Shown here one piece after another: positions 1 through 64,000 of a DNA stretch of 64,000 nt; the first letter of the stretch is position 1; every line of letters starts with the position of its first letter. The stretch comes from a virus. Under the pieces are notes generated by a model. That model worked only from the letters and a program-made list of their open reading frames with translations, was not told the origin of the DNA and did no database searches. Location of the stretch: positions 1 through 64,000 of the IMG/VR virus record IMGVR_UViG_3300004369_000004; one strand, given 5' to 3'. Both the position numbers and the translations under genes were made by a program.

Positions 1-111
1 GAGAAGGAGCAGATTATGGATGTCTATTGGGATGGAGGTCAAGATATACCTACCCATCAAAACACAGTAGAAGAGTATTTTGAGAAAACCTTTAACACGA
101 AAGAAATATGA
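1..111 (+). CDS. 5'-truncated short hypothetical protein (...EKEQIMDVYWDGG...EKTFNTKEI)
   Basis: Frame 1 is open from the window edge to TGA at 109-111, which overlaps the next ATG (ATGA). It ends in the TFNTKE repeat. Not in the ORF track. Confidence 0.6.
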   Translation, partial: EKEQIMDVYWDGGQDIPTHQNTVEEYFEKTFNTKEI

Positions 112-302
112 GAACAGAAGTAAGAGACGATGGCACAATTCAACTATACCATCAACTTGAAGAAGGACTTAATGGGATTGTAATCAAAACCACAGATGGA
201 GTAGAATTTCACATCCGCCAAAGAGATTGTGGTATTTTAATTACTTGCAATGGAATAACAAAGTATATAGACGAAGAAACCTTTAACACCAAAGAGAAAT
301 GA
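108..302 (+). CDS. hypothetical protein (64 aa)
   Basis: ATGA overlaps on both sides; ends in ETFNTKEK. Confidence 0.75.
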   Translation: MRTEVRDDGTIQLYHQLEEGLNGIVIKTTDGVEFHIRQRDCGILITCNGITKYIDEETFNTKEK

Positions 303-484
303 AAGCAACAGCAGTTATGGAAAATCAAAAATACTATATAGCAGTTAAGCAAGGTATTGCTTCAGTTGTAGATGCAATGACAGCTCAGGCGTTTGAGATG
401 GACCCTTACTTTGATGGTGAGGTGTATGGACCTTACATCAGTTATGAAGAAGCTGCTAAGTATGCCAATCAGATGAATCGTTAA
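299..484 (+). CDS. hypothetical protein (61 aa)
   Basis: Translationally coupled to the upstream ORF. Confidence 0.7.
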   Translation: MKATAVMENQKYYIAVKQGIASVVDAMTAQAFEMDPYFDGEVYGPYISYEEAAKYANQMNR

Positions 485-525
485 ACCTTTAACACAAAAG
501 AGAAATAAACAACAACAAACAAACT

Positions 526-621
526 ATGACATTTATTAAAAGAGTTTTTATTCTGTTTGAGTTACTGTTAGTATTACCTTTTCTTATTTATGTAGCTTTA
601 ACTTATAATAAAACAAAATGA
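526..621 (+). CDS. small single-pass membrane peptide (31 aa, MTFIKRVFILFELLLVLPFLIYVALTYNKTK)
   Basis: A-rich leader, ATG at 526, and TGA at 619-621 overlapping the next ATG at 618. Hydrophobic core. Below the ORF-track cutoff. Confidence 0.55.
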   Translation: MTFIKRVFILFELLLVLPFLIYVALTYNKTK

Positions 622-866
622 CAGAATATACTTTTAGATTTAAAACTAAAGCTCAGCTTGATTTAGCTCAAGCTACTGGTTACATTGAAGATTATCCTAT
701 TGTAAGATTTAAAGTGACAAGTTACAGGGGACACACTGTAGACTTTGCAGTCAAAACAGAAGAAGAATATCACAAATTAAAAAAAGAATACCAGGATAGT
801 GACTTTGTCGAGGAGTTAGAGATCTATCCTGATTTTATGTACTTTGATAGAGAAGAATATGATTAA
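618..866 (+). CDS. hypothetical protein (82 aa)
   Basis: ORF in a tightly packed + strand array. Confidence 0.7.
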   Translation: MTEYTFRFKTKAQLDLAQATGYIEDYPIVRFKVTSYRGHTVDFAVKTEEEYHKLKKEYQDSDFVEELEIYPDFMYFDREEYD

Positions 867-2034
867 CAGATTAGAAGAACTATCTAGTATAGTTAAGACT
901 ATTATGTTAGAGCAGCCCTTTTATGGGCTGTTTTTGTTAAACATAAACAAAGATTTTAATGAGAAAGTGCCGACAGCAGGCGTATCTCTTGAAGGAATTA
1001 ATTATCGACTTAGCATTAATCCTAAGTTTTGGGATTCTTTATCCGATGACCATAAACAAGGTCTGGTACTACACGAAGCTCTTCACATAGTTTTTAATCA
1101 TCTTATTTTAAGAGATGATTTTCAAGACAAGTATTTAGCGAATGTTGCAATGGACTGTGAGCTCAACCAATATATAGAGCCACATCTTTTGCCTGAAGGC
1201 GCAATACTTCCTTCTACACTAGAAAAACAGTTAGGAGTAACACTAAACAAGAAGGCTGGTACACACTATTATTATAATGCTATAGCTGAAGCTCAGAAAG
1301 ATTGTAATGGTCAAGGGCAGTGTGAAGGTGGAAAAGATCTACCTGATACACTTGATGATCATGATTCTTGGGGCAATAGCGAAGATTTGTCAGAAGCTGA
1401 GAAAAAACTTATTGAGAAACAAAACGATTATCTCATCAAAGAAGCTGCTGAACAGACTATGAAATCTCGTGGTTATATACCTGGAGAGATTCAAGAAATC
1501 TATAAACGCATTACAAAACTAGAAGAAGCCAAGTTCAACTGGAAAGCTTATCTAAGACAATTTGTAAATGGTACTGTAAGATCTCACATGAAAACTTCTC
1601 GTAAGAAGATTAATCGTAGATTAGAAAAAGAGCAAGTACCTGGCAAAAAATATCTTAGAAAAATCAACATGCTAGTTGGCATTGACACTTCTGGATCAGT
1701 TAGTAATGACGAACTGCAAGAGTTTATGAACGAAATACACCATATCCATAAAAATGGAGCAGATGTAACTATCGTACAATGCGATACAGAAATTAACTCT
1801 ATTGACAAGTTCGATCCTAGAATGAACATTAATATTAAAGGTAGGGGTGGAACCTACTTTGAACCCGTTATTGAGTATTACAACAAGAATAGAAATACTC
1901 ATACATGTCTAGTTTATTTCACAGATGGAGAAGCATCTTGTGATCTTAACCCTCAAGGAAAAATGTTGTGGGTAATGTCTTCTCAATCTCAAATAAACCA
2001 GAATCTACCTGGACCTAAAATCAAATTAAATTAA
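844..2034 (+). CDS. DUF2201-type metallopeptidase-like plus vWA domain protein
   Basis: N-terminal HEALH (HExxH); C-terminal MIDAS DTSGS, GRGGT and YFTDG motifs; adjacent to an AAA ATPase. Confidence 0.85.
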   Translation: MIEKNMINRLEELSSIVKTIMLEQPFYGLFLLNINKDFNEKVPTAGVSLEGINYRLSINPKFWDSLSDDHKQGLVLHEALHIVFNHLILRDDFQDKYLANVAMDCELNQYIEPHLLPEGAILPSTLEKQLGVTLNKKAGTHYYYNAIAEAQKDCNGQGQCEGGKDLPDTLDDHDSWGNSEDLSEAEKKLIEKQNDYLIKEAAEQTMKSRGYIPGEIQEIYKRITKLEEAKFNWKAYLRQFVNGTVRSHMKTSRKKINRRLEKEQVPGKKYLRKINMLVGIDTSGSVSNDELQEFMNEIHHIHKNGADVTIVQCDTEINSIDKFDPRMNINIKGRGGTYFEPVIEYYNKNRNTHTCLVYFTDGEASCDLNPQGKMLWVMSSQSQINQNLPGPKIKLN

Positions 2035-2039
2035 ATCAC

Positions 2040-3227
2040 ATGGCACAAGTAAGTTTAAATACCGCAGAATTAAAAACATTCGTAAAGCAAATCATCGAAA
2101 ACAATCGTTACATTCAAGAAAAAGGCATGGTACCCGTAGCAGTTAATGTTGAGGGTGATCACGGCTTGGGTAAAACCACTGTTATTAGTCAGATCGCACA
2201 AGAAGAAGGTCTTGACTTTGTTAAAATTAACGTAGCTCAGCTTGACGAGCTTTCTGACTTGGTTGGTTTTCCTCTTAAAGAATTCCAAATCAGTAAATCA
2301 TATGATGGAGTAATAAAGACTAAATGGGTTACAGAAATGGAAGCTGAGAGAGCTATTAAAGATAGTTCTGTTAGACTGACTGGTCTTAAGCGCACTTCTT
2401 ATGCTCCGCCAGAGTGGATTTCTGCTAAAGGTAACGGTGGTATCTTGTTGCTTGACGACTATACTCGTGGTAGCCAAATCATGATGCAGGCTTGCATGGA
2501 TTTGATTTATACACAAGAGTACTATTCTTGGAAGTTGCCACAAGATTGGCATATCATTCTGACTACTAACCCAGATAACGGAGATTATCAAGTTACTTCT
2601 ATGGACGAAGCTCAAAAGACTCGTTTCATTTCTTGTAAGTTGAAGTTTGATGTAGACTGTTGGGCTAAGTGGGCTGAGGAGACTTCTATAGACAATCGTT
2701 GTATCAACTTTGTTCTTAAGCACCCTGAGCTAATAGGAGATAAAACTAATCCTCGTTCTATGACTACATTCTTTAACTCTATTTCTGGATTTGAGAACTT
2801 TGCAGACCACTTGCCTATTGTTCAAATGATCGGTGAAGGTAGTATTGGACCAGAAGCAACTACTCTGTTTACTACGTTTATTCATAATAAGCTAGACCAA
2901 TTGCCTCATCCAAGCGAAATCATGGAAAATAAGATTAATGCGGAGACATGCGTCCAGAGATTGACTGATGTTATTGGACACGGAGATTCTTATCGAGCAG
3001 ACATTGCTAGCATATTGACTACTCGTATTATCAACTATAGTGTAAATTTCTCTAAAAGCAATCCAATTGACGACAAGTATCTTGAGAAAGTAGAAAAGAT
3101 TACTACATCAGATGCTTTAACAATTGACTTGAAGTATATGTTCATTAGAAACATTATGAAAGATGCTAAGCGCAAGTTTCAAAAACTATTGTTGAAAGAA
3201 GATATCCTAGAACTAACAAGTAAATAA
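2040..3227 (+). CDS. MoxR-like AAA+ ATPase
   Basis: Walker A GDHGLGKT, Walker B LLLDD, sensor TTNP, arginine finger TRF; paired with the vWA gene. Confidence 0.85.
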   Translation: MAQVSLNTAELKTFVKQIIENNRYIQEKGMVPVAVNVEGDHGLGKTTVISQIAQEEGLDFVKINVAQLDELSDLVGFPLKEFQISKSYDGVIKTKWVTEMEAERAIKDSSVRLTGLKRTSYAPPEWISAKGNGGILLLDDYTRGSQIMMQACMDLIYTQEYYSWKLPQDWHIILTTNPDNGDYQVTSMDEAQKTRFISCKLKFDVDCWAKWAEETSIDNRCINFVLKHPELIGDKTNPRSMTTFFNSISGFENFADHLPIVQMIGEGSIGPEATTLFTTFIHNKLDQLPHPSEIMENKINAETCVQRLTDVIGHGDSYRADIASILTTRIINYSVNFSKSNPIDDKYLEKVEKITTSDALTIDLKYMFIRNIMKDAKRKFQKLLLKEDILELTSK

Positions 3228-3228
3228 T

Positions 3229-4560
3229 ATGAAAAAGACACAATTTTTTAAAATATCTCTAGAGCCAAACTTTCATAATAATTATATGTCTATTAGAGAC
3301 CATTATTATGGAATAAGATCTTCTCAATGGGGATCTACGTTAGAATCAGGATTGAAAAAAATACTTCCTAATCCTGGAAATGATATAGAAGAGTTATTTG
3401 CTAATAACTTGTCAAATATGTTTGTTATTTCTACTCAAAAATATTTTACAGACGTTGATAACATAGAAAAGATTAATATTATCTCTAGAGATTTAGTTGC
3501 AGGCGATCAAGTATATTTTCATCCAGACGTAAGTCTTCCTAGATTCAAGTTTAAAGATATGGGAGATAAAGTAGGATTTAAAGTAAAAAGATCTTACGAA
3601 GATGCTAATGTCTTAGTTCTTGATGCTACAGCTTTGAAAAAGTCTGCAAATAGATTAGACTGGAGAGAAAGAAGTGCCAAAACATATCATTATGAAGAAT
3701 TGAAAGCTCAGTTAAACGATTATAAAATAGATATTGACGGACTATTTTCTCAAGAGCAACTAGATTATATAAATAATCTTGCGGAAAGTGAACGTTATAT
3801 TATTCACATGGATCATAAGGTAGAAGATTTATTATATAATTCTTCTAGTGCTGATCTTAGTAATGATACTTCTAAAACTTCATATGATTTATACAGTTGG
3901 CTTTCTTTGTCAAAATGTGTTGATTACGATAGAACAAACAATAGAAGTTATTTTGATTTAATACATCACTTTATAGAAAATAATAAAGAGATTATAGAAA
4001 CTTCTGTTGTTATGACTCAAGTTACTCCTAAAACTTCTTTGACGGAAAAGATGTTTGCAAGGCTAAGTCAAATGCTTTCTAGCGGAGTAGATGCTGATGT
4101 AAGTTTGGCTATGGAAACTATCACTAATCTAGACATAGAAAGTGACTTTTATAAGCTAATGAAGTTGCTTAATCAGCATAAAGATACTATTCGTTGGCAT
4201 TCTGCTTATAAACAAGTTAACTTCAAAGGTTTTAGAACAAGTCTTGATTCATATATATGTACTATTAAAAACAGCTCTGTACGTAACTACACAGACTTTT
4301 TATTTGAGACCAGTCTTGATTGGCATAACTACTTAGAAATTTTAGGTCAAACAGGTAATCTTAAAGAAGAACATTTAGTTGACATACTTCCTATGTATAA
4401 ACAAATGCTAAAGTCAAATGTAATGTACTTTGATCGCTTTTTTCAGATTAAATCAATTCAGCTTTCAGACTATACTAAAGAACTTTTAGAACATGGGAAA
4501 AAGAAAGAACTTGATAAAATAGAAGAAAATGCAGTCCAAGAATCAGAGACTGGAATTTGA
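3229..4560 (+). CDS. hypothetical protein (443 aa)
   Basis: Long ORF 1 bp after the ATPase; no motif recognised. Confidence 0.8.
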   Translation: MKKTQFFKISLEPNFHNNYMSIRDHYYGIRSSQWGSTLESGLKKILPNPGNDIEELFANNLSNMFVISTQKYFTDVDNIEKINIISRDLVAGDQVYFHPDVSLPRFKFKDMGDKVGFKVKRSYEDANVLVLDATALKKSANRLDWRERSAKTYHYEELKAQLNDYKIDIDGLFSQEQLDYINNLAESERYIIHMDHKVEDLLYNSSSADLSNDTSKTSYDLYSWLSLSKCVDYDRTNNRSYFDLIHHFIENNKEIIETSVVMTQVTPKTSLTEKMFARLSQMLSSGVDADVSLAMETITNLDIESDFYKLMKLLNQHKDTIRWHSAYKQVNFKGFRTSLDSYICTIKNSSVRNYTDFLFETSLDWHNYLEILGQTGNLKEEHLVDILPMYKQMLKSNVMYFDRFFQIKSIQLSDYTKELLEHGKKKELDKIEENAVQESETGI

Positions 4561-4738
4561 GGAATACGGGGAGTCTCTGTATAGCACAGATTACTATTTT
4601 AGTTGTAAAAAAAACTACGACTTGTCAGAGAATTTTGCTATATTTGAACCCCCCGTTTCTGAAAATAAATCAGGAACAATAGAGGAGAATAAAACTAACC
4701 TAGAGAAAAAAGCAAGATATGAAGAAAACTTTTTATGA
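4529..4738 (+). CDS. possible hypothetical protein (69 aa)
   Basis: Fills the gap but overlaps both neighbours, so it may be spurious. Confidence 0.35.
   Translation: MQSKNQRLEFEEYGESLYSTDYYFSCKKNYDLSENFAIFEPPVSENKSGTIEENKTNLEKKARYEENFL
4639..4646 (+). promoter_or_regulatory. possible Bacteroidota -7 promoter element (TATATTTG) upstream of the replication genes
   Basis: Matches TAnnTTTG, but there is no TTG at N19 spacing. Confidence 0.35.
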
Positions 4739-5288
4739 AATTTTATGGGAGCTATGTGATCATTGTGGCCTTATAGAAGAGTGGAAAGAGTCAGGAGTTC
4801 TATTGCATTCAAATTCAAGATTTGCATGGAGTCCTCTGGTTAACACTGTTTTAGGCACAGACGCAGAAATTGTAGGTAAACTTAAAGACGATACTAAAGA
4901 ACTTGAAGACTACGACAAGAATCTTAGATCTAAAACTAAAACTAGAAAAACCTACGAAGAGCCTATAGATTGGATTGATAAGTTTAGAGACAAATTCTCT
5001 TCTAAAAACTTAGGAGTCACTGGTAAGACTACTGATGTCAAAACAGTCACTAAGAAGATGAACATGTTTTTAGAAGATTACGATTACACACAAGAAGAGA
5101 TTCTTGGTGCAACAGATCTATACATCAAAACACTGAAGAACAGTGGTTCTATAAACTATGTAAGGGGTTGTGGCTATTTCATTTCTAAAAAGATTGATGG
5201 AATCAATCAAAGTGATTTAGCAGCCTACTGTGAGCTGTACCGTAATGGTGAAGACAGCAAAGGTTATAACTCTAGAACTATTTTATAA
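4719..5288 (+). CDS. hypothetical protein, possibly a replication initiator or helicase loader
   Basis: Clear ORF. The function is inferred only from its position directly upstream of DnaB. Confidence 0.5.
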   Translation: MKKTFYEILWELCDHCGLIEEWKESGVLLHSNSRFAWSPLVNTVLGTDAEIVGKLKDDTKELEDYDKNLRSKTKTRKTYEEPIDWIDKFRDKFSSKNLGVTGKTTDVKTVTKKMNMFLEDYDYTQEEILGATDLYIKTLKNSGSINYVRGCGYFISKKIDGINQSDLAAYCELYRNGEDSKGYNSRTIL

Positions 5289-5304
5289 ACCACTGTAATT
5301 CAAT

Positions 5305-6405
5305 ATGTTAAGTTTTGATGATATAATCTCAGGGATTGAGAAGAATAAACTGATTAAAGAATCAGGAGGTATTACCTCTATTCTTCCTCCTTTCTCTAGA
5401 CTTGCTGAAAAATATGGAGGTTTTACACGAGGATCGATTACAGCTATTACAGCTGGTTCTGGTGTAGGTAAAACAAAGTTTGTTAAATACATGACCGTGT
5501 TTAACGTCTTTATGCAGATTCGTCAAAGCTCTATCAAACCCAAGATCTTTTACTTTGCATTGGAAGAAAGTGAAACAGACTTTTGGCTTTCTTTTATTTC
5601 AATGTACATAGCTCTTAAGTATAATGAGTCTATTAGTGTGTCAGAGCTAAAATCTATTGGCTCCTACACAGTAAACAATGAAACTTTTGCAAAAGTAAAA
5701 GAAGCAGAGAAGTTTATTAGGACTCTACAAGACTATGTAGAAGTCATTGATTATATCCGTAATCCTACGGGAATCAAAAAGCACATCAAAAATTATTTCG
5801 ACAATCCTAATATAGGAGAATACGTTACAACAAAAGAGGATGATGCTTATGTACCTATTGGTTATAGATACAAATCAGATGATACTTGGGTATTCTTTGT
5901 ACTAGACCACGTAAGCTTGCTTTCTAACGAGTTTATGTCTGCAACTAAAAAGCGTCTCTCTAGTTATGAGACAATTGATTATATGGTCAAGGACATCACA
6001 CTAGACTTGTTTTCTAAGAAATTTAAAATGGCTAACATCATTGTTCACCAACAAACCCCAGCTTCAGAAAAAGCACAATACACTAGTAAGGGTTCATTGG
6101 TAGAAGAAAGATTAGAGCCTTCTTTAGAAGAGTTACACTTAAACAAAGGTGTACAACAAGACTATGAAATTGTTCTTGGATTATTTAATCCAAGTCGTTA
6201 CAACATAGAGACACATAATAACTACGATATCTCTATTCTAGGATCAAAGTACAGGTCCCTTAGTTTCTTAAAAGATAGACACTACGGACTTGAGAATGGA
6301 TCTATAGGGTTGCACTTTAATGGTGCAACAGGAATATACCGTGAGTTACCTAGACCAGAAGAAATGTCGAATCCGACTAAAAGATATTATGAGCAATTTA
6401 AATAA
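5305..6405 (+). CDS. dnaB: DnaB-like (SF4) replicative helicase
   Basis: Walker A AGSGVGKT, FALEE, Walker B VLDH, HQ motif, and LKDRHYG (KxR); no intein. Confidence 0.8.
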   Translation: MLSFDDIISGIEKNKLIKESGGITSILPPFSRLAEKYGGFTRGSITAITAGSGVGKTKFVKYMTVFNVFMQIRQSSIKPKIFYFALEESETDFWLSFISMYIALKYNESISVSELKSIGSYTVNNETFAKVKEAEKFIRTLQDYVEVIDYIRNPTGIKKHIKNYFDNPNIGEYVTTKEDDAYVPIGYRYKSDDTWVFFVLDHVSLLSNEFMSATKKRLSSYETIDYMVKDITLDLFSKKFKMANIIVHQQTPASEKAQYTSKGSLVEERLEPSLEELHLNKGVQQDYEIVLGLFNPSRYNIETHNNYDISILGSKYRSLSFLKDRHYGLENGSIGLHFNGATGIYRELPRPEEMSNPTKRYYEQFK

Positions 6406-6673
6406 TAAACACAGTAAAGAGATTTTCGAAGAAATGTGCAAGAGAGTTAATTTGGATTACTCATCTATAGATTTTTTTAAGAAAGATTGGTATGACGAAA
6501 ATAAGTGGACAGTTGATGAAGGACTCAAGTTCACTAATTGGCTCAAACAATACTTACAAGAAAATCCAAAAGCGATTACCGAACTAAATGAAATAGGTTT
6601 AAAGAAAGACACTCCTGAGGAGATGGCTAGATACTTTACCGCATTCTTTGGTTGGGACTACTATAACGAATAA
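6389..6673 (+). CDS. hypothetical protein (about 94 aa; likely start 6389 rather than 6320)
   Basis: ATG at 6389 minimises overlap with dnaB. Confidence 0.65.
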   Translation: MSNLNNKHSKEIFEEMCKRVNLDYSSIDFFKKDWYDENKWTVDEGLKFTNWLKQYLQENPKAITELNEIGLKKDTPEEMARYFTAFFGWDYYNE

Positions 6674-6687
6674 AAAAAAATAAAAAT

Positions 6688-7371
6688 ATGTCAAGTAAAT
6701 TAATTGCAATCGTAGGGCCTAGCGGCTCAGGAAAATCAACATCAATCAAAGGGTTGAATCCAGAAGAAACTTTCATCATCAATGTAGCTCGTAAGGAATT
6801 ACCTTTCAGAGGTGCAGAGAAAATGTACAACAAAGACAAAAAGAATTACATGGAGGTAGATGACCTTCAGCAAATTACTGCTTTGTTGGGTAGCATTAAT
6901 GAGAAAGCACCACACATTAAAAACATTATAATGGATGATGCTATCTACTCAATGTCATTTATGATGATGAAAAAAGCTAACGAGTCAGGTTATGCTAAGT
7001 TCACAAATCTTGCAAAAGATGTGACAAACTTGCTAACTACTGCTCGTAGACTTCGTGATGATCTTAAAGTATTCTATCTAACTCACTCAGAAAACATCGA
7101 GGATGAAGGTAGAATTGTAGGTCAGAAGATTAAAACCATTGGTAAAATGTTGGACAATCAAGTTGTTTTAGAAGGTTTGTTTTCAATTGTCCTCTATACT
7201 CATGTGGAAGAAGATAAGGATAACAATGCGACTTTTCATTTTGTAACAAACCGCTGGAGAAACTATCCTGCCAAGTCACCTATGGGCATGTTTGATGACA
7301 TCTTAATTAATAATGATCTTAAAGAAGTTTGTGAGATCATTAACAACTATTACACCGCAGACGTAAACTAA
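6688..7371 (+). CDS. AAA_24 / Sak4-like phage ATPase (recombination-associated)
   Basis: GPSGSGKST Walker A, IIMDD Walker B, KTIGKMLD and AKSPMGMF motifs; followed by an SSB-like gene. Confidence 0.75.
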   Translation: MSSKLIAIVGPSGSGKSTSIKGLNPEETFIINVARKELPFRGAEKMYNKDKKNYMEVDDLQQITALLGSINEKAPHIKNIIMDDAIYSMSFMMMKKANESGYAKFTNLAKDVTNLLTTARRLRDDLKVFYLTHSENIEDEGRIVGQKIKTIGKMLDNQVVLEGLFSIVLYTHVEEDKDNNATFHFVTNRWRNYPAKSPMGMFDDILINNDLKEVCEIINNYYTADVN

Positions 7372-7401
7372 AACTAATTAACATTTTAAAAATTAAGAAT
7401 C

Positions 7402-8241
7402 ATGGATTTAAATAACCTAGAACAAAGAGAAGCTTCAAGTCGCAAACTATACACTGGTTTTGCGCCAATTCAAATCATTGCTGTTAACCCAAACGTTAAC
7501 AAACTAAAGTCAATTTTAAACTCAGAGGATGTTAAAGAACCTGAGTATGTTGGAGAAGAAAATACTAGACTCGATTTCTGGTATAAGAATCACCCTAGCT
7601 TTGAAACTGAATTGAGAGGTAAGTTTTCTATTTGGATTTCTAATAAAACTCGTGAATCACAGACAGGTAAGATTCAATACATTGATGATTACTCTAGAAC
7701 TGTATGGGCTGAAAGTCTTGGTATGGTAGAATCAGTTACTAGTAACTGGTCTGTTAAACCAGATAAGAAAAGTCTAAGAGAAGCTAAAGAAGGGGAAGAG
7801 CGTGTCTATAATCTCTTGAAGATCTATGGTAACATTAACCCTCAAAATCAAATGTTTAAGTTAGATGACTGGAATTCTTTGGTAAGAGGTAATGGCTCTG
7901 AACTAGAAGACTTCTTTGCATTCTTTAATCAGAACATGGCAGGTGTTAAAGTCTTGATGGGTATCAAAGATGCCAAGTATCAAGATGTTTACACTAATAA
8001 GTTCTTGGGACTATATGGCCGTGTAACTGATCGTGTAGAGAAGGAAATCACAGGAGACTATGGTTATAAGCAGTTTTATAACAATAGCTTTGAATTCAAA
8101 GAATTTGACTCTGACTCAATTCCAACTGAAGGAGAGATTGAAACCTCTGGCTCTGAAGCAGCTGACATGTTTGCGGAGAACTCAAGTGCAACTGCACCAG
8201 CTCCCGCAACAGCAAATGATAATCCATTCCTGGACTTCTAA
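7402..8241 (+). CDS. single-stranded DNA-binding protein (putative)
   Basis: Acidic flexible tail ending DNPFLDF; located between the Sak4-like ATPase and the primase. Confidence 0.6.
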   Translation: MDLNNLEQREASSRKLYTGFAPIQIIAVNPNVNKLKSILNSEDVKEPEYVGEENTRLDFWYKNHPSFETELRGKFSIWISNKTRESQTGKIQYIDDYSRTVWAESLGMVESVTSNWSVKPDKKSLREAKEGEERVYNLLKIYGNINPQNQMFKLDDWNSLVRGNGSELEDFFAFFNQNMAGVKVLMGIKDAKYQDVYTNKFLGLYGRVTDRVEKEITGDYGYKQFYNNSFEFKEFDSDSIPTEGEIETSGSEAADMFAENSSATAPAPATANDNPFLDF

Positions 8242-8257
8242 CCAACCAATAAATATC

Positions 8258-8288
8258 GGGGGAGACTAAGTTCTCCCCCTTTATTTTT
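8258..8288 (+). terminator. Rho-independent terminator
   Basis: GGGGGAGA-ctaagt-TCTCCCCC followed by TTTATTTTT. Confidence 0.85.
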
Positions 8289-8302
8289 AATATCAATTAT
8301 TT

Positions 8303-9283
8303 ATGAATCTATTTAATTTAGAATATGATGTTACTCTAGAAGAGATATTGAAAAGTGTATCAGAAGAACAAATCTTCTCTTACTATATGAATATTGATGT
8401 TAACTTTAAAAAGAAGTACACCAACCCATTTAGAGATGATACTCATCCTAATTGCTTTTTTAAAGTTTCTAAGTCTGGTATACTGTATTTTGTAGACTAC
8501 GGTTACCCTGATAATAGCTACCTGAATGCTGTAGAGGTTGTTATGATGCGACATGGCTGTAGTTATAAAAAAGCATTAAGTCATATCAAGACAGATTTGC
8601 TTTGCAACTTTGCAGCAAACTCCAAGCAGATTATTCAAAAGACTGTTATTAACAAAGAAGCATTTAACACTTCCAGTACAGAAATTAAGATTAGTCTTAC
8701 TAAGTTTAAGCAATCAGACGTAGATTATTGGGAATCTTTTGGGGTAACTAAGGAAACGTTAAAAAGATACAATGTTCGAAAAGTAGATAAAGTCTGGATA
8801 AATGATAGACTTTGGTATTTATACAATGATCTTGATCCTTGTTATCGTTACAAAGAAAAGAACCGATTTAAGCTATATCGTCCTCTTACTACTAAGAAGA
8901 ATAAGTTTAGATCCAATCTCTATGGCGGAATTCTCGAAGGTTACACGCAGTTACCTCAGTCAGGTAACACTCTCATCATAACTAAAAGCTCTAAAGATGT
9001 AATGACTTTAGCTTCTCTCGGCTTTAACGCTGTCGCTGTTCGCAGTGAGAGTACGCCTTTATCGGAAAATGCCTATAATATATTGAAAGAAAGATTCAAG
9101 AAGATTTTCTTATGGTTTGATCCAGACAACGCAGGAGTAGCAGGTGCATCAAAAATGAGTGAGAAGTATAATCTACCCATGTTTACTCATGATATCTCTT
9201 TTGGCAAAGACGCAAGTGATATCTACAAAAACAAAGGAAAGACCTTCTTAGTTAAATTAATTAAAGACCAACTAAAAAAATAA
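8303..9283 (+). CDS. DNA primase (TOPRIM, crAss-like)
   Basis: N-terminal NPFRDDTHP region, IITKSSKDVM, and the WFDPDNAG (DxD) and KDASD TOPRIM motifs. Confidence 0.8.
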   Translation: MNLFNLEYDVTLEEILKSVSEEQIFSYYMNIDVNFKKKYTNPFRDDTHPNCFFKVSKSGILYFVDYGYPDNSYLNAVEVVMMRHGCSYKKALSHIKTDLLCNFAANSKQIIQKTVINKEAFNTSSTEIKISLTKFKQSDVDYWESFGVTKETLKRYNVRKVDKVWINDRLWYLYNDLDPCYRYKEKNRFKLYRPLTTKKNKFRSNLYGGILEGYTQLPQSGNTLIITKSSKDVMTLASLGFNAVAVRSESTPLSENAYNILKERFKKIFLWFDPDNAGVAGASKMSEKYNLPMFTHDISFGKDASDIYKNKGKTFLVKLIKDQLKK

Positions 9284-9285
9284 AT

Positions 9286-9924
9286 ATGTTAAATAAAAAA
9301 GAAAACTATGTAAAAAAAGAAACAATTACAGTAAGAAACCTAATAGGGCAAGTAATTGAAAAGGTTGCTGAGTTAGAAGAAATAGATAGTCTAAGAAAAG
9401 AGTATCTTGTTAAAAAAGTAATCAAAGATTCTAGAATCAAAAAGTATCTAACTAAGCAAATTGTTAAAACTGTTCCTATGGGTAAACTTGACTATACTCC
9501 AAGAGAACATGTCTCTAAATATATCAAGTATATTAAAGAGAATAAAATTAAATTCCCTAAACTGAACAAGTTAGAAACAAGAATCTTAGAATGCATTTCT
9601 GAATTTAAACATCTTGAAATGTTGATCTTAAGAACTCCTTCTAGAGAAAGATCTTATGTAGATGCTAGAATTATGTGTTACTATATTTTTAGACAAATTC
9701 TAGGATACACCTATGCAAAAGTTGGTCTAATCTTTTTAAGAGATCACTCTACTATTATTCATGGAATAGAAACTCATGAGTCTTTAATGGAGACAGATTA
9801 CAAGTACAGGAATGATTTTTATTACATAATGGATAAGCTCGTAGAAGAATTCCCAGAAGATTTTTACTCCTACGATGCACTGATGTTGAAGAATAAATAT
9901 GGAAACAGACAACGATCAATCTAA
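9286..9924 (+). CDS. protein with a DnaA C-terminal (domain IV) HTH
   Basis: ARIMCYYIFRQILGYTYAKVGLIFLRDHSTIIHG aligns by eye with DnaA RQIAMYL...FGGRDHTTVLHA; no AAA+ domain. Confidence 0.75.
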   Translation: MLNKKENYVKKETITVRNLIGQVIEKVAELEEIDSLRKEYLVKKVIKDSRIKKYLTKQIVKTVPMGKLDYTPREHVSKYIKYIKENKIKFPKLNKLETRILECISEFKHLEMLILRTPSRERSYVDARIMCYYIFRQILGYTYAKVGLIFLRDHSTIIHGIETHESLMETDYKYRNDFYYIMDKLVEEFPEDFYSYDALMLKNKYGNRQRSI

Positions 9925-10606
9925 ATGGGTAGATATACCAGACAGTTGGTATACTCATCTTAAACCTATAATTGAAACAGACTACTTTAAAAAGCTGTCT
10001 ACAGTTATTAAGAAAGATAGAGAAGTGGGTAACGTATTTCCCTCCAAAGAAAATGTGTTCAGGGCATTTAATCTTACCCCTCTAAACAAAGTAAGAGTAG
10101 TAATCTTAGGTATGGATCCTTATCCTAACTTATTTAAAGGTGAGCCTGTAGCATGCGGTCTTGCTTTTGCTCCTAGTAACAAACTATACGTTCCTCCTTC
10201 TCTTAGAATGATTCATGCATGCCTTAAAAACACTTTATATGATGGCCAGTTTAAACCTGTTACAGAAATGGACTTGTTAAGCTGGGCTAATCAAGGAGTC
10301 TTTTTACTTAATGCTGCTTTAACTGTTAAGGAAGGTAAAGCAGGTTCACATCTGCACGAATGGAATCAGTTTACTAATTACGTAATCAAGACTATCTCTG
10401 AAAAAACAAGTGGAACTATATTTTGTTTCTGGGGTAAAGATGCTCAGAACTTTGCGGGACTAGTAAACGAGAGATATCATTACGTACTTAAAGCTCCACA
10501 CCCTGTGTCGGCTGTATATAAAGGCGGAGATTGGGAGTGTAATCATTTTGAATTTATCAACGAAACTCTCAAAAAGAATAACAATCAAACGATAGAATGG
10601 CTATAA
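9899..10606 (+). CDS. ung: uracil-DNA glycosylase family 1
   Basis: VVILGMDPY, GLAF, PPSL, QGVFLLN, FWG and PHP motifs. Confidence 0.9.
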   Translation: METDNDQSKWVDIPDSWYTHLKPIIETDYFKKLSTVIKKDREVGNVFPSKENVFRAFNLTPLNKVRVVILGMDPYPNLFKGEPVACGLAFAPSNKLYVPPSLRMIHACLKNTLYDGQFKPVTEMDLLSWANQGVFLLNAALTVKEGKAGSHLHEWNQFTNYVIKTISEKTSGTIFCFWGKDAQNFAGLVNERYHYVLKAPHPVSAVYKGGDWECNHFEFINETLKKNNNQTIEWL

Positions 10607-10794
10607 TCATATTAGATGTAGAAGACGTAATTAAAAAATATGTCAACAAAAGACTAGAAGATTTATCAGAAGTAAAGATGAAGGATGAATACGAGTATTC
10701 AGAGATCTGTGGCAGAAAAGAAGAGATTAAATTATTACTAGAAGCATTTTCTAAAAACGGTTTTGTGGATAAAAAGAATCCTTTATCGGATTAA
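10597..10794 (+). CDS. hypothetical protein (65 aa)
   Basis: Overlaps the end of ung and precedes a terminator. Confidence 0.55.
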   Translation: MAIIILDVEDVIKKYVNKRLEDLSEVKMKDEYEYSEICGRKEEIKLLLEAFSKNGFVDKKNPLSD

Positions 10795-10855
10795 AGCAAT
10801 AAAATTATCCCTATACTTGTACTGTTATTCTTCCACATCCATATCTTCTAGCATG

Positions 10856-10888
10856 AGGGGCTGATTTTCATCAGTCCCTTTTGCTTTT
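10856..10888 (+). terminator. Rho-independent terminator
   Basis: AGGGGCTGAT-tttc-ATCAGTCCCT followed by TTTGCTTTT. Confidence 0.75.
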
Positions 10889-10910
10889 AAAACGGATTAA
10901 AGTATATTTG
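10881..10910 (+). promoter_or_regulatory. Bacteroidota housekeeping-sigma promoter TTG-N19-TATATTTG
   Basis: TTG at 10881-10883, 19-nt spacer, TATATTTG at 10903-10910, 16 nt before ATG 10927. Confidence 0.8.
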
Positions 10911-10926
10911 AGGATAAGACCAATTT

Positions 10927-11571
10927 ATGTTTCAAAAAACACCTAAAAAAATCCCAGTCAAAGGAGTAGCAAAGAGAGACGTCAGAGAAACTGTTTGCTC
11001 TGACTGTAGAAAAAATAAACCATACGCTAATAAAACTAAGAGACTCTGTTCATCATGCGTCAAAAAACTACAAGCGCAGAAAATAAAAGAAAAGAAGGAC
11101 AGAGAACGTAGAAAGAAAGCAGAAACAGTAACGCAAGCAAGACTTGATCAAGTTACTTCTTGGTTAATTAGAGCTGTCTACGAAGAAAAGTGTCATGCAT
11201 GCGGCAAAGAGATGCAGAGAAAGCATTTGCAATGCTGTCACTTTGTAAGTAGAACTAAAACAGCTACAAGATTTGATCTACACAACATGTTACCTGGATG
11301 CCAAGTTTGTAATATGTACACACCACATCACGTGTGGGAACTAGGTAAGTACATCAACAAGCTGTGGGGAGAAAACAAAACAGAAATATTATTAGAACTA
11401 GCTGGTAAACAGCTTAAGCTAAATAATGCAGATAGAAAAGAAATCTACATTATCTACAAATACAGTCTAGATAGAATCGAAACTAACGACTACTCGTTAA
11501 AAGAAAGAATTGAGATTCTTAAAGAAGCTTACTTCAAGTATCTAGATATTGTACAACCATTAATTAAATAA
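10927..11571 (+). CDS. NinG/Rap-like HNH recombination endonuclease with an N-terminal Zn finger
   Basis: CHAC...HFVSR...RFDLHN...CQVCN pattern; additional CxxC pairs at the N-terminus. Confidence 0.75.
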   Translation: MFQKTPKKIPVKGVAKRDVRETVCSDCRKNKPYANKTKRLCSSCVKKLQAQKIKEKKDRERRKKAETVTQARLDQVTSWLIRAVYEEKCHACGKEMQRKHLQCCHFVSRTKTATRFDLHNMLPGCQVCNMYTPHHVWELGKYINKLWGENKTEILLELAGKQLKLNNADRKEIYIIYKYSLDRIETNDYSLKERIEILKEAYFKYLDIVQPLIK

Positions 11572-11576
11572 GACTT

Positions 11577-13577
11577 ATGATAGGATTAGTAACAGAAGAT
11601 CCTAGAGTAATTCAATCTATACAAGGCAAGAACGACAACATTATTATATGTTCTAAGGAGAATGCATTGCAAGCCTTAGAGAAACTAGAATGGATAGGAT
11701 TTGACTCAGAGACTCTAGGATTTGATCCTTATACGTCTGATCTGATCACTATTCAGTTAGGTTATGACAAGCATCAGTTTGTCATAGATGTCAAGAGTGT
11801 AGATATTAATTACTTTAAGGAACTATTAGAAACAAAGCCTTTAATAGGTCACAACCTAAAGTTTGACCTTAAGTTCCTTTACCACCAAAGAATTATACCC
11901 TACAAGGTATACGATACTTTCTTGGCAGAGAAAACAACCCGATTGGGTATAAAAATACACAGATCTTCTCTAGCAGATACTGTCAAAAGACACTGCGGAG
12001 AAATTCTAGACAAGAGTGTAAGAGCTAGCATCGATGGGAACTTTACTGTTCCCTTTGTTATATATTCTGCACTGGACGTAAAATACCTGCACGACATACG
12101 TGAGAAGCAACTAAAGATATTAGAAGAGAATAACTCTCTAAAGTCAATTGAACTAGACAATCGCTTTGTAAAAGTTCTTGCGTATATCGAATACTGCGGT
12201 ATCAAACTAGATGTTGGTAAATGGACTAGTAAAATCAACGCGACAAGAAACGAGTTAGTTCAAACAAAAGAAGAACTAGATGAGTATATTCTAGAGAACA
12301 AGATGTCTAAGTTTATTAATTATCAAACTAACTTGTTTGATCCAGATCTTAAAACAAGTATCAACTGGAACTCTCCAAGTCAAGTAGTAGAATTCTTTCA
12401 AGAGATTGGTGTAGACACTACCGTAGTAGAAAAAGGAGAAAAGAAAGATACTATTGAAGCTAGCCACTTAGTAAAGTTTAAAGATAAGTTTCCTATTATC
12501 GAGATGTATCTGGCTTATAAACAAGCGCAAAAAGACTTGGGTACTTATGGAGAAAACTGGCTTAGACTTATTAACCCTAGAAGCGGTAGAATTCATACTC
12601 AGTTCACTCAACTAATGAACACAGGTAGACTATCTAGCGGTGGTCGCAACAAGGAAACAGGAGAAGCTTATCCTAATCTACAGAACATTCCCTCTGATGA
12701 AGAGACTAGAAGTTGTTTTGTGGCAGAAGCAGGTAACACTCTTATTGCTTGTGACTATACAGGCCAAGAACAGATTGTTCTAGTTAACAAGTGTCTAGAT
12801 AAAAACCTACTTGAGTTTTATGATCAGGATCTAGGAGACATGCACTCATTTGTCGCATCTAAGATGTATCCTGAGCTTGATGGTATAGATCTTAAAGAGA
12901 TTAAATCTAAACATAAAGACAAGCGGCAAGCAGCTAAGGTTGCAGGCTTTGCTATTAACTACGGAGGTAGCGGCATAGGAATTGCAGATCAATTAGGTTT
13001 GACTGTTGAACAAGGTCAACACATCTACAATTCTTATTTCAAAGCATTTCCTGGTCTGAAAGACTACTTCGAAAAGACTAAAAAGTTTGGTCTTGAAAAT
13101 GGCTATGTGCTTATCTCTGACGTAACTGGTAAAAAGTCTTACGTTGATTTCTATGAAGAGTTTCTAGAAACTAAGAAAGAGATTGAAACTAAAGGCTATT
13201 GGGAAAGTTTTAAAAAGCACAAAGAAGCAAAGACTCCTACTTATTCTAAGCTAAAAAAAGATGTGTCTCTTTACTTCAGCAAGAAAGGAGATATTGAACG
13301 CATGTCTTTGAACTACCCTATTCAGGGTGAATCTGCTGAGATCACAAAGTTATCTTGTGTTTACTTCTGGGAAGACTACTTGATTCCTAATAATCTATTG
13401 TTTACTGTAAAGTTTGTAAACATAGTACATGACGAGAATGTAGTCGAGTGTCCAGAATCAATTAAAGATGAAACCTCAAAAGCGTTAGAAGATGCTATGG
13501 TTAAGTCGGGTGCTGTATTTTGTAAAAGGGTCCCACTAAAAGCGGATCCTTGTATATCAACTTATTGGAAGAAATAA
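11577..13577 (+). CDS. polA: DNA polymerase family A with 3'-5' exonuclease
   Basis: ExoI DSET, ExoII HNLKFD, ExoIII YSALD, TGRLSS, PNLQNIP, motif A DYTGQE, motif B KVAGFAINYG (Phe at the 762-equivalent position), motif C VHDE. Confidence 0.95.
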   Translation: MIGLVTEDPRVIQSIQGKNDNIIICSKENALQALEKLEWIGFDSETLGFDPYTSDLITIQLGYDKHQFVIDVKSVDINYFKELLETKPLIGHNLKFDLKFLYHQRIIPYKVYDTFLAEKTTRLGIKIHRSSLADTVKRHCGEILDKSVRASIDGNFTVPFVIYSALDVKYLHDIREKQLKILEENNSLKSIELDNRFVKVLAYIEYCGIKLDVGKWTSKINATRNELVQTKEELDEYILENKMSKFINYQTNLFDPDLKTSINWNSPSQVVEFFQEIGVDTTVVEKGEKKDTIEASHLVKFKDKFPIIEMYLAYKQAQKDLGTYGENWLRLINPRSGRIHTQFTQLMNTGRLSSGGRNKETGEAYPNLQNIPSDEETRSCFVAEAGNTLIACDYTGQEQIVLVNKCLDKNLLEFYDQDLGDMHSFVASKMYPELDGIDLKEIKSKHKDKRQAAKVAGFAINYGGSGIGIADQLGLTVEQGQHIYNSYFKAFPGLKDYFEKTKKFGLENGYVLISDVTGKKSYVDFYEEFLETKKEIETKGYWESFKKHKEAKTPTYSKLKKDVSLYFSKKGDIERMSLNYPIQGESAEITKLSCVYFWEDYLIPNNLLFTVKFVNIVHDENVVECPESIKDETSKALEDAMVKSGAVFCKRVPLKADPCISTYWKK

Positions 13578-13584
13578 AAACGTT

Positions 13585-13818
13585 ATGGATTTAAATAAAT
13601 TAATAAAGCTACAAAAGGAAGGTAACTATCAAAAGAAAACTGCTTATACTAAAAATAAGCATAGGTTAGATGCACTAACAGACAAGATAGTAACAATCAA
13701 CGGAGAAACAGTAAGATACATAAAGCCCTTAAATAAAGGTCCTTATACTCTTGCTAAAACTACTAGAAAAGCTAAAAGGTATTTTAAGAATCTTAAGAAG
13801 TATAACGATTCACTATAG
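13585..13818 (+). CDS. basic hypothetical protein (77 aa)
   Basis: ORF within the operon. Confidence 0.65.
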   Translation: MDLNKLIKLQKEGNYQKKTAYTKNKHRLDALTDKIVTINGETVRYIKPLNKGPYTLAKTTRKAKRYFKNLKKYNDSL

Positions 13819-13820
13819 TT

Positions 13821-14261
13821 ATGTCCGTAAATAGAATAAACCTACCAGGTAAACTTTCTCTAAACATTGACGGGAAAGTTTACCTTAAGGTAGACAAAGA
13901 TTTACTTCAAGAGTATTTCAGAGAAATTCTAATGGGCTTACCAGAGATAGATGTGGAAGTCAACATTACTAGAGTAGATAATAAAAGAACTCTACCTCAG
14001 TTGGCTTATTTCTATGGATTTGTTTTGCCAATCATTAAAGAAAGATTTGAAGACCTTGAAGGAACTACGTTTACCAAAGAAGAAGTAATGACTATCTTAA
14101 AGTCTAAATTCTTTTACGAAGAGATTATGTTTGAAGGAGAGTTTCAAAGATTCCCACTTTCACTAGCTACAGCTAAGAAAAATGAAATCATGAAGTTTAT
14201 TTCAGATGTTATTACTTTTGGAAGAGAAATTTTAGAAGTTAAAATCCCAGATCCTGTATGA
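13821..14261 (+). CDS. NinB/DUF1367-like recombination protein (putative)
   Basis: KRTLPQLAYFYG resembles the RSxxQNxxxW motif; C-terminal ...IPDP. Confidence 0.55.
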   Translation: MSVNRINLPGKLSLNIDGKVYLKVDKDLLQEYFREILMGLPEIDVEVNITRVDNKRTLPQLAYFYGFVLPIIKERFEDLEGTTFTKEEVMTILKSKFFYEEIMFEGEFQRFPLSLATAKKNEIMKFISDVITFGREILEVKIPDPV

Positions 14262-14617
14262 AAAAAGATGAATTTATAGAAGCCTTAGAAGAAGCAAGAG
14301 CGCTTAGATACAACGAAGGTAAGCTACAATGGTCTCTAGTAGACTTTAAGTCGCTGGAAGGACTTGTTAGAGTGCTTGAGATGGGAGCTAAGAAGTATGA
14401 CAGACATAACTGGAAGAAAGGTATGCCCGTTACACAAGTTTCAGAGTCTCTCTTGAGGCATATGTTTGCTTTTTTAAACGGAGAAGACAATGACTCTGAG
14501 AGTAAAGAAAGTCATTTAGCACACGTAATGTGCAATGCAATGTTTTTAGAATATATAATGAGGGAAAAGCCTCATTATGATGATAGATTAAAACCCAACC
14601 AAGAAAATGATAATTGA
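14258..14617 (+). CDS. dATP/dGTP diphosphohydrolase-like protein (DUF5664)
   Basis: KLQWSLV...GAKKY...NWKKG...LLRH...D.ES...HLAH..CN signature. Confidence 0.8.
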   Translation: MKKDEFIEALEEARALRYNEGKLQWSLVDFKSLEGLVRVLEMGAKKYDRHNWKKGMPVTQVSESLLRHMFAFLNGEDNDSESKESHLAHVMCNAMFLEYIMREKPHYDDRLKPNQENDN

Positions 14618-15596
14618 TGATAGCTATCTGAGTAACACTGCGATGAGCCAAAGTAGGCTTAAGCGCATTTTAAAACACCCTAAAGATTTCATAGAGTATG
14701 AAACATCTGAATTTGATGAGCCTAAAGACTCTATTATAATTGGAGACGGTGTAGACATGTTAATTACTCAAGGAGAAGACGCATTCTTTGAGAACTTTTT
14801 TATTATGACCGAAGAAAAGCCTTCAGGTCAGATGGGAGATTTTGTATGGAGTCTCTATGCGCATCGAAACAACGCTGATGCAGAAGCTATAGCTTATGAA
14901 TCTGCAGGATTTAAGCGAGACAGTATTGAGAAAGTAAGAGATCGATTCGCTAAAGAGGGTTCTAGTTATTACAATGCTTTGATTAACAGTGAAAACAAAC
15001 AAGTAATTAGTCCTCAGCAACACAAGCTTATTTACGAAATTAAAGAAAGTCTGATGACGCACAGATTTACCAAAGAATACTTTGAGAACAAAGAGAGGTA
15101 TGATGTGCACTTTCAGATCCCTCTTAACTTCACTTACAAAGACATAGCCTGCAAAGCTCTATTAGATATGGTAGTAGTAGATAAAATTGAAAAAACTCTC
15201 TATCCTATAGACATTAAGACTAGTTATGTGAAAACTCACTATTGGTATTCTAATCTATGGAAGTTTAGATATGATATTCAAGCGGCATTCTACACAGAAG
15301 GTCTTATTCAAAACAACTACAAAGAGAAATACGGAGTAGAAAAGATGAATAATTTTAGATTTATGGTAGAAAGTCAGACATCTCCAGGAAACCCTATGAT
15401 CTATGAGGTGTCTAATGAAATACTAGAGATAGGTAAATCTGGCGGCAAGTACGGAGTCCGTAATTTTGAAGGTTTTGATCAAGCAATTGATCGGTATAAG
15501 TGGCACACAGAAAACAATTTGTGGGAATATACCAGAGAAGATTATCAAAATAATGGAATTCGTTTCTTAACTTTGCCAGATGGAGATGACGAATAA
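14607..15596 (+). CDS. PD-(D/E)XK exonuclease, RecE/ExoVIII-like
   Basis: SQSRLK, CKALLD, IDIKT and YDIQAAFY motifs. Confidence 0.8.
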   Translation: MIIDDSYLSNTAMSQSRLKRILKHPKDFIEYETSEFDEPKDSIIIGDGVDMLITQGEDAFFENFFIMTEEKPSGQMGDFVWSLYAHRNNADAEAIAYESAGFKRDSIEKVRDRFAKEGSSYYNALINSENKQVISPQQHKLIYEIKESLMTHRFTKEYFENKERYDVHFQIPLNFTYKDIACKALLDMVVVDKIEKTLYPIDIKTSYVKTHYWYSNLWKFRYDIQAAFYTEGLIQNNYKEKYGVEKMNNFRFMVESQTSPGNPMIYEVSNEILEIGKSGGKYGVRNFEGFDQAIDRYKWHTENNLWEYTREDYQNNGIRFLTLPDGDDE

Positions 15597-16062
15597 CAAC
15601 GTAAAAGCTAGTAAGGAAATGGATTTATCTAAGTACAATTTAACCTCTAAACTATTGACAGGTTTAGTATTTAGCAGAAATTCTTTGCCGACTTTAGCAG
15701 AATTTGGTCTTAAGAATGTTTATCTAGATGACTATGGGTACAAATGTAAATATGAGAATTGCCTATTTTTCTTATTTAATATTACGAATAAGCATTATGA
15801 TATCTTTGAAAATAAGATCGCTCAATTTGAGTCTTTTTACGATTGGTATGATATAGACGAGTATAAAAGAATGCTGGTCTATAAAATTGGAGACGTTTAT
15901 TGGAATGATTTAAAAAAGTACAAACAATCCATTAGTAATGGATTTAGCGCAGATTTTATTGCCGCTGTTACTGTAAAGTCTGCCGTTATGTTAGACGGAT
16001 TAAAGTTAGATTACTCTAAAGAAATCTTTAGATATGAAGCTAACCTCACGGAAGCTAAATGA
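15580..16062 (+). CDS. hypothetical protein (160 aa)
   Basis: Coupled ORF. Confidence 0.75.
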   Translation: MEMTNNNVKASKEMDLSKYNLTSKLLTGLVFSRNSLPTLAEFGLKNVYLDDYGYKCKYENCLFFLFNITNKHYDIFENKIAQFESFYDWYDIDEYKRMLVYKIGDVYWNDLKKYKQSISNGFSADFIAAVTVKSAVMLDGLKLDYSKEIFRYEANLTEAK

Positions 16063-16466
16063 AACCAAAGCACCAACTATACCAAGATATAGCACTACGA
16101 GTATCACAGGAGTCTTACTGTAAGAGATTACAAGTAGGAGCCATTATAGTCAAAGACGGTAACATTATCTCTTTTGGCTATAATGGTACCCCTAGTGGTA
16201 TGCCAAACAAATGCGAGGACAGTAATGTTACTTTTGTACACGTCCTCCATGCAGAATCAAATGCGATCACTAAGGCCTGCAAAAGTCCAATAAGCACCGA
16301 GAACTCTACTATGTATATTACTCATGCTTGTTGCGTAGAATGTGCTAAATTGATTATTCAAAGTGGTATCAAAGAAGTATACTACTTAAACGAGTATAAA
16401 GACCAAGCAGGTCTTAACCTTTTAAAAAACGTAGGAATTAAAGTATTTAAACTAACCAACTTATGA
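16059..16466 (+). CDS. dCMP deaminase
   Basis: GYNG, HAESNAI and CVEC Zn-binding motifs. Confidence 0.92.
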   Translation: MKPKHQLYQDIALRVSQESYCKRLQVGAIIVKDGNIISFGYNGTPSGMPNKCEDSNVTFVHVLHAESNAITKACKSPISTENSTMYITHACCVECAKLIIQSGIKEVYYLNEYKDQAGLNLLKNVGIKVFKLTNL

Positions 16467-16804
16467 AATTATTTTTTTATACCGAGAAAGAAACCGTTGA
16501 TGTAGACGGTGAACAGAAAGAAATAGCCAAGCCTGGCTACTCTTTTGATTTGGAAAGTGTTATTATGACCTATCCAACTAATGATGGACTATCGGTGGTT
16601 TTATCGTCTAATGCCGATAAGCTGACTCCCATCGAGTACAAGTACAGAACTGATCCTAAGACAAAGGAAAGAATTCCTGTAAAGATTGCAAAGTTTGAAA
16701 TTACCAGTGAGCCTATTACTATTGAGCTCAAAGATGCTGATGAAATCAACGCATTCTTTGCCGCAGTAGGAGGTCCTGAATTAAATTTGAAAAATCCCGA
16801 GTGA
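16463..16804 (+). CDS. hypothetical protein (113 aa)
   Basis: Last + strand gene before the convergent terminator. Confidence 0.75.
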   Translation: MKLFFYTEKETVDVDGEQKEIAKPGYSFDLESVIMTYPTNDGLSVVLSSNADKLTPIEYKYRTDPKTKERIPVKIAKFEITSEPITIELKDADEINAFFAAVGGPELNLKNPE

Positions 16805-16820
16805 TTTGTTTATAGTTCAT

Positions 16821-16859
16821 GAAATAAGAAGGGGGCTTAACAGTCCCCTTTATTATTTC
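16821..16859. terminator. bidirectional terminator at the convergence of the replication and virion modules
   Basis: AAGGGGGCT-taac-AGTCCCCTT with A-rich and T-rich flanks (GAAATAA...TTATTTC). Confidence 0.8.
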
Positions 16860-17118
16860 TACACATTCTGATTAATCGGGGTTCTGCGATGTAGTCAGTA
16901 AAGATAACCTTTAAGCCGCAGATGCTTTGAATAATAATCTCATCCCCAAAGTCAACATCTATTTTAAACATTTGTTTTAGGAAGCTGTCGTATTGTGCTT
17001 TAGTTAGTATGACGCTATTAGGATATATACCTACACCCTTAGCGTTTTCTTGCTGAGAATCTTTCTCAGAGTCTAGAAAAAACTTATTTATTTCAAGTTC
17101 AAGTTCTCTTATAGTCAT
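16837..17118 (-). CDS. hypothetical protein (93 aa)
   Basis: Last gene of the - strand block. Confidence 0.7.
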   Translation of the reverse strand: MTIRELELEINKFFLDSEKDSQQENAKGVGIYPNSVILTKAQYDSFLKQMFKIDVDFGDEIIIQSICGLKVIFTDYIAEPRLIRMCRNNKGDC

Positions 17119-17462
17119 AGTAATAGGCCTATTAGTAATATTGATAATCCAATAGATCCATATCTATACATCTTGATTATGCGATCCTTCTCATCGATAA
17201 TCTGATTAAGATTAATAATTTCTGTCTTAGAAACTTCTACAGCTTTATTAAGACCAGGCACAATACTGTCTTGATACAAAACTATTGTTTGACTATCATT
17301 TTTGATAATCTTATTTAGGGCAACTACTTTCTCCCTAGCCTGAATTCCTTTTAAGAATTCATCATTCAACTCCCTTAGCAGTGAGCTGTCTAGACTTTGA
17401 CAATAGGAAGATAGTGGCATCCACAGGAAGCATACTATCAATAGTGATTTTAATTGTGTCAT
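17115..17462 (-). CDS. spanin-like membrane protein (signal/lipoprotein-like N-terminus, coiled coil, C-terminal TM)
   Basis: MTQLKSLLIVCFLWMPLSSYCQ leader and C-terminal GSIGLSILLIGLLL; overlaps the upstream i-spanin-like ORF. Confidence 0.5.
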   Translation of the reverse strand: MTQLKSLLIVCFLWMPLSSYCQSLDSSLLRELNDEFLKGIQAREKVVALNKIIKNDSQTIVLYQDSIVPGLNKAVEVSKTEIINLNQIIDEKDRIIKMYRYGSIGLSILLIGLLL

Positions 17463-17697
17463 ACTTTAGCTTGACTTTTGTGACCTCAGAGTAAAGCTCT
17501 ACCCTGACTTTATTTAGTGAGTCTACCTTATACATCAAGGCAGCTGTAGTTTTCTGAACAGAGTCTAAGTAATTGATAATCTGCGTGTTAGGCTTAGCCT
17601 CTTCCTTAAAGAATGTAGATTTTATTAAAAAAATAGTTAACCATACGACTACTACGTACAGTAATAACCGTTCCATTTTTTCTCTAAAACCTAACAT
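17362..17697 (-). CDS. i-spanin-like protein (N-terminal TM plus coiled coil)
   Basis: LLLYVVVVWLTIFLI transmembrane segment followed by a helical region; near the holin. Confidence 0.5.
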   Translation of the reverse strand: MLGFREKMERLLLYVVVVWLTIFLIKSTFFKEEAKPNTQIINYLDSVQKTTAALMYKVDSLNKVRVELYSEVTKVKLKYDTIKITIDSMLPVDATIFLLSKSRQLTAKGVE

Positions 17698-17721
17698 AAG
17701 ATCAAAAATAAATAAAAAATA

Positions 17722-17922
17722 TTAAAGCTGAAAATAATCTGGATCAATATCCCAGGCAATTTCTAAAGACCTATTTAAAAAAATAATGTCTACACAACGG
17801 TAGTGATTAATCTTTTTATCCAAAGTTAATTGGATAGTAGGCAATAGAAACCAGCTACTATTTTTAAATATAGTGAGTCTCATATTTGTTTTATCTAGCA
17901 ATATTTTAGAATTAGTATACAC
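17722..17922 (-). CDS. hypothetical protein (66 aa)
   Basis: Coupled ORF. Confidence 0.5.
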   Translation of the reverse strand: MYTNSKILLDKTNMRLTIFKNSSWFLLPTIQLTLDKKINHYRCVDIIFLNRSLEIAWDIDPDYFQL

Positions 17923-18155
17923 TAGCTTAAATAAATATCAAGAAAGTCTTCATAGGAACTGTCAATACTAAATACGTGTCCTCCTCTGGTATAAACCATA
18001 GTAGTACCTCCATTATCACTAACAGCTTCAATAGTCGAGATATCAAGAATACCGTCCTCTAAGATCTCAACTTCATCGGCATCAGCTTGCAAGCCAATCA
18101 TTTTATACAACGGATCTTCTCCTTTGTTAAAGATAAATGTTACTGGGATTTTCAT
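17922..18155 (-). CDS. acidic hypothetical protein (77 aa)
   Basis: Coupled ORF. Confidence 0.7.
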   Translation of the reverse strand: MKIPVTFIFNKGEDPLYKMIGLQADADEVEILEDGILDISTIEAVSDNGGTTMVYTRGGHVFSIDSSYEDFLDIYLS

Positions 18156-18156
18156 A

Positions 18157-19008
18157 TTAAATAGTTTTATAAGTTACTGCACCAATCGTCATTTTATCTT
18201 CCCCACCAGCTTTACTTCTTTTTGGGATTAATTCTAGCCATCTTCCGCCCAAAGGCTTAGGAGGTGCACCTCTTTCTACGTGCCATCCGCCTTTGCCCTC
18301 GTTATATTCTTCTTTGTATGTAGGAGTTCTAACCATAAGTATATCTCTAAGATCTACAACGTTAGCACTATTCATTCTTTCTACAGTATAAGTAAGTTCC
18401 TGACTTTCGTGAACGTGTCCCATCCAAATCATATCAGCATTTTCTACCATAGTAGACATTCGATTAAACTGAATAGAACCTTTAGTTACAGGACCCCCTC
18501 CACCTGAACCGTGGAAGTATTTAATTCTATATAAAATACTGCTGTTAGAGCCTCCTCTGACAAACTTATAGAGGATCCATCCGCCATAGCCACCAATTTG
18601 AATTTCAGTGCCCATTTTAGCATTAAGTCCTTCTACAAATCGCTTAATAACATCAGTCTCTTGTCGTTTCAAAATATTAGTTTCATGATTACCATAACCT
18701 ACAACCTTAATAAGGTGCGCATATGGTGCAAACCAATCTATAGCAGTATCAACTACTGCGTCTAAATAGTTTGCCTTGTTATGCTCAGGCCTAATATCGT
18801 TTTTGTTTTTACGAGGATCATAAGCTCCCTGCATCAAGCAGAAAGTATCTCCATTTAAAAGGATGTCAGCATTAATTCTGAGTGCTTCATCCAGGTGACT
18901 TTTTAATAAGTCCCTTTTACACTTGGGATTGTCCCAGTGTATATCTGAGATCAAAAGAATCTTAGTTTTTTCGAACTCTTTTTTTAACAGGTGGACGTTT
19001 GTTTCCAT
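18157..19008 (-). CDS. calcineurin-like metallophosphoesterase
   Basis: SDIH, NGD, GNHE, HG and GHVH motifs. Confidence 0.9.
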   Translation of the reverse strand: METNVHLLKKEFEKTKILLISDIHWDNPKCKRDLLKSHLDEALRINADILLNGDTFCLMQGAYDPRKNKNDIRPEHNKANYLDAVVDTAIDWFAPYAHLIKVVGYGNHETNILKRQETDVIKRFVEGLNAKMGTEIQIGGYGGWILYKFVRGGSNSSILYRIKYFHGSGGGGPVTKGSIQFNRMSTMVENADMIWMGHVHESQELTYTVERMNSANVVDLRDILMVRTPTYKEEYNEGKGGWHVERGAPPKPLGGRWLELIPKRSKAGGEDKMTIGAVTYKTI

Positions 19009-19414
19009 GGTTGGGTTCTTTATGCTTGTCTATTTTTTCTAGAATAAGGACAAGCAACTCATTCTGTATAAGCCCAGCTCTTTCTGCATTTTTAAGAGCT
19101 GAAATAAGTTGAAAAAGAATAAAAGGCGTTACTACTGTTTCACTTAACCAGAAAGTTCCATCAAATCCTTTTTCAATTATAAGGACTCCTGTAAGCATAA
19201 ACAACCAAACAACTAAAGTCTGAAGTACTTTTAATGCTTTATAGGTTTTAAATCCTTCTGTTTTAGTTCCTGCCCAAATTCCAAAGAATCCATCGATAAA
19301 AACTATAGAACACACTGCCAGATATTGGTCAACGTTATCCATAGTAATTTTTAAGAAGTAAGATCCTAGAAAAGCAAAAAAACCAGCTGCTATATAAAGT
19401 ACTGTAGATTTCAT
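18962..19414 (-). CDS. holin (phage holin 4-like)
   Basis: Three to four hydrophobic segments, IDGFFGIW and QLISALKNAERAG motifs, basic C-terminus. Confidence 0.75.
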   Translation of the reverse strand: MKSTVLYIAAGFFAFLGSYFLKITMDNVDQYLAVCSIVFIDGFFGIWAGTKTEGFKTYKALKVLQTLVVWLFMLTGVLIIEKGFDGTFWLSETVVTPFILFQLISALKNAERAGLIQNELLVLILEKIDKHKEPNHGNKRPPVKKRVRKN

Positions 19415-19447
19415 TTTAGATACGAATATTGATTCCTATTGTAATCA

Positions 19448-19759
19448 TTATTTGTAAGCAATTACACTCCCAGAAGAAATAGTAAAGTCTGTAATAAATC
19501 CTCCTCCAGAAAGAAGAGCGCCTTGTTTAAAAGTGATTCCAGTCATTCCTCTGTCTGCAAGAACATCTACACCGTCTACTTTAAAGACTGTAAAGACTGT
19601 ATCTTCTTGAGGAACCAGTGCAGTATATTTAACACCTGTAGCAGCAGCTGCACCGTGATACTTGAATCCGCCTGAACCTACTGAAAGTCCAGTGCTTGCA
19701 GCAATCTGTCTGAGTTTTTTAGATTGCTCGTCCAATTTTTGTGAAAGATCGTAAGCCAT
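19448..19759 (-). CDS. hypothetical, probably structural, protein (103 aa)
   Basis: Gly/Ala/Thr-rich beta-type sequence ending SGSVIAY; has its own promoter. Confidence 0.7.
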   Translation of the reverse strand: MAYDLSQKLDEQSKKLRQIAASTGLSVGSGGFKYHGAAAATGVKYTALVPQEDTVFTVFKVDGVDVLADRGMTGITFKQGALLSGGGFITDFTISSGSVIAYK

Positions 19760-19808
19760 TTTAATAATTAATCGATTTTACTCCAGGCATTTTTTTGCCT
19801 CATTTATA

Positions 19809-19838
19809 CAAATATAGTTTTATTTATAAGTTTTTCAA
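19809..19838 (-). promoter_or_regulatory. Bacteroidota promoter TTG-N19-TATATTTG
   Basis: On the + strand, CAAATATA at 19809-19816 and CAA at 19836-19838. Confidence 0.8.
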
Positions 19839-19851
19839 TAGTTTAAGAAAT

Positions 19852-22800
19852 TTACTTCCTATCCATAGTTTCAAAATCACCCTCCAAAGCTTCTATGTTA
19901 GCATCTGCTCCGTCAATTATTTTTTGCAGATCAGAGATTCTTTCATACAAAGCATCTTTAGTATCTTTATCATCTACGTAGTTAAGTTCTTGCTGAATAG
20001 ATTTAATTTCTTTCTTAGCAGAAGCCGCTCCTTTTCTGGCAGCTCTCTTATCAGTTTCATAAGAACTAGTATACCACTTAGGGTTAGAGTATTCGTAACG
20101 TCTGTATAGATATTCTTGTCCCCCGTATATAGAGTTAACCGTTTTATCAAGAGCCCAAAGCTTAGCAAGTCTTGCAACTATCTCAGGTTTACCGTCCAAG
20201 AAAGGATCTCTTTGATATCTCTTAGGATTAAGAACTCTTCCTGTTTTACTTCTAGGAACATAGTCATCAAATGCATTAATGTCTCCTAGAGTAAAATCCC
20301 AAATAGACTGAAGCACATTTTTAACAGATTGGAATGGAAGAACCACATTCTTATGGGTGTAGTACTCTACAGCAGATTTACCATCTACGTTGTTTTCTAA
20401 TCTTGAATAAGCAATTGCGGCTGTTCCAAACAAAGGATGCAAAGAGCTCAACTCATCTTCTAGATAAAGAACGTTGTACAACATATAGTAAACTCCTAAG
20501 TTGTCCATATCATCATCATCGTCTGAGTAAACTGCAGAAGCAAGCATCTTAGCTACAGCCATTGCAGCAATAATTGCTAAAGTATCATAACCTGCGGATA
20601 TAATATTCTCTTTTTCATTTCTAGACAACAAGTCTCTGGTTGCTACAAAGTTCATTTTGTTATTAAACAACATTCTAGAAGCATTGAAAACAGTTCTATA
20701 CATACCTTCAAACTGCATACCCGCAGAATAAGACATACGTCTTGAACCAAATCTAGAAATATACTGGTAACCTAACCAGCCTCTCATATACATCAACAAT
20801 CGGCCAAAAGTATATCTACTGTATTCTCCTTTATCCATTGAGCCATATGCACCATGAATCATAGAGTTTACTAAGTTAAGTTGGTTACGGTAATGTTGTT
20901 CTGCTTTTGCAAAACCATCTTGATCTTTGATATCCTCTCTTGGAACCAAAGTATTACCAACTACCTGGTATGCATCCATAATAGGAACAAACTTACCATC
21001 ATTAAGCTCAATCAAGAATTGATCAGAAAGAGCACCTGCAACCGCAGAACGCATTTCGAATTCACCAAACTCTCTCATAAACGCAAGATGCTTAAGAGGA
21101 TTATACTTAGCAGACTTATCGAGAGAAGTTAAATAAAGTTTCTTTCCAGACTCACTCAGCGTATCAGTAGTCATAACACTGAAGTATTTCATCTTAACCA
21201 TGTATGGAGTATTCTGACCTTCTTCAACCTGAGCGTTAAATAGATTCATATACTCTTTGGCATTTTTACCCATGTGTTTAGAAACAGCTTTCTTGCTAAT
21301 TCCAAATCTGTTAAGTTGGATATAAATGTTTGCACTACCTGCCTGGAAGTTTTTAATAGCAGAAGGTAAGTTCAGAGAAAGTACCATGTTTGCTCCAAGA
21401 GAAAGAGATCTAGAAATTGCTTCTTCAGCAAATCTTAAAGCTTTAATGTTACTCATGGCTACTTTGTTCTGACCATTCATACGTCTTTCAAGCATATCAT
21501 TTACGACTTTAGCAGTAGTACCACGAACATGCTTTTCAACCAGATCTCTTACTCCCAAGATATAAGGAAGCTCTTCATACATACCTCTAAAGCGAATAGA
21601 CTCTGCGCCAAACTGAGTAATAGACTCAATAAAGTTTACAGTCATCTTATCTGCTTCCACAGGACGTACATACTTCATGTAAAGACGGTTCTTAGATCTG
21701 TTAAGCTGAGAATCTTTCTTTTGACTACTCTCAAACATAGCAGATTCTCCAAGCTCCTCATCATCACGTCCCATAATAGAGTCAGTTATGTTACCCCAAA
21801 CAGAACTTATTTGGGATCTAATTGTACCGAAGCTTTGATTAGCTCCTTCCAATCCGTCTTTACGAACTGAAGGAAGCTCTAGCCCTTTCATTAGATTTTT
21901 GGGAAGACCTTTCTGATGTCTTTGATAGATGTCAGTTACTTTTCTTAGAATGTCTCTCTGCTCAGCATCCAGTTTAGCATACTCCTTGCTACGATAAATA
22001 CTATCAGACTTAAGAGCTACTCTCTTTGAGTTTCTATTCTCTTTTACTTCGGGGTTAATGAAAGCAGGATTAACTTGAATATTGTACCAACGGAAAGAAG
22101 GCTCTGTCTCTAGAATATAATTAGGATTAGTAGGAAGAGTTACCTGCCATTGAAGGGTAGGTTTCCATACTTTCTTTTCTGTTCTAAAATCATAAGTCAA
22201 TCTGTGGTTATCTTTAAACCAGTCAGTCTTTTTTAACGCAGCTTCTAGACGAGCTCTAATTTGTTCAGTACTATAGTCAGAAACATTACCTTCTAAAGCT
22301 GCAATTACTTTTGGTCTAAGCTTTGCAAGGTTAATTGCTTTTTGCTTTTCATAGTCTTCTGTCTCTACAGTCTCTTGCATACTAGACAATTGACTATAAA
22401 GCGCTCTAAGGGCTTGTTTATCTTGTTTAGAAATTTCTCTGTTCTCTGAAATCTCTTCACGGATATCATCCAACTCATCTTGAAGCTGTTTGATTCTTAC
22501 AGGAATACTTATCTTAACAGTCTTACCCTGGTCATTAACATACTCTACTTTGTCTTGGATAATCAAAGAACCTTCGTACTCGCTGTTCTTATTCTTATAA
22601 GGCTTAAGCAAAGAGAACAACTCTTCGTAAACTTGTTGCACAGTTCTACCAGTTGTAGCAGCTGGGTATTTATTTTGAATCTCGGAAATAGCGTCAAGAA
22701 TATCTCTACGTTCTTCATAAAACTCAGGAGCAACCTTTCTAACTACATTAGCTTTCTTAAACTTCTCTAAGTCAGATATAGCCTTTTGATATTTCTTTTG

Positions 22801-25677
22801 AGCAATCTGTAGATTCTCTGCGTTATTACTTGTTTGAGCTTGAGTTAAAAGATCAGTTGCCTCTGCTACTGCTGCTTTCCTAGACTCAAACAATCCCTCA
22901 AATAATGCACGGTTACTTTCAGAGATAGTATACTGATACATGTTTGCAGCAGCTCTCTCAGACTTCCAAAGTCTGATGTTCTCTGCAATACGTCTGTTAT
23001 AGTCGTCCTTCAGTACACCATACTCATCGTAGTCAGACTCAAGCTGATCTAGTTGAGATTTAAGATCATCTAGTTTATCAAGATCTTCTTCAGATTGTTC
23101 TCCCTGTACAGGAGTCAATTGAATCTGACGCATCTTATCTATAATAGCGCTTCTAGCATCTTTTGCTTCAGGCAACAAAAGACCCTGGATACGATGATAC
23201 TCATCAGTATACATATCACGAAGATGTAAATCTTCAAAGGCCATTAAGTTTTCTATTCTCCTCTCAAGATCAGCATCCTCTTGCTCGGTTCTATTCTTCT
23301 TAGACTCAAGTTTGTTAATCTCGTATTTCTTTCTAGTCCAATCATTACGATAGCTAATCTCATCAAACTCATTTAACAAAGCCAGAGTCTCTCTTTCGAC
23401 TAATTGACCTCTTTGAATTTCTACAACTGTAACCTTTTGAATAAATGGACCAAAGACCTTTTGGAAGTCTAGACCTGTATAAGCAGTTATACCTTTCTTT
23501 TTATTATATGCTTGTAGCTGATCGGCAATCTTCTTCATCTCACCCTCAAGAGCTAATGCTTTTTGGGTTGAGCGTGACCAAATATTATTTATCAAAGTTC
23601 CTAAAGAACCACTAACAAGATTACCAGAAATAGCAGCTGATTCAAAAATAGAACTAAAGTAATTGGAAAGTTTTTGACGAGCGCCCTCATCTTCAATCTT
23701 TAAAGATCCTAACAAAGCTTTTTCTAGATTTTCAGGAGTAGCCAGGAAATTTAATCTATCTCTCTCCATTTTAAGCTTAAGCTGAGCATTCTGTTTAACA
23801 ACATTAGAATCTGCACTGGCTACAAGTTTTTCAAGTCTAGCAACTTCTTTCTCTATTTCTTTACGAAGAACTTCGGTTTGAGGAGCTAGTTCAGCTGCTA
23901 GTCTTTTTGCAATAGGTTTTGCAGCATTAGTATCATGATTACTTATTAAGCTTTTAGCAATAGCTTCGATGTTATTTAAAGACTTACCAATCAACGTATC
24001 AAAAGGAACGTTACCTTCTGGAAACATGAAAGACTTAAAGTCTTTTACATAGTCTACAAAGAACTCACCCATCTTAGCAGAGTGATACATCTTAGAATAA
24101 AAATCTCTTTCGGAGATAGCTTTGTTCTTCTTGATCTCTTCCATGTTTCTTGCAGCAGAACGCAAGAATGCAATAGTCTCAGACAAGTGACTTACTAATC
24201 CACTAAAAGAGGTTTTAAGATCTGCTGTCGAGATATCGTCAATTACAATACTATTTAGATGCTCCTGAGCAGCTGTAATATTATAAACGTTAACCCCTGT
24301 GCGATCTGCCTCTCTATAAACTTGAGACCAATTAACTGCATCACTATTTAAGAATTCGTCTAAGCGATCAAAAAAGATTTTAGAATCTGTGTAAGGCATC
24401 TCTTCCAAAAACTTTTCATACTCAGCAGTGCTGGGTGCATAAGAAAGTTTTCGTTGAGTACTGTATGTCAAAGAAGTATTGATGGACTCATTACTAATTA
24501 CATCTATCACCATAGCACCTACAAGAGAGTCTAAGTACTCTTGAGAAACAGATCTACCAGAACGTCCCAAAACCTTGTTAAACATCTTTTTAAAGAAGTT
24601 TAGCATTGACTGTATAAAAGAGCCGTGAACTTCAGGTGCTTCTTGCTCAATAGCTGCTCTGAATGTTGGATTAGAAAGGAACTCTGATAAAAATTCATGG
24701 TAATCAGTCAATCCATAAAAGTCTTCAATACCAATCTTGCCTTTGTGTTTTTCTCTATAGTATTCGTAGATTCTTTTAATCTCACTAGCAAAAACTTTAT
24801 CTGCGGCTGTAATAGGATTTTCTAAAACAGAGAAGAAAGCAGCATGCACCATCTCATGTATAAGAACGTTCTTAAACTTATTAGCAGAAAGAGTTGAGAT
24901 AGCAGCAGCATTAAACACAATGCTGTTAGTTACAGGATCAAACTGTCCTATTCCGTATACATTGTTTTCAGAAAACAATACGTCTTTTGTGATCTCAAAG
25001 TTAATGTCTGGAATAAACTGAGAAATAGAAAGCAGTGTATTTAAGATGTCTCTTTGTTGCGAAGTAGTACTAGGATCTTTAAGTATGTTATTAATTGTGT
25101 TGTAAAGATTAGGGTTAACCAAATCTATAAACTTAGTAAGATCTCTTAAAGCAGTAGGCAATCCATTCTCAACCTGTACATCATATAGCTCATTAAAGAT
25201 AGAGTTACCTAAAGAAGCCAAATGATCTTGGCTATAAGGAAGAGGATAAATTCTGTAAGTTCTTTCGTTAGGATTAACTTCAGGATCTACAGTTTCTATT
25301 TCTAAAGAGATGTCTTCTGGTTTATTCTTAATAATACTTCTTACTTGAGCCAGATTTAAAGTTGTGCTAATAGCAAGATTCTGCTCATCGTAAAAGCTTT
25401 GTACTTTATCTATATATCCTACAATAGAAGGATTAGCTTCTACAAAGGGAAGTTTCTCAAGTACCTCAGTTACATTAGGTTCAACGTAAGGACTTTCGCT
25501 CTTCTTATTGTTCCAGCTTTTTACTCCAGAAGATTTACTATAGATAAATCCTGCACTTAAAACATCTGACAAATCAGCTTCTGAGATACCGTTCTGATTG
25601 AGCATATATCCCACTAAAGAAGCATGTCTTCTTCCAGTTACAGGGTTATTAAAATTAATTATACAATTACGAGGCAT
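19852..25677 (-). CDS. giant virion (ejected) protein associated with the vRNAP, with an N-terminal zincin-like domain (1941 aa)
   Basis: HEMVH at 24844-24858 plus a downstream EFLSE; helical composition; third of three giant genes as in crAss-like RNAP loci. Confidence 0.75.
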   Translation of the reverse strand: MPRNCIINFNNPVTGRRHASLVGYMLNQNGISEADLSDVLSAGFIYSKSSGVKSWNNKKSESPYVEPNVTEVLEKLPFVEANPSIVGYIDKVQSFYDEQNLAISTTLNLAQVRSIIKNKPEDISLEIETVDPEVNPNERTYRIYPLPYSQDHLASLGNSIFNELYDVQVENGLPTALRDLTKFIDLVNPNLYNTINNILKDPSTTSQQRDILNTLLSISQFIPDINFEITKDVLFSENNVYGIGQFDPVTNSIVFNAAAISTLSANKFKNVLIHEMVHAAFFSVLENPITAADKVFASEIKRIYEYYREKHKGKIGIEDFYGLTDYHEFLSEFLSNPTFRAAIEQEAPEVHGSFIQSMLNFFKKMFNKVLGRSGRSVSQEYLDSLVGAMVIDVISNESINTSLTYSTQRKLSYAPSTAEYEKFLEEMPYTDSKIFFDRLDEFLNSDAVNWSQVYREADRTGVNVYNITAAQEHLNSIVIDDISTADLKTSFSGLVSHLSETIAFLRSAARNMEEIKKNKAISERDFYSKMYHSAKMGEFFVDYVKDFKSFMFPEGNVPFDTLIGKSLNNIEAIAKSLISNHDTNAAKPIAKRLAAELAPQTEVLRKEIEKEVARLEKLVASADSNVVKQNAQLKLKMERDRLNFLATPENLEKALLGSLKIEDEGARQKLSNYFSSIFESAAISGNLVSGSLGTLINNIWSRSTQKALALEGEMKKIADQLQAYNKKKGITAYTGLDFQKVFGPFIQKVTVVEIQRGQLVERETLALLNEFDEISYRNDWTRKKYEINKLESKKNRTEQEDADLERRIENLMAFEDLHLRDMYTDEYHRIQGLLLPEAKDARSAIIDKMRQIQLTPVQGEQSEEDLDKLDDLKSQLDQLESDYDEYGVLKDDYNRRIAENIRLWKSERAAANMYQYTISESNRALFEGLFESRKAAVAEATDLLTQAQTSNNAENLQIAQKKYQKAISDLEKFKKANVVRKVAPEFYEERRDILDAISEIQNKYPAATTGRTVQQVYEELFSLLKPYKNKNSEYEGSLIIQDKVEYVNDQGKTVKISIPVRIKQLQDELDDIREEISENREISKQDKQALRALYSQLSSMQETVETEDYEKQKAINLAKLRPKVIAALEGNVSDYSTEQIRARLEAALKKTDWFKDNHRLTYDFRTEKKVWKPTLQWQVTLPTNPNYILETEPSFRWYNIQVNPAFINPEVKENRNSKRVALKSDSIYRSKEYAKLDAEQRDILRKVTDIYQRHQKGLPKNLMKGLELPSVRKDGLEGANQSFGTIRSQISSVWGNITDSIMGRDDEELGESAMFESSQKKDSQLNRSKNRLYMKYVRPVEADKMTVNFIESITQFGAESIRFRGMYEELPYILGVRDLVEKHVRGTTAKVVNDMLERRMNGQNKVAMSNIKALRFAEEAISRSLSLGANMVLSLNLPSAIKNFQAGSANIYIQLNRFGISKKAVSKHMGKNAKEYMNLFNAQVEEGQNTPYMVKMKYFSVMTTDTLSESGKKLYLTSLDKSAKYNPLKHLAFMREFGEFEMRSAVAGALSDQFLIELNDGKFVPIMDAYQVVGNTLVPREDIKDQDGFAKAEQHYRNQLNLVNSMIHGAYGSMDKGEYSRYTFGRLLMYMRGWLGYQYISRFGSRRMSYSAGMQFEGMYRTVFNASRMLFNNKMNFVATRDLLSRNEKENIISAGYDTLAIIAAMAVAKMLASAVYSDDDDDMDNLGVYYMLYNVLYLEDELSSLHPLFGTAAIAYSRLENNVDGKSAVEYYTHKNVVLPFQSVKNVLQSIWDFTLGDINAFDDYVPRSKTGRVLNPKRYQRDPFLDGKPEIVARLAKLWALDKTVNSIYGGQEYLYRRYEYSNPKWYTSSYETDKRAARKGAASAKKEIKSIQQELNYVDDKDTKDALYERISDLQKIIDGADANIEALEGDFETMDRK

Positions 25678-25698
25678 TTTTATTCTATTGCTTATTTA

Positions 25699-25727
25699 CA
25701 AATATAACTATTAACACTTAGTTTCAA
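25699..25727 (-). promoter_or_regulatory. Bacteroidota promoter TTG-N18-TATATTTG
   Basis: CAAATATA at 25699-25706 and CAA at 25725-25727. Confidence 0.65.
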
Positions 25728-28700
25728 AGTCATAACCAGGGTTGTTATCTCTTAGCTCTTGTCTAAATGCTTCAGCTGCTTTAGCGGCTTGTTGTGCAGT
25801 TAACTGTGGGAAATATTGTTTTAAGTTCTCAGCAGTTATCTGATCATACGATAAACTCATGGTCTCTCCATTAGGTAGTTCAATACCATAAGTCAAGTCT
25901 TCTTCAGACAACTCAGCAGGTTCTTGTTCCTTTACGGTAGAAGATTTGTCTTTGATTTTAAGACCTGACTCCTGAGCAAGAGACTCTAAAGAATCTTCTT
26001 CAGTGAAATCCATAGGAACATAATCTGCTGACGGATCTTCCATAGTTTCTGAAGTTTCTGAGTCAATCATTTTTTCAGAAGTAGGTTCTCTGTTTACCCA
26101 CGCTTCTTCCATTTCAGGAAGAACTCTTTCGTATGCGGCTTTTAGTGAGTCGATGTACCAACCACGACTTAAAGGTGTACTATTCCACTCAGCAGATAGA
26201 CCCTCTACATAAGAATTTTCTAAAAACTCTAGTCCCCCTTTATCATAAAGAGCACCAAACATACGAGAATTCTGTAAGAACCTAGCTTCTAAGATATCTG
26301 TCATGTTATTGGTAAGAAGCTCCTGTCTCTTGCCAGAGATTTTACCTTCACGCTCAAGTACGTCTTTTGTTTTTGTGTAAGCTGCCCAAGCATCTTCATA
26401 CTTCTTTCCATTAAACTCTACTTTCCAATCAGTCTTAAGGTTACCTTTTGACTTTGCAAGAGTTGTATTAGGAGAGAGCATAGCACTTAGCTGAGTCTTA
26501 TAAGGACTAATGCGAATACCTTTCACACCTGATCTATAGTCAGGGAAGTATCTACTATTATTTAAAGCACTAGTTTTAGTACCGTTAACCTTGTTATGAA
26601 GTTTAAGAATCTGCTGCATGTAAGCAAGAAGCTTCATTCTATCTTCAGAAACTTCGCCAGGTACAACTTTAACCTTCTCAGCTATAGTATCCATTTCGTC
26701 CATAGCAGGAACAATGGCGTCTAAAGCATCTAAGGGTAAGTAAGGTTGTAGACTTCTATACTTAATAGTAAAGCCTTGCCCCATAATCGTAGCGCTTGCA
26801 ACATCGTGGAAGAACTGTCTTACCTGTTCATCTAGATTTACATCACCACTTCCAGGTGTGCTCAAGCCATAATTAAGACCATCTTGGAAAGACTTCTGCA
26901 TAGAGTCAACCATAATAGGATCTCTTTCATTAGTCTCCATAGCAACATAGAACTTATTAGTGTTTTCTACGTTCTTAGTCTTAAAGTTTTTAAGGAACAG
27001 GTTGTTCTGTGCAAAATCTTTGAGCTCACTATTCTCTTGAGTTTTCTTTCTGAACAACTCAGTGAATTTACTTCTCAAGTTACCTACACCATTTTGAGTA
27101 AGGTATCCTGAATTAGGTCCATACTCTAAGTAGTAATCAACATCATCTTCCTCTGAGAAAGAATACTGTTGAATAATACCATGCATTATTGCATTGTTTA
27201 AGTTATTAACTTCTGTAGATCTTTCATCAGGAGCCCAATACTTTCCATACTCTTTAGTAAAGTCATTTAAGAAATCCTGATACCATGCCATTCCCATAAT
27301 AGAGAATGCATTCTCTCCAATTGCAATTGCTTCTTTTGTAAGGTTAAATGGAGATACTACACTATCCTTAAGAATTTTATTAATTCCATCTTGATTAAAG
27401 TTATCAGACTCTTCTTTAATAGTATTAACTACTCTGTGAAAGTCATTAAGAGTAATATATCTAGCAGTGTTAAAGTCAATAGCTGAGTTGAGGTTAAGAA
27501 GATCTTTGTTCTGCTCAGACACGAGGTGATACTGAGTCATGAATGCAATCTGAGCAGCAAGTTCAGAAGTAGATTCTCCTTGTTTTGCAGCCTCTAACAA
27601 GTTATCGTAAGCTTCACGGGTATTGTCTACAGAAGGAGCGTATGACTCTTCCGACATATTTCTAATATGCTTAGTGAAGTAGTCGTCCTTAAGTATGTTA
27701 TTAATGGTTTTATTTAGATCAGGAATATTATTAGTAAAACCTATAAACTTCTTTTTACCCAAAGCAGTTAGTCCCTCTCTCAAGTAATTCATTACACCCG
27801 AAGACTTTTCACCTAGCAACCTAGATGTAGAGTTTAGTCTAGAATTCTTTAAGTAGTGTTGAACAATAGGCTGATTAACCAACAAGATAGCATCTTCGAT
27901 AGGCGTACCATTTAACACCATTTGAAGGATAATAGGAGCTCTCTTGTTATCTGCATTAAAGTAGTTTACCCAATCTTCTTTTTCTACGTCTACAAAACCG
28001 TTGATAAACTCATCAATAAGATCAGAAATCAAATGTTCGTTATTAGCATCGTAGTATCCGCCCAGGTTAATTGAATTGTTTACTTTGTTAGCACGCATCA
28101 AATAATTCTTCATAAAGAACTCATTTGTGTAGCGAAGGCCAGTTTGCTGATACAACTTATGCAAAGCGTTCATCTTTGCAGCTGTACCTAGACCTTTCTT
28201 AGCCATAGCATTCTCTTTAAAAATCTGAAGAGATACGCTAGGAGTAAACATTCTAGAAGAAGAGATTCTACCTTTGCCCTTTTTATAAACCTCATTGTAG
28301 TGATTAGCTATCTTCTTAAGAATAGGAGAATCGTTAGGCTTAAGCATCTGCTTCATAATAGCAGGCTCAGACAATACAGAAGAAAGACTTTGGATTAACT
28401 CATTAGAGAAACCTGATTTGATTTTACCTGGAGAATACTGAGCAACTTCTGCATACTTAGAACGCATGGCTTTTATAGACTCATATAGTGCTCTAACTTG
28501 AGCATCATCTTTGCTGGCCTCAGTAAGTTTCTCTAGGAATGTAAGTTGGTCAAATGCAGAATCAAAAATCTCACTTTTCTCTTGGTCCGATAACTTAGAC
28601 TTATCAAAGTTAAGAATCATTCCATTATTAGCAATGTGTTTCTCAAGTACTTGAACAGCAGTCTGTTGCGAGTCGTACTTAGATTTGAATTCTTCTAGTT

Positions 28701-31700
28701 TATTTTTAAGAAGATCTTGGTGAGCTTTTAAGCTATCCAAAAGTTCTTTTCTAGCTGCTACATAATTGTATACAGTCTTTGGATTCTTTTTAAATCTACT
28801 GTCTGCTTGTTTTAGATTACCTTCCTGATCTAGTTCAGGCTCATACATAAACAATTTGTCAATGTCAAAGTCACCACCAGACTTGGTAACCAAAGAAGGA
28901 GGAACAATAATTATAGGACCAGCAGACTCTGAAAGAAACTCACGAACACGGAAGTGCTCCATAGAGTTAAATCCTTGTACAGGAATACGTACTCCAACAA
29001 TAGTTAATTTGTCAGAATGTTCTTCAACCCACTGATCATCCATCAATGCCTTGTTAAGGTTTGTTAGATTATCTATAATCTCGCCATCCCACTCAAGCTC
29101 AAGCAAGCCACCATATTTCTTATGGTTGAATGCGATTTTAATATCTGCAGGTTGATGTTTTCCATTTACAATACGTCCATAGTCTCTAAGACCAGACACA
29201 CCGTACTTCTCAACTTGCGCTTTTGTAGGTTTAACAAATCTTGTATTACTCTTGTTAAAGCCTGAAGAAGCCGTTTGAATAAATGCTTCGCCAAACATTT
29301 TAGGCTTAAGAACTCTCTTGCTTATAGAAGTTGAGATTACATTCTCAATCAACTGTCTGTGAGGAGATACGTCTAAAGCAAACAAGAATTTATTATCCTG
29401 CACTTTGAGATAGTCATATACTGCTTGCGGAATATCTTTCTTGTCAAACTCTGACTTAATCCAATCAGCAAACTTTGCTGTGTCAAAACTAACAAGGCCT
29501 CCTTCTTGATCTACAGTAGCTCCAATAGAACTAAATATCTTAGCTTTTTCTGTTTGTACTACTACGTCAATGTTTGTCTTAAAGGCATTAATAGCTTTAG
29601 TAATCTTTTGCTCAAGACCAGGTACAGCTTTAATCTCATCTCGTATCTCACCACCCTCATAGAAGTTAGAGAATGCTAGTTTAACCATCTGTGTAGATAG
29701 AGTAGCTTCTCCCTTAAACTTAGGAGCAATGTATTGTTGTCTTCTCAAACCTTCAATAGGAAGAGTAATTAAGTTTTCTTGTTCAATGTCGTTGGTCTTT
29801 AATACTTCATTGCTTTTACCAGAAGGCTCGATTACTTTTTCAGTTTTATAAAAAGGAATAGATTCTCTAGGAGAAGACATCTTACTTCCACTATCAAAAG
29901 TAGCAAAGTCTACTCCACCTTCTAGCATGTTAACCATCAGGTCTTCTAGATCTGTCTCAAACAACGCAGAAGGAAGCAAAGGAGCAACAGAGTATTTACC
30001 CAACATCACATAATTAGTATCTTCTACAGGGGACCCCCAGTAGCCTAACTTAAGTGAAGGCAGTGCTCCTAAATTAACCTTCGCTTGAAGTGCTTTGATT
30101 TGACCGTACACTTTAGGATCAGCTGTTTCACGGTACTCCAAAACTTTCTCCATAATTTTTACCTCGTTTTGGTAAAGTTCTTCTAGTTGAGGAGTCCACT
30201 CTCCTACGCTATCCAAATAAAATCTCAAGAAGTCTAGGTTACCATAAGCCTGTGCGTCAGATTCTTTGTCTTGTCTGATTACAGAATCAAGGGCAAGTCC
30301 TAAGTCATCCTCTGCTTGAGCTTTATAGAAAACATTGTCTTTCTTTTTCTTATCAAGGCTCTTAAGGTGCTCTGCATAACTATCAATTACTGCTTCTCTA
30401 TAAAGCCTGCTTTGAGTCTCGTTATCAAAAGTCTTAATATCCTTGAACTGTACGTAGCTAAAGTTCTTAGTATAGTCTCTTACGTTATTTGGAGATACTA
30501 AAGCCTCAAGCTTTCTGCCCAACTTAGCGTTAGAGTTTCTACTAGTCAAGTCTTGGTCATCTATAATAGGCTGACGACCTGGAGAAATAGATGCACCTAA
30601 ACGTTTAAATACTTCACGCCAGTTATTAGCTGCAATATCTTTTGGCTTGATTCCAAAGTTAGAAGGATCTCCAACTAACAAGTGTAAGTATTCTACCTGG
30701 TGGGTGTAATAGTTTGTAATATAAGAAGCCAGGGTAGGATAAATATCATAATCCCCAAAGACATCTTTAAAACGTTCTTGAAGAGATGGTAGTTTTTTAG
30801 TACCTTCAATTCTTCCACCATTAATAGCTTGCGCCAGTTCATTGATGGAAGTTTCCATCTCTGTGCTAAAGAAATTAGTAAGATAGTCTTCAAAGCTTAC
30901 ATAGCCTATTGAGTTTGCTAAAGCTTTTATAGTTTCTTCTTTTGACTTCTCACTGGTTCTTAAGCTATCTATGATTTCTTTCTTAACATCCTTAGGAAGA
31001 ATGTCATTAAAAATAATAAACTGAGCACCTCTTGTCTCCTTTGCATTTAGAGTGTCCTTCTGGTTAGAGTCATCGTAGATTCTAGCCATCTCAAACTCTA
31101 AGTAATCTTTAAACTGATCAATTACTTCAGGAGCTAGAGTAATCTTTTTTGTTTCTGGATTATAACCAAACTTATCAAATCCGTAGTAAATTCTGCTACC
31201 TCTAGACTCACCTACTCTGATAGCAAACGTAGAAGACTTTGCTCCGTTACGCATGTTCTCAACAATACCTTCTTTAAGGAAAGCAGCTAAGTCTTGTACA
31301 TACTTATCGTCTACGTCTAGATTAATAGTCTTTTTATCAGAGAAACCAGTAAAGTTATCTAGACGCATTGTAACAGGCATTCTAGATTTACCTATCAGTC
31401 TTTCGCCACCTTCATTGAACATCTTGCGCATCAAGGCGGATTTTCCAATAAAGTTATTTCTATTAGGATTTAAGTGCCCAGTAAGCTCATTAATATTCTG
31501 AGCAGCATTAATCTTTTCAATCTGATAAGCTAGGTGTTGACGCTCCCTTATAGACCACTCCATGTTTCCTTCCTCGTTCAAGAATGAACCTGACTTGGTT
31601 ACATAGTAGTAGTTTTCAATTGCTTTATACAAAAGAACTCTTTCGTTATTGAGGAATTCTTTCTTGTTAAAGTTTGCAGTAAGAAAATCGTATACAGGCT

Positions 31701-34260
31701 TAAACTCCTCTTCCTTTGCTAGAGGCTTGTTCATCGCAACAATGCGATCATAGATATCAGTTCTCAAATCACTCAAGAACGTGCCTGCTGGAGTTTCAAT
31801 ATTTCTAGGTACAAGATTCTTTAGACCTCTATACTTATCGTTAAGAGGAAGATTGTAAACTAGTTCATATAACTGCATCTTTTTATATGCAGACAGAGCC
31901 ATCTTTCTAATAGCTGCAATTGTCCCAGGAGAATAAGGGGAAACACTTTTTCTTATTTGACCTTTTTTGTCAAACAATACTTTTGCTTTTCCCTGTGTTA
32001 AATTGATACCAAAAGAATCCTGTAAGAAATCAAAGATAACTTTATCAGGACTATTAGGAAGAATCTCATAAGAATCTAAAGCAGAAGAAACAGAAAATGT
32101 AGCGAAGTCCAAACCTTCGTTAGTAGTGTTTGCAAACTTTCTATATCCATCATTGTCTACTTCCCCCCTATAAGCTCTAGAAGCGCTAAGCTGAAACTCT
32201 GTATCTAAGAATTCTGCCAATGCATCTTGAGTCAATGTGTTCACAGAGAAAGTACTTAAAGTCAAAGCAGACTTTTTTCTTTGCTTTATTTTCTTTTCCT
32301 GATCTCCTTTTTCTGCAGGAGAAACTTCTTCAGAACTAACAATCTCTTCTGATGCTTTAGCTCTCACAGTAAATGGAGGAATCTGAGGCATAGTCAAAGA
32401 TTGCATAATCTGAGCCTTAAGACTCAACTCTACAGGAGTAAGAGTAACAGAGTCAGGACTTGGAAGAAGCTCGAGCAAATCGGCCATTTGAGGATTATAC
32501 TCTACTAGGCTTTGAATCTTATTGATTACATCCTTATAAGATGTCAATCCAGACAATGCATCTTGCAAAAGGTTTTTATTGTAAAGGAAGTTTCCACTTG
32601 CAGGCAACCCTAGAAGGTTACCTCTGACCAATTGTACTTCTCCGTCTACAATTCTTTTATCAGGAAGACTTCTAATAAGCTCTACTACATATGGATCGTA
32701 GAACTGCAAAGGATTAGATGCGCCAGGATCATCATAGATACCAACAGACTTGGTTTGTTCTGACTCATCCTTATCATCGTTTAGTTTGTCTTGGCTATCT
32801 TCCTTAGCTAGAGTAGTTTTAAAAATCTCTCCCTGTATGTTTTCTTGGTGATGATCTACTACTTTCTTCCAGTTCTCTTCGCTGTGAACTAACAAGCGTA
32901 AGTATGATCTTGTATTCTCTAATCTCTCTTTAGCAGATAAAGACTTTGTAGATTCAATCTGACTAGTAAGATCATCAATCAATACCTCAACTTCGTTACG
33001 TGCAAAGTTGTACAAAGAGGAAACATACTGACTTCTAAACTTCTTGTCCATCAAGCTTGTGATGCTAACCTTGTCAGCTCTCATCTTGTTGTACAAAGTG
33101 TAGTCAATAAAGCCAAAGACCTCAAATGTTTCTTGAGGAGTAAGATCAAAAGTATTCTTGCCTGACTCATTCTCATAGTCTAGGCTAAATCCTATAGATC
33201 TATTAAGTAAGTCAAAGCTAACGTTAGTATTGTCTAGAGAGAATCTACTAAAGTTACTAGTGTAAAGAGTCTCAAATACTTCTCCTACTTTAGAATTTTG
33301 AAGATCTTTAAAAGTGATTTTCTTTTGTTCAACAGGTACTCCCGTAAAGAAAGACTTCAAGAAATCTTGAATTTTTTGGAAGATAGTTCTTACAGGCTTC
33401 TCCAATTTCTCAGGAGACTTGGTGCGAGTAATTGCATATGCTCTGTACTCCTCTGCCAAGATCTCTTCTGTCTGTCTATCAGTGAGTGCGTAATAAGGAA
33501 TACTGATTTCACCTATCTTTACAGAACCTTCTCTGTCTCTTACAGAAGCATAGAGCTCTGTGCGCTCTTCTTTAGATAGAAACTTTTGAGTGAATTCGTG
33601 AAAAGATTCGTGATACAAATCTGTTTTTTCCGAACCTCTATATACTGTTAAAGCATTCTTAGACCATGTAGCATATGCACCACTGTTAACAATGTTAGAC
33701 ATGTTAACAAAGTTGATATGTTTAGAGATCTCACTTTTTTGAAAATTAACATAGGCATCTAGTTGATCCAAAGCCGTAGTAGGCTCCATGTTATTCAGCA
33801 ATGAATTAGGATCTTGCTCTAGTTGTTCTCTTGTTACATCAAGAACTCCGTAAAAGTTTTCTCTACGTATAGCAGAAGCTCTTGCTGATTGTCGTATGTA
33901 TGATTGAGATATATCTTCAACTGTACCTTTTTTCCTATCAATGAATTCTTTTACTGCTTTGACTTTCTGAGCAGAAGACTTATTGTCAAACTCAGGATTA
34001 GCTTTTTTAAAGTTATTTCCAAAAGTAATAGACATTGCTAGAGTTGCAGCTCTAGAATCTCCTTTAAATGAGTCCTCTAATTTTTCATAAAACTTATTAC
34101 CAATTACTTTATCTAACTTGGCTCTTTTGTCAAGTCTTTGATGTAAAGGCAATCCATTGTTTTTATCCCAAAGGAAGTATGCAAAGTCCTCACCCACAAT
34201 CTGGCTAAGGTCATTAAATTGTTTTCTTATATTAGGATCTGATAAATTAGGACAAATCAT
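25711..34260 (-). CDS. virion DNA-dependent RNA polymerase (crAss-like, phi14:2 gp66-type), 2849 aa
   Basis: Catalytic GGDFDIDKLF (28858-28872), preceded by VGVRIPVQG; FKRLG and DAQAY motifs; N-terminal HESFH zincin motif. Confidence 0.9.
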   Translation of the reverse strand: MICPNLSDPNIRKQFNDLSQIVGEDFAYFLWDKNNGLPLHQRLDKRAKLDKVIGNKFYEKLEDSFKGDSRAATLAMSITFGNNFKKANPEFDNKSSAQKVKAVKEFIDRKKGTVEDISQSYIRQSARASAIRRENFYGVLDVTREQLEQDPNSLLNNMEPTTALDQLDAYVNFQKSEISKHINFVNMSNIVNSGAYATWSKNALTVYRGSEKTDLYHESFHEFTQKFLSKEERTELYASVRDREGSVKIGEISIPYYALTDRQTEEILAEEYRAYAITRTKSPEKLEKPVRTIFQKIQDFLKSFFTGVPVEQKKITFKDLQNSKVGEVFETLYTSNFSRFSLDNTNVSFDLLNRSIGFSLDYENESGKNTFDLTPQETFEVFGFIDYTLYNKMRADKVSITSLMDKKFRSQYVSSLYNFARNEVEVLIDDLTSQIESTKSLSAKERLENTRSYLRLLVHSEENWKKVVDHHQENIQGEIFKTTLAKEDSQDKLNDDKDESEQTKSVGIYDDPGASNPLQFYDPYVVELIRSLPDKRIVDGEVQLVRGNLLGLPASGNFLYNKNLLQDALSGLTSYKDVINKIQSLVEYNPQMADLLELLPSPDSVTLTPVELSLKAQIMQSLTMPQIPPFTVRAKASEEIVSSEEVSPAEKGDQEKKIKQRKKSALTLSTFSVNTLTQDALAEFLDTEFQLSASRAYRGEVDNDGYRKFANTTNEGLDFATFSVSSALDSYEILPNSPDKVIFDFLQDSFGINLTQGKAKVLFDKKGQIRKSVSPYSPGTIAAIRKMALSAYKKMQLYELVYNLPLNDKYRGLKNLVPRNIETPAGTFLSDLRTDIYDRIVAMNKPLAKEEEFKPVYDFLTANFNKKEFLNNERVLLYKAIENYYYVTKSGSFLNEEGNMEWSIRERQHLAYQIEKINAAQNINELTGHLNPNRNNFIGKSALMRKMFNEGGERLIGKSRMPVTMRLDNFTGFSDKKTINLDVDDKYVQDLAAFLKEGIVENMRNGAKSSTFAIRVGESRGSRIYYGFDKFGYNPETKKITLAPEVIDQFKDYLEFEMARIYDDSNQKDTLNAKETRGAQFIIFNDILPKDVKKEIIDSLRTSEKSKEETIKALANSIGYVSFEDYLTNFFSTEMETSINELAQAINGGRIEGTKKLPSLQERFKDVFGDYDIYPTLASYITNYYTHQVEYLHLLVGDPSNFGIKPKDIAANNWREVFKRLGASISPGRQPIIDDQDLTSRNSNAKLGRKLEALVSPNNVRDYTKNFSYVQFKDIKTFDNETQSRLYREAVIDSYAEHLKSLDKKKKDNVFYKAQAEDDLGLALDSVIRQDKESDAQAYGNLDFLRFYLDSVGEWTPQLEELYQNEVKIMEKVLEYRETADPKVYGQIKALQAKVNLGALPSLKLGYWGSPVEDTNYVMLGKYSVAPLLPSALFETDLEDLMVNMLEGGVDFATFDSGSKMSSPRESIPFYKTEKVIEPSGKSNEVLKTNDIEQENLITLPIEGLRRQQYIAPKFKGEATLSTQMVKLAFSNFYEGGEIRDEIKAVPGLEQKITKAINAFKTNIDVVVQTEKAKIFSSIGATVDQEGGLVSFDTAKFADWIKSEFDKKDIPQAVYDYLKVQDNKFLFALDVSPHRQLIENVISTSISKRVLKPKMFGEAFIQTASSGFNKSNTRFVKPTKAQVEKYGVSGLRDYGRIVNGKHQPADIKIAFNHKKYGGLLELEWDGEIIDNLTNLNKALMDDQWVEEHSDKLTIVGVRIPVQGFNSMEHFRVREFLSESAGPIIIVPPSLVTKSGGDFDIDKLFMYEPELDQEGNLKQADSRFKKNPKTVYNYVAARKELLDSLKAHQDLLKNKLEEFKSKYDSQQTAVQVLEKHIANNGMILNFDKSKLSDQEKSEIFDSAFDQLTFLEKLTEASKDDAQVRALYESIKAMRSKYAEVAQYSPGKIKSGFSNELIQSLSSVLSEPAIMKQMLKPNDSPILKKIANHYNEVYKKGKGRISSSRMFTPSVSLQIFKENAMAKKGLGTAAKMNALHKLYQQTGLRYTNEFFMKNYLMRANKVNNSINLGGYYDANNEHLISDLIDEFINGFVDVEKEDWVNYFNADNKRAPIILQMVLNGTPIEDAILLVNQPIVQHYLKNSRLNSTSRLLGEKSSGVMNYLREGLTALGKKKFIGFTNNIPDLNKTINNILKDDYFTKHIRNMSEESYAPSVDNTREAYDNLLEAAKQGESTSELAAQIAFMTQYHLVSEQNKDLLNLNSAIDFNTARYITLNDFHRVVNTIKEESDNFNQDGINKILKDSVVSPFNLTKEAIAIGENAFSIMGMAWYQDFLNDFTKEYGKYWAPDERSTEVNNLNNAIMHGIIQQYSFSEEDDVDYYLEYGPNSGYLTQNGVGNLRSKFTELFRKKTQENSELKDFAQNNLFLKNFKTKNVENTNKFYVAMETNERDPIMVDSMQKSFQDGLNYGLSTPGSGDVNLDEQVRQFFHDVASATIMGQGFTIKYRSLQPYLPLDALDAIVPAMDEMDTIAEKVKVVPGEVSEDRMKLLAYMQQILKLHNKVNGTKTSALNNSRYFPDYRSGVKGIRISPYKTQLSAMLSPNTTLAKSKGNLKTDWKVEFNGKKYEDAWAAYTKTKDVLEREGKISGKRQELLTNNMTDILEARFLQNSRMFGALYDKGGLEFLENSYVEGLSAEWNSTPLSRGWYIDSLKAAYERVLPEMEEAWVNREPTSEKMIDSETSETMEDPSADYVPMDFTEEDSLESLAQESGLKIKDKSSTVKEQEPAELSEEDLTYGIELPNGETMSLSYDQITAENLKQYFPQLTAQQAAKAAEAFRQELRDNNPGYDFETKC

Positions 34261-34276
34261 TACTTTTCAATTTATA

Positions 34277-34284
34277 CAAATATA
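34277..34284 (-). promoter_or_regulatory. Bacteroidota -7 element TATATTTG upstream of the vRNAP gene
   Basis: CAAATATA on the + strand, 16 nt upstream of the start codon; -33 TTG not evident. Confidence 0.6.
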
Positions 34285-34314
34285 CTTTAAAACTAAAAGA
34301 AATAAAGAGTTATA

Positions 34315-37300
34315 TTACAAACCAGGACCTGATCTACGGCCAGATTTTATAGCAGCTTTTCTACCAGAACCTGTCTTACAAACTTCTTTATTTTCTTTAC
34401 CTTGTTGTTTTTGATTTTCATCAAGCGCTTCGTCAGTTACAGAATTCTCCATTTCCTCAAAGCTTAGGGGTGTTTTCTCTTTACCAGCAGGAACAACTTC
34501 TTCAGATTTCCAATCCTCCCTAGCTACTCTTACAAGGTTGTAATCAGCTTCTCTGCTATCAGATTTATCGACTATAACAGATCCAATTACAACAGAATTA
34601 TCTGGAAGAGCAGCAGCTTGAGTAGAAGTTAATCTTCTAGCCAATACTCTTTTAGTCTTTCCATTTTTATCTGTGACAGAAAGAAGAACTAATTCAAAAT
34701 CTGGATTATCAATAACTCTCTCGTAAGCTTGCCCAGTAATCTCGCCTTGCTCATTCGGAATCAATACCTGAACATCAGTAACAGAATTAGGATTAGCTTC
34801 AATCTGAGCAATAAGCTCATCGTAGTCTAACTCTTTCATTGGAGGAAGCTTTCCTAAATAATCTGCAAACTCTGCATGAGGCACAACAGCAAACTTGTCT
34901 TGTATCTTAGGTTTAAGAGTCGTAGACTTCTTAGTTTCTGTAGGACCTTCTAAGGCAGCTAATGATTCTTTTTCCTCCCTAGACAACCCTACAGAATTTA
35001 ATTCTTGAGTTGTAAGTTTAGCGCCAAAAGATTTATTTATATTTTCTAAAACTTGTCTAGAAGGAGTGGGGAAAACTAAATCAGAAAACTTAGGAGAAAG
35101 AGAAGTGCCTAATTGAGATCCTCTTCCTTTTCCTGAAAAATAAGCAGAAGTAACATACTTGATTTTTTGTTCATCTGTTACAATCTCTTTATTATTCTCA
35201 TCAGTTACCTTTCCTAATCTTTGATACTTTTCATTGTAAGGCTTAATTGCCTCATACAAATCAACCAAGTATTGACGAGTAGCAGGAGAAAGACTTGCTA
35301 AAACTTCGTCAGAGATATTATTAAATCTTTTATCGTTACCTTCATAGAAGGCTTTCTCAAAGATTCTAAATAAAGTTTTCTGTTGTGCTTGATCTACAGG
35401 TGCTTCCGAAGACTCTTGCTCTTCTACCTTTTGTTTGATCTTAGATGGAGGAGTAGCAGCAGCTTTAATATTCTTAACCTTGTTAATCTTATCAATAGCT
35501 TCTAGATCCAAATACAAAGATTTGTTTACCATAGAGGTAACTTTGTTCTCTTTGTCTACTGGTAGCTCATGAGTTCTTTTTATGTAATCAAGATAAGACT
35601 CTTGGCCTATCTCAATTTCACCCGCCTCATTCAAAGAAACAAACGGTATCTTGTTTCCAAACTTTTTTCCACCCAAAAGATAATCTGCGTCTACTTTGTA
35701 ATAATGATCTTGTAGAGTCTTAATAAACTCTTCTTTGCTTAGAGTTTTAAACTGTCTCTTACCATCTTTATCAGTAGTAACTCTTTTAGGCTTGATAAGC
35801 TGATCAAGAATTTCTTGACCCTCAACACTTCTATAACGCTCTCCTTCGAAGAACATCAATCGATTGTCTTTATCAATCTGGTTAATTACAGTTCTTAGGA
35901 ATGCGTCAAGTTGGGCGGGGCTAATAAGATCTGTATTATTAGAATACACAAGCTCAGCAATTGCTACAGCTTCTGCTTCAGAGATCTTACGGTTATTTAG
36001 AATAACAGGATTACCGTTGTTGTTGTAGTACAAACGACCCAGTTGGAACTTAAAGTATTTATCAAAGATAGACTCAGAAGAATTCTGCGCAATTTGAAAA
36101 TCATTCAAGCTTGCAGTTTCAGATATTCCAGGAACATCTTGTACAGCCATGTAATTAGTACGTGGCAACAGCACACCTTCAGATACGTCTGCATCTAATA
36201 CTACATCAGTATCATCGTTCTCTTTAAGGTAATCGATAAGAGTATTTCTAGCATCATAAGCAGGTCCATAAGTTGACAATACTTCATCTTCTGTGACTCC
36301 GAGCTCAGTGCCTTCTCTTTCTACACGTCTTGAGTTTCTCCAAGGAACTTTTTTCCAATTAGAATTCTTTCTACCTTCTGCAGATTGTTCTGCAGTAAAG
36401 TTTAATTCGAGCGGATATCCACCCTCATCATAAACAATCTTACCTTTTTCATCCGCAACAGTGATAAGTACGTCAGGTTGATTAACCAATCCTCTGCCTT
36501 TGTTGCGCAAGAAGAAATCAATCTGACCCTCATCAAAGAAGTTCTCACCTAACATGTCTGTAATAGGCTGAAGGAAAGTTACTTTCTCCTCTTCAGACAA
36601 CTGTTTAAACTTAAGACCAAGCAAATTAGCATCTGAAGTTTCAAAGAAATTAGATATAGTCTTTAAACGCTCCTCGATTTGTTGATCAGATTCTTTAGGG
36701 AATCTATTAGATAAAACCTCTCTTAGGAATTGTCTTCTATTAAGGACCTTAGCTTTAAAAGGTTCCTCAGATAGCTTATCTAAGAACTTAACTCTTCTTA
36801 CAACAGCAGGATCAGTAGACAATTCATTTTGAGCATTTACCTCAATACCAGCAGTTCGTGCAGGAGAAGTTAATTCTAATAGTCTAGCACGTCTAGCATT
36901 CATAATAGCATCAAGCTTCTGCAAACCTGCAGTGATATTATCAGGAACTTTTTCTTCACGAGCTTCTTCGCTTACTGGCGGTCTGTCCTCAGATTCGTCT
37001 TCTGCGGCTTCTTCAGTAGAAGGTACTTCCTCTGTAGTAGCTGTAGTATTAAAGTCTGTTGTAGGATTCTTAAGTACAACTTTAGTGGCAGTTTTTTCCC
37101 ATAGTTCTAACTCAGCCAACGCTTCTTGTAGTGAAGAGATTCTAGGACTGTTAGGATTAGTAGATTCAATTGTTGCAATTTCTGCAACAATCCCAGCCTT
37201 TGCCTCATTAAGTTCATCGGTAAAAGCCGATTTATCTTTGTTAGCTAGATAGTTGTTAAGGATTTGTTTAAGCTTTCTAGCTCTAGCACTATTAGGATTA

Positions 37301-40300
37301 AAGTGCACATTAACACGATTCCTTAGTATTTCTGCAATTTGTTCAGGAGTCTTATTAGCTGTGATTCTATCGTAGTATTCTTTTTGAATATCTTTCTTCT
37401 CAGAATTACCAGACTCATCTGTTGTATTATCTGCTTGAGATGCTTGAATAGAAAGATCTACCAAATCATCCCTTTGCTCAGTTGGATCTGTGTTAGGGTT
37501 ACCCTGAGCAGCATCTGAGCTATCATAAGTTCCCGTCTCGGCTAGAGACTGACTACGTTGAATACCTCTTTTTGTAATGTATTCGTTTCTAAGAGACTCG
37601 AATTCCTCAGGGGTAACGTTAACTTCAACAGTGTCACCAAGTTTTAAGTACTCATTTAACTGATCAAGACTAAAATAAACTCCTCTATCCATTGCAACCA
37701 GAGCCTCAAATGCTCTAGTGAAATCTCCATTTTGATTTCTTGAATCTCTAAGGTTAACAAACATGTCAGCCATGCTCAAGTTAAAGTTCTCTTGAAGAAT
37801 GTTATAGAGATCTTGATTTATATGATTTTTATTAAACTCTACCTTACGTATAAAATCAATTAGCCCTTTAACATCCACCTTCTCTAAGAACATTTGGATA
37901 TCTGTATTAGCTAACTCCTCTTCAAACTTACTATATTCTTGCTCAGCAGACTTACCAGTTAACTCTTCAAATCTTTCCCCATATGCATTAAAGAGTTCTT
38001 TTTTTCTACGTAAAGCGCTTTCGTACTTTTTACTCTTAATCTTTTCTATCTCGTCTATATCATTCTTAAGATTTGAATAAGATTGAGCAATAGCTTCTGG
38101 ATTAGTCTCTTCTTTAACTGCATTGATCTTCTCGTTGTACAGATTATTAATGATTTCATCCTTCTGCTCACGAGACATATTAGCATACTTATCAGCTCTC
38201 TGCTCAGTTCTTACAATATCAGTCTCTATATCTTTAATGATATTATTAAGATCTTCTTCTGTGAATGAAAGATCTTCATCTACTATAAGATTTTGAGCAC
38301 GTAAAGATTCAATAAGTTCAGGCGTAAGATCTGTTTTATTAACGTTGATCTTACGTGTCTTATCTAAGATCTGTCCTAACTTAGTTAGTCTAGTGTGATT
38401 TGCAATATCTTCAGGAGTGGCCGTCTCATCTTCAATTTTAGTAGTCAGTACAGCCAAATCAGCCTTAACAGCATCGTATTGTTCTTGTGCTCTTTGAACT
38501 GCTTTAGAGGCTCCTTTATGTGCCGCAAGTTCTGCTCTTTGTTCCTCAGTCATATTTGCAAAATCTAGCTGAAGTAGATCATTGCGTTTTACTGCATTTG
38601 TAAACAAAGAAAATCTAGTATCCTCATCATTCAAGAAGTCAGGAAGATTAGCCATCTTCTCAAGCACAGGAATATTTTCATATACAGTCTTAAGTTCTTC
38701 TATACGATAAATACCATCTCTGAATTCTTTTTCAGTAATAGCTCCCTCATCATATTCTTTCTTAAGGTGTGCTCTAAACAACTCTGGATTATTTGCAGCT
38801 TCGTAGTTTGATTGATTCTGTAGGTAATCTCTACGTGTAATAGAGTAGTGGCGCATTCCTGCATTTAAACCACTATAAAGAAGACCTGCTTTAAAAGACT
38901 CTCCCAAAGTTTCCATGACAGCGTCTGAGTCAAACTTTGTTTTCTCTCTACCAATAGCATCATACTCTTCATCGTAGATATGATTAGAAATCAGATATTC
39001 TCCAAGAAGCGCCATTTCTTCCTCAAAGCTTTCAAGTAAGTTAAACTTACCAACGTTCTTTAGAAAGTCTGCCCCACCTCTAACGTAGTTAGTCATAAGC
39101 TGAGATCTAGTTAGTTCTAAACCAGCAGCTGTTCTAGCAGAGCCTGCAGTAGTTCTTGTATATCCTTTAACTTTAAGACCTCCTACATCAGGAAAACCTA
39201 TACCTTCAGTTAGACCTTCGTTCAAAGCATGTGCCCAAGCTCTGCTTTTATAATTACCTCCCCACTTCTTCTCTTCTTCTACCATCTTAGGATAGGTATT
39301 AGCAGTTACGAGTGTAAGAGTAGAAAGACGATCTGCTAATTGTAGTTCTCCAATAACAGGAGCTTTAATCTTATTAAGCTTATCGTAAGCGCTAAGACCT
39401 CCCATAGAAGCAAATCCTCTTCTAAGTAAAGCACTCTCTACAATAATAGGAAGCATGTCTCCTGTAATAGTCATACCTGACTCAAATAAACCAGACCAGT
39501 TATAATCATTACCGTTATCTGAGTTAATAAGAAAGTCAGAAGACATTACTGCATTACCAAACTTATCATAAGATACAACCTCAGGTGTATAAAAAGCCCT
39601 ACGAGACAATTGTCTCTCAGCTTCTTTTGCACCCTCAGGAAGATAGGCTGTACCTGTTTTAGATACACCATATGCCCAAGCTTCTAGTCTATCTGCAAAT
39701 GCTCTAAATCCTCCAGAAGTAGCTCCTTTTTCAATACCGTAAAGTTTTTCAAGATTACTTTCTCTATTTCCTAGAGTGTTTAAAGCCTTTAGATACTCAT
39801 CTCTTTGATTAGATATAGCCTTATACTCAGTATCTGCTGGATCTTTTAAGTTATTTAAAGTACTGTTAAGGTCTTGTATAGCTAAAGATAAAGCATACTT
39901 AGACTTGCTAAGATGTTCTTTCTCAAGATCATACTTAAAGTAATTATCGTCTTTATTAGTAGGACTTTGAGTTACTTTACCTCTTAAAGCTTTTCTGTAA
40001 GAATCTAAATAGGCTTGGCTGCCTTCTACATTCTCCATCTTAGACCAATCAAACTCTCTACCTTTATAAGTATCAATTCGATTAGCATCGGGGTCAGCTT
40101 CTCTATAGAATTCTGATCCTACTGTATTAAACTTATCTTCTAGTATGTTTGACAGATAAGGATTAAATGCATTTTTATCAGTAGTAATGTCAGTTATATT
40201 ATTAATATCCTGAACCAATTTAGCTACGTCCAAAGATTTTGCTGCTTCAATACCTCTCTTCTGATTTAAGTAACTAGAAGCGTATCCATATAACTCGTTA

Positions 40301-40785
40301 GGAGTAGATACTTTTGATACAGTATCAAAGTCTAGTTTGTCATTTTTAAGAAGATTCTTAGCTCTATTTTCTTGTTTGTATAAATCAGTGCCTATATAAA
40401 AACCTAAACCTTGTCCAAAGTTTTCAAGATATTCTACTTGATCAAACAAGTATTTATTGTCTCTGCCTGATTCCTTAAGATCTTGAAGCTCTTTAGCTAA
40501 TAAGTTAAACTCGTCATTTGTTTTAACTGACTCTATTCGATTGTAAAGATCAGAAGCATAAGACTCAGGTTTACCTGCTTGAAGACTTAAAGCCGTGATA
40601 GAGTTTACATTAAAGTTTCTATTTTTATTTGCTAGTTCTCTAGATTCTTGAGCTGCTTGATAGTCATTTAAACCATAAGATAAAGTTCTATTAAGCTCTC
40701 TCAGAGACTCCTTCTGTTCAGGAGTTTCTTGATTAGAAATACCTAATGCTTGATTACTAAAGTAACTAAATAAATCGTTAGGCAT
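34315..40785 (-). CDS. giant virion (ejected) protein of the vRNAP locus (2156 aa)
   Basis: Size, coiled-coil and acidic composition, Gly/Ala-rich membrane-like N-terminal segments, and position immediately upstream of the vRNAP gene. Confidence 0.7.
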   Translation of the reverse strand: MPNDLFSYFSNQALGISNQETPEQKESLRELNRTLSYGLNDYQAAQESRELANKNRNFNVNSITALSLQAGKPESYASDLYNRIESVKTNDEFNLLAKELQDLKESGRDNKYLFDQVEYLENFGQGLGFYIGTDLYKQENRAKNLLKNDKLDFDTVSKVSTPNELYGYASSYLNQKRGIEAAKSLDVAKLVQDINNITDITTDKNAFNPYLSNILEDKFNTVGSEFYREADPDANRIDTYKGREFDWSKMENVEGSQAYLDSYRKALRGKVTQSPTNKDDNYFKYDLEKEHLSKSKYALSLAIQDLNSTLNNLKDPADTEYKAISNQRDEYLKALNTLGNRESNLEKLYGIEKGATSGGFRAFADRLEAWAYGVSKTGTAYLPEGAKEAERQLSRRAFYTPEVVSYDKFGNAVMSSDFLINSDNGNDYNWSGLFESGMTITGDMLPIIVESALLRRGFASMGGLSAYDKLNKIKAPVIGELQLADRLSTLTLVTANTYPKMVEEEKKWGGNYKSRAWAHALNEGLTEGIGFPDVGGLKVKGYTRTTAGSARTAAGLELTRSQLMTNYVRGGADFLKNVGKFNLLESFEEEMALLGEYLISNHIYDEEYDAIGREKTKFDSDAVMETLGESFKAGLLYSGLNAGMRHYSITRRDYLQNQSNYEAANNPELFRAHLKKEYDEGAITEKEFRDGIYRIEELKTVYENIPVLEKMANLPDFLNDEDTRFSLFTNAVKRNDLLQLDFANMTEEQRAELAAHKGASKAVQRAQEQYDAVKADLAVLTTKIEDETATPEDIANHTRLTKLGQILDKTRKINVNKTDLTPELIESLRAQNLIVDEDLSFTEEDLNNIIKDIETDIVRTEQRADKYANMSREQKDEIINNLYNEKINAVKEETNPEAIAQSYSNLKNDIDEIEKIKSKKYESALRRKKELFNAYGERFEELTGKSAEQEYSKFEEELANTDIQMFLEKVDVKGLIDFIRKVEFNKNHINQDLYNILQENFNLSMADMFVNLRDSRNQNGDFTRAFEALVAMDRGVYFSLDQLNEYLKLGDTVEVNVTPEEFESLRNEYITKRGIQRSQSLAETGTYDSSDAAQGNPNTDPTEQRDDLVDLSIQASQADNTTDESGNSEKKDIQKEYYDRITANKTPEQIAEILRNRVNVHFNPNSARARKLKQILNNYLANKDKSAFTDELNEAKAGIVAEIATIESTNPNSPRISSLQEALAELELWEKTATKVVLKNPTTDFNTTATTEEVPSTEEAAEDESEDRPPVSEEAREEKVPDNITAGLQKLDAIMNARRARLLELTSPARTAGIEVNAQNELSTDPAVVRRVKFLDKLSEEPFKAKVLNRRQFLREVLSNRFPKESDQQIEERLKTISNFFETSDANLLGLKFKQLSEEEKVTFLQPITDMLGENFFDEGQIDFFLRNKGRGLVNQPDVLITVADEKGKIVYDEGGYPLELNFTAEQSAEGRKNSNWKKVPWRNSRRVEREGTELGVTEDEVLSTYGPAYDARNTLIDYLKENDDTDVVLDADVSEGVLLPRTNYMAVQDVPGISETASLNDFQIAQNSSESIFDKYFKFQLGRLYYNNNGNPVILNNRKISEAEAVAIAELVYSNNTDLISPAQLDAFLRTVINQIDKDNRLMFFEGERYRSVEGQEILDQLIKPKRVTTDKDGKRQFKTLSKEEFIKTLQDHYYKVDADYLLGGKKFGNKIPFVSLNEAGEIEIGQESYLDYIKRTHELPVDKENKVTSMVNKSLYLDLEAIDKINKVKNIKAAATPPSKIKQKVEEQESSEAPVDQAQQKTLFRIFEKAFYEGNDKRFNNISDEVLASLSPATRQYLVDLYEAIKPYNEKYQRLGKVTDENNKEIVTDEQKIKYVTSAYFSGKGRGSQLGTSLSPKFSDLVFPTPSRQVLENINKSFGAKLTTQELNSVGLSREEKESLAALEGPTETKKSTTLKPKIQDKFAVVPHAEFADYLGKLPPMKELDYDELIAQIEANPNSVTDVQVLIPNEQGEITGQAYERVIDNPDFELVLLSVTDKNGKTKRVLARRLTSTQAAALPDNSVVIGSVIVDKSDSREADYNLVRVAREDWKSEEVVPAGKEKTPLSFEEMENSVTDEALDENQKQQGKENKEVCKTGSGRKAAIKSGRRSGPGL

Positions 40786-40788
40786 AGT

Positions 40789-42738
40789 TTATTCTGGTTT
40801 TGCTACTGAAATATCTTGTACTGCTGCTAAAGCTTGGCTAGCATTAGATTTAAAGAAATTACCTTGGCTATATTGTTGAGCCCATTTAGTTCCATCAGCG
40901 TACGTTACATTAACAAAAATGTCTTCACTTTCTTTTTTAGGAACAAAAGTTAATCCTGTACCATCTGCATTGTATGTACTAGCAAGGTTAGTTAAACCTC
41001 CAGTATAACGAAGATGAACATTAGGATCATAATCACTACTCTGTTTACTAGAGTTAGAGCCTTTAAATGTACCATTTAAAAGTTGTTGTGTAACATTAGC
41101 ATTCTTTACATCAGTTTGTTTACCTGACCAGACACTAGCAAAACCAGGTTGGAAGTCGTAAACATCATAAACACTTGCGGCTATTGAAGTCAAGTAATCC
41201 ATATATTGTTTTGCTACTTCTTGATTAGCTTTAATGATTGCATTTTTAGATTGCTCGGTCAAAGATGGATCACTATTTAGTTTTTCTTGTAAGGCTGCTT
41301 TTTTAGATATTAAATTTAAATATGCTGTCTTATCTTTAGGATCCCAAGTATTATATACAAGCGCTTGTTTTAAAACTTCTTCAGTTGATTTTTCTCCTAA
41401 AAAGTCATTAATACCCGACTGTATTAGTTGTTGATCTATTGTAGAAGTTCCACTTAAACTGCTATAGAAGTTACTAAATAAAGTTTTAGGAGCTACTCTT
41501 TTCTTTCCATCTTTACCAGTAACCAAAGACTCAGTATTATTTTGCATACCTTTATCCCAAGGAATAAATCCTTTTTTTGCAAGATCTGCTTTAACTACTT
41601 TAGGGTCCACCTTAGTACCGTCAGCATTCAAACCATTCTTTAAGTTGTACTGTACTTTAGCTTTATGTAAAGCTAAGCTTTGTGCAGTTTTATACCTAGC
41701 TAAGGTATATGGATTTGCTTTAATATCTACTTCTTTTTGTTGGTATGCAAATGCTCCAGCTGCATCTGAAAGAAGCTGATCTTGTACATAACTAGCCAAC
41801 ACGTCATCGCTAAGTTGACCATTAGATGCTTGGTTTAATCTGTTTTGAAGTACTTGCTGAGTTACTTGTAAGTCTGCAATTTGAGCGTTTAACTTAGTTA
41901 CTTCAGGAGCATATTCTCCATACTTAGTAATTTTGTTCTGAAGGTCAACTTGAGATTCAGATAATCTTTCATTTAACTCATCTACTGCACTAGTAAGATA
42001 ATCAGTGTAAGATCTAGAGTAGGCTGCTTTGTTTCCTGTCTCAATTAAGTACTGGGCTTCCATGCGAAGTTGATTTTTCCCCTGAGCACTTAATGTAGAG
42101 TTGTAGGCTTGTTTAAATCTATCAGCTGATACTCCAGTGTATTTATATTTCTTAATCCACTGTCCTTTTTCGTCTGTTTCATATACTTCCTGAACATCTG
42201 GTTTAAGCTTTGATATAAGATCTGCTTTAAGCTTAACTGGTTCATCCGTATAAACGGTATATGGATTGTAATTTAATTTAGAACCGTACTTACCATCGTT
42301 CTGCCAAGCTTGTAATTCTTTAAAAAAGAAATAATCATTTGGAGCAGCCTTCTTAGAAGCGTCTAACTTTTTGTACTCCTCCATCATTTTGTTATAAGTA
42401 TCAGTTGATTCTGCTGCTTGTTTAATGACGGGATCATTTACAAGCTGTTTACCTGTATTAAGTACAGAAAGAACATTAGATTTAACTGAGAAGTCTAGTC
42501 CTGCTTTAGAGTTAATTGCTTTTACAAGCTTAAGAGCTTCTTGGTCAAAGTATTCTTTGTCTTGAGGTTTAGCCAAAGAATCTCTAATAGTTCTATAGTT
42601 GTCTAATTGCTTTTGTACTAAAGCAATACCTTCGTCATAAGACTGCTGTCTATACTGAATACCTTTCAGAAAATCTTCTGGTGGTAGTGGATCAATATAA
42701 TCAGGAAGTCTTACTCTTCTGGAACGATGTGATATCAT
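40789..42738 (-). CDS. virion cargo/ejection protein (649 aa)
   Basis: Helical and Cys-free, located between the cargo gene and the giant genes. Confidence 0.6.
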   Translation of the reverse strand: MISHRSRRVRLPDYIDPLPPEDFLKGIQYRQQSYDEGIALVQKQLDNYRTIRDSLAKPQDKEYFDQEALKLVKAINSKAGLDFSVKSNVLSVLNTGKQLVNDPVIKQAAESTDTYNKMMEEYKKLDASKKAAPNDYFFFKELQAWQNDGKYGSKLNYNPYTVYTDEPVKLKADLISKLKPDVQEVYETDEKGQWIKKYKYTGVSADRFKQAYNSTLSAQGKNQLRMEAQYLIETGNKAAYSRSYTDYLTSAVDELNERLSESQVDLQNKITKYGEYAPEVTKLNAQIADLQVTQQVLQNRLNQASNGQLSDDVLASYVQDQLLSDAAGAFAYQQKEVDIKANPYTLARYKTAQSLALHKAKVQYNLKNGLNADGTKVDPKVVKADLAKKGFIPWDKGMQNNTESLVTGKDGKKRVAPKTLFSNFYSSLSGTSTIDQQLIQSGINDFLGEKSTEEVLKQALVYNTWDPKDKTAYLNLISKKAALQEKLNSDPSLTEQSKNAIIKANQEVAKQYMDYLTSIAASVYDVYDFQPGFASVWSGKQTDVKNANVTQQLLNGTFKGSNSSKQSSDYDPNVHLRYTGGLTNLASTYNADGTGLTFVPKKESEDIFVNVTYADGTKWAQQYSQGNFFKSNASQALAAVQDISVAKPE

Positions 42739-42753
42739 GGCTTTACTTGTTGG

Positions 42754-45700
42754 TTATTTTTTCTTACGGAAACCTCTTACAGACTTTTTCTTTTTAAAAG
42801 GATTTAAGTAGTGCTCCATCTCTCCACCCAGCTTCATTCCCCATTGTTGATCAGGTCTGGTACCAGGCAAATTTATAGGAGTACTTCCACCAGGAAAACC
42901 TGGAGGATTTTGGTTAAATTGAGTTTGATTCCTTTCCCACTGCTGTCTTGCTTCAGGAGTTAGTACAACAGGAGATTGGGGAGTTGGGGTATCCCAAGCA
43001 CTCCAATCTCCCTCTTGAGGTTGTTGAGTTTGAGGAGAACCACCTGCAGGTACTTGAGTAGTTTCTACAGGAGACTCAGAAGTGTTAGTAGGAGGCGCAG
43101 GTGTACCAGGTGTAGATGTACTTACAGTTTCAGAACTTGTTTGTCTCCATCCAGTGCTTGCAGTATAAGGACCTGTTTGAGTAGCACCTGCAGGTACAGT
43201 AGAAGTAGTTACACCTGTTGAAGGGCCCCAACTTACGCCAGAAGTGCTATTAGGATTAATTATAACCTTACCATCTTTATCCATTGCAAGATTAGGACCA
43301 TAGTTTTCAAAGAAAAATTCTTTAGTGTTCTCTGACTGATCCCACTTATTTCTGTTGCTAATGAGAGTATTGATAGCTTCTTGTCTATTTTCTCCTTGTG
43401 CAGATTTTGCACCTGCTACTCTCTCATTCATCACACTATCAAGTACATCTGCGTTATAAACGTCTGCTCTAAACTTAGCATCTGCATTGTACAAGTCAGC
43501 TTTCCAACGCCCTTCAGCGTCATAATTTTGTTTTGTTTGAAAAGCATTCTCTTTTGTCTGAAGTCCTGCAATATAAGCTTGTGTAGGATCTGCACCATAA
43601 CGCATAGCCGCCATTGCATTGTTATCAGCATCTTGAAGTTGAGATTGAATATTTAATGTCTGAGGACGCACATAAGGAGCATCTACTTCAGGTAAAACAT
43701 AGTTGTATGTGTCTTGACCCATTGCATACAATGAAGGAATAGACTGACTAATAGGATAAGGATTTCTTACATAGTCAGCTCTTTCAAAGTTTTTAATAAT
43801 ATACTCATTACCTCCTGGAGGTCCTGGAGTTGTAGGAGGGGGAGGTGGCATATCCTCCATATCAATATCTCCATACCCGTACTTCCTCTGAAGACCTGCA
43901 GCGTCAAAATGTTCATATCCTGACATAAGATCATTACCCATAGCAGGTCTGTACTCACTTGAACCAAAAGTATTTTCCATACCTCTAGTTACATCTGCAT
44001 ATCTAGACTTATAAAAATCAGGATTCATAATCTGATCTTCTGAAAGTCCCTCAGTATTCATTCCTATCTGCTCTAGGAAGAATTTTCTATTTTCTTTTTG
44101 TTGTGCAGGATCTGTACTAGTAGCAATCTCCATTGCTTCTTGCTCAGATTTACCATCTGCTATAGCTTTTTGGTAAGAGATTCTTTGCTCATATACCTCA
44201 GGAGTAAATCCTCCTACAAAAGAACCTGTACCTCTTAGCTTTCCCGTATTAGGATCTACCTTAGAGTATCCAGTAGTACCCATCTGAGTACCAATTTGAT
44301 ACTTATCAGTTCCAAAACCTTTACCTGTCTGATTAATTACAACAGACAAAGCCATCCTATCTTCGAAGGGGGGTTGAAAATCTCCTGTAATTATAAGCTT
44401 ACCATCTGCACCTCTTTTCACGGTACCTGCCTTAAGTCCTTCCTCAATAACAGAATTTGCTCTATCAAGCTTAGCTTTATTTTCAGGACTTTCAGAAGCC
44501 CAGGCCTGTAATTGTTCTCTACCCGACTTAATATCTACTGCACTAGAACTCTTAGTAGTGCTTACTCTTTCATAGCCCTGAGGAGTCCACTGTCTAATCT
44601 TACCATCTTTAGTAATCACATAGTCTCCTTCTTGAAGATTTTCATCAGTATCTCTTTTAAGCTGGGTATCTCCAGGAATCTTATAATACTTCTTAGTAGT
44701 AGGGTCGTAATACTTGCCATCTTTTTTAGAAACCTGATAATCTGCTCCATCTTGCATATAGTATCCACCCTCTTCCATGTTCTTCATAATCTTATGTTGA
44801 ACGTCAGGAGGTAGAGCTCTAAAGCCAGGGTTGTTAATGCCTCCATCTCTCATGCCAGGTTGTTGTCTTTCCTGTTCAGTAGGCATAGGTTCTCCAGAAG
44901 AGTTACCATTAAGAATTTGTTGATCTCTAAACAACTGATCTAGAATCTGTTGATTTCTGCGAACCAGAAGTTGAGCAGTCTGTTTGTCTACCGCAGAAGC
45001 AAAAGGATTATCCAAGATTTCTTGGAAATTCTTTAGATCATATCTTTTTGCTAACTCAGCAAAAGTTCTATTTTTCCACTTATCTGGGTAGTTGTAATTG
45101 TAATCATCTTGTTCTTTGTCTTTGAATTTTTCTTTTTGATCTTTCTTAACAAAGAAGTCTAGATAATCTAATCCCATACCCATAGAAAGGTCTCCGCCTT
45201 CTTGAGCATACTTTTGAACCAAACCAAGTTTTTGCTTAGCTTTCATTTTGTGAAGATCGCTAGGCTTTAGATGATTAGAAAATACTTTGGTACCTTCGGG
45301 GAGAACTGTATTAATTCCTCCATTCTTATGAGAAGGTCCTTTGGCTAATTCAGTAGTACCGTCAGGAAGAATCAAAAATTCTCCCCCTTCGATCTCCACG
45401 TTAGCACCTCTAGAGTTGTTCATAGGAAGTCTGTTATTTAAATTCATGCCATCTTGGGCCATGATTGTAGGCTGATATTCTGTACCACCAGAAGTAGTGC
45501 GTCCATACATCCAGTTATAGTCATAAAGAGGATTTGAATCTACTCCTCTTTGTTGAATTGCTTTACTAAGATTTCTGTTTTTTCTAATGTCGTCTTTATA
45601 ATTTAATACACCACGTACTCCCAACAAGCCCATTGTTGCCATGTCTTGCCAGTTGTTCTTTGTGTAATCCCAAGCCTTTTGAAAAAATCCAGGATCCTCA

Positions 45701-46062
45701 GGCTGAGCAGAATCAGGCTGAATTCCTCTAGTCAATTCATCAGACTTAGAGAATTTCTGCTGCTCTGTAGGCATATTATAATCAGGGATTTTGTACATAT
45801 CCTGATCATAAGGAGAAGAAGGACGTTGTACATTAGGCTCCTCTCTTGTAGGACCCCAAGAAATATCTTGTCTTCTTTGATCATTAGGATTAGCAAAATC
45901 CAACTCATAAGGTTGGTTAGGATTATTATTTACCAACGTACCAGGGGCTGGTGGAGCAGGAGGACCTACTACCTCAGCATAAGGATTAGCATCCAAAGGA
46001 TCTTGTCCCCCTACCTGAAATGATTTCTTGCCAAATTTTTTATATAAGGAATGACGCAACAT
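42754..46062 (-). CDS. crAss-like cargo protein with repeated xxxGG motifs (1102 aa)
   Basis: ANVEIEGGE...GPSHKNGG block typical of crAss-like cargo proteins; Pro/Gln/Thr-rich low-complexity ends. Confidence 0.65.
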   Translation of the reverse strand: MLRHSLYKKFGKKSFQVGGQDPLDANPYAEVVGPPAPPAPGTLVNNNPNQPYELDFANPNDQRRQDISWGPTREEPNVQRPSSPYDQDMYKIPDYNMPTEQQKFSKSDELTRGIQPDSAQPEDPGFFQKAWDYTKNNWQDMATMGLLGVRGVLNYKDDIRKNRNLSKAIQQRGVDSNPLYDYNWMYGRTTSGGTEYQPTIMAQDGMNLNNRLPMNNSRGANVEIEGGEFLILPDGTTELAKGPSHKNGGINTVLPEGTKVFSNHLKPSDLHKMKAKQKLGLVQKYAQEGGDLSMGMGLDYLDFFVKKDQKEKFKDKEQDDYNYNYPDKWKNRTFAELAKRYDLKNFQEILDNPFASAVDKQTAQLLVRRNQQILDQLFRDQQILNGNSSGEPMPTEQERQQPGMRDGGINNPGFRALPPDVQHKIMKNMEEGGYYMQDGADYQVSKKDGKYYDPTTKKYYKIPGDTQLKRDTDENLQEGDYVITKDGKIRQWTPQGYERVSTTKSSSAVDIKSGREQLQAWASESPENKAKLDRANSVIEEGLKAGTVKRGADGKLIITGDFQPPFEDRMALSVVINQTGKGFGTDKYQIGTQMGTTGYSKVDPNTGKLRGTGSFVGGFTPEVYEQRISYQKAIADGKSEQEAMEIATSTDPAQQKENRKFFLEQIGMNTEGLSEDQIMNPDFYKSRYADVTRGMENTFGSSEYRPAMGNDLMSGYEHFDAAGLQRKYGYGDIDMEDMPPPPPTTPGPPGGNEYIIKNFERADYVRNPYPISQSIPSLYAMGQDTYNYVLPEVDAPYVRPQTLNIQSQLQDADNNAMAAMRYGADPTQAYIAGLQTKENAFQTKQNYDAEGRWKADLYNADAKFRADVYNADVLDSVMNERVAGAKSAQGENRQEAINTLISNRNKWDQSENTKEFFFENYGPNLAMDKDGKVIINPNSTSGVSWGPSTGVTTSTVPAGATQTGPYTASTGWRQTSSETVSTSTPGTPAPPTNTSESPVETTQVPAGGSPQTQQPQEGDWSAWDTPTPQSPVVLTPEARQQWERNQTQFNQNPPGFPGGSTPINLPGTRPDQQWGMKLGGEMEHYLNPFKKKKSVRGFRKKK

Positions 46063-46131
46063 TAATTTTAATTTTAAAAGTTATTAATTATAACCTTGAA
46101 TATTAATAACTGGATGAATTACAGTAGTATA

Positions 46132-46161
46132 CAAATATACAAGATTAATTAAAAAATTCAA
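46132..46161 (-). promoter_or_regulatory. Bacteroidota promoter TTG-N19-TATATTTG
   Basis: CAAATATA at 46132-46139 and CAA at 46159-46161. Confidence 0.8.
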
Positions 46162-46164
46162 GCT

Positions 46165-46305
46165 TTATTTACCTTGACCCCTGTAACGCTTAACGTAGTT
46201 CTGACTTGTCTTAGTTTTGCTTGATTTTGTTTTAGCATGTACACCTGGTCTTGCAACCTTAGGTCTAGGTGTAAAAACACCGCCTTGAGATTTTAACTTT
46301 GCCAT
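46165..46305 (-). CDS. small basic protein (46 aa, MAKLKSQGG...NYVKRYRGQGK)
   Basis: Translated by hand; fills the intergenic gap. The C-terminal KRYRGQGK is typical of small basic phage proteins. Below the ORF-track cutoff. Confidence 0.75.
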   Translation of the reverse strand: MAKLKSQGGVFTPRPKVARPGVHAKTKSSKTKTSQNYVKRYRGQGK

Positions 46306-46323
46306 ATTATAAGATATTATTAA

Positions 46324-46800
46324 TTAACATTTCCAACGTCTACGTGCTTGTCTGATTCTAGAATTAGGATCATTCTTTGTCTTCTCAGAAGAACGTTTTA
46401 ATTGACCTAATGATCTTGCACAGTAAGACTTTCTACGTTTAGCTGCAAGCGAGCCTGGTTTAACCTTACCAGTTACAGCTGTTTTTAATTTAGATCCAGG
46501 ATTAGCTTTTCTATAAGCTCTTACTCCCTTTTCTGTCATACCTGCTCCTTCTTTAGTTGGGCGATAGTTAGCACCAGGACCCTTTGTTGTATGTCTTATA
46601 GTGCCTCCTTTAGCCATGTAAAGAGATTGCAGTTTATTTATCTTAGCACCATGCTTTGCTTTTCTCCAGGTGCCGCCTTTTGACTTATACCATTTAGCAG
46701 CCCAACCATTGGCATAGGCTGATGGATATACATCAAACTTTTGTCTAGCCATAGATTTAGCTCTAGACCAAAGACTTGGGTTATTAGGTTTATTTGCCAT
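46324..46800 (-). CDS. basic two-module protein (YPSAYANGW module plus DUF6321-like module)
   Basis: K/R-rich, with GMTEKGVRAYRKANPGSKLKTAVT...RRKSYCAR...RRWKC; modules joined by MAKGG. Confidence 0.7.
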   Translation of the reverse strand: MANKPNNPSLWSRAKSMARQKFDVYPSAYANGWAAKWYKSKGGTWRKAKHGAKINKLQSLYMAKGGTIRHTTKGPGANYRPTKEGAGMTEKGVRAYRKANPGSKLKTAVTGKVKPGSLAAKRRKSYCARSLGQLKRSSEKTKNDPNSRIRQARRRWKC

Positions 46801-49800
46801 TATTTTTTTCTTTTATGGTTATATGGAATTCTAGTTGACGAAGTCTTAGCTGCTTTAAACTTTGCTTTCTCAGTAGAAGAAAGTTCAGAAGAAGTCTTAG
46901 GAGTTTTACTACTTACTCGTTTAGAAGGTCTGCATGCAGGATAAGCTCTATTCTCTCCCTCTTGTCTACCACACTGTTTGCCTGTTTTAACATCTACCCA
47001 CTTCTCAGCAAACCATCTATCTAAGCCACCATGTTGACCACCAGATTTATATTGTTTCTTTTTATCGTAAAAAGACGATGATACTACTGTACCATTAACT
47101 CCTGGTACAGTCATTCCCCCATCTTGGTATAAAGCAGCATTAAAAGAAGAGTGTCCTCCGTGGAATCCAGTTGCCTTGCCTTTCTCCAGAGCATTCTTCC
47201 AAAGACCAGAAGCCTGTGGACTCTGAGTATTCATACCTGAACTAACTCTTCCTAAGTCTAATCTTTTTAAGTAATCATTCAAAGATTTGTAAGAACGAGT
47301 ACCACGAACTACCTCTTCACCGATTCTAACAGCTTCTGTAGGAAAAACTCCTGCAGCACTATTTGACATTTGTAAACCAGGAATACTTCTTAAATAAGCT
47401 TTGTTTGTAATATCAGGAATATCTCCTCTATATAAACCAGGTCTTGTAGTTACTCCCCACTCTCTAGGTCCTTCTACTATAGTGTTTCTTCCCACTACGC
47501 GATTATAACGATCAGCTAGAGACTTCATTAACTCTTCCTTAGTTAATGCACTAGTAGTCAAATCATTTATAGTAAGATTGAATAACTCTGGATCATCTGG
47601 AAAACCTTTGGAAAGAGAATGCATTCTCTCGATTGTTCCTTCCTCTAACAATTCATCAAAATATCTATTAGGATTAGATCTGAATAAATCTAAACGTTGC
47701 CTTTGAAAATCATTTAAAGGAAAAGTAGCCCGTTGTCGTGGAGTATAAATAGTCAACTCATCTCCTCTTGGATTTAATCCTTGAACTCTGTATTCTAAAC
47801 CAGAAACATTATTTGCAGGAATAATTTCATCGTTTAAGAGATCAAGATTTCTATTGAATATATCTATGTACTCTTCTCTAGGAATATCAACAACCCCAGG
47901 TAACTTTTGATCAGGAGCCAAAGGTTTAAGTCTACCATAAACATCAGTTACAGTATTTCTATATTCTTCAGGAGTCATAAGCTTTGCAATCTCTCTTTGT
48001 TGTGGAGAAAGCTTAGGAGAGCCCATTTCAAAATGGGACTGATTAACAACTGCTGGTCTAGGTTTAACTCTAACACTATTAGGATTAGAGCCTGAAATAA
48101 ATTCTCTACTAGTAGTTGTCTGAGATTGAGGAGCTCTTTCAAATAAATCTAATTGTCGAGGTTGAGCAGAAGAAGCCTCCCCAGCAACATCATCCATTAT
48201 CCTAGAGGTAGGAGTTGTCATTCGTAGTGCAGGACTTGCAACTTCATCTAGTGAGCGAGTAGCAGATCTTCTAGCTAATTTAGCCAAAGAACCTGCAGCT
48301 TTGCTAGTAAGTTTTGGAACCATACTAGCTGCACCAACTATAGTAGCAGGATCTAATACTGCATCAACTGCAAACGCACCATAAGGATTTTGAATATCCA
48401 TTGCTTCAGATGGAGTTTGTACTTTGCCAGTAAGGTTGTACATCATACCAAGTTGAGGCACCGTAAAAGGAGAGGTAAGAACTTGCGCAAAACTTCCTGC
48501 TATATCATTTCCAGTCTTATACCAGTTTTCTCCACCAGTAGCATCTGATATTCTTCTAGCCATTTGACTACTAAAGTCATTTGGATCTGTATCATATCCA
48601 TAAGGGTAAAAACCCATTCTATCAGCAATCTGTCTAGGCATCCTTTTATACCAAGGTGCTCTCTTTGATGTAATCTCAACAGGAGCTATTCTGTCAGGAT
48701 TTTCAGCAGTAGATGTTTCTAGAGATCCGCCCGCTTGATATTGTCTAGTTTGGTACTCACTGATAGGGTAAAGAGATTCTTCAGGAGTACCTTCCAAGGC
48801 TCCATCTTGCATATATCTAGTTGTATCTTTTTGATATCTAGAATACAATGCGTCTATGTCTACAGGAATCTCTGCGCCATCTTGTGCAATCTTTTGCTTA
48901 GCTACATCTTCTTTAGCAAACAAGTACATGTACTTATTAATATCATTATCTGATAAGCCGATGTCTTGTAGCTGTTTATATTGTGCTTTATCTCCTTCTG
49001 AAAATCCTTCTTTATAGTTATTAATATCGTAACCAGGCTGAAGTAATTCGTAGCCTTGATCTATAGAAGAATCTCTAAGAGCTTTTAGTCTAGCTTTTAC
49101 TTCACTGGGATTTGAAAGATACTCATATTCTTTAGTCCTCTTAGGAGGATTAATAAAGCTATTAAGATCTTGAGATAAGACTTGTGTAAAGTAATCTCCA
49201 ACTTTAGTAGCGCCAGGGGTGTAGGAGCTATCTAAAGAGTGCGATAATTCATGCCTAAAAAAAGATGGATTGTACTTACCCTTCTTTAATAGAATACTAT
49301 GATCACCAGGTTTATACTTTGCATAAGTACTAGGTCCAAAGTTCATAAAAGACATATAAGGCACATCTACACGTAGTTCGTCAAGATTAAGCCTTCTAGC
49401 ATCAATCATATCCTGTACAGGTCTATCCTCGGAATCAGGCCCATAGAATTCTGTCTGTAATAGTTTTTTATACTCAGGAGTATTAAGTGCTTCAGTTTGT
49501 CTATCAACCTCAGCGCTAGCATCTCTATAGATTTGTCTCCTAGACAATCCACCTTTTTGCATTCGAGTCTCAAGAACTTCTTTATCTCCTGGAAATTTAT
49601 ATTCTTTCCCAGGCTGCATTACAACAGTCTTACCAGTTTGTAAACCTTTACCGAGTACAGGTCTTTTAAAGAAATCTTTTTCTCCATTAGGACCTTTCAT
49701 AGTAATACGATTAGAAGAAACAATAACTTTGTTAAGTTTTTTATTCCATAAACCAGTTTTACTCTTAGGAATATTAGTCTTTTTAGACTGCGCTTTATTA

Positions 49801-49862
49801 GCAGGTTTTTTAATTCCTTTTTTTACTTTGGTAAATTGTTTGTATAACTGGCTGATTTTCAT
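46800..49862 (-). CDS. multi-module virion cargo protein (zincin-like, GNAT-like and basic DUF5872-like modules; 1020 aa)
   Basis: HELSH...E motif; Y..L...SG..QS..A..LW pattern; C-terminal GLDRWFAEKWVDV...CRPSKRVSSKTPKT. Confidence 0.6.
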   Translation of the reverse strand: MKISQLYKQFTKVKKGIKKPANKAQSKKTNIPKSKTGLWNKKLNKVIVSSNRITMKGPNGEKDFFKRPVLGKGLQTGKTVVMQPGKEYKFPGDKEVLETRMQKGGLSRRQIYRDASAEVDRQTEALNTPEYKKLLQTEFYGPDSEDRPVQDMIDARRLNLDELRVDVPYMSFMNFGPSTYAKYKPGDHSILLKKGKYNPSFFRHELSHSLDSSYTPGATKVGDYFTQVLSQDLNSFINPPKRTKEYEYLSNPSEVKARLKALRDSSIDQGYELLQPGYDINNYKEGFSEGDKAQYKQLQDIGLSDNDINKYMYLFAKEDVAKQKIAQDGAEIPVDIDALYSRYQKDTTRYMQDGALEGTPEESLYPISEYQTRQYQAGGSLETSTAENPDRIAPVEITSKRAPWYKRMPRQIADRMGFYPYGYDTDPNDFSSQMARRISDATGGENWYKTGNDIAGSFAQVLTSPFTVPQLGMMYNLTGKVQTPSEAMDIQNPYGAFAVDAVLDPATIVGAASMVPKLTSKAAGSLAKLARRSATRSLDEVASPALRMTTPTSRIMDDVAGEASSAQPRQLDLFERAPQSQTTTSREFISGSNPNSVRVKPRPAVVNQSHFEMGSPKLSPQQREIAKLMTPEEYRNTVTDVYGRLKPLAPDQKLPGVVDIPREEYIDIFNRNLDLLNDEIIPANNVSGLEYRVQGLNPRGDELTIYTPRQRATFPLNDFQRQRLDLFRSNPNRYFDELLEEGTIERMHSLSKGFPDDPELFNLTINDLTTSALTKEELMKSLADRYNRVVGRNTIVEGPREWGVTTRPGLYRGDIPDITNKAYLRSIPGLQMSNSAAGVFPTEAVRIGEEVVRGTRSYKSLNDYLKRLDLGRVSSGMNTQSPQASGLWKNALEKGKATGFHGGHSSFNAALYQDGGMTVPGVNGTVVSSSFYDKKKQYKSGGQHGGLDRWFAEKWVDVKTGKQCGRQEGENRAYPACRPSKRVSSKTPKTSSELSSTEKAKFKAAKTSSTRIPYNHKRKK

Positions 49863-49866
49863 GTAA

Positions 49867-50238
49867 TTAGCACTTTTTAGATTTTCCAGAAAGGAAAGAT
49901 TTCAAACTCATCTTACCGCCCTTTTTCATTTTAAGACTCATAATACCTACACGAGTGGGGGAGTAGTTTGGGATTGTAGATTTTTGCTGAGGTTGTTGTG
50001 GCTGTTGAGGCATCTCCATACCCATCTGACCCTTACGCATTCTAGACAAAGTCTGAGCAAGTCTGGCTCTTTGGCCTGTTACTCCCTTACTCTTAGCTTT
50101 CTTTCTAAGCCATTCTTTGTCAATAGTTCCTTCAGAAGTCATAGCACCTGCTTTCTTAGCAGTTGCTCGCAAGGCTCCAGGCTTTTTAATAGCGCCTTTG
50201 ATCCAGTTACCACCCTTCTTCATTTCAAATTTTTTCAT
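49867..50238 (-). CDS. small basic protein (123 aa)
   Basis: NWIKGAIKKPGALR...RARLAQTL flanked by MKKGG motifs. Confidence 0.7.
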   Translation of the reverse strand: MKKFEMKKGGNWIKGAIKKPGALRATAKKAGAMTSEGTIDKEWLRKKAKSKGVTGQRARLAQTLSRMRKGQMGMEMPQQPQQPQQKSTIPNYSPTRVGIMSLKMKKGGKMSLKSFLSGKSKKC

Positions 50239-50615
50239 GACAATGTAAGCAAATATAATGTACTAGTAATCAGAGCAATGATTTCATCAATAATATTTTG
50301 AATATGAGTATTCTCTACTCCAAATACAGTACGATGTTTCATTAAGTACTGCTTCAACTGAGTAAGGTGTTGTTTCGGATTTACATACTCAGAAGAAGGT
50401 ATTTTAAAATTAACTATTTTACCCAAAGTGCCCATATAAGACTCAACAAGAGAGTCAGTTAGATCTAGCAAACCGTCATAGTATTTATTCAAAGCTTTAT
50501 GCTCTGCATAACTAGTAGTTTGTAGATGTACAATGTGCATTGTATCTCTAGAGTGAAACAGTTGACCTATAACAAGTTCAGGTTTAACTGTTGTAAAAAT
50601 TTCTTTTTCTCTCAT
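50235..50615 (-). CDS. ferritin/Dps-like protein (DUF5856-like)
   Basis: HIVHLQTTSYAEHKAL..YYD....D.LVESYMG...NIIDEI four-helix pattern. Confidence 0.75.
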   Translation of the reverse strand: MREKEIFTTVKPELVIGQLFHSRDTMHIVHLQTTSYAEHKALNKYYDGLLDLTDSLVESYMGTLGKIVNFKIPSSEYVNPKQHLTQLKQYLMKHRTVFGVENTHIQNIIDEIIALITSTLYLLTLS

Positions 50616-50617
50616 GA

Positions 50618-53600
50618 TTATATTGTTGTTTGGTTAGTTTGTGTGATTTGTATAATGTTGACAAATTTATATCTGTTGTATCTATCTTGAATTAATCTTA
50701 CTCTAGTAAAGTCTGATTTAATCTTATTCTTTTGGAATGACACACTTACGTTTCTTACTGCTTTGGTGTTAGGTAATTTATCAATTGGGTATTGTGCGGC
50801 CAAGTCAGCCCAGTCACTAGTCCAAAGAGATTGACCATTAGCTTGTGCGGCTATATTCCAGAATCCGTTAAATGTAAACTTGTTTTCTCTTCTAGACAAA
50901 ATAGTATCAATACCTGAAGTACCTACTCTAGGATATTGTAATTTTTGTCTAGTGTTTCCAAATTGCTCAGGAATCAAATTGACAATACCAGAAGACTGCT
51001 CACGATTATAAATAATAGCTTTTGTAAAGTTAGCTGTATTTTTATTCTTTCGATCTGCCGTGGACAGTGAGTAATAGTTTTGTCGTGTATAATACTCTTG
51101 TATCTCCGCAAACAAGCTGACCGAAGTAACAGTGTGATTAATAGGAATGCTGTTAACAGCATATTCAAGGATATAGGGGTATAATTTACCATAGTAGGTT
51201 TGATATACAAAAGGACTTAAGTTATGATTCCAAATAGAAGCACCTTGAGCTCTATTGATTATAGTTTGAAAATGTCCTAGTTGAGGTACAAAGAAGTTTG
51301 GCAAGAACGAATAGAACGAAATAAAGTTCTTAAGCTTTGGAGAGTAAGCTACTGTCCAAGACTTGTCCTCAAAGTATCTAGTATCGTCCAAACGAATTCT
51401 AGTCTTCGTATTACCTGTTCTAAGAACATAATAACGATAATCAGGATCTAATCGATCTGTTATGTAATCTACTGTTGTATTGCCCGTTCTGTATGAGGGG
51501 ACAACTCTGTAGTCTTTCTTAGTTATAAAGACTCTTTCAAAGCGCTCATCCCAACCCATTACAATACCGATGCCTAAAGAAGGTACATCAGTATCTACAC
51601 TAGGTAGATCTTTTAAGATTTGGAAAGGAAGATTTTCCTTAAACCAGTTGTAGTTAAGCTGCGTCTTGATTTCGTTAAATCCTTGACCACTAACTTGATA
51701 TACATGTCCACGCTTAGCATCTACCCAGAAAGTACCAAACTCAGTTCTTACATAAGCCTTATGTTGAGAACCAATATAACCAAGATCCGTATTAGACAAG
51801 TCAACAGGTTTCTGTTTAAACATGTCTGCATTACCAATCTCTAGTTGATATGGTGAGGTAGAAGTAAGAACAATTCTAGCATTATATACTTTGGTTGTGT
51901 TCTCAAACCTAGCATATACTTTTTCAGTCTCTCCCGCATTTAAATCAATTAAACGACCTCCCTCTTTCGGGAAGTCATATTTGTTACCAGGTCTGTAGCT
52001 CAACCATCTATCTGTAGATAGATTAGAGTTCATATCAGTAGCTTGATCAGAGTAAATCACTCTACTTTGGTGATTAACAATACACTCTAAAGAAGGATAC
52101 TTAAGAAGATATGGGAAGTTAGGAGACTTATTCTGAGAAGAGTAAGTTGCATTGTAGTGATAAAAATTATCAAACTTAATCGGAACGTTTCTTTCCTGCA
52201 ACCAATCATCAGGAATACCTCCACCTACATTAGGATAGAAGTTTTCTTTATCAAGGTCTCTACCATGTCTAAAGTGAGTATTAATATCCGACTCTACAAA
52301 GAAGATAGGAATACCATAAGAAGCTGTATAGAATGCTCCTCTCTTATAATATCTGTGCAATCCATGAATTGGATCTAAGGATGTTCTCTTTACAAACCTA
52401 GACCATATAACATTAATGCCCGAAATAACAAGAGAATTGGATGATAGAATAGCCAAAGCACCTGCTACTCCTGTAGCAGTAGTAGCAGCAACGGCAACTG
52501 CATAACCCGCAACTACTAGTAAAAGAGCTCCTGCTACGTCACCTGCATCTACAGTGTCAACATCATTTGATGTGCCATAAAAATATGTAGGATAGGCTAA
52601 GTTAGGAAACAGAAAGTAGTCGAATGGCATTTCATCTACAACAACTGCTCTTGCGTTAACGTTAACCAAATTTCTAGTAAAGAAAGAATGTTTTCTCTTA
52701 AGTGCAAAAGGAGTAATATAAGTATCTCCTCCAAAAGCAGGATAGTATTTATATTCTAAAGTAACACTACCATCTGCAAGTCTTACAAGATCTTGTTTGT
52801 ATCCAGTAGAGATATATCTCATATTCTGGAGTTGTCCATATTGATTTGGAAACTGCCTCTTCACAGAAGCGTAGATTGCTCTAGTTTTTCTCTTTTCATG
52901 CTCAGCTGTAATATCTCCACCATGCTCAGTAGCAATATATCGAGAGTCGTCTACGATTTGTCGTTCTGAGTGAGTAATTGGAAATTTAGTCTTAAGATAA
53001 ACTCCTGTTTCTCTTAGTCTATTATGAAGAGGAGCATCGTCAAATACTTGAACAATTCTTTCGTTGATATAATAACCAAGCTCAATAAATCTTTTAGAGT
53101 TTCCTTTATGCGCTGGATTTCTAAGAGGATCAATTTTAATAAACTGATTATAGGTAGCAATTGAATTATACTGATAAGCAAAATTTTGAAATGGAATAAG
53201 CTTTTCGACTATCTCTAGGATAATTTGCTCATTCATCATAAGCTTATCATATCGAATATTTATTCCAGATTTATTAGTTAGCCCAGGAGTAACGCTAAGA
53301 ATTTCTGCATCACTTTCTCCTTTAAACTCAGCAGAGAGAAGAGCTGATATTAATCCAGCATCATAATATGCTCCTTTATCTATAAAGCGATATTGGGGGT
53401 GATCTTGTACTTGCTGAAAATGTCCTCTAACCTTACCTACTTCTACAGTCTCAAACTTAAGTTCAGTTCCAATCTTAGGATATTGGAAAGAAGTATCAGG
53501 AGATACAAAGTTAAATCTAAAAGCACTTCCAGTTTCTCTAATAGACTTAAAGCCATCTAAAGGAGCGCTTATGTCTGTACCAAGATCAGTTAGACCAGTC

Positions 53601-56600
53601 TCAATTCCAAAAAATCCTAATCTACGGCCTCTAGATTCATAAGTCCATTTAACATCTTGTCTTAGATATGGATCTACTCTTAAGTCGTTATAGGGATAGT
53701 TTGAATAATAATATTTTTGGTTAGTACCAGTTGAGTTGTCTGTGTACGTTCCTACATCATAAAGAAGTCCTTTAGCAATTACAGATTTATTTCCTACACG
53801 ATTAGCTCTTACTAGCTCATAACCACAGATAACATCTTTAATAGGAATCTCTAGCTTTCTAATAGGATCATATACAGTATACTTATATGTGCCATCTGAG
53901 TTTTTCTCATTAAGCAAATTAATCATTGTTTGCTCAACAATTCTAACTCCAATAGGATAAATCCAAGATTGTGAGTTATTAGATACTTTACTATCTAATT
54001 TTCCAGCAGAAGGAATCTCATGATCGTGGATGTGCGTTATAGCAGAATCAGGAAATTTATGATGACGAATAGGCTTACCTCCTAATGCATCAGGATTGTA
54101 ATAAGGAGCGTTAGGATCAGTATCCTGTTCCCAAATCTCATCATAGCACGGATAAACTTCTTCTGATTCCCAGTATGCAAATGTGCCTCTCTTATCGTTA
54201 TAGATTGCACAGTTGTATTGTTTCTCAATACTATTTGCATCATCTATAGGTAGGGCAAAAGACTCTCCTTCCCCTGCGGTGTTATAGACCTGCCATCTTT
54301 GAAGTTGGTCAGGAATCTCACAATCTGTCTTTGCTACATATACATCCTGGTTAGAGAAAGAAGACTCAATAATAGTATCATCTGATGTTTTCTTTCTGCC
54401 TGGAATATGGAAGACATCTGTGTATTTTCCGTTTTTAAGTTTGAACTTAATACCAAATCCATAAACCTCATCACGTTGATATGTACGGAAAAAGTAAGCT
54501 ACCTCTGGACTAGAGTAGTCCATCATGCCATCTGCAGGCATTTTAACAGTTTCCCATCGAAGGTCTAGTCTAGAGGCAAATCTCTGGAAGTTAAACTTAG
54601 GATACTCCTCAAGATCCGCTAACATCAATATATCATTTTGCTTCTCAATAATGTTAGCAGTCTCGTAGTGAGGAGAACGAATAAGCGGTACTATAGAAGA
54701 AAATGTCGATTTATAATCGCCTGTATAAATTACTTGATCTTTGTCAGTAGCCTGATTAACTCGGTAGGTACCAACAAGGTGATAAGTAGTAGTAGTATTT
54801 ACAGTCTCAGCTACAACAAGATTAAAGTATTCAAAGATTCTAGTCTTATGGAATACCTCTACCTCAATGGCTTTAGAAGTAACATACTCTGTTTGCTCTG
54901 TAATAGCTCTTTCAAAAATTGGAACAGGGTTGTTAAAGTCACAATAATCAGTAAGCTCTAATCCTTGCTCATCTGAATAGGCAATTGCAAAAGAATAAAC
55001 ACCTGCAGGAAGTTGCCCTCCACTAGATATATTTACAGTGTGTACTTCAGGAACACAAAAATCTGGAAAGATCTTAGAGTCTTCGCAAGATTCTTTAATG
55101 CAAGTTCTTTCTGTTCCACAAGCATCTCTACCATAAGGATATTCTATTGAGAAGTATCTAGGAGGATTGTTTCTGCTTATATAATATATCTTGGTCTCAC
55201 AGTCATCTATGCGGTATTCTGCTTGAACAGGAAATGCCACGTCAAAGTTGAGGCAGCAATTATTTTTAGAGAAAGAAGCTGTTCCAGTTTCTGCAACATC
55301 AACTTCTTGAATTATATATAGTCTATCATGTTGAAGCTTAAGAGATCCTTTACGTGCTGTAAATCTCTTTTGTTCTCCAAGCATAAAGTCTGTTATCTCA
55401 TTACCATTACAATCGGTGTATGAGAAGTATTTTTCAATTGTAGAATAGTCTGTACCAGTATTGACTATAACTCCATCTGACTCTAACTGAATGCCAGAAG
55501 ACCTATAACCAAGAACATACTCAACGCAAGTGCCTGGACAGAAATCTAGACAATCATCTACTACAAGATCTTCATAAACACAACACTGTCCAGTCACTTC
55601 ACCATCTACTACTTGAGGAGTAGTTTCTAGCTTGTAACAACCCTCAGTACAATTCTCAGGATTAACCTGCAGGACAGTACCCTCAGGACATTCCTGAGTA
55701 AGGATCTTAACTAACTCAGTCTTGTTGTCAGTTGTAAAAACAAGATTCTCTTGAGCAGGTCCATAAATATCCTCAATTGATTGGGCAGTAAGAATTGTGT
55801 TAAAATCTGTATCATAGATTTCAGCTGCAATCATTTGCGCAACTCCATAATCCCAATACTCTAAAGAGATTGTATGATTACCTGCAGGAAGTTGAACAGG
55901 ATAAATATGAAATCTACCATAGAATGCGTGGTTTCCACCGCTAGCATCTAGATGATTCTGCACAAATGGAATGCTTGTAGTATCAATAGGATTACCATTA
56001 GCATCATATGTGTTAGGATCAATAATATAATTTCCGTTAAGACCTATTCTAAAACGGTTATCTGCTGCGATACCAATGTAATAAGTTTTAGTATCTTGAA
56101 TACAGATAGTTTGTTCATACCCAACCCATTGATTTGTAACAAGAACATTATTAAACTTTGTTTGAATTGCAATCTTGTTAATATGTCTCTGCAGATATGG
56201 TACACTAGCAGCGCCCCACCAAGAAGGTAATAAAGCATAAGTACCTACACCATCAGATCCCCAACCAGGCTCATATAAAGCGGCACTATAAAGTCCCCAA
56301 GCAGAATTAGAAGCAGGAGAACAAGTATAAGTAAGTGTTTCTCTTGTAGGAATTGTATAGACTTCTCTAATACATTGTCTAGTTGCAGCATCAAATGTGT
56401 AGCCATCAGGACAAGTATAAGTCAAAGAAGTTTGTCCAGAAGTTGAATTAACATTAGAGCCAGTTACAACTTTACCATTCTCGCAACCGCAATCTTCTGA
56501 TTCAGACAATACTACTTCAAGACAAGAGTTGTTTATATTAGTAACTTGACCGATGCGAGAACGTCCATCTGGATGCGCTAAGAACAAAATCAACTTAGAC

Positions 56601-56824
56601 TGCTCTACTATGTTAGTATAACCTACTACCTGAAATCCATCAAAACCTGCTTGGTTAAAATTAAAGCAGTTAGTATTACCAGGTTCGTTAGTATAAGTTA
56701 CAGAGTCTCCGTCATGACTTTGTACATTAGCATTCAGAGCCCAAGTAATTTGATTTTCTTGGATCTGAAAATTAATAGCGTCTAGATTAAGACCAATTAT
56801 ATTTTGATTTACCTTGTTCTGCAT
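50618..56824 (-). CDS. tail stabilisation / muzzle protein (crAss-like), 2068 aa
   Basis: Size and position after a ring protein; RDEVYGFG, IRHHKFP, FGGDTYI and GTFWVDAKRG blocks resemble crAss-like stabilisation proteins. Confidence 0.75.
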   Translation of the reverse strand: MQNKVNQNIIGLNLDAINFQIQENQITWALNANVQSHDGDSVTYTNEPGNTNCFNFNQAGFDGFQVVGYTNIVEQSKLILFLAHPDGRSRIGQVTNINNSCLEVVLSESEDCGCENGKVVTGSNVNSTSGQTSLTYTCPDGYTFDAATRQCIREVYTIPTRETLTYTCSPASNSAWGLYSAALYEPGWGSDGVGTYALLPSWWGAASVPYLQRHINKIAIQTKFNNVLVTNQWVGYEQTICIQDTKTYYIGIAADNRFRIGLNGNYIIDPNTYDANGNPIDTTSIPFVQNHLDASGGNHAFYGRFHIYPVQLPAGNHTISLEYWDYGVAQMIAAEIYDTDFNTILTAQSIEDIYGPAQENLVFTTDNKTELVKILTQECPEGTVLQVNPENCTEGCYKLETTPQVVDGEVTGQCCVYEDLVVDDCLDFCPGTCVEYVLGYRSSGIQLESDGVIVNTGTDYSTIEKYFSYTDCNGNEITDFMLGEQKRFTARKGSLKLQHDRLYIIQEVDVAETGTASFSKNNCCLNFDVAFPVQAEYRIDDCETKIYYISRNNPPRYFSIEYPYGRDACGTERTCIKESCEDSKIFPDFCVPEVHTVNISSGGQLPAGVYSFAIAYSDEQGLELTDYCDFNNPVPIFERAITEQTEYVTSKAIEVEVFHKTRIFEYFNLVVAETVNTTTTYHLVGTYRVNQATDKDQVIYTGDYKSTFSSIVPLIRSPHYETANIIEKQNDILMLADLEEYPKFNFQRFASRLDLRWETVKMPADGMMDYSSPEVAYFFRTYQRDEVYGFGIKFKLKNGKYTDVFHIPGRKKTSDDTIIESSFSNQDVYVAKTDCEIPDQLQRWQVYNTAGEGESFALPIDDANSIEKQYNCAIYNDKRGTFAYWESEEVYPCYDEIWEQDTDPNAPYYNPDALGGKPIRHHKFPDSAITHIHDHEIPSAGKLDSKVSNNSQSWIYPIGVRIVEQTMINLLNEKNSDGTYKYTVYDPIRKLEIPIKDVICGYELVRANRVGNKSVIAKGLLYDVGTYTDNSTGTNQKYYYSNYPYNDLRVDPYLRQDVKWTYESRGRRLGFFGIETGLTDLGTDISAPLDGFKSIRETGSAFRFNFVSPDTSFQYPKIGTELKFETVEVGKVRGHFQQVQDHPQYRFIDKGAYYDAGLISALLSAEFKGESDAEILSVTPGLTNKSGINIRYDKLMMNEQIILEIVEKLIPFQNFAYQYNSIATYNQFIKIDPLRNPAHKGNSKRFIELGYYINERIVQVFDDAPLHNRLRETGVYLKTKFPITHSERQIVDDSRYIATEHGGDITAEHEKRKTRAIYASVKRQFPNQYGQLQNMRYISTGYKQDLVRLADGSVTLEYKYYPAFGGDTYITPFALKRKHSFFTRNLVNVNARAVVVDEMPFDYFLFPNLAYPTYFYGTSNDVDTVDAGDVAGALLLVVAGYAVAVAATTATGVAGALAILSSNSLVISGINVIWSRFVKRTSLDPIHGLHRYYKRGAFYTASYGIPIFFVESDINTHFRHGRDLDKENFYPNVGGGIPDDWLQERNVPIKFDNFYHYNATYSSQNKSPNFPYLLKYPSLECIVNHQSRVIYSDQATDMNSNLSTDRWLSYRPGNKYDFPKEGGRLIDLNAGETEKVYARFENTTKVYNARIVLTSTSPYQLEIGNADMFKQKPVDLSNTDLGYIGSQHKAYVRTEFGTFWVDAKRGHVYQVSGQGFNEIKTQLNYNWFKENLPFQILKDLPSVDTDVPSLGIGIVMGWDERFERVFITKKDYRVVPSYRTGNTTVDYITDRLDPDYRYYVLRTGNTKTRIRLDDTRYFEDKSWTVAYSPKLKNFISFYSFLPNFFVPQLGHFQTIINRAQGASIWNHNLSPFVYQTYYGKLYPYILEYAVNSIPINHTVTSVSLFAEIQEYYTRQNYYSLSTADRKNKNTANFTKAIIYNREQSSGIVNLIPEQFGNTRQKLQYPRVGTSGIDTILSRRENKFTFNGFWNIAAQANGQSLWTSDWADLAAQYPIDKLPNTKAVRNVSVSFQKNKIKSDFTRVRLIQDRYNRYKFVNIIQITQTNQTTI

Positions 56825-56833
56825 CTAAGTCTA

Positions 56834-57670
56834 TTAAATAATGTGGTATTTAATAAATTTATTTCTACCCTTAACTACGCTATCAGCAGATTGCTGTTTA
56901 GTCTTAGTGAGAAGGTAAGAGAATGCTGCTTGCAATTTGCCCAATTGATCTTGTTTGTAGTATTGGAATTTTCTTTCAATTTGAACACTGCTTTCATCAA
57001 GCTGACTGTGCCAAAGAGTTTCAAAAAATTTAAATTTCAAATATGATTTAATATACTCCTCTACTTCAAGAATTTCAGGAACCAAAGGAATCTCAAACTC
57101 ATCCATTGGTCTAGAAAAATATCTTACGTAGATACAACCTTCTGAAAAAGAAGCAGACATAGTTCTGTTGTCATAGATTTGAATAATATCTGGAGCAGGT
57201 GTATTAAGATTAGCACATTCTTCTGTGCAAAGATGCTTAGATCCATGATACACTCTCAAAGGCTTAGGATTCTTCATGCTAATCTTAAAGCCAGGATTAG
57301 ATGCCCAGATTTGCTCAAATGTTTCTTCTTTAGGGTCACAAGTATCACAACCAGAAGTACACTCAATAGACTTATACCAGTACCCCTCTAGTGTAGTAAT
57401 ACCTCCATTAAACTCTATATTAGAATCATAAAGTGCTACTCTGTCCAATAATGCAAAATCACATGGCAGCTGTGCTTTGTAATTTACAAAATGCACAACC
57501 ATGTCTTCAGGCTTAAGAACCATAACTTTAAGCTTGCGCAAAGCCTGATCAATAAAAGTAGGAATAAGAACTTCACTAACAGCACCTGCTTCAAAGTAAT
57601 ATTTAAGCTCTTGTTTTACTTCCGCTATAAGAGGCTCTGAAGATATGAAGTTGATGTTTTCGTACTTCAT
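56834..57670 (-). CDS. tail ring / tubular protein
   Basis: AQLPCDF and YFSRPMDE..PLVP motifs; conserved position before the muzzle gene. Confidence 0.65.
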   Translation of the reverse strand: MKYENINFISSEPLIAEVKQELKYYFEAGAVSEVLIPTFIDQALRKLKVMVLKPEDMVVHFVNYKAQLPCDFALLDRVALYDSNIEFNGGITTLEGYWYKSIECTSGCDTCDPKEETFEQIWASNPGFKISMKNPKPLRVYHGSKHLCTEECANLNTPAPDIIQIYDNRTMSASFSEGCIYVRYFSRPMDEFEIPLVPEILEVEEYIKSYLKFKFFETLWHSQLDESSVQIERKFQYYKQDQLGKLQAAFSYLLTKTKQQSADSVVKGRNKFIKYHII

Positions 57671-58119
57671 CGTTTTAATTCGTTATTTTTAATTAATTTA
57701 GCTAGATATCTTCTATGTTTCTGAGACAGTCTAAACTTGAAAAAGCTTAAGACTGGGTTTTTCTTTTCATAAAAATACATATGAACCTTATAGATAAAAC
57801 CATCAGTATGACTATTCCTATATGGCGCATATACATTCTTTGCATTATATAGACCCCAATCTATCCGAGTTTTAGCATCTTTAATAGGTTTTACTTTAAT
57901 TAGTTTCAGGATACCAAGTTTTGGTATCTTGATTGTGTAAGAACCTTTTAAAAGCTTTTGAAACATTTTCTCATTAACCAACTCTGGTATACTTGAAAAC
58001 ATTTCATAACTAATATCAGAACGACCAGTATCTTTTAAAAACTCTTTATAAGCTCTTAGATTAGATTTATTTACATCTGAAGTAAACCTTTTTCTAGATT
58101 TCTTTTCTATAGTTTCCAT
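57667..58119 (-). CDS. IHF/HU-like DNA-binding protein
   Basis: Basic, with IKIPKLGILKL and IDW motifs; lies between ring genes like the crAss-like IHF homologs. Confidence 0.6.
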   Translation of the reverse strand: METIEKKSRKRFTSDVNKSNLRAYKEFLKDTGRSDISYEMFSSIPELVNEKMFQKLLKGSYTIKIPKLGILKLIKVKPIKDAKTRIDWGLYNAKNVYAPYRNSHTDGFIYKVHMYFYEKKNPVLSFFKFRLSQKHRRYLAKLIKNNELKR

Positions 58120-58121
58120 TA

Positions 58122-58763
58122 TTAAGGCTGCTCATCTCTATTGTTATCTTCGGCTTCAACGGGAATCTTATGATAATTAATCATATCCTGATTTACCATC
58201 TGTACCAATCCATCAACTAGATAAGGAGCAATCTTAAACTCTTTATCGTACATGCTCATGCACTCACTTCCATCTTCATCCTCAATAGACTCTGTAAAGT
58301 ATGCGTACATATTCACAGATTCTACATCAGGATCTAAAACATATAAATATCCATTACGGATAGTATAATATTTTCTGTTAGTCTTTACTCTCAGTCTTTG
58401 GTGATTAATAAAATCTCTGATAGTTGTAGGAAACAATTCTTCAGAGTTAGAAGTATTAAATACACCTTGAATAAAATAAGAATACAAACCTTCCTCAATT
58501 GTAGGCAACTTTCTTTTAGTTCTTCTGATATCACAGTTAAGATCGCATTCTGCTCCCTTAGCAGGAATTAAACAAATGCACTCATACGCTTGGTATAAGT
58601 TATCAGAAGCAAGAAGTTTTTTTAAGTTAACCTCTCTCTTAATAAGAACGGAAGCTTTGCTTTTTAGAGAATTATAAATGAAACGGTCACTGACAACATC
58701 GTCATCAGCTAAGAATTTATTAGAATTTTTAATTCTTGAAATTAAGTCACCGTTAGTCAACAT
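58122..58763 (-). CDS. tail ring protein
   Basis: SDRFI, RTKRKLP and YYTIRNGYLYV motifs; synteny. Confidence 0.6.
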   Translation of the reverse strand: MLTNGDLISRIKNSNKFLADDDVVSDRFIYNSLKSKASVLIKREVNLKKLLASDNLYQAYECICLIPAKGAECDLNCDIRRTKRKLPTIEEGLYSYFIQGVFNTSNSEELFPTTIRDFINHQRLRVKTNRKYYTIRNGYLYVLDPDVESVNMYAYFTESIEDEDGSECMSMYDKEFKIAPYLVDGLVQMVNQDMINYHKIPVEAEDNNRDEQP

Positions 58764-58777
58764 AATACCGCTTATTA

Positions 58778-58807
58778 CAAATATACTTAAATTTTAATTT
58801 TAGTCAA
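58778..58807 (-). promoter_or_regulatory. Bacteroidota promoter TTG-N19-TATATTTG
   Basis: CAAATATA at 58778-58785 and CAA at 58805-58807. Confidence 0.8.
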
Positions 58808-58818
58808 GTTTTCTTTAA

Positions 58819-58853
58819 ACTAGTAGAGCCTAGTTACCTAGGCTCTTTCTAGT
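58819..58853 (-). terminator. stem-loop, probable terminator
   Basis: ACTAGTAGAGCCTAG-ttac-CTAGGCTCTTTCTAGT, intergenic and just upstream of the promoter. Confidence 0.6.
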
Positions 58854-58893
58854 AATTAGACAGGGAAACCAACCAACAAATCCTGCCAATATC

Positions 58894-60831
58894 TTAAGAT
58901 TCTTTATGGTAAGTCAAGCCTCCAATAGCGACCTCAACAATATCACCTGAAGTGAAGTTAAGAGCTGTGGGACTTGTAAGGTATACAGTCATATCTGATC
59001 CACTTACATAAAGAGTAACATTTGTATTTACAGTACTGTACAACCCACCTATCTTAACATAAGCAGTTGCACTAAGCCAATGAATTCCAGTAGACTGCAA
59101 CTCTGTAGGAACATTAGCTAAGTTCAAGCCTTGTCCATGACTCCAAGTTAGATTATCTGCAATGTTAATTTGGAATACTCCATTAAGTACTACAAGATCA
59201 CCAGACAAAGTTCCATAAGGAACTGAAGGTCCTGCAAGGTTAAATCTTAGAGCATTTCCTACATTGTATTGGCTAGAACTATATCCAGAAAAACTGTATT
59301 TAGCTGGAGTAGTATCCTGAATAGCCAAGTCAATAGTAACTGCTGAAGTAGTCTCAGTTCTAGTTACAGGAATCGCACTGCCGTTTACGGTAATTGCAAA
59401 GCTCTTATTAAGCCACTCTGCAGGAGAGTTAGCAGTGTCATATACCAAGAAATCTCCATCAACTGCAGTTGAAGTATCTACGTCTCCCATATCATCGATA
59501 GAAGTAGAATTCAAACTAGCAGCACTAAATGCAATTGATGAGCTGATTCCAATAGTAGGTCCACAAGATCCTGAAGTAACTGTAAACTGAGAAGAATCAA
59601 ACTTAACATTCAAAGTAGAAAGAACTGAAACAATTCTATCCAATTGAGTTTGGAGAGTAGCAGAAGTATTTGGCCAATTCCAAGTCTGTCCTTTAAAGAC
59701 AGAGTTAGAAGGATAAGATCCTGCAAAACAACTAGCCCAAGTCAAAGAATAGCTACCTGTAGGTACACTAGCAATCTGAGTATTCAAATCTGCTACCTCA
59801 CTAATCAAAAGATTAATTGCAGCAGAAGCAGTACTTACAGAAGATCCTCCAATCGAAGAAGCATTTACCGATGTAGGAACAGTACCTGCACCTGCAATGT
59901 AAGTTTTAACGCTAGAGATAGTTGAAGTATTAGTGCTAATGCTAGAAGACAAATCTCCGTACATACCGCACATATTGGATGTAATCCAGTTTAAGTACTC
60001 ATAAATATCTGTACTCCCTGTGGGAAATCCTGTAAATGAATAAGCAATACAAGGATCAGAATCTACCCCAACAACACTAACAATACCTGCAACTCTTACA
60101 GCTTCAGATCCAAGTCCTTCAAGTGCCTCATTTAGATTATAAGGAGCTGAGGGGAATCCAGCAAGACTGACAACAGACTCTATTGTACTTATATCGTAAA
60201 GAGTATCATAGCTAGCAAGATTTGTATTAATAGCGCACAAAGCAGCAGAGGCAGACTCTACAAACTCAGACTCGCTAGTAATAGGACTACCAATTCCAGT
60301 CAAGACTCCATTCTGTCTCAAGCAAGAATAAGCAAGACTTGAGTAGTCAAGTCCTCCACCTAGTCCTGAAGTTCCTGAACAAAGAGCTTCGTGGAATTTA
60401 ACAATAATAGAATCTAAAGTAGCTCCTGTAGCAATTACAGGGTTAAGAGCAGTAACAGTTAGAGTAATATCATTTGCAGGAGAAGCTCCTCCAACGTCAG
60501 TACCTAGGATAGTAATCGTATCACCTACTGCATAAGAAGAACCTTTACTTGCGACAGTAACTGTGTATACAGTAGATCCTGCAGTCAAGTCAACTTGGAA
60601 AGTTGCATCAGCACCATCTCCACTAGTAGTTCCTGTTATACCTGTATATGATACATCAAGACCAGGCGCAACAGCTGTTCCTGCTACTGTAAAGGTACCA
60701 ATAGCACCTTCTGTACAATAAAGATTTACTCCTGAGTAGGTTATGCACTTTGCATAATTAGTCGAAATACAACCAACTGTATCACAGGGCTGTACTGTAG
60801 AGGTTCCGTAACAATCAACGCAATGACTCAT
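58894..60831 (-). CDS. tail fibre / structural protein (645 aa)
   Basis: Ser/Thr/Gly-rich, with a GSSYAVGDTITI module, IDDMGDVD...DGDFLVYD...W fibre-like repeat, and short coiled coils. Confidence 0.65.
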   Translation of the reverse strand: MSHCVDCYGTSTVQPCDTVGCISTNYAKCITYSGVNLYCTEGAIGTFTVAGTAVAPGLDVSYTGITGTTSGDGADATFQVDLTAGSTVYTVTVASKGSSYAVGDTITILGTDVGGASPANDITLTVTALNPVIATGATLDSIIVKFHEALCSGTSGLGGGLDYSSLAYSCLRQNGVLTGIGSPITSESEFVESASAALCAINTNLASYDTLYDISTIESVVSLAGFPSAPYNLNEALEGLGSEAVRVAGIVSVVGVDSDPCIAYSFTGFPTGSTDIYEYLNWITSNMCGMYGDLSSSISTNTSTISSVKTYIAGAGTVPTSVNASSIGGSSVSTASAAINLLISEVADLNTQIASVPTGSYSLTWASCFAGSYPSNSVFKGQTWNWPNTSATLQTQLDRIVSVLSTLNVKFDSSQFTVTSGSCGPTIGISSSIAFSAASLNSTSIDDMGDVDTSTAVDGDFLVYDTANSPAEWLNKSFAITVNGSAIPVTRTETTSAVTIDLAIQDTTPAKYSFSGYSSSQYNVGNALRFNLAGPSVPYGTLSGDLVVLNGVFQINIADNLTWSHGQGLNLANVPTELQSTGIHWLSATAYVKIGGLYSTVNTNVTLYVSGSDMTVYLTSPTALNFTSGDIVEVAIGGLTYHKES

Positions 60832-60842
60832 TTTAATTTATA

Positions 60843-61370
60843 TTAGGGGCAGCAAGCGCAAAGTTTAACAATAATGGCTTGGAACAACTGACGCAAAGTT
60901 TGGATAGAATCTCCAGAACAAGGATCATCCCCCAAACACTGATCAGACAACCATACTTTGAATGCTTGATCCAAAGGCAAATCCATCCAGAATACATCTC
61001 CAGAGTCAGTGCTAATATCTTTTGTCTTCAGGTAGTTCAGGCGAGATCTCAACTCACATACAACTCCAACGAGTTTTAGAACTACTTCAGCTGAGTAATA
61101 TTTTTCATCTTCTACAGTTACAGTAGAAAGGTTCATCAAGGGCTTAGTACCACAAGATGTATTAGCATTATCTAGAGTATTGCGATCAATACCTACACGA
61201 GTATCTAACTTGGTGATATTGTCATCAAAGAATTTAACTAGGTCATTTAAGAAAGGGTCACAGTAATCTGCTTTATCAAGCAAACCATCCTGCGTAGGTA
61301 CCCCTGTATACTTAACACAACCAGAGTTAAGAATCTCAGCGCAATTATTAGTTTGACAACATTTGGCCAT
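60843..61370 (-). CDS. Cys-rich structural protein (175 aa)
   Basis: CVKYTG resembles CITYSG in the downstream fibre protein. Confidence 0.6.
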   Translation of the reverse strand: MAKCCQTNNCAEILNSGCVKYTGVPTQDGLLDKADYCDPFLNDLVKFFDDNITKLDTRVGIDRNTLDNANTSCGTKPLMNLSTVTVEDEKYYSAEVVLKLVGVVCELRSRLNYLKTKDISTDSGDVFWMDLPLDQAFKVWLSDQCLGDDPCSGDSIQTLRQLFQAIIVKLCACCP

Positions 61371-61374
61371 TTTA

Positions 61375-61563
61375 TTATTGTTTTAATTTAAAGTTCAAAG
61401 TATCTAGACAATCTAGGCAGTGATTGTAACGCAAGAAGCTTACATACTTTCTAGATTTTCTATAATATGGTTTTGTCAAATACTTAATATGCTGAAGCTC
61501 TTTATAAGCAGCCTTAGCAAGTTTTTCTTTAACAGTCTTGTTCAATTCTTCTGAGTAGGTCAT
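61375..61563 (-). CDS. hypothetical protein (62 aa)
   Basis: Fills the gap and overlaps the upstream gene. Confidence 0.55.
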   Translation of the reverse strand: MTYSEELNKTVKEKLAKAAYKELQHIKYLTKPYYRKSRKYVSFLRYNHCLDCLDTLNFKLKQ

Positions 61564-62035
61564 CGGCTTTCTTATAAAGTTCGGTTGCTTTTTCAGGATT
61601 ACACAAGTCAGCGTGTGCTTCAGCTCCTCTTAGCAAGAAGTCTACTCGGTCTAAGTAGTAGAGCATCTTTTCATCGTCACAACAATCAATGTACTTAACC
61701 CACTGAGCTGCAAGTCTGCAATCAATCTTACAAGTTCTAAGATGGAATCTACTATTAGTTCCCAAATCGGGACATGTGGTTAGTACAAAATTATATACAC
61801 CATCAGGCAAATCGCCCGCATCAACTTCTGAAGTTACGAACCCAAACGAATAACCATTTAAAATATTGATTTCCCCAAGAACAAATTCAAATTCAAAGGG
61901 AGTAGTATAGCCAGGAACGTCTACTTGCAAGTTTGCACTATCAGGTGCAATAGGATAGTAAGATGTATCCTGCACAGAAATAAAGCGACAATCTTTCGCC
62001 TTATAGATTTCTAGGTTTAATTTTACGCTTGGCAT
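61529..62035 (-). CDS. conserved crAss-like structural protein (168 aa)
   Basis: DTSYY, LPDGVY and ATELYKKA motifs; synteny. Confidence 0.6.
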   Translation of the reverse strand: MPSVKLNLEIYKAKDCRFISVQDTSYYPIAPDSANLQVDVPGYTTPFEFEFVLGEINILNGYSFGFVTSEVDAGDLPDGVYNFVLTTCPDLGTNSRFHLRTCKIDCRLAAQWVKYIDCCDDEKMLYYLDRVDFLLRGAEAHADLCNPEKATELYKKADDLLRRIEQDC

Positions 62036-62042
62036 GGGGTTT

Positions 62043-62068
62043 AAAAAAGGGGAGGAGTTACCCTCCCC
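62043..62068 (-). terminator. Rho-independent terminator
   Basis: GGGGAGG/CCTCCCC stem followed by six T on the - strand. Confidence 0.85.
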
Positions 62069-62085
62069 ATTTTAATTTAACTTAG

Positions 62086-62397
62086 TTAGGGAGCAGAGGT
62101 TACAGTTTCCCAAGCAGTACCGTTGTAAAACTTAAGAGATGTAGCAGTAGAGTCGTAAACCAAAGTACCTGCTACCATTCCAGTCAAAGCTGCAATTTCA
62201 GTAGTAGTGTAGGTCTTTAGTACGATAGTAGAATCTTGAATAGTAGCACCATCCAAAACTTTGATGCAACATGTAGCGTTCTTCAGTAAGTTAATTACGA
62301 ATTTTTCTAATGAAGCACCAGGAACCTTACCAGAGTTTGTAGCTTTGGTAGAAATGGTTTCCAAATATGTACCGTTTTTTAAAATTAGATCTTTCAT
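62086..62397 (-). CDS. small structural/fibre-like protein (103 aa)
   Basis: C-terminal GTLVYDST...LKFYNGTAW fibre/chaperone-like motif. Confidence 0.65.
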   Translation of the reverse strand: MKDLILKNGTYLETISTKATNSGKVPGASLEKFVINLLKNATCCIKVLDGATIQDSTIVLKTYTTTEIAALTGMVAGTLVYDSTATSLKFYNGTAWETVTSAP

Positions 62398-62412
62398 TTG
62401 TTTTTTTATTTA

Positions 62413-62435
62413 AGGGGGGATTATTCGTCCCCCCT
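62413..62435 (-). other. intergenic GC hairpin (weak terminator or mRNA-stabilising stem)
   Basis: AGGGGGGA-ttattcg-TCCCCCCT; no good U-tract on the - strand. Confidence 0.55.
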
Positions 62436-62451
62436 ATTTAACTTACTTTAA

Positions 62452-63501
62452 TTAGAAGGACAATCCAGTAGCGTCTTCGATCAAGTTAGTAACAGCAGTA
62501 TTCAAAGCTGTGTTACTGTCGTCTACCAATACGATCACAGAGTGAGTGTTAGTAGATTTCTTTTCGAATCCTACAGGAGAGTTCTCATTGTAAACAACCT
62601 CGTACATGTTGTAGTACAAAGACTTGTCTACAAACAACAATGCGTCAGAGTCATTGTTGTAGATAGGGTTCCAGTATCTGCGAGCTTCGTGAGTAGCAGG
62701 CAAGTTGTTGCTGTAGAAGTTACGCTCCAACTCAGCCAAAGCAGCACCAGCACCGATAGTGTACTTGATGTCTTGAGAGTAAGTGATAGCCCAAGGTGCA
62801 CAAGCGCTCTCCAAATCAAAGTCCATAGTAGTAAATGGTCCTTCATGAACAGATACCTTGAAACGTACCAAGTTGAATACGTAAGGAACTGCATCAGGAA
62901 CACACTCGTTACCGAACTCGTCAAGAGCTTTACCAGTCAAGCTTACACCCCAGTCAGAACCAGATCCAACTTTAGCAGCAGTTACATACTTAGCCAACAA
63001 AGGATTGTCATTAATTTCAGCAACAACTGCATCCATGTAAGTCTCAGCATCCAATGCATCGCAGTTTCCACCGCACTCAGAACAGCAAGCAGTCTTGATA
63101 CGAATTGACTCCTGGATCATAGGCTGGAAAATGCCTTTAGTCCAGTACTCGTCAATCTTAATAGTAACTATGTACTCTTCATCACAAGCAAAGGTAGGAG
63201 TAGCGGTAGAAACACCGTCATAACCCAAGTGAGTGATTTGTTGTTGAGGAGCCTTGTTAGCAGGAACAGTCTTGCGGATGTACAATACATTAGCAGGATC
63301 GATTGTGCTAGTCTTGAAAGAACCAAACTTGGTGCTTCCACTACCAATAACCAATTTAAAAGCGCCAGTCGCAGGAGTAGCACCTTTGTTAGTAGACAAT
63401 GCGGGATCAAATACAGCGATTTCACCAGCAGTTAGAGCATCAGTGGTTGCAGAAGCATCTGCAGCACTGGGAACAAAAATTTGTGTGATTTTGTGGTCCA
63501 T
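62452..63501 (-). CDS. abundant crAss-like virion structural protein (349 aa; auxiliary capsid-type)
   Basis: Strong codon bias suggesting high expression, flanking hairpins, and position in the capsid-tail block. Confidence 0.6.
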   Translation of the reverse strand: MDHKITQIFVPSAADASATTDALTAGEIAVFDPALSTNKGATPATGAFKLVIGSGSTKFGSFKTSTIDPANVLYIRKTVPANKAPQQQITHLGYDGVSTATPTFACDEEYIVTIKIDEYWTKGIFQPMIQESIRIKTACCSECGGNCDALDAETYMDAVVAEINDNPLLAKYVTAAKVGSGSDWGVSLTGKALDEFGNECVPDAVPYVFNLVRFKVSVHEGPFTTMDFDLESACAPWAITYSQDIKYTIGAGAALAELERNFYSNNLPATHEARRYWNPIYNNDSDALLFVDKSLYYNMYEVVYNENSPVGFEKKSTNTHSVIVLVDDSNTALNTAVTNLIEDATGLSF

Positions 63502-63514
63502 GATTTTTTATATT

Positions 63515-64000
63515 TTATTCTGAATCTTTAGTTAAACGATTATCGGCAAAGGCTGCTTGTATCTGATTATCATTAGATTGAGCTGCGAATTTGACGGCTA
63601 GGTCAACTACATCTCCCTTAGCGTAGTAAGGAAGTTCACAGTTAACATTAGTAGAGTCTGTGTCATCAATCTTTTTATATCCTTGAATATCAATTTGATT
63701 CGGATATCTTAGATAAGTTAAAAACACAGAATCTAAACTAAACTCGTCACTAGTGTATACGTACAACTTATTATCGCCTAATGTTGCTAGTGCACTTCTC
63801 CATGCGAAGGAAGGACTAAAGTTGGCATCATAGTACATAGTTTCAAGCTCACCTTGCTTTATGAGGTCTATCGAAATTGTTTCTTTGCATTTTGATTTCT
63901 TTGCAATACAATAAGAAGACACATAAAACATATAATTCTCAGCGTCAGTCAAAGGACATTCAAATCCAATAAACCTTGCATCGTTTGTTTTTTGTGGCCG
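63515..64000 (-). CDS. crAss-like ring/structural protein, 5'-truncated by the window edge
   Basis: Frame stays open to 64000 (RPQKTNDARFIGFECPLTDAENY...); YLRYP...CELP...VVDLAV motif. Confidence 0.65.
   Translation of the reverse strand, partial: RPQKTNDARFIGFECPLTDAENYMFYVSSYCIAKKSKCKETISIDLIKQGELETMYYDANFSPSFAWRSALATLGDNKLYVYTSDEFSLDSVFLTYLRYPNQIDIQGYKKIDDTDSTNVNCELPYYAKGDVVDLAVKFAAQSNDNQIQAAFADNRLTKDSE

Follow-up and report, generated by a model that had tools for sequence, protein, structure and literature searches.

Facing terminal cysteines of three giant proteins in the RNA polymerase locus of a crAss-like phage, and their possible head-to-tail linkage

The RNA polymerase locus and its cysteines

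The window analyzed here is the whole 64,000-nt stretch of viral DNA that forms positions 1 to 64,000 of IMG/VR record IMGVR_UViG_3300004369_000004. It contains a run of five genes for large, cargo-like proteins (Table 1), three of which are giants: a protein of 2156 aa (referred to here as A), a zincin and RNA polymerase (RNAP) protein of 2849 aa, and a protein of 1941 aa (referred to as C). A script count finds only four Cys in these three proteins, namely Cys2136 of A, Cys3 and Cys2849 of RNAP, and Cys5 of C, and every one of them lies at an end that faces a neighboring protein in the series. The 649-aa and 1102-aa proteins upstream of A contain no Cys at all, and neither do the counterparts of the 649-aa protein (phi14:2 g068, crAss001 Gp46, and DAC17_55). 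A preliminary description of this locus, made by eye, had given the same four Cys positions and codon coordinates and had considered the two upstream proteins to be Cys-free; the count reproduced all of these and found no further internal Cys in A, RNAP, or C.

Table 1. Coordinates of the genes, cysteine codons, and sequence motifs of the RNAP locus within the window.
Feature	Position	Strand	Remark
Protein A, 2156 aa, giant, cargo-like, without HExxH	34315..40785	-	Sole Cys at residue 2136
A Cys2136 codon, proposed donor of link 1	34378..34380	-	20 residues before the C-terminus
Zincin and virion RNA polymerase, 2849 aa	25711..34260	-	Cys3 and Cys2849 only
RNAP Cys3 codon, MICPN motif, proposed acceptor of link 1	34252..34254	-	
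RNAP HExxH zincin motif, H217-H221	33598..33612	-	H217 and E218 invariant
RNAP catalytic DFDID motif, D1797-D1801	28858..28872	-	D1797, D1799, and D1801 invariant
RNAP Cys2849 codon, last residue, proposed donor of link 2	25714..25716	-	Invariant column
Protein C, 1941 aa, SprT-like zincin motif, sole Cys5	19852..25677	-	Ortholog: phi14:2 gp65, crAss001 Gp49
C Cys5 codon, proposed acceptor of link 2	25663..25665	-	
Protein C HExxH motif, H274-H278	24844..24858	-	H274, E275, and H278 invariant
Cys-free 649-aa protein, upstream of A	40789..42738	-	Position like that of crAss001 Gp46 (cargo 2)
Cys-free 1102-aa protein, cargo-like	42754..46062	-	

With the mean Cys content of the 26 remaining window ORFs as background (1.39%), the 8697 residues of the five proteins would be expected to contain ~121 Cys, compared with the four observed (post-hoc Poisson P ~4e-46). 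Four randomly placed Cys would all fall 21 residues or fewer from an end with a probability of ~9e-8, and their falling on the facing ends contributes a further factor of ~1/8, both figures likewise being post-hoc.

Identity of the proteins

The 2849-aa protein has 21% identity to phi14:2 gp66 (tblastn E 1e-12, blastp E 1e-16) and also matches cr4_1 (tblastn E 3e-21); its sequence places it as a distant relative of the virion RNAP of crAss-like phages. A catalytic motif of the DFDID type is named in the paper on phi14:2 gp66. Protein C matches phi14:2 g065 (E 3e-18) and a crAss001-like Gp49 (E 8e-17); it also has a SprT-like Pfam match below the cutoff, with an HExxH at residue 274. No direct BLAST match was obtained between A and g067 or Gp47. 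Residues 404-755 of A align colinearly with naturally occurring A+RNAP fusions, in their N-terminal part, and this mapping, together with the position of the gene, suggests that A may be the counterpart of gp67/Gp47. Searches of the five proteins against PHROGs, Pfam, and PDB sequences returned almost no matches.

Homologs down to 36-44% identity start with MICPN or MxxCPN in the case of RNAP, and with MPRNC or MARHC in the case of C, and the start codons that place Cys3 and Cys5 are therefore considered sound. In an AF2 model of RNAP residues 1-350 (pTM 0.41), a coil at residues 1-8 (pLDDT ~64) precedes a helical domain modeled with confidence; a Foldseek search of this model against PDB gave no match.

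Conservation of the terminal cysteines

Among 64 RNAP homologs, a Cys lies within 11 aa of the C-terminus in 62 and at position 3-8 in 55, and 47 have no other Cys. None of the 102 distinct RNAPs lacks the C-terminal Cys, and C2849 belongs, like the catalytic aspartates, to the 28 invariant columns of our alignment A1 (17-62% identity). At the other end of RNAP, 21 clade members all share M1, C3, P4, and N5. In each of the 15 homologs of C a Cys occupies one of positions 3-5, and it is the sole Cys in 14 of these proteins; all eight homologs of A have a Cys 1-25 aa from the C-terminus. The context of Cys2136 in A, EVCKTGSG, resembles the C-terminal NHCKGGK of distant relatives. Taken over 19 complete unfused triads (140,118 aa), 76 Cys are found at the junctions, four elsewhere, and none at the outer ends.

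The same rule is seen in phi14:2, crAss001, DAC17, p-crAssphage, crAss002, and Fpv3. The exact pairs are Gp47 Cys2339 with Gp50 Cys5 and Gp50 Cys2404 with Gp49 Cys5 in crAss001, and gp67 Cys1797 with gp66 Cys3 and gp66 Cys2179 with gp65 Cys3 in phi14:2. Since the rule also holds in crAss001 and DAC17, whose gene A has the opposite orientation, the pattern is a trait of the proteins, and intergenic nucleotide signals are ruled out as its cause. The preliminary description had proposed the conservation of terminal-only Cys in orthologs as a test, and such conservation is found across the whole order Crassvirales.

Some exceptions were observed. Internal Cys are tolerated in some lineages (p-crAssphage gp44 has seven), three TAG-recoded relatives (L001-L003) have seven Cys and lack the C-terminal Cys of RNAP, and the N-terminal Cys is absent from two database proteins (P0033 and P0057) when their starts are taken as in the database. 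Of 80 IMG/VR loci, 14 yielded no ORF that matched the regular expression for the catalytic motif, and these were left out of the analysis.

Covariation with gene fusion

At junction 1 (A/RNAP), 43 loci have both facing Cys, seven have neither, and none is discordant; at junction 2 (RNAP/C), both Cys are present in 57 of 57 loci. The loci without Cys at junction 1, which include cr4_1 and Fpv3, are true A+RNAP fusions by homology, and such fusions have several origins on the RNAP tree, with at least seven changes on supported branches. The converse case is found in p-crAssphage gp44 and crAss002 gp33, where RNAP is fused to C: the junction-2 pair is gone and the junction-1 pair is kept. Each facing pair is thus missing exactly where its two genes are fused, as had been predicted in the preliminary description, and since each fusion removes exactly one complete pair, the facing Cys appear to pair head to tail. 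The Fisher P of 1e-8 was computed ignoring shared ancestry.

The split point itself differs between lineages. A zincin domain located at the N-terminus of RNAP in the window is found at the C-terminus of Gp47 in crAss001 (HMM of the domain, E 2e-12), and in both phages a Cys pair is present at the split. Two loci were considered separately. L081 was rejected as a Cys-less split and is regarded as a fused gene with a frameshift, because the conserved sequence runs on past the shift of the reading frame. L065 (5952 aa, open-ended) was excluded as an RNAP+C fusion, as it has no BLAST match to the C family.

Comparison with known systems

The closest precedent is the gp27-gp26 pair of cyanopodophage A4 (Anabaena phage A-4L), for which cryo-EM shows a Cys1715-Cys5 disulfide (PNAS 2025, PMC12002296). 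The sole Cys of A4 gp27 is 2 aa from its C-terminus and that of gp26 is Cys5, so that A4, like the window, has adjacent genes for packaged ejection proteins with sole Cys at the facing ends. However, A4 is T7-like and belongs to another family, its single link joins two proteins, and no RNA polymerase is involved. A phmmer search of A4 gp26-gp29 against six window proteins gave no match at E<=1; the resemblance is an analogy and not family membership. The A4 paper presents no comparative rule and no covariation with fusion (PMC12002296).

Within the crAss-like phages, gp67-gp66-gp65 of phi14:2 and Gp47-Gp50-Gp49 of crAss001 include orthologous RNAP and C and have the identical terminal-Cys pattern. 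The window lineage differs from them in sequence (21-25% identity) and in having a YHExxH zincin at the N-terminus of RNAP instead of on the A-like protein. Packaging of the module proteins in virions is documented by mass spectrometry for phi14:2 and crAss001 only, and fused polyprotein forms are also known (Drobysheva et al., Bayfield et al.). The word "cysteine" does not occur in either of these two papers, and the disulfides reported concern only tail and portal-vertex proteins.

The N4-like phages resemble the window in that a giant virion RNAP and the ejection proteins are nearly Cys-free. In their ejection operon (N4 gp50, DEV gp71-gp73), Cys suppression has been attributed to passage through a periplasm with disulfide-forming enzymes (PMC11445570). 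In contrast to the window, with its invariant Cys at each facing end, they have no conserved terminal Cys, and the Cys content of gp71 homologs is 0.00075%.

A possible linear thread of three proteins

The comparative data support the core idea that A would be linked to RNAP, and RNAP in turn to C, by one pair of facing Cys each. We consider it probable that the joining is by two inter-protein disulfides that turn A, RNAP, and C into one thread, with the effects on packaging and ejection described below, and, jointly with this explanation, that the three proteins are the packaged and injected RNAP-locus module of a crAss-like phage, by analogy with the studied members. The chemistry of the bond, the time of its formation, its effects on packaging and ejection, and its reductive release are all features that we infer.

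The module would in effect be a polyprotein split over three genes, from which selection may have purged all Cys but one thiol at each break point. The virion disulfides would most likely be A Cys2136-RNAP Cys3 and RNAP Cys2849-C Cys5, making a single linear thread of ~6950 residues out of three chains. With the Cys at the very ends, the thread would be unbranched and could pass the narrow tail in a partly unfolded state. The link would couple the packaging of the three proteins and preserve their order of exit, and thiol reductases would open it in the host cytoplasm. In crAss001 virions, the tail and the portal vertex both contain inter-subunit disulfides (PMC10172136).

Several points count against this proposal, among them the exceptions noted above. 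Cys2136 of A is 20 residues from the end and would leave a short side branch if linked. Oxidation of the thiols also has to be reconciled with the reducing cytoplasm in which gut phages assemble and with their anoxic habitat.

The same topology with another chemistry would result if the facing Cys jointly bound an ion of Zn, Fe, or Cu. HExxH zincin motifs are present in two of the three proteins, and the comparative data fit a metal link and a disulfide equally. However, each terminus offers just one conserved Cys, without conserved His, Asp, or Cys neighbors and with freely varying flanks, and the sole solved case with this signature (A4) is a disulfide, so that we regard a metal bridge as quite unlikely. 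We also think it unlikely that the individual terminal Cys have no partner, or one other than the facing terminus, be it the portal, the capsid, or other cargo, or that A is bonded to C while the two ends of RNAP form an intramolecular bond. The numerous structural disulfides in crAss001 virions would suit such partners, as would the single terminal Cys seen in some small cargo-like proteins, for which a facing counterpart is not obvious (Cys856 of 857 in p-crAssphage gp47, Cys550 of 557 in crAss002 gp30, and Cys5 in Fpv3 gp30). Yet fusions delete just the two facing Cys and leave the other junction intact, in both directions, whereas under any non-facing pairing every fusion would orphan two partners; outer-end Cys are missing from all 19 triads.

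Both window proteins with an N-terminal Cys have an HExxH no more than 280 residues away, which could suggest a cysteine switch, in which, by analogy with matrix metalloproteinases, the terminal Cys would ligate the zinc and keep the virion-packaged protease in a latent state. Against this, HExxH is kept in fused forms that lack the junction Cys, the spacing from the N-terminal Cys to HExxH ranges from ~200 to ~1500 residues, phi14:2 gp66 and crAss001 Gp50 have terminal Cys and no HExxH, the zincin of crAss001 sits in Gp47, and the AF2 model has no confident domain packing (pTM 0.41); we find this reading very improbable. We give even less credence to a lack of any function, a reading in which Cys are purged from ejected proteins (the periplasm/Dsb argument) and persist at disordered termini only because they do no harm there. 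Cys suppression is indeed documented in N4-like ejected proteins, and the paired loss after fusion would also be expected from mere tolerance at the ends. Such tolerance is nevertheless insufficient, because it leaves the retention of Cys unexplained; the N4-like ejection proteins are essentially Cys-free, termini included. Since the Cys are invariant over 17-62% identity, with exactly one per facing end and never one at an outer end, positive selection is required. Two further candidates were set aside: split inteins (fragments of ~100 aa and ~35 aa, with Cys1 and a C-terminal HN followed by Cys), judged from positions alone, as Cys located 0-8 residues from the ends (20 in A of the window) leave no room for intein blocks, and lipidation, on the grounds of Cys position and covariation.

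Implications for the Crassvirales

The preliminary description regarded such a linkage as not previously described. This stands for Crassvirales in the searchable literature; it does not stand for the principle, which has a precedent in A4 gp27-gp26 (2025), and Cys suppression in ejected proteins was already known for the N4-like phages.

The Crassvirales, to which the most abundant human gut viruses belong, package several megadaltons of protein, including their own RNA polymerase, and inject it into the host. In the structural atlas of crAss001, the RNAP-module proteins were left unresolved. We tentatively extend the disulfide thread to a redox-gated "pseudo-polyprotein" throughout the order, a generalization that we put at somewhat below even chances, in which terminal disulfides replace peptide bonds at the splits. 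Split points, whether before the zincin domain, after it, or between RNAP and C, could then drift without functional harm, and a ~0.8 MDa thread would be packaged as a unit, leave in a fixed order, and, upon arrival, be cut into active enzymes by host reductases of the thioredoxin type.

The Cys rule offers practical help in annotating start codons and gene boundaries, and it names exact residues in cultured phages (crAss001 and phi14:2). If true, it would explain why the module is split or fused in different lineages, and would provide a concrete mechanism for the co-packaging of these proteins, their ordered exit, and their activation on entry.

Identity of the Three Giant Proteins

Five large ORFs follow one another on the minus strand of the window (the initial 64 kb of an IMG/VR virus record 100.9 kb long), encoding proteins of 1102 aa, 649 aa, 2156 aa (A), 2849 aa, and 1941 aa (C). 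Sequence comparison relates the 2849-aa protein very distantly to the virion RNA polymerase (RNAP) of crAss-like phages; it shows 21% identity to phi14:2 gp66 and 25% to cr4_1, and has a catalytic DFDID motif that is invariant in the homolog alignment and a conserved zincin motif, YHE[AS][WF]H, in its N-terminal part. By its matches, C is orthologous to phi14:2 gp65 (E 3e-18) and crAss001 Gp49 (E 8e-17), and contains a separate HExxH. No direct match of A to gp67 or Gp47 was found; A is colinear with the N-terminal region of naturally occurring A+RNAP fusions. The counterparts of all three proteins in phi14:2 and crAss001 belong to the virion and must traverse the tail in a partly unfolded state.

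Confinement of Cysteines to Facing Termini

The preliminary description had listed, by eye, one Cys near the C-terminus of A, Cys3 and the last residue of RNAP, and Cys5 of C; a script count reproduced all four exactly, codons included, and showed the 649-aa and 1102-aa proteins to be Cys-free. The window's other ORFs have a mean Cys content of 1.39%, and the 8697 residues of the five ORFs hold 4 Cys vs. ~121 expected (Poisson P ~4e-46), all within 21 residues of an end (P ~9e-8 under random placement). The start codons of RNAP and C are sound, since homologs conserve their N-terminal motifs MICPN and MPRNC, respectively. For A, the database gene call (P0080, 1972 aa) places the start 184 codons after the first ATG, which leaves the true N-terminus of the protein uncertain; an N-terminal Cys is absent from both versions.

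In phi14:2, g067 ends in its sole Cys, g066 carries Cys3 and Cys2179 (length 2180), and g065 only Cys3. Likewise, crAss001 has a sole Cys2339 in Gp47 (length 2341), Cys5 and Cys2404 plus one internal Cys in Gp50 (length 2412), and a sole Cys5 in Gp49; DAC17 follows the pattern as well. It persists in crAss001 and DAC17 even though their A-like gene is encoded on the opposite strand, which rules out intergenic signals as the source of the pattern and indicates that it belongs to the proteins.

Conservation of terminal Cys among orthologs, proposed in the preliminary description as a test, held in all three families. Among 64 RNAP homologs (21–100% identity, 2503–4859 aa), Cys occupies a position from 3 to 8 in 55, lies no more than 11 residues from the C-terminus in 62, and occurs nowhere else in 47. 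The C-terminal Cys is one of just 28 invariant columns in a 44-sequence alignment, a set that also contains H217, E218, and all three catalytic Asp. Cys occurs at position 3–5 in 15/15 C homologs and 1–25 residues before the C-terminus in 8/8 A homologs. An alignment-driven IMG/VR scan gave 80 loci, 14 of which were left out of the analysis. Across 19 unfused triads that are complete and distinct (140,118 residues in all), 76 Cys lie at the two junctions, exactly four in each triad, and four lie elsewhere; the outer ends (A N-terminus, C C-terminus) have none. Internal Cys are tolerated in some lineages. RNAPs of three TAG-recoded relatives (L001–L003) lack the C-terminal Cys, and no C gene lies downstream; they carry 7 internal Cys. 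RNAP-locus genes of L001–L004 (IMG/VR) and cr4_1 (L006, NC_055893) contain TAG as the sole in-frame stop, with 30–59 in each giant ORF, indicative of TAG recoding.

Loss of Cysteine Pairs in Gene Fusions

At the A/RNAP junction both Cys are present in 43 loci, neither in seven, and none is discordant; the RNAP/C junction has both in 57/57 loci. The Fisher test of pairing takes no account of phylogeny. The seven loci encode long proteins that are true A+RNAP fusions, as shown by the homology of their N-terminal parts to stand-alone A proteins. On the RNAP-core tree (102 distinct sequences), N-terminal Cys loss requires a minimum of 7 changes along supported branches. In cr4_1 and Fpv3, further A+RNAP fusions, only the RNAP/C pair is kept. 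Conversely, p-crAssphage gp44 and crAss002 gp33, RNAP+C fusions by homology, keep the A/RNAP pair and lack Cys both around the point of fusion and at the new outer terminus. Facing Cys are thus lost where genes are fused, as the preliminary description had anticipated, and removal of exactly one complete pair per fusion is explained by head-to-tail pairing only. The split point itself has shifted, the zincin domain being N-terminal in the window's RNAP and C-terminal in crAss001 Gp47 (HMM E 2e-12); in both lineages the split is where the Cys pair is located.

One A+RNAP fusion (L081) carries a frameshift within its fused A+zincin+RNAP gene, with conserved sequence continuing in the next frame; the shift may be programmed or may reflect an assembly error. 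The annotated gp33 start of crAss002 probably lies 32 codons upstream of the true one, as MSC... from Met33 agrees with p-crAssphage gp44 (MSC...) and the terminal-Cys rule.

Further Features of the Region

Exact copies of TATATTTGTA, which includes a TAnnTTTG-like core, are all intergenic and directly upstream of minus-strand genes, including RNAP and C, and likely represent a late-promoter element on sequence grounds; with one mismatch allowed, 13 were found vs. 12.5 expected, not above chance. Smaller cargo-like proteins carry a lone terminal Cys with none on the facing neighbor, which could form further links, as homodimers or with other partners; so could the window's 158-aa protein. Cargo-1-like proteins upstream of the module (window, phi14:2, crAss001-like) are Cys-free except for one close pair (C-x8-C to C-x12-C; 964/977, 369/378, 390/398), which may be an internal disulfide or metal site. 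Thioredoxin genes near the RNAP module of p-crAssphage, the type crAssphage, may be relevant to virion disulfide reduction after entry.

Features in the window and related loci
Feature	Locus	Position	Detail
TATATTTGTA	Window	19807-19816, 25697-25706, 34275-34284, 46130-46139, 58776-58785	Five exact copies, minus strand
158-aa protein	Window	46324-46800	Last residue Cys158; also Cys127
Cargo-1-like	Window	46800-49862	One Cys pair
Cargo-1-like g069	phi14:2 (L005)		One Cys pair
Cargo-1-like gene 73	crAss001-like (L007)		One Cys pair
Cargo-1-like DAC17_54	DAC17 (L008)		Two Cys pairs, 211/219 and 273/281
gp47	p-crAssphage (L090)	5588-8161	Lone Cys856, length 857
gp30	crAss002 (L092)	2393-4066	Lone Cys550, length 557
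gp30	Fpv3 (L093)	2054-3850	Lone Cys5
Thioredoxin, truncated thioredoxin	p-crAssphage (L090)	30978-31256, 31976-32245	
gp33	crAss002 (L092, MN917146)	13088-25825	RNAP+C fusion
Frameshift	L081	~10440-10700	

A Putative Head-to-Tail Tether

The most economical reading of this comparative evidence is a covalent head-to-tail tether of A, RNAP, and C, in which facing terminal Cys are probably joined by a disulfide. The preliminary description had also entertained shared metal sites; a disulfide is favored because the homolog comparison found no conserved additional metal ligands around the terminal Cys, because inter-subunit disulfides are present elsewhere in crAss001 virions, and because cyanophage A4 gives a positive control. 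In A4, gp27 (one Cys only, 2 aa before the C-terminus) and gp26 (sole Cys5) bear the same signature as the window's proteins, and published cryo-EM shows them disulfide-bonded; they have no homology to the window's proteins, and the likeness is therefore one of analogy. For N4-like phages, published work describes Cys suppression in ejected proteins, which there lack terminal Cys, unlike A, RNAP, and C. No description of a terminal-Cys rule for Crassvirales was found in the literature searched. With Cys at the extreme ends, the joined chain would stay linear, in keeping with tail threading, and such a tether would couple packaging and exit order and be released by reduction.
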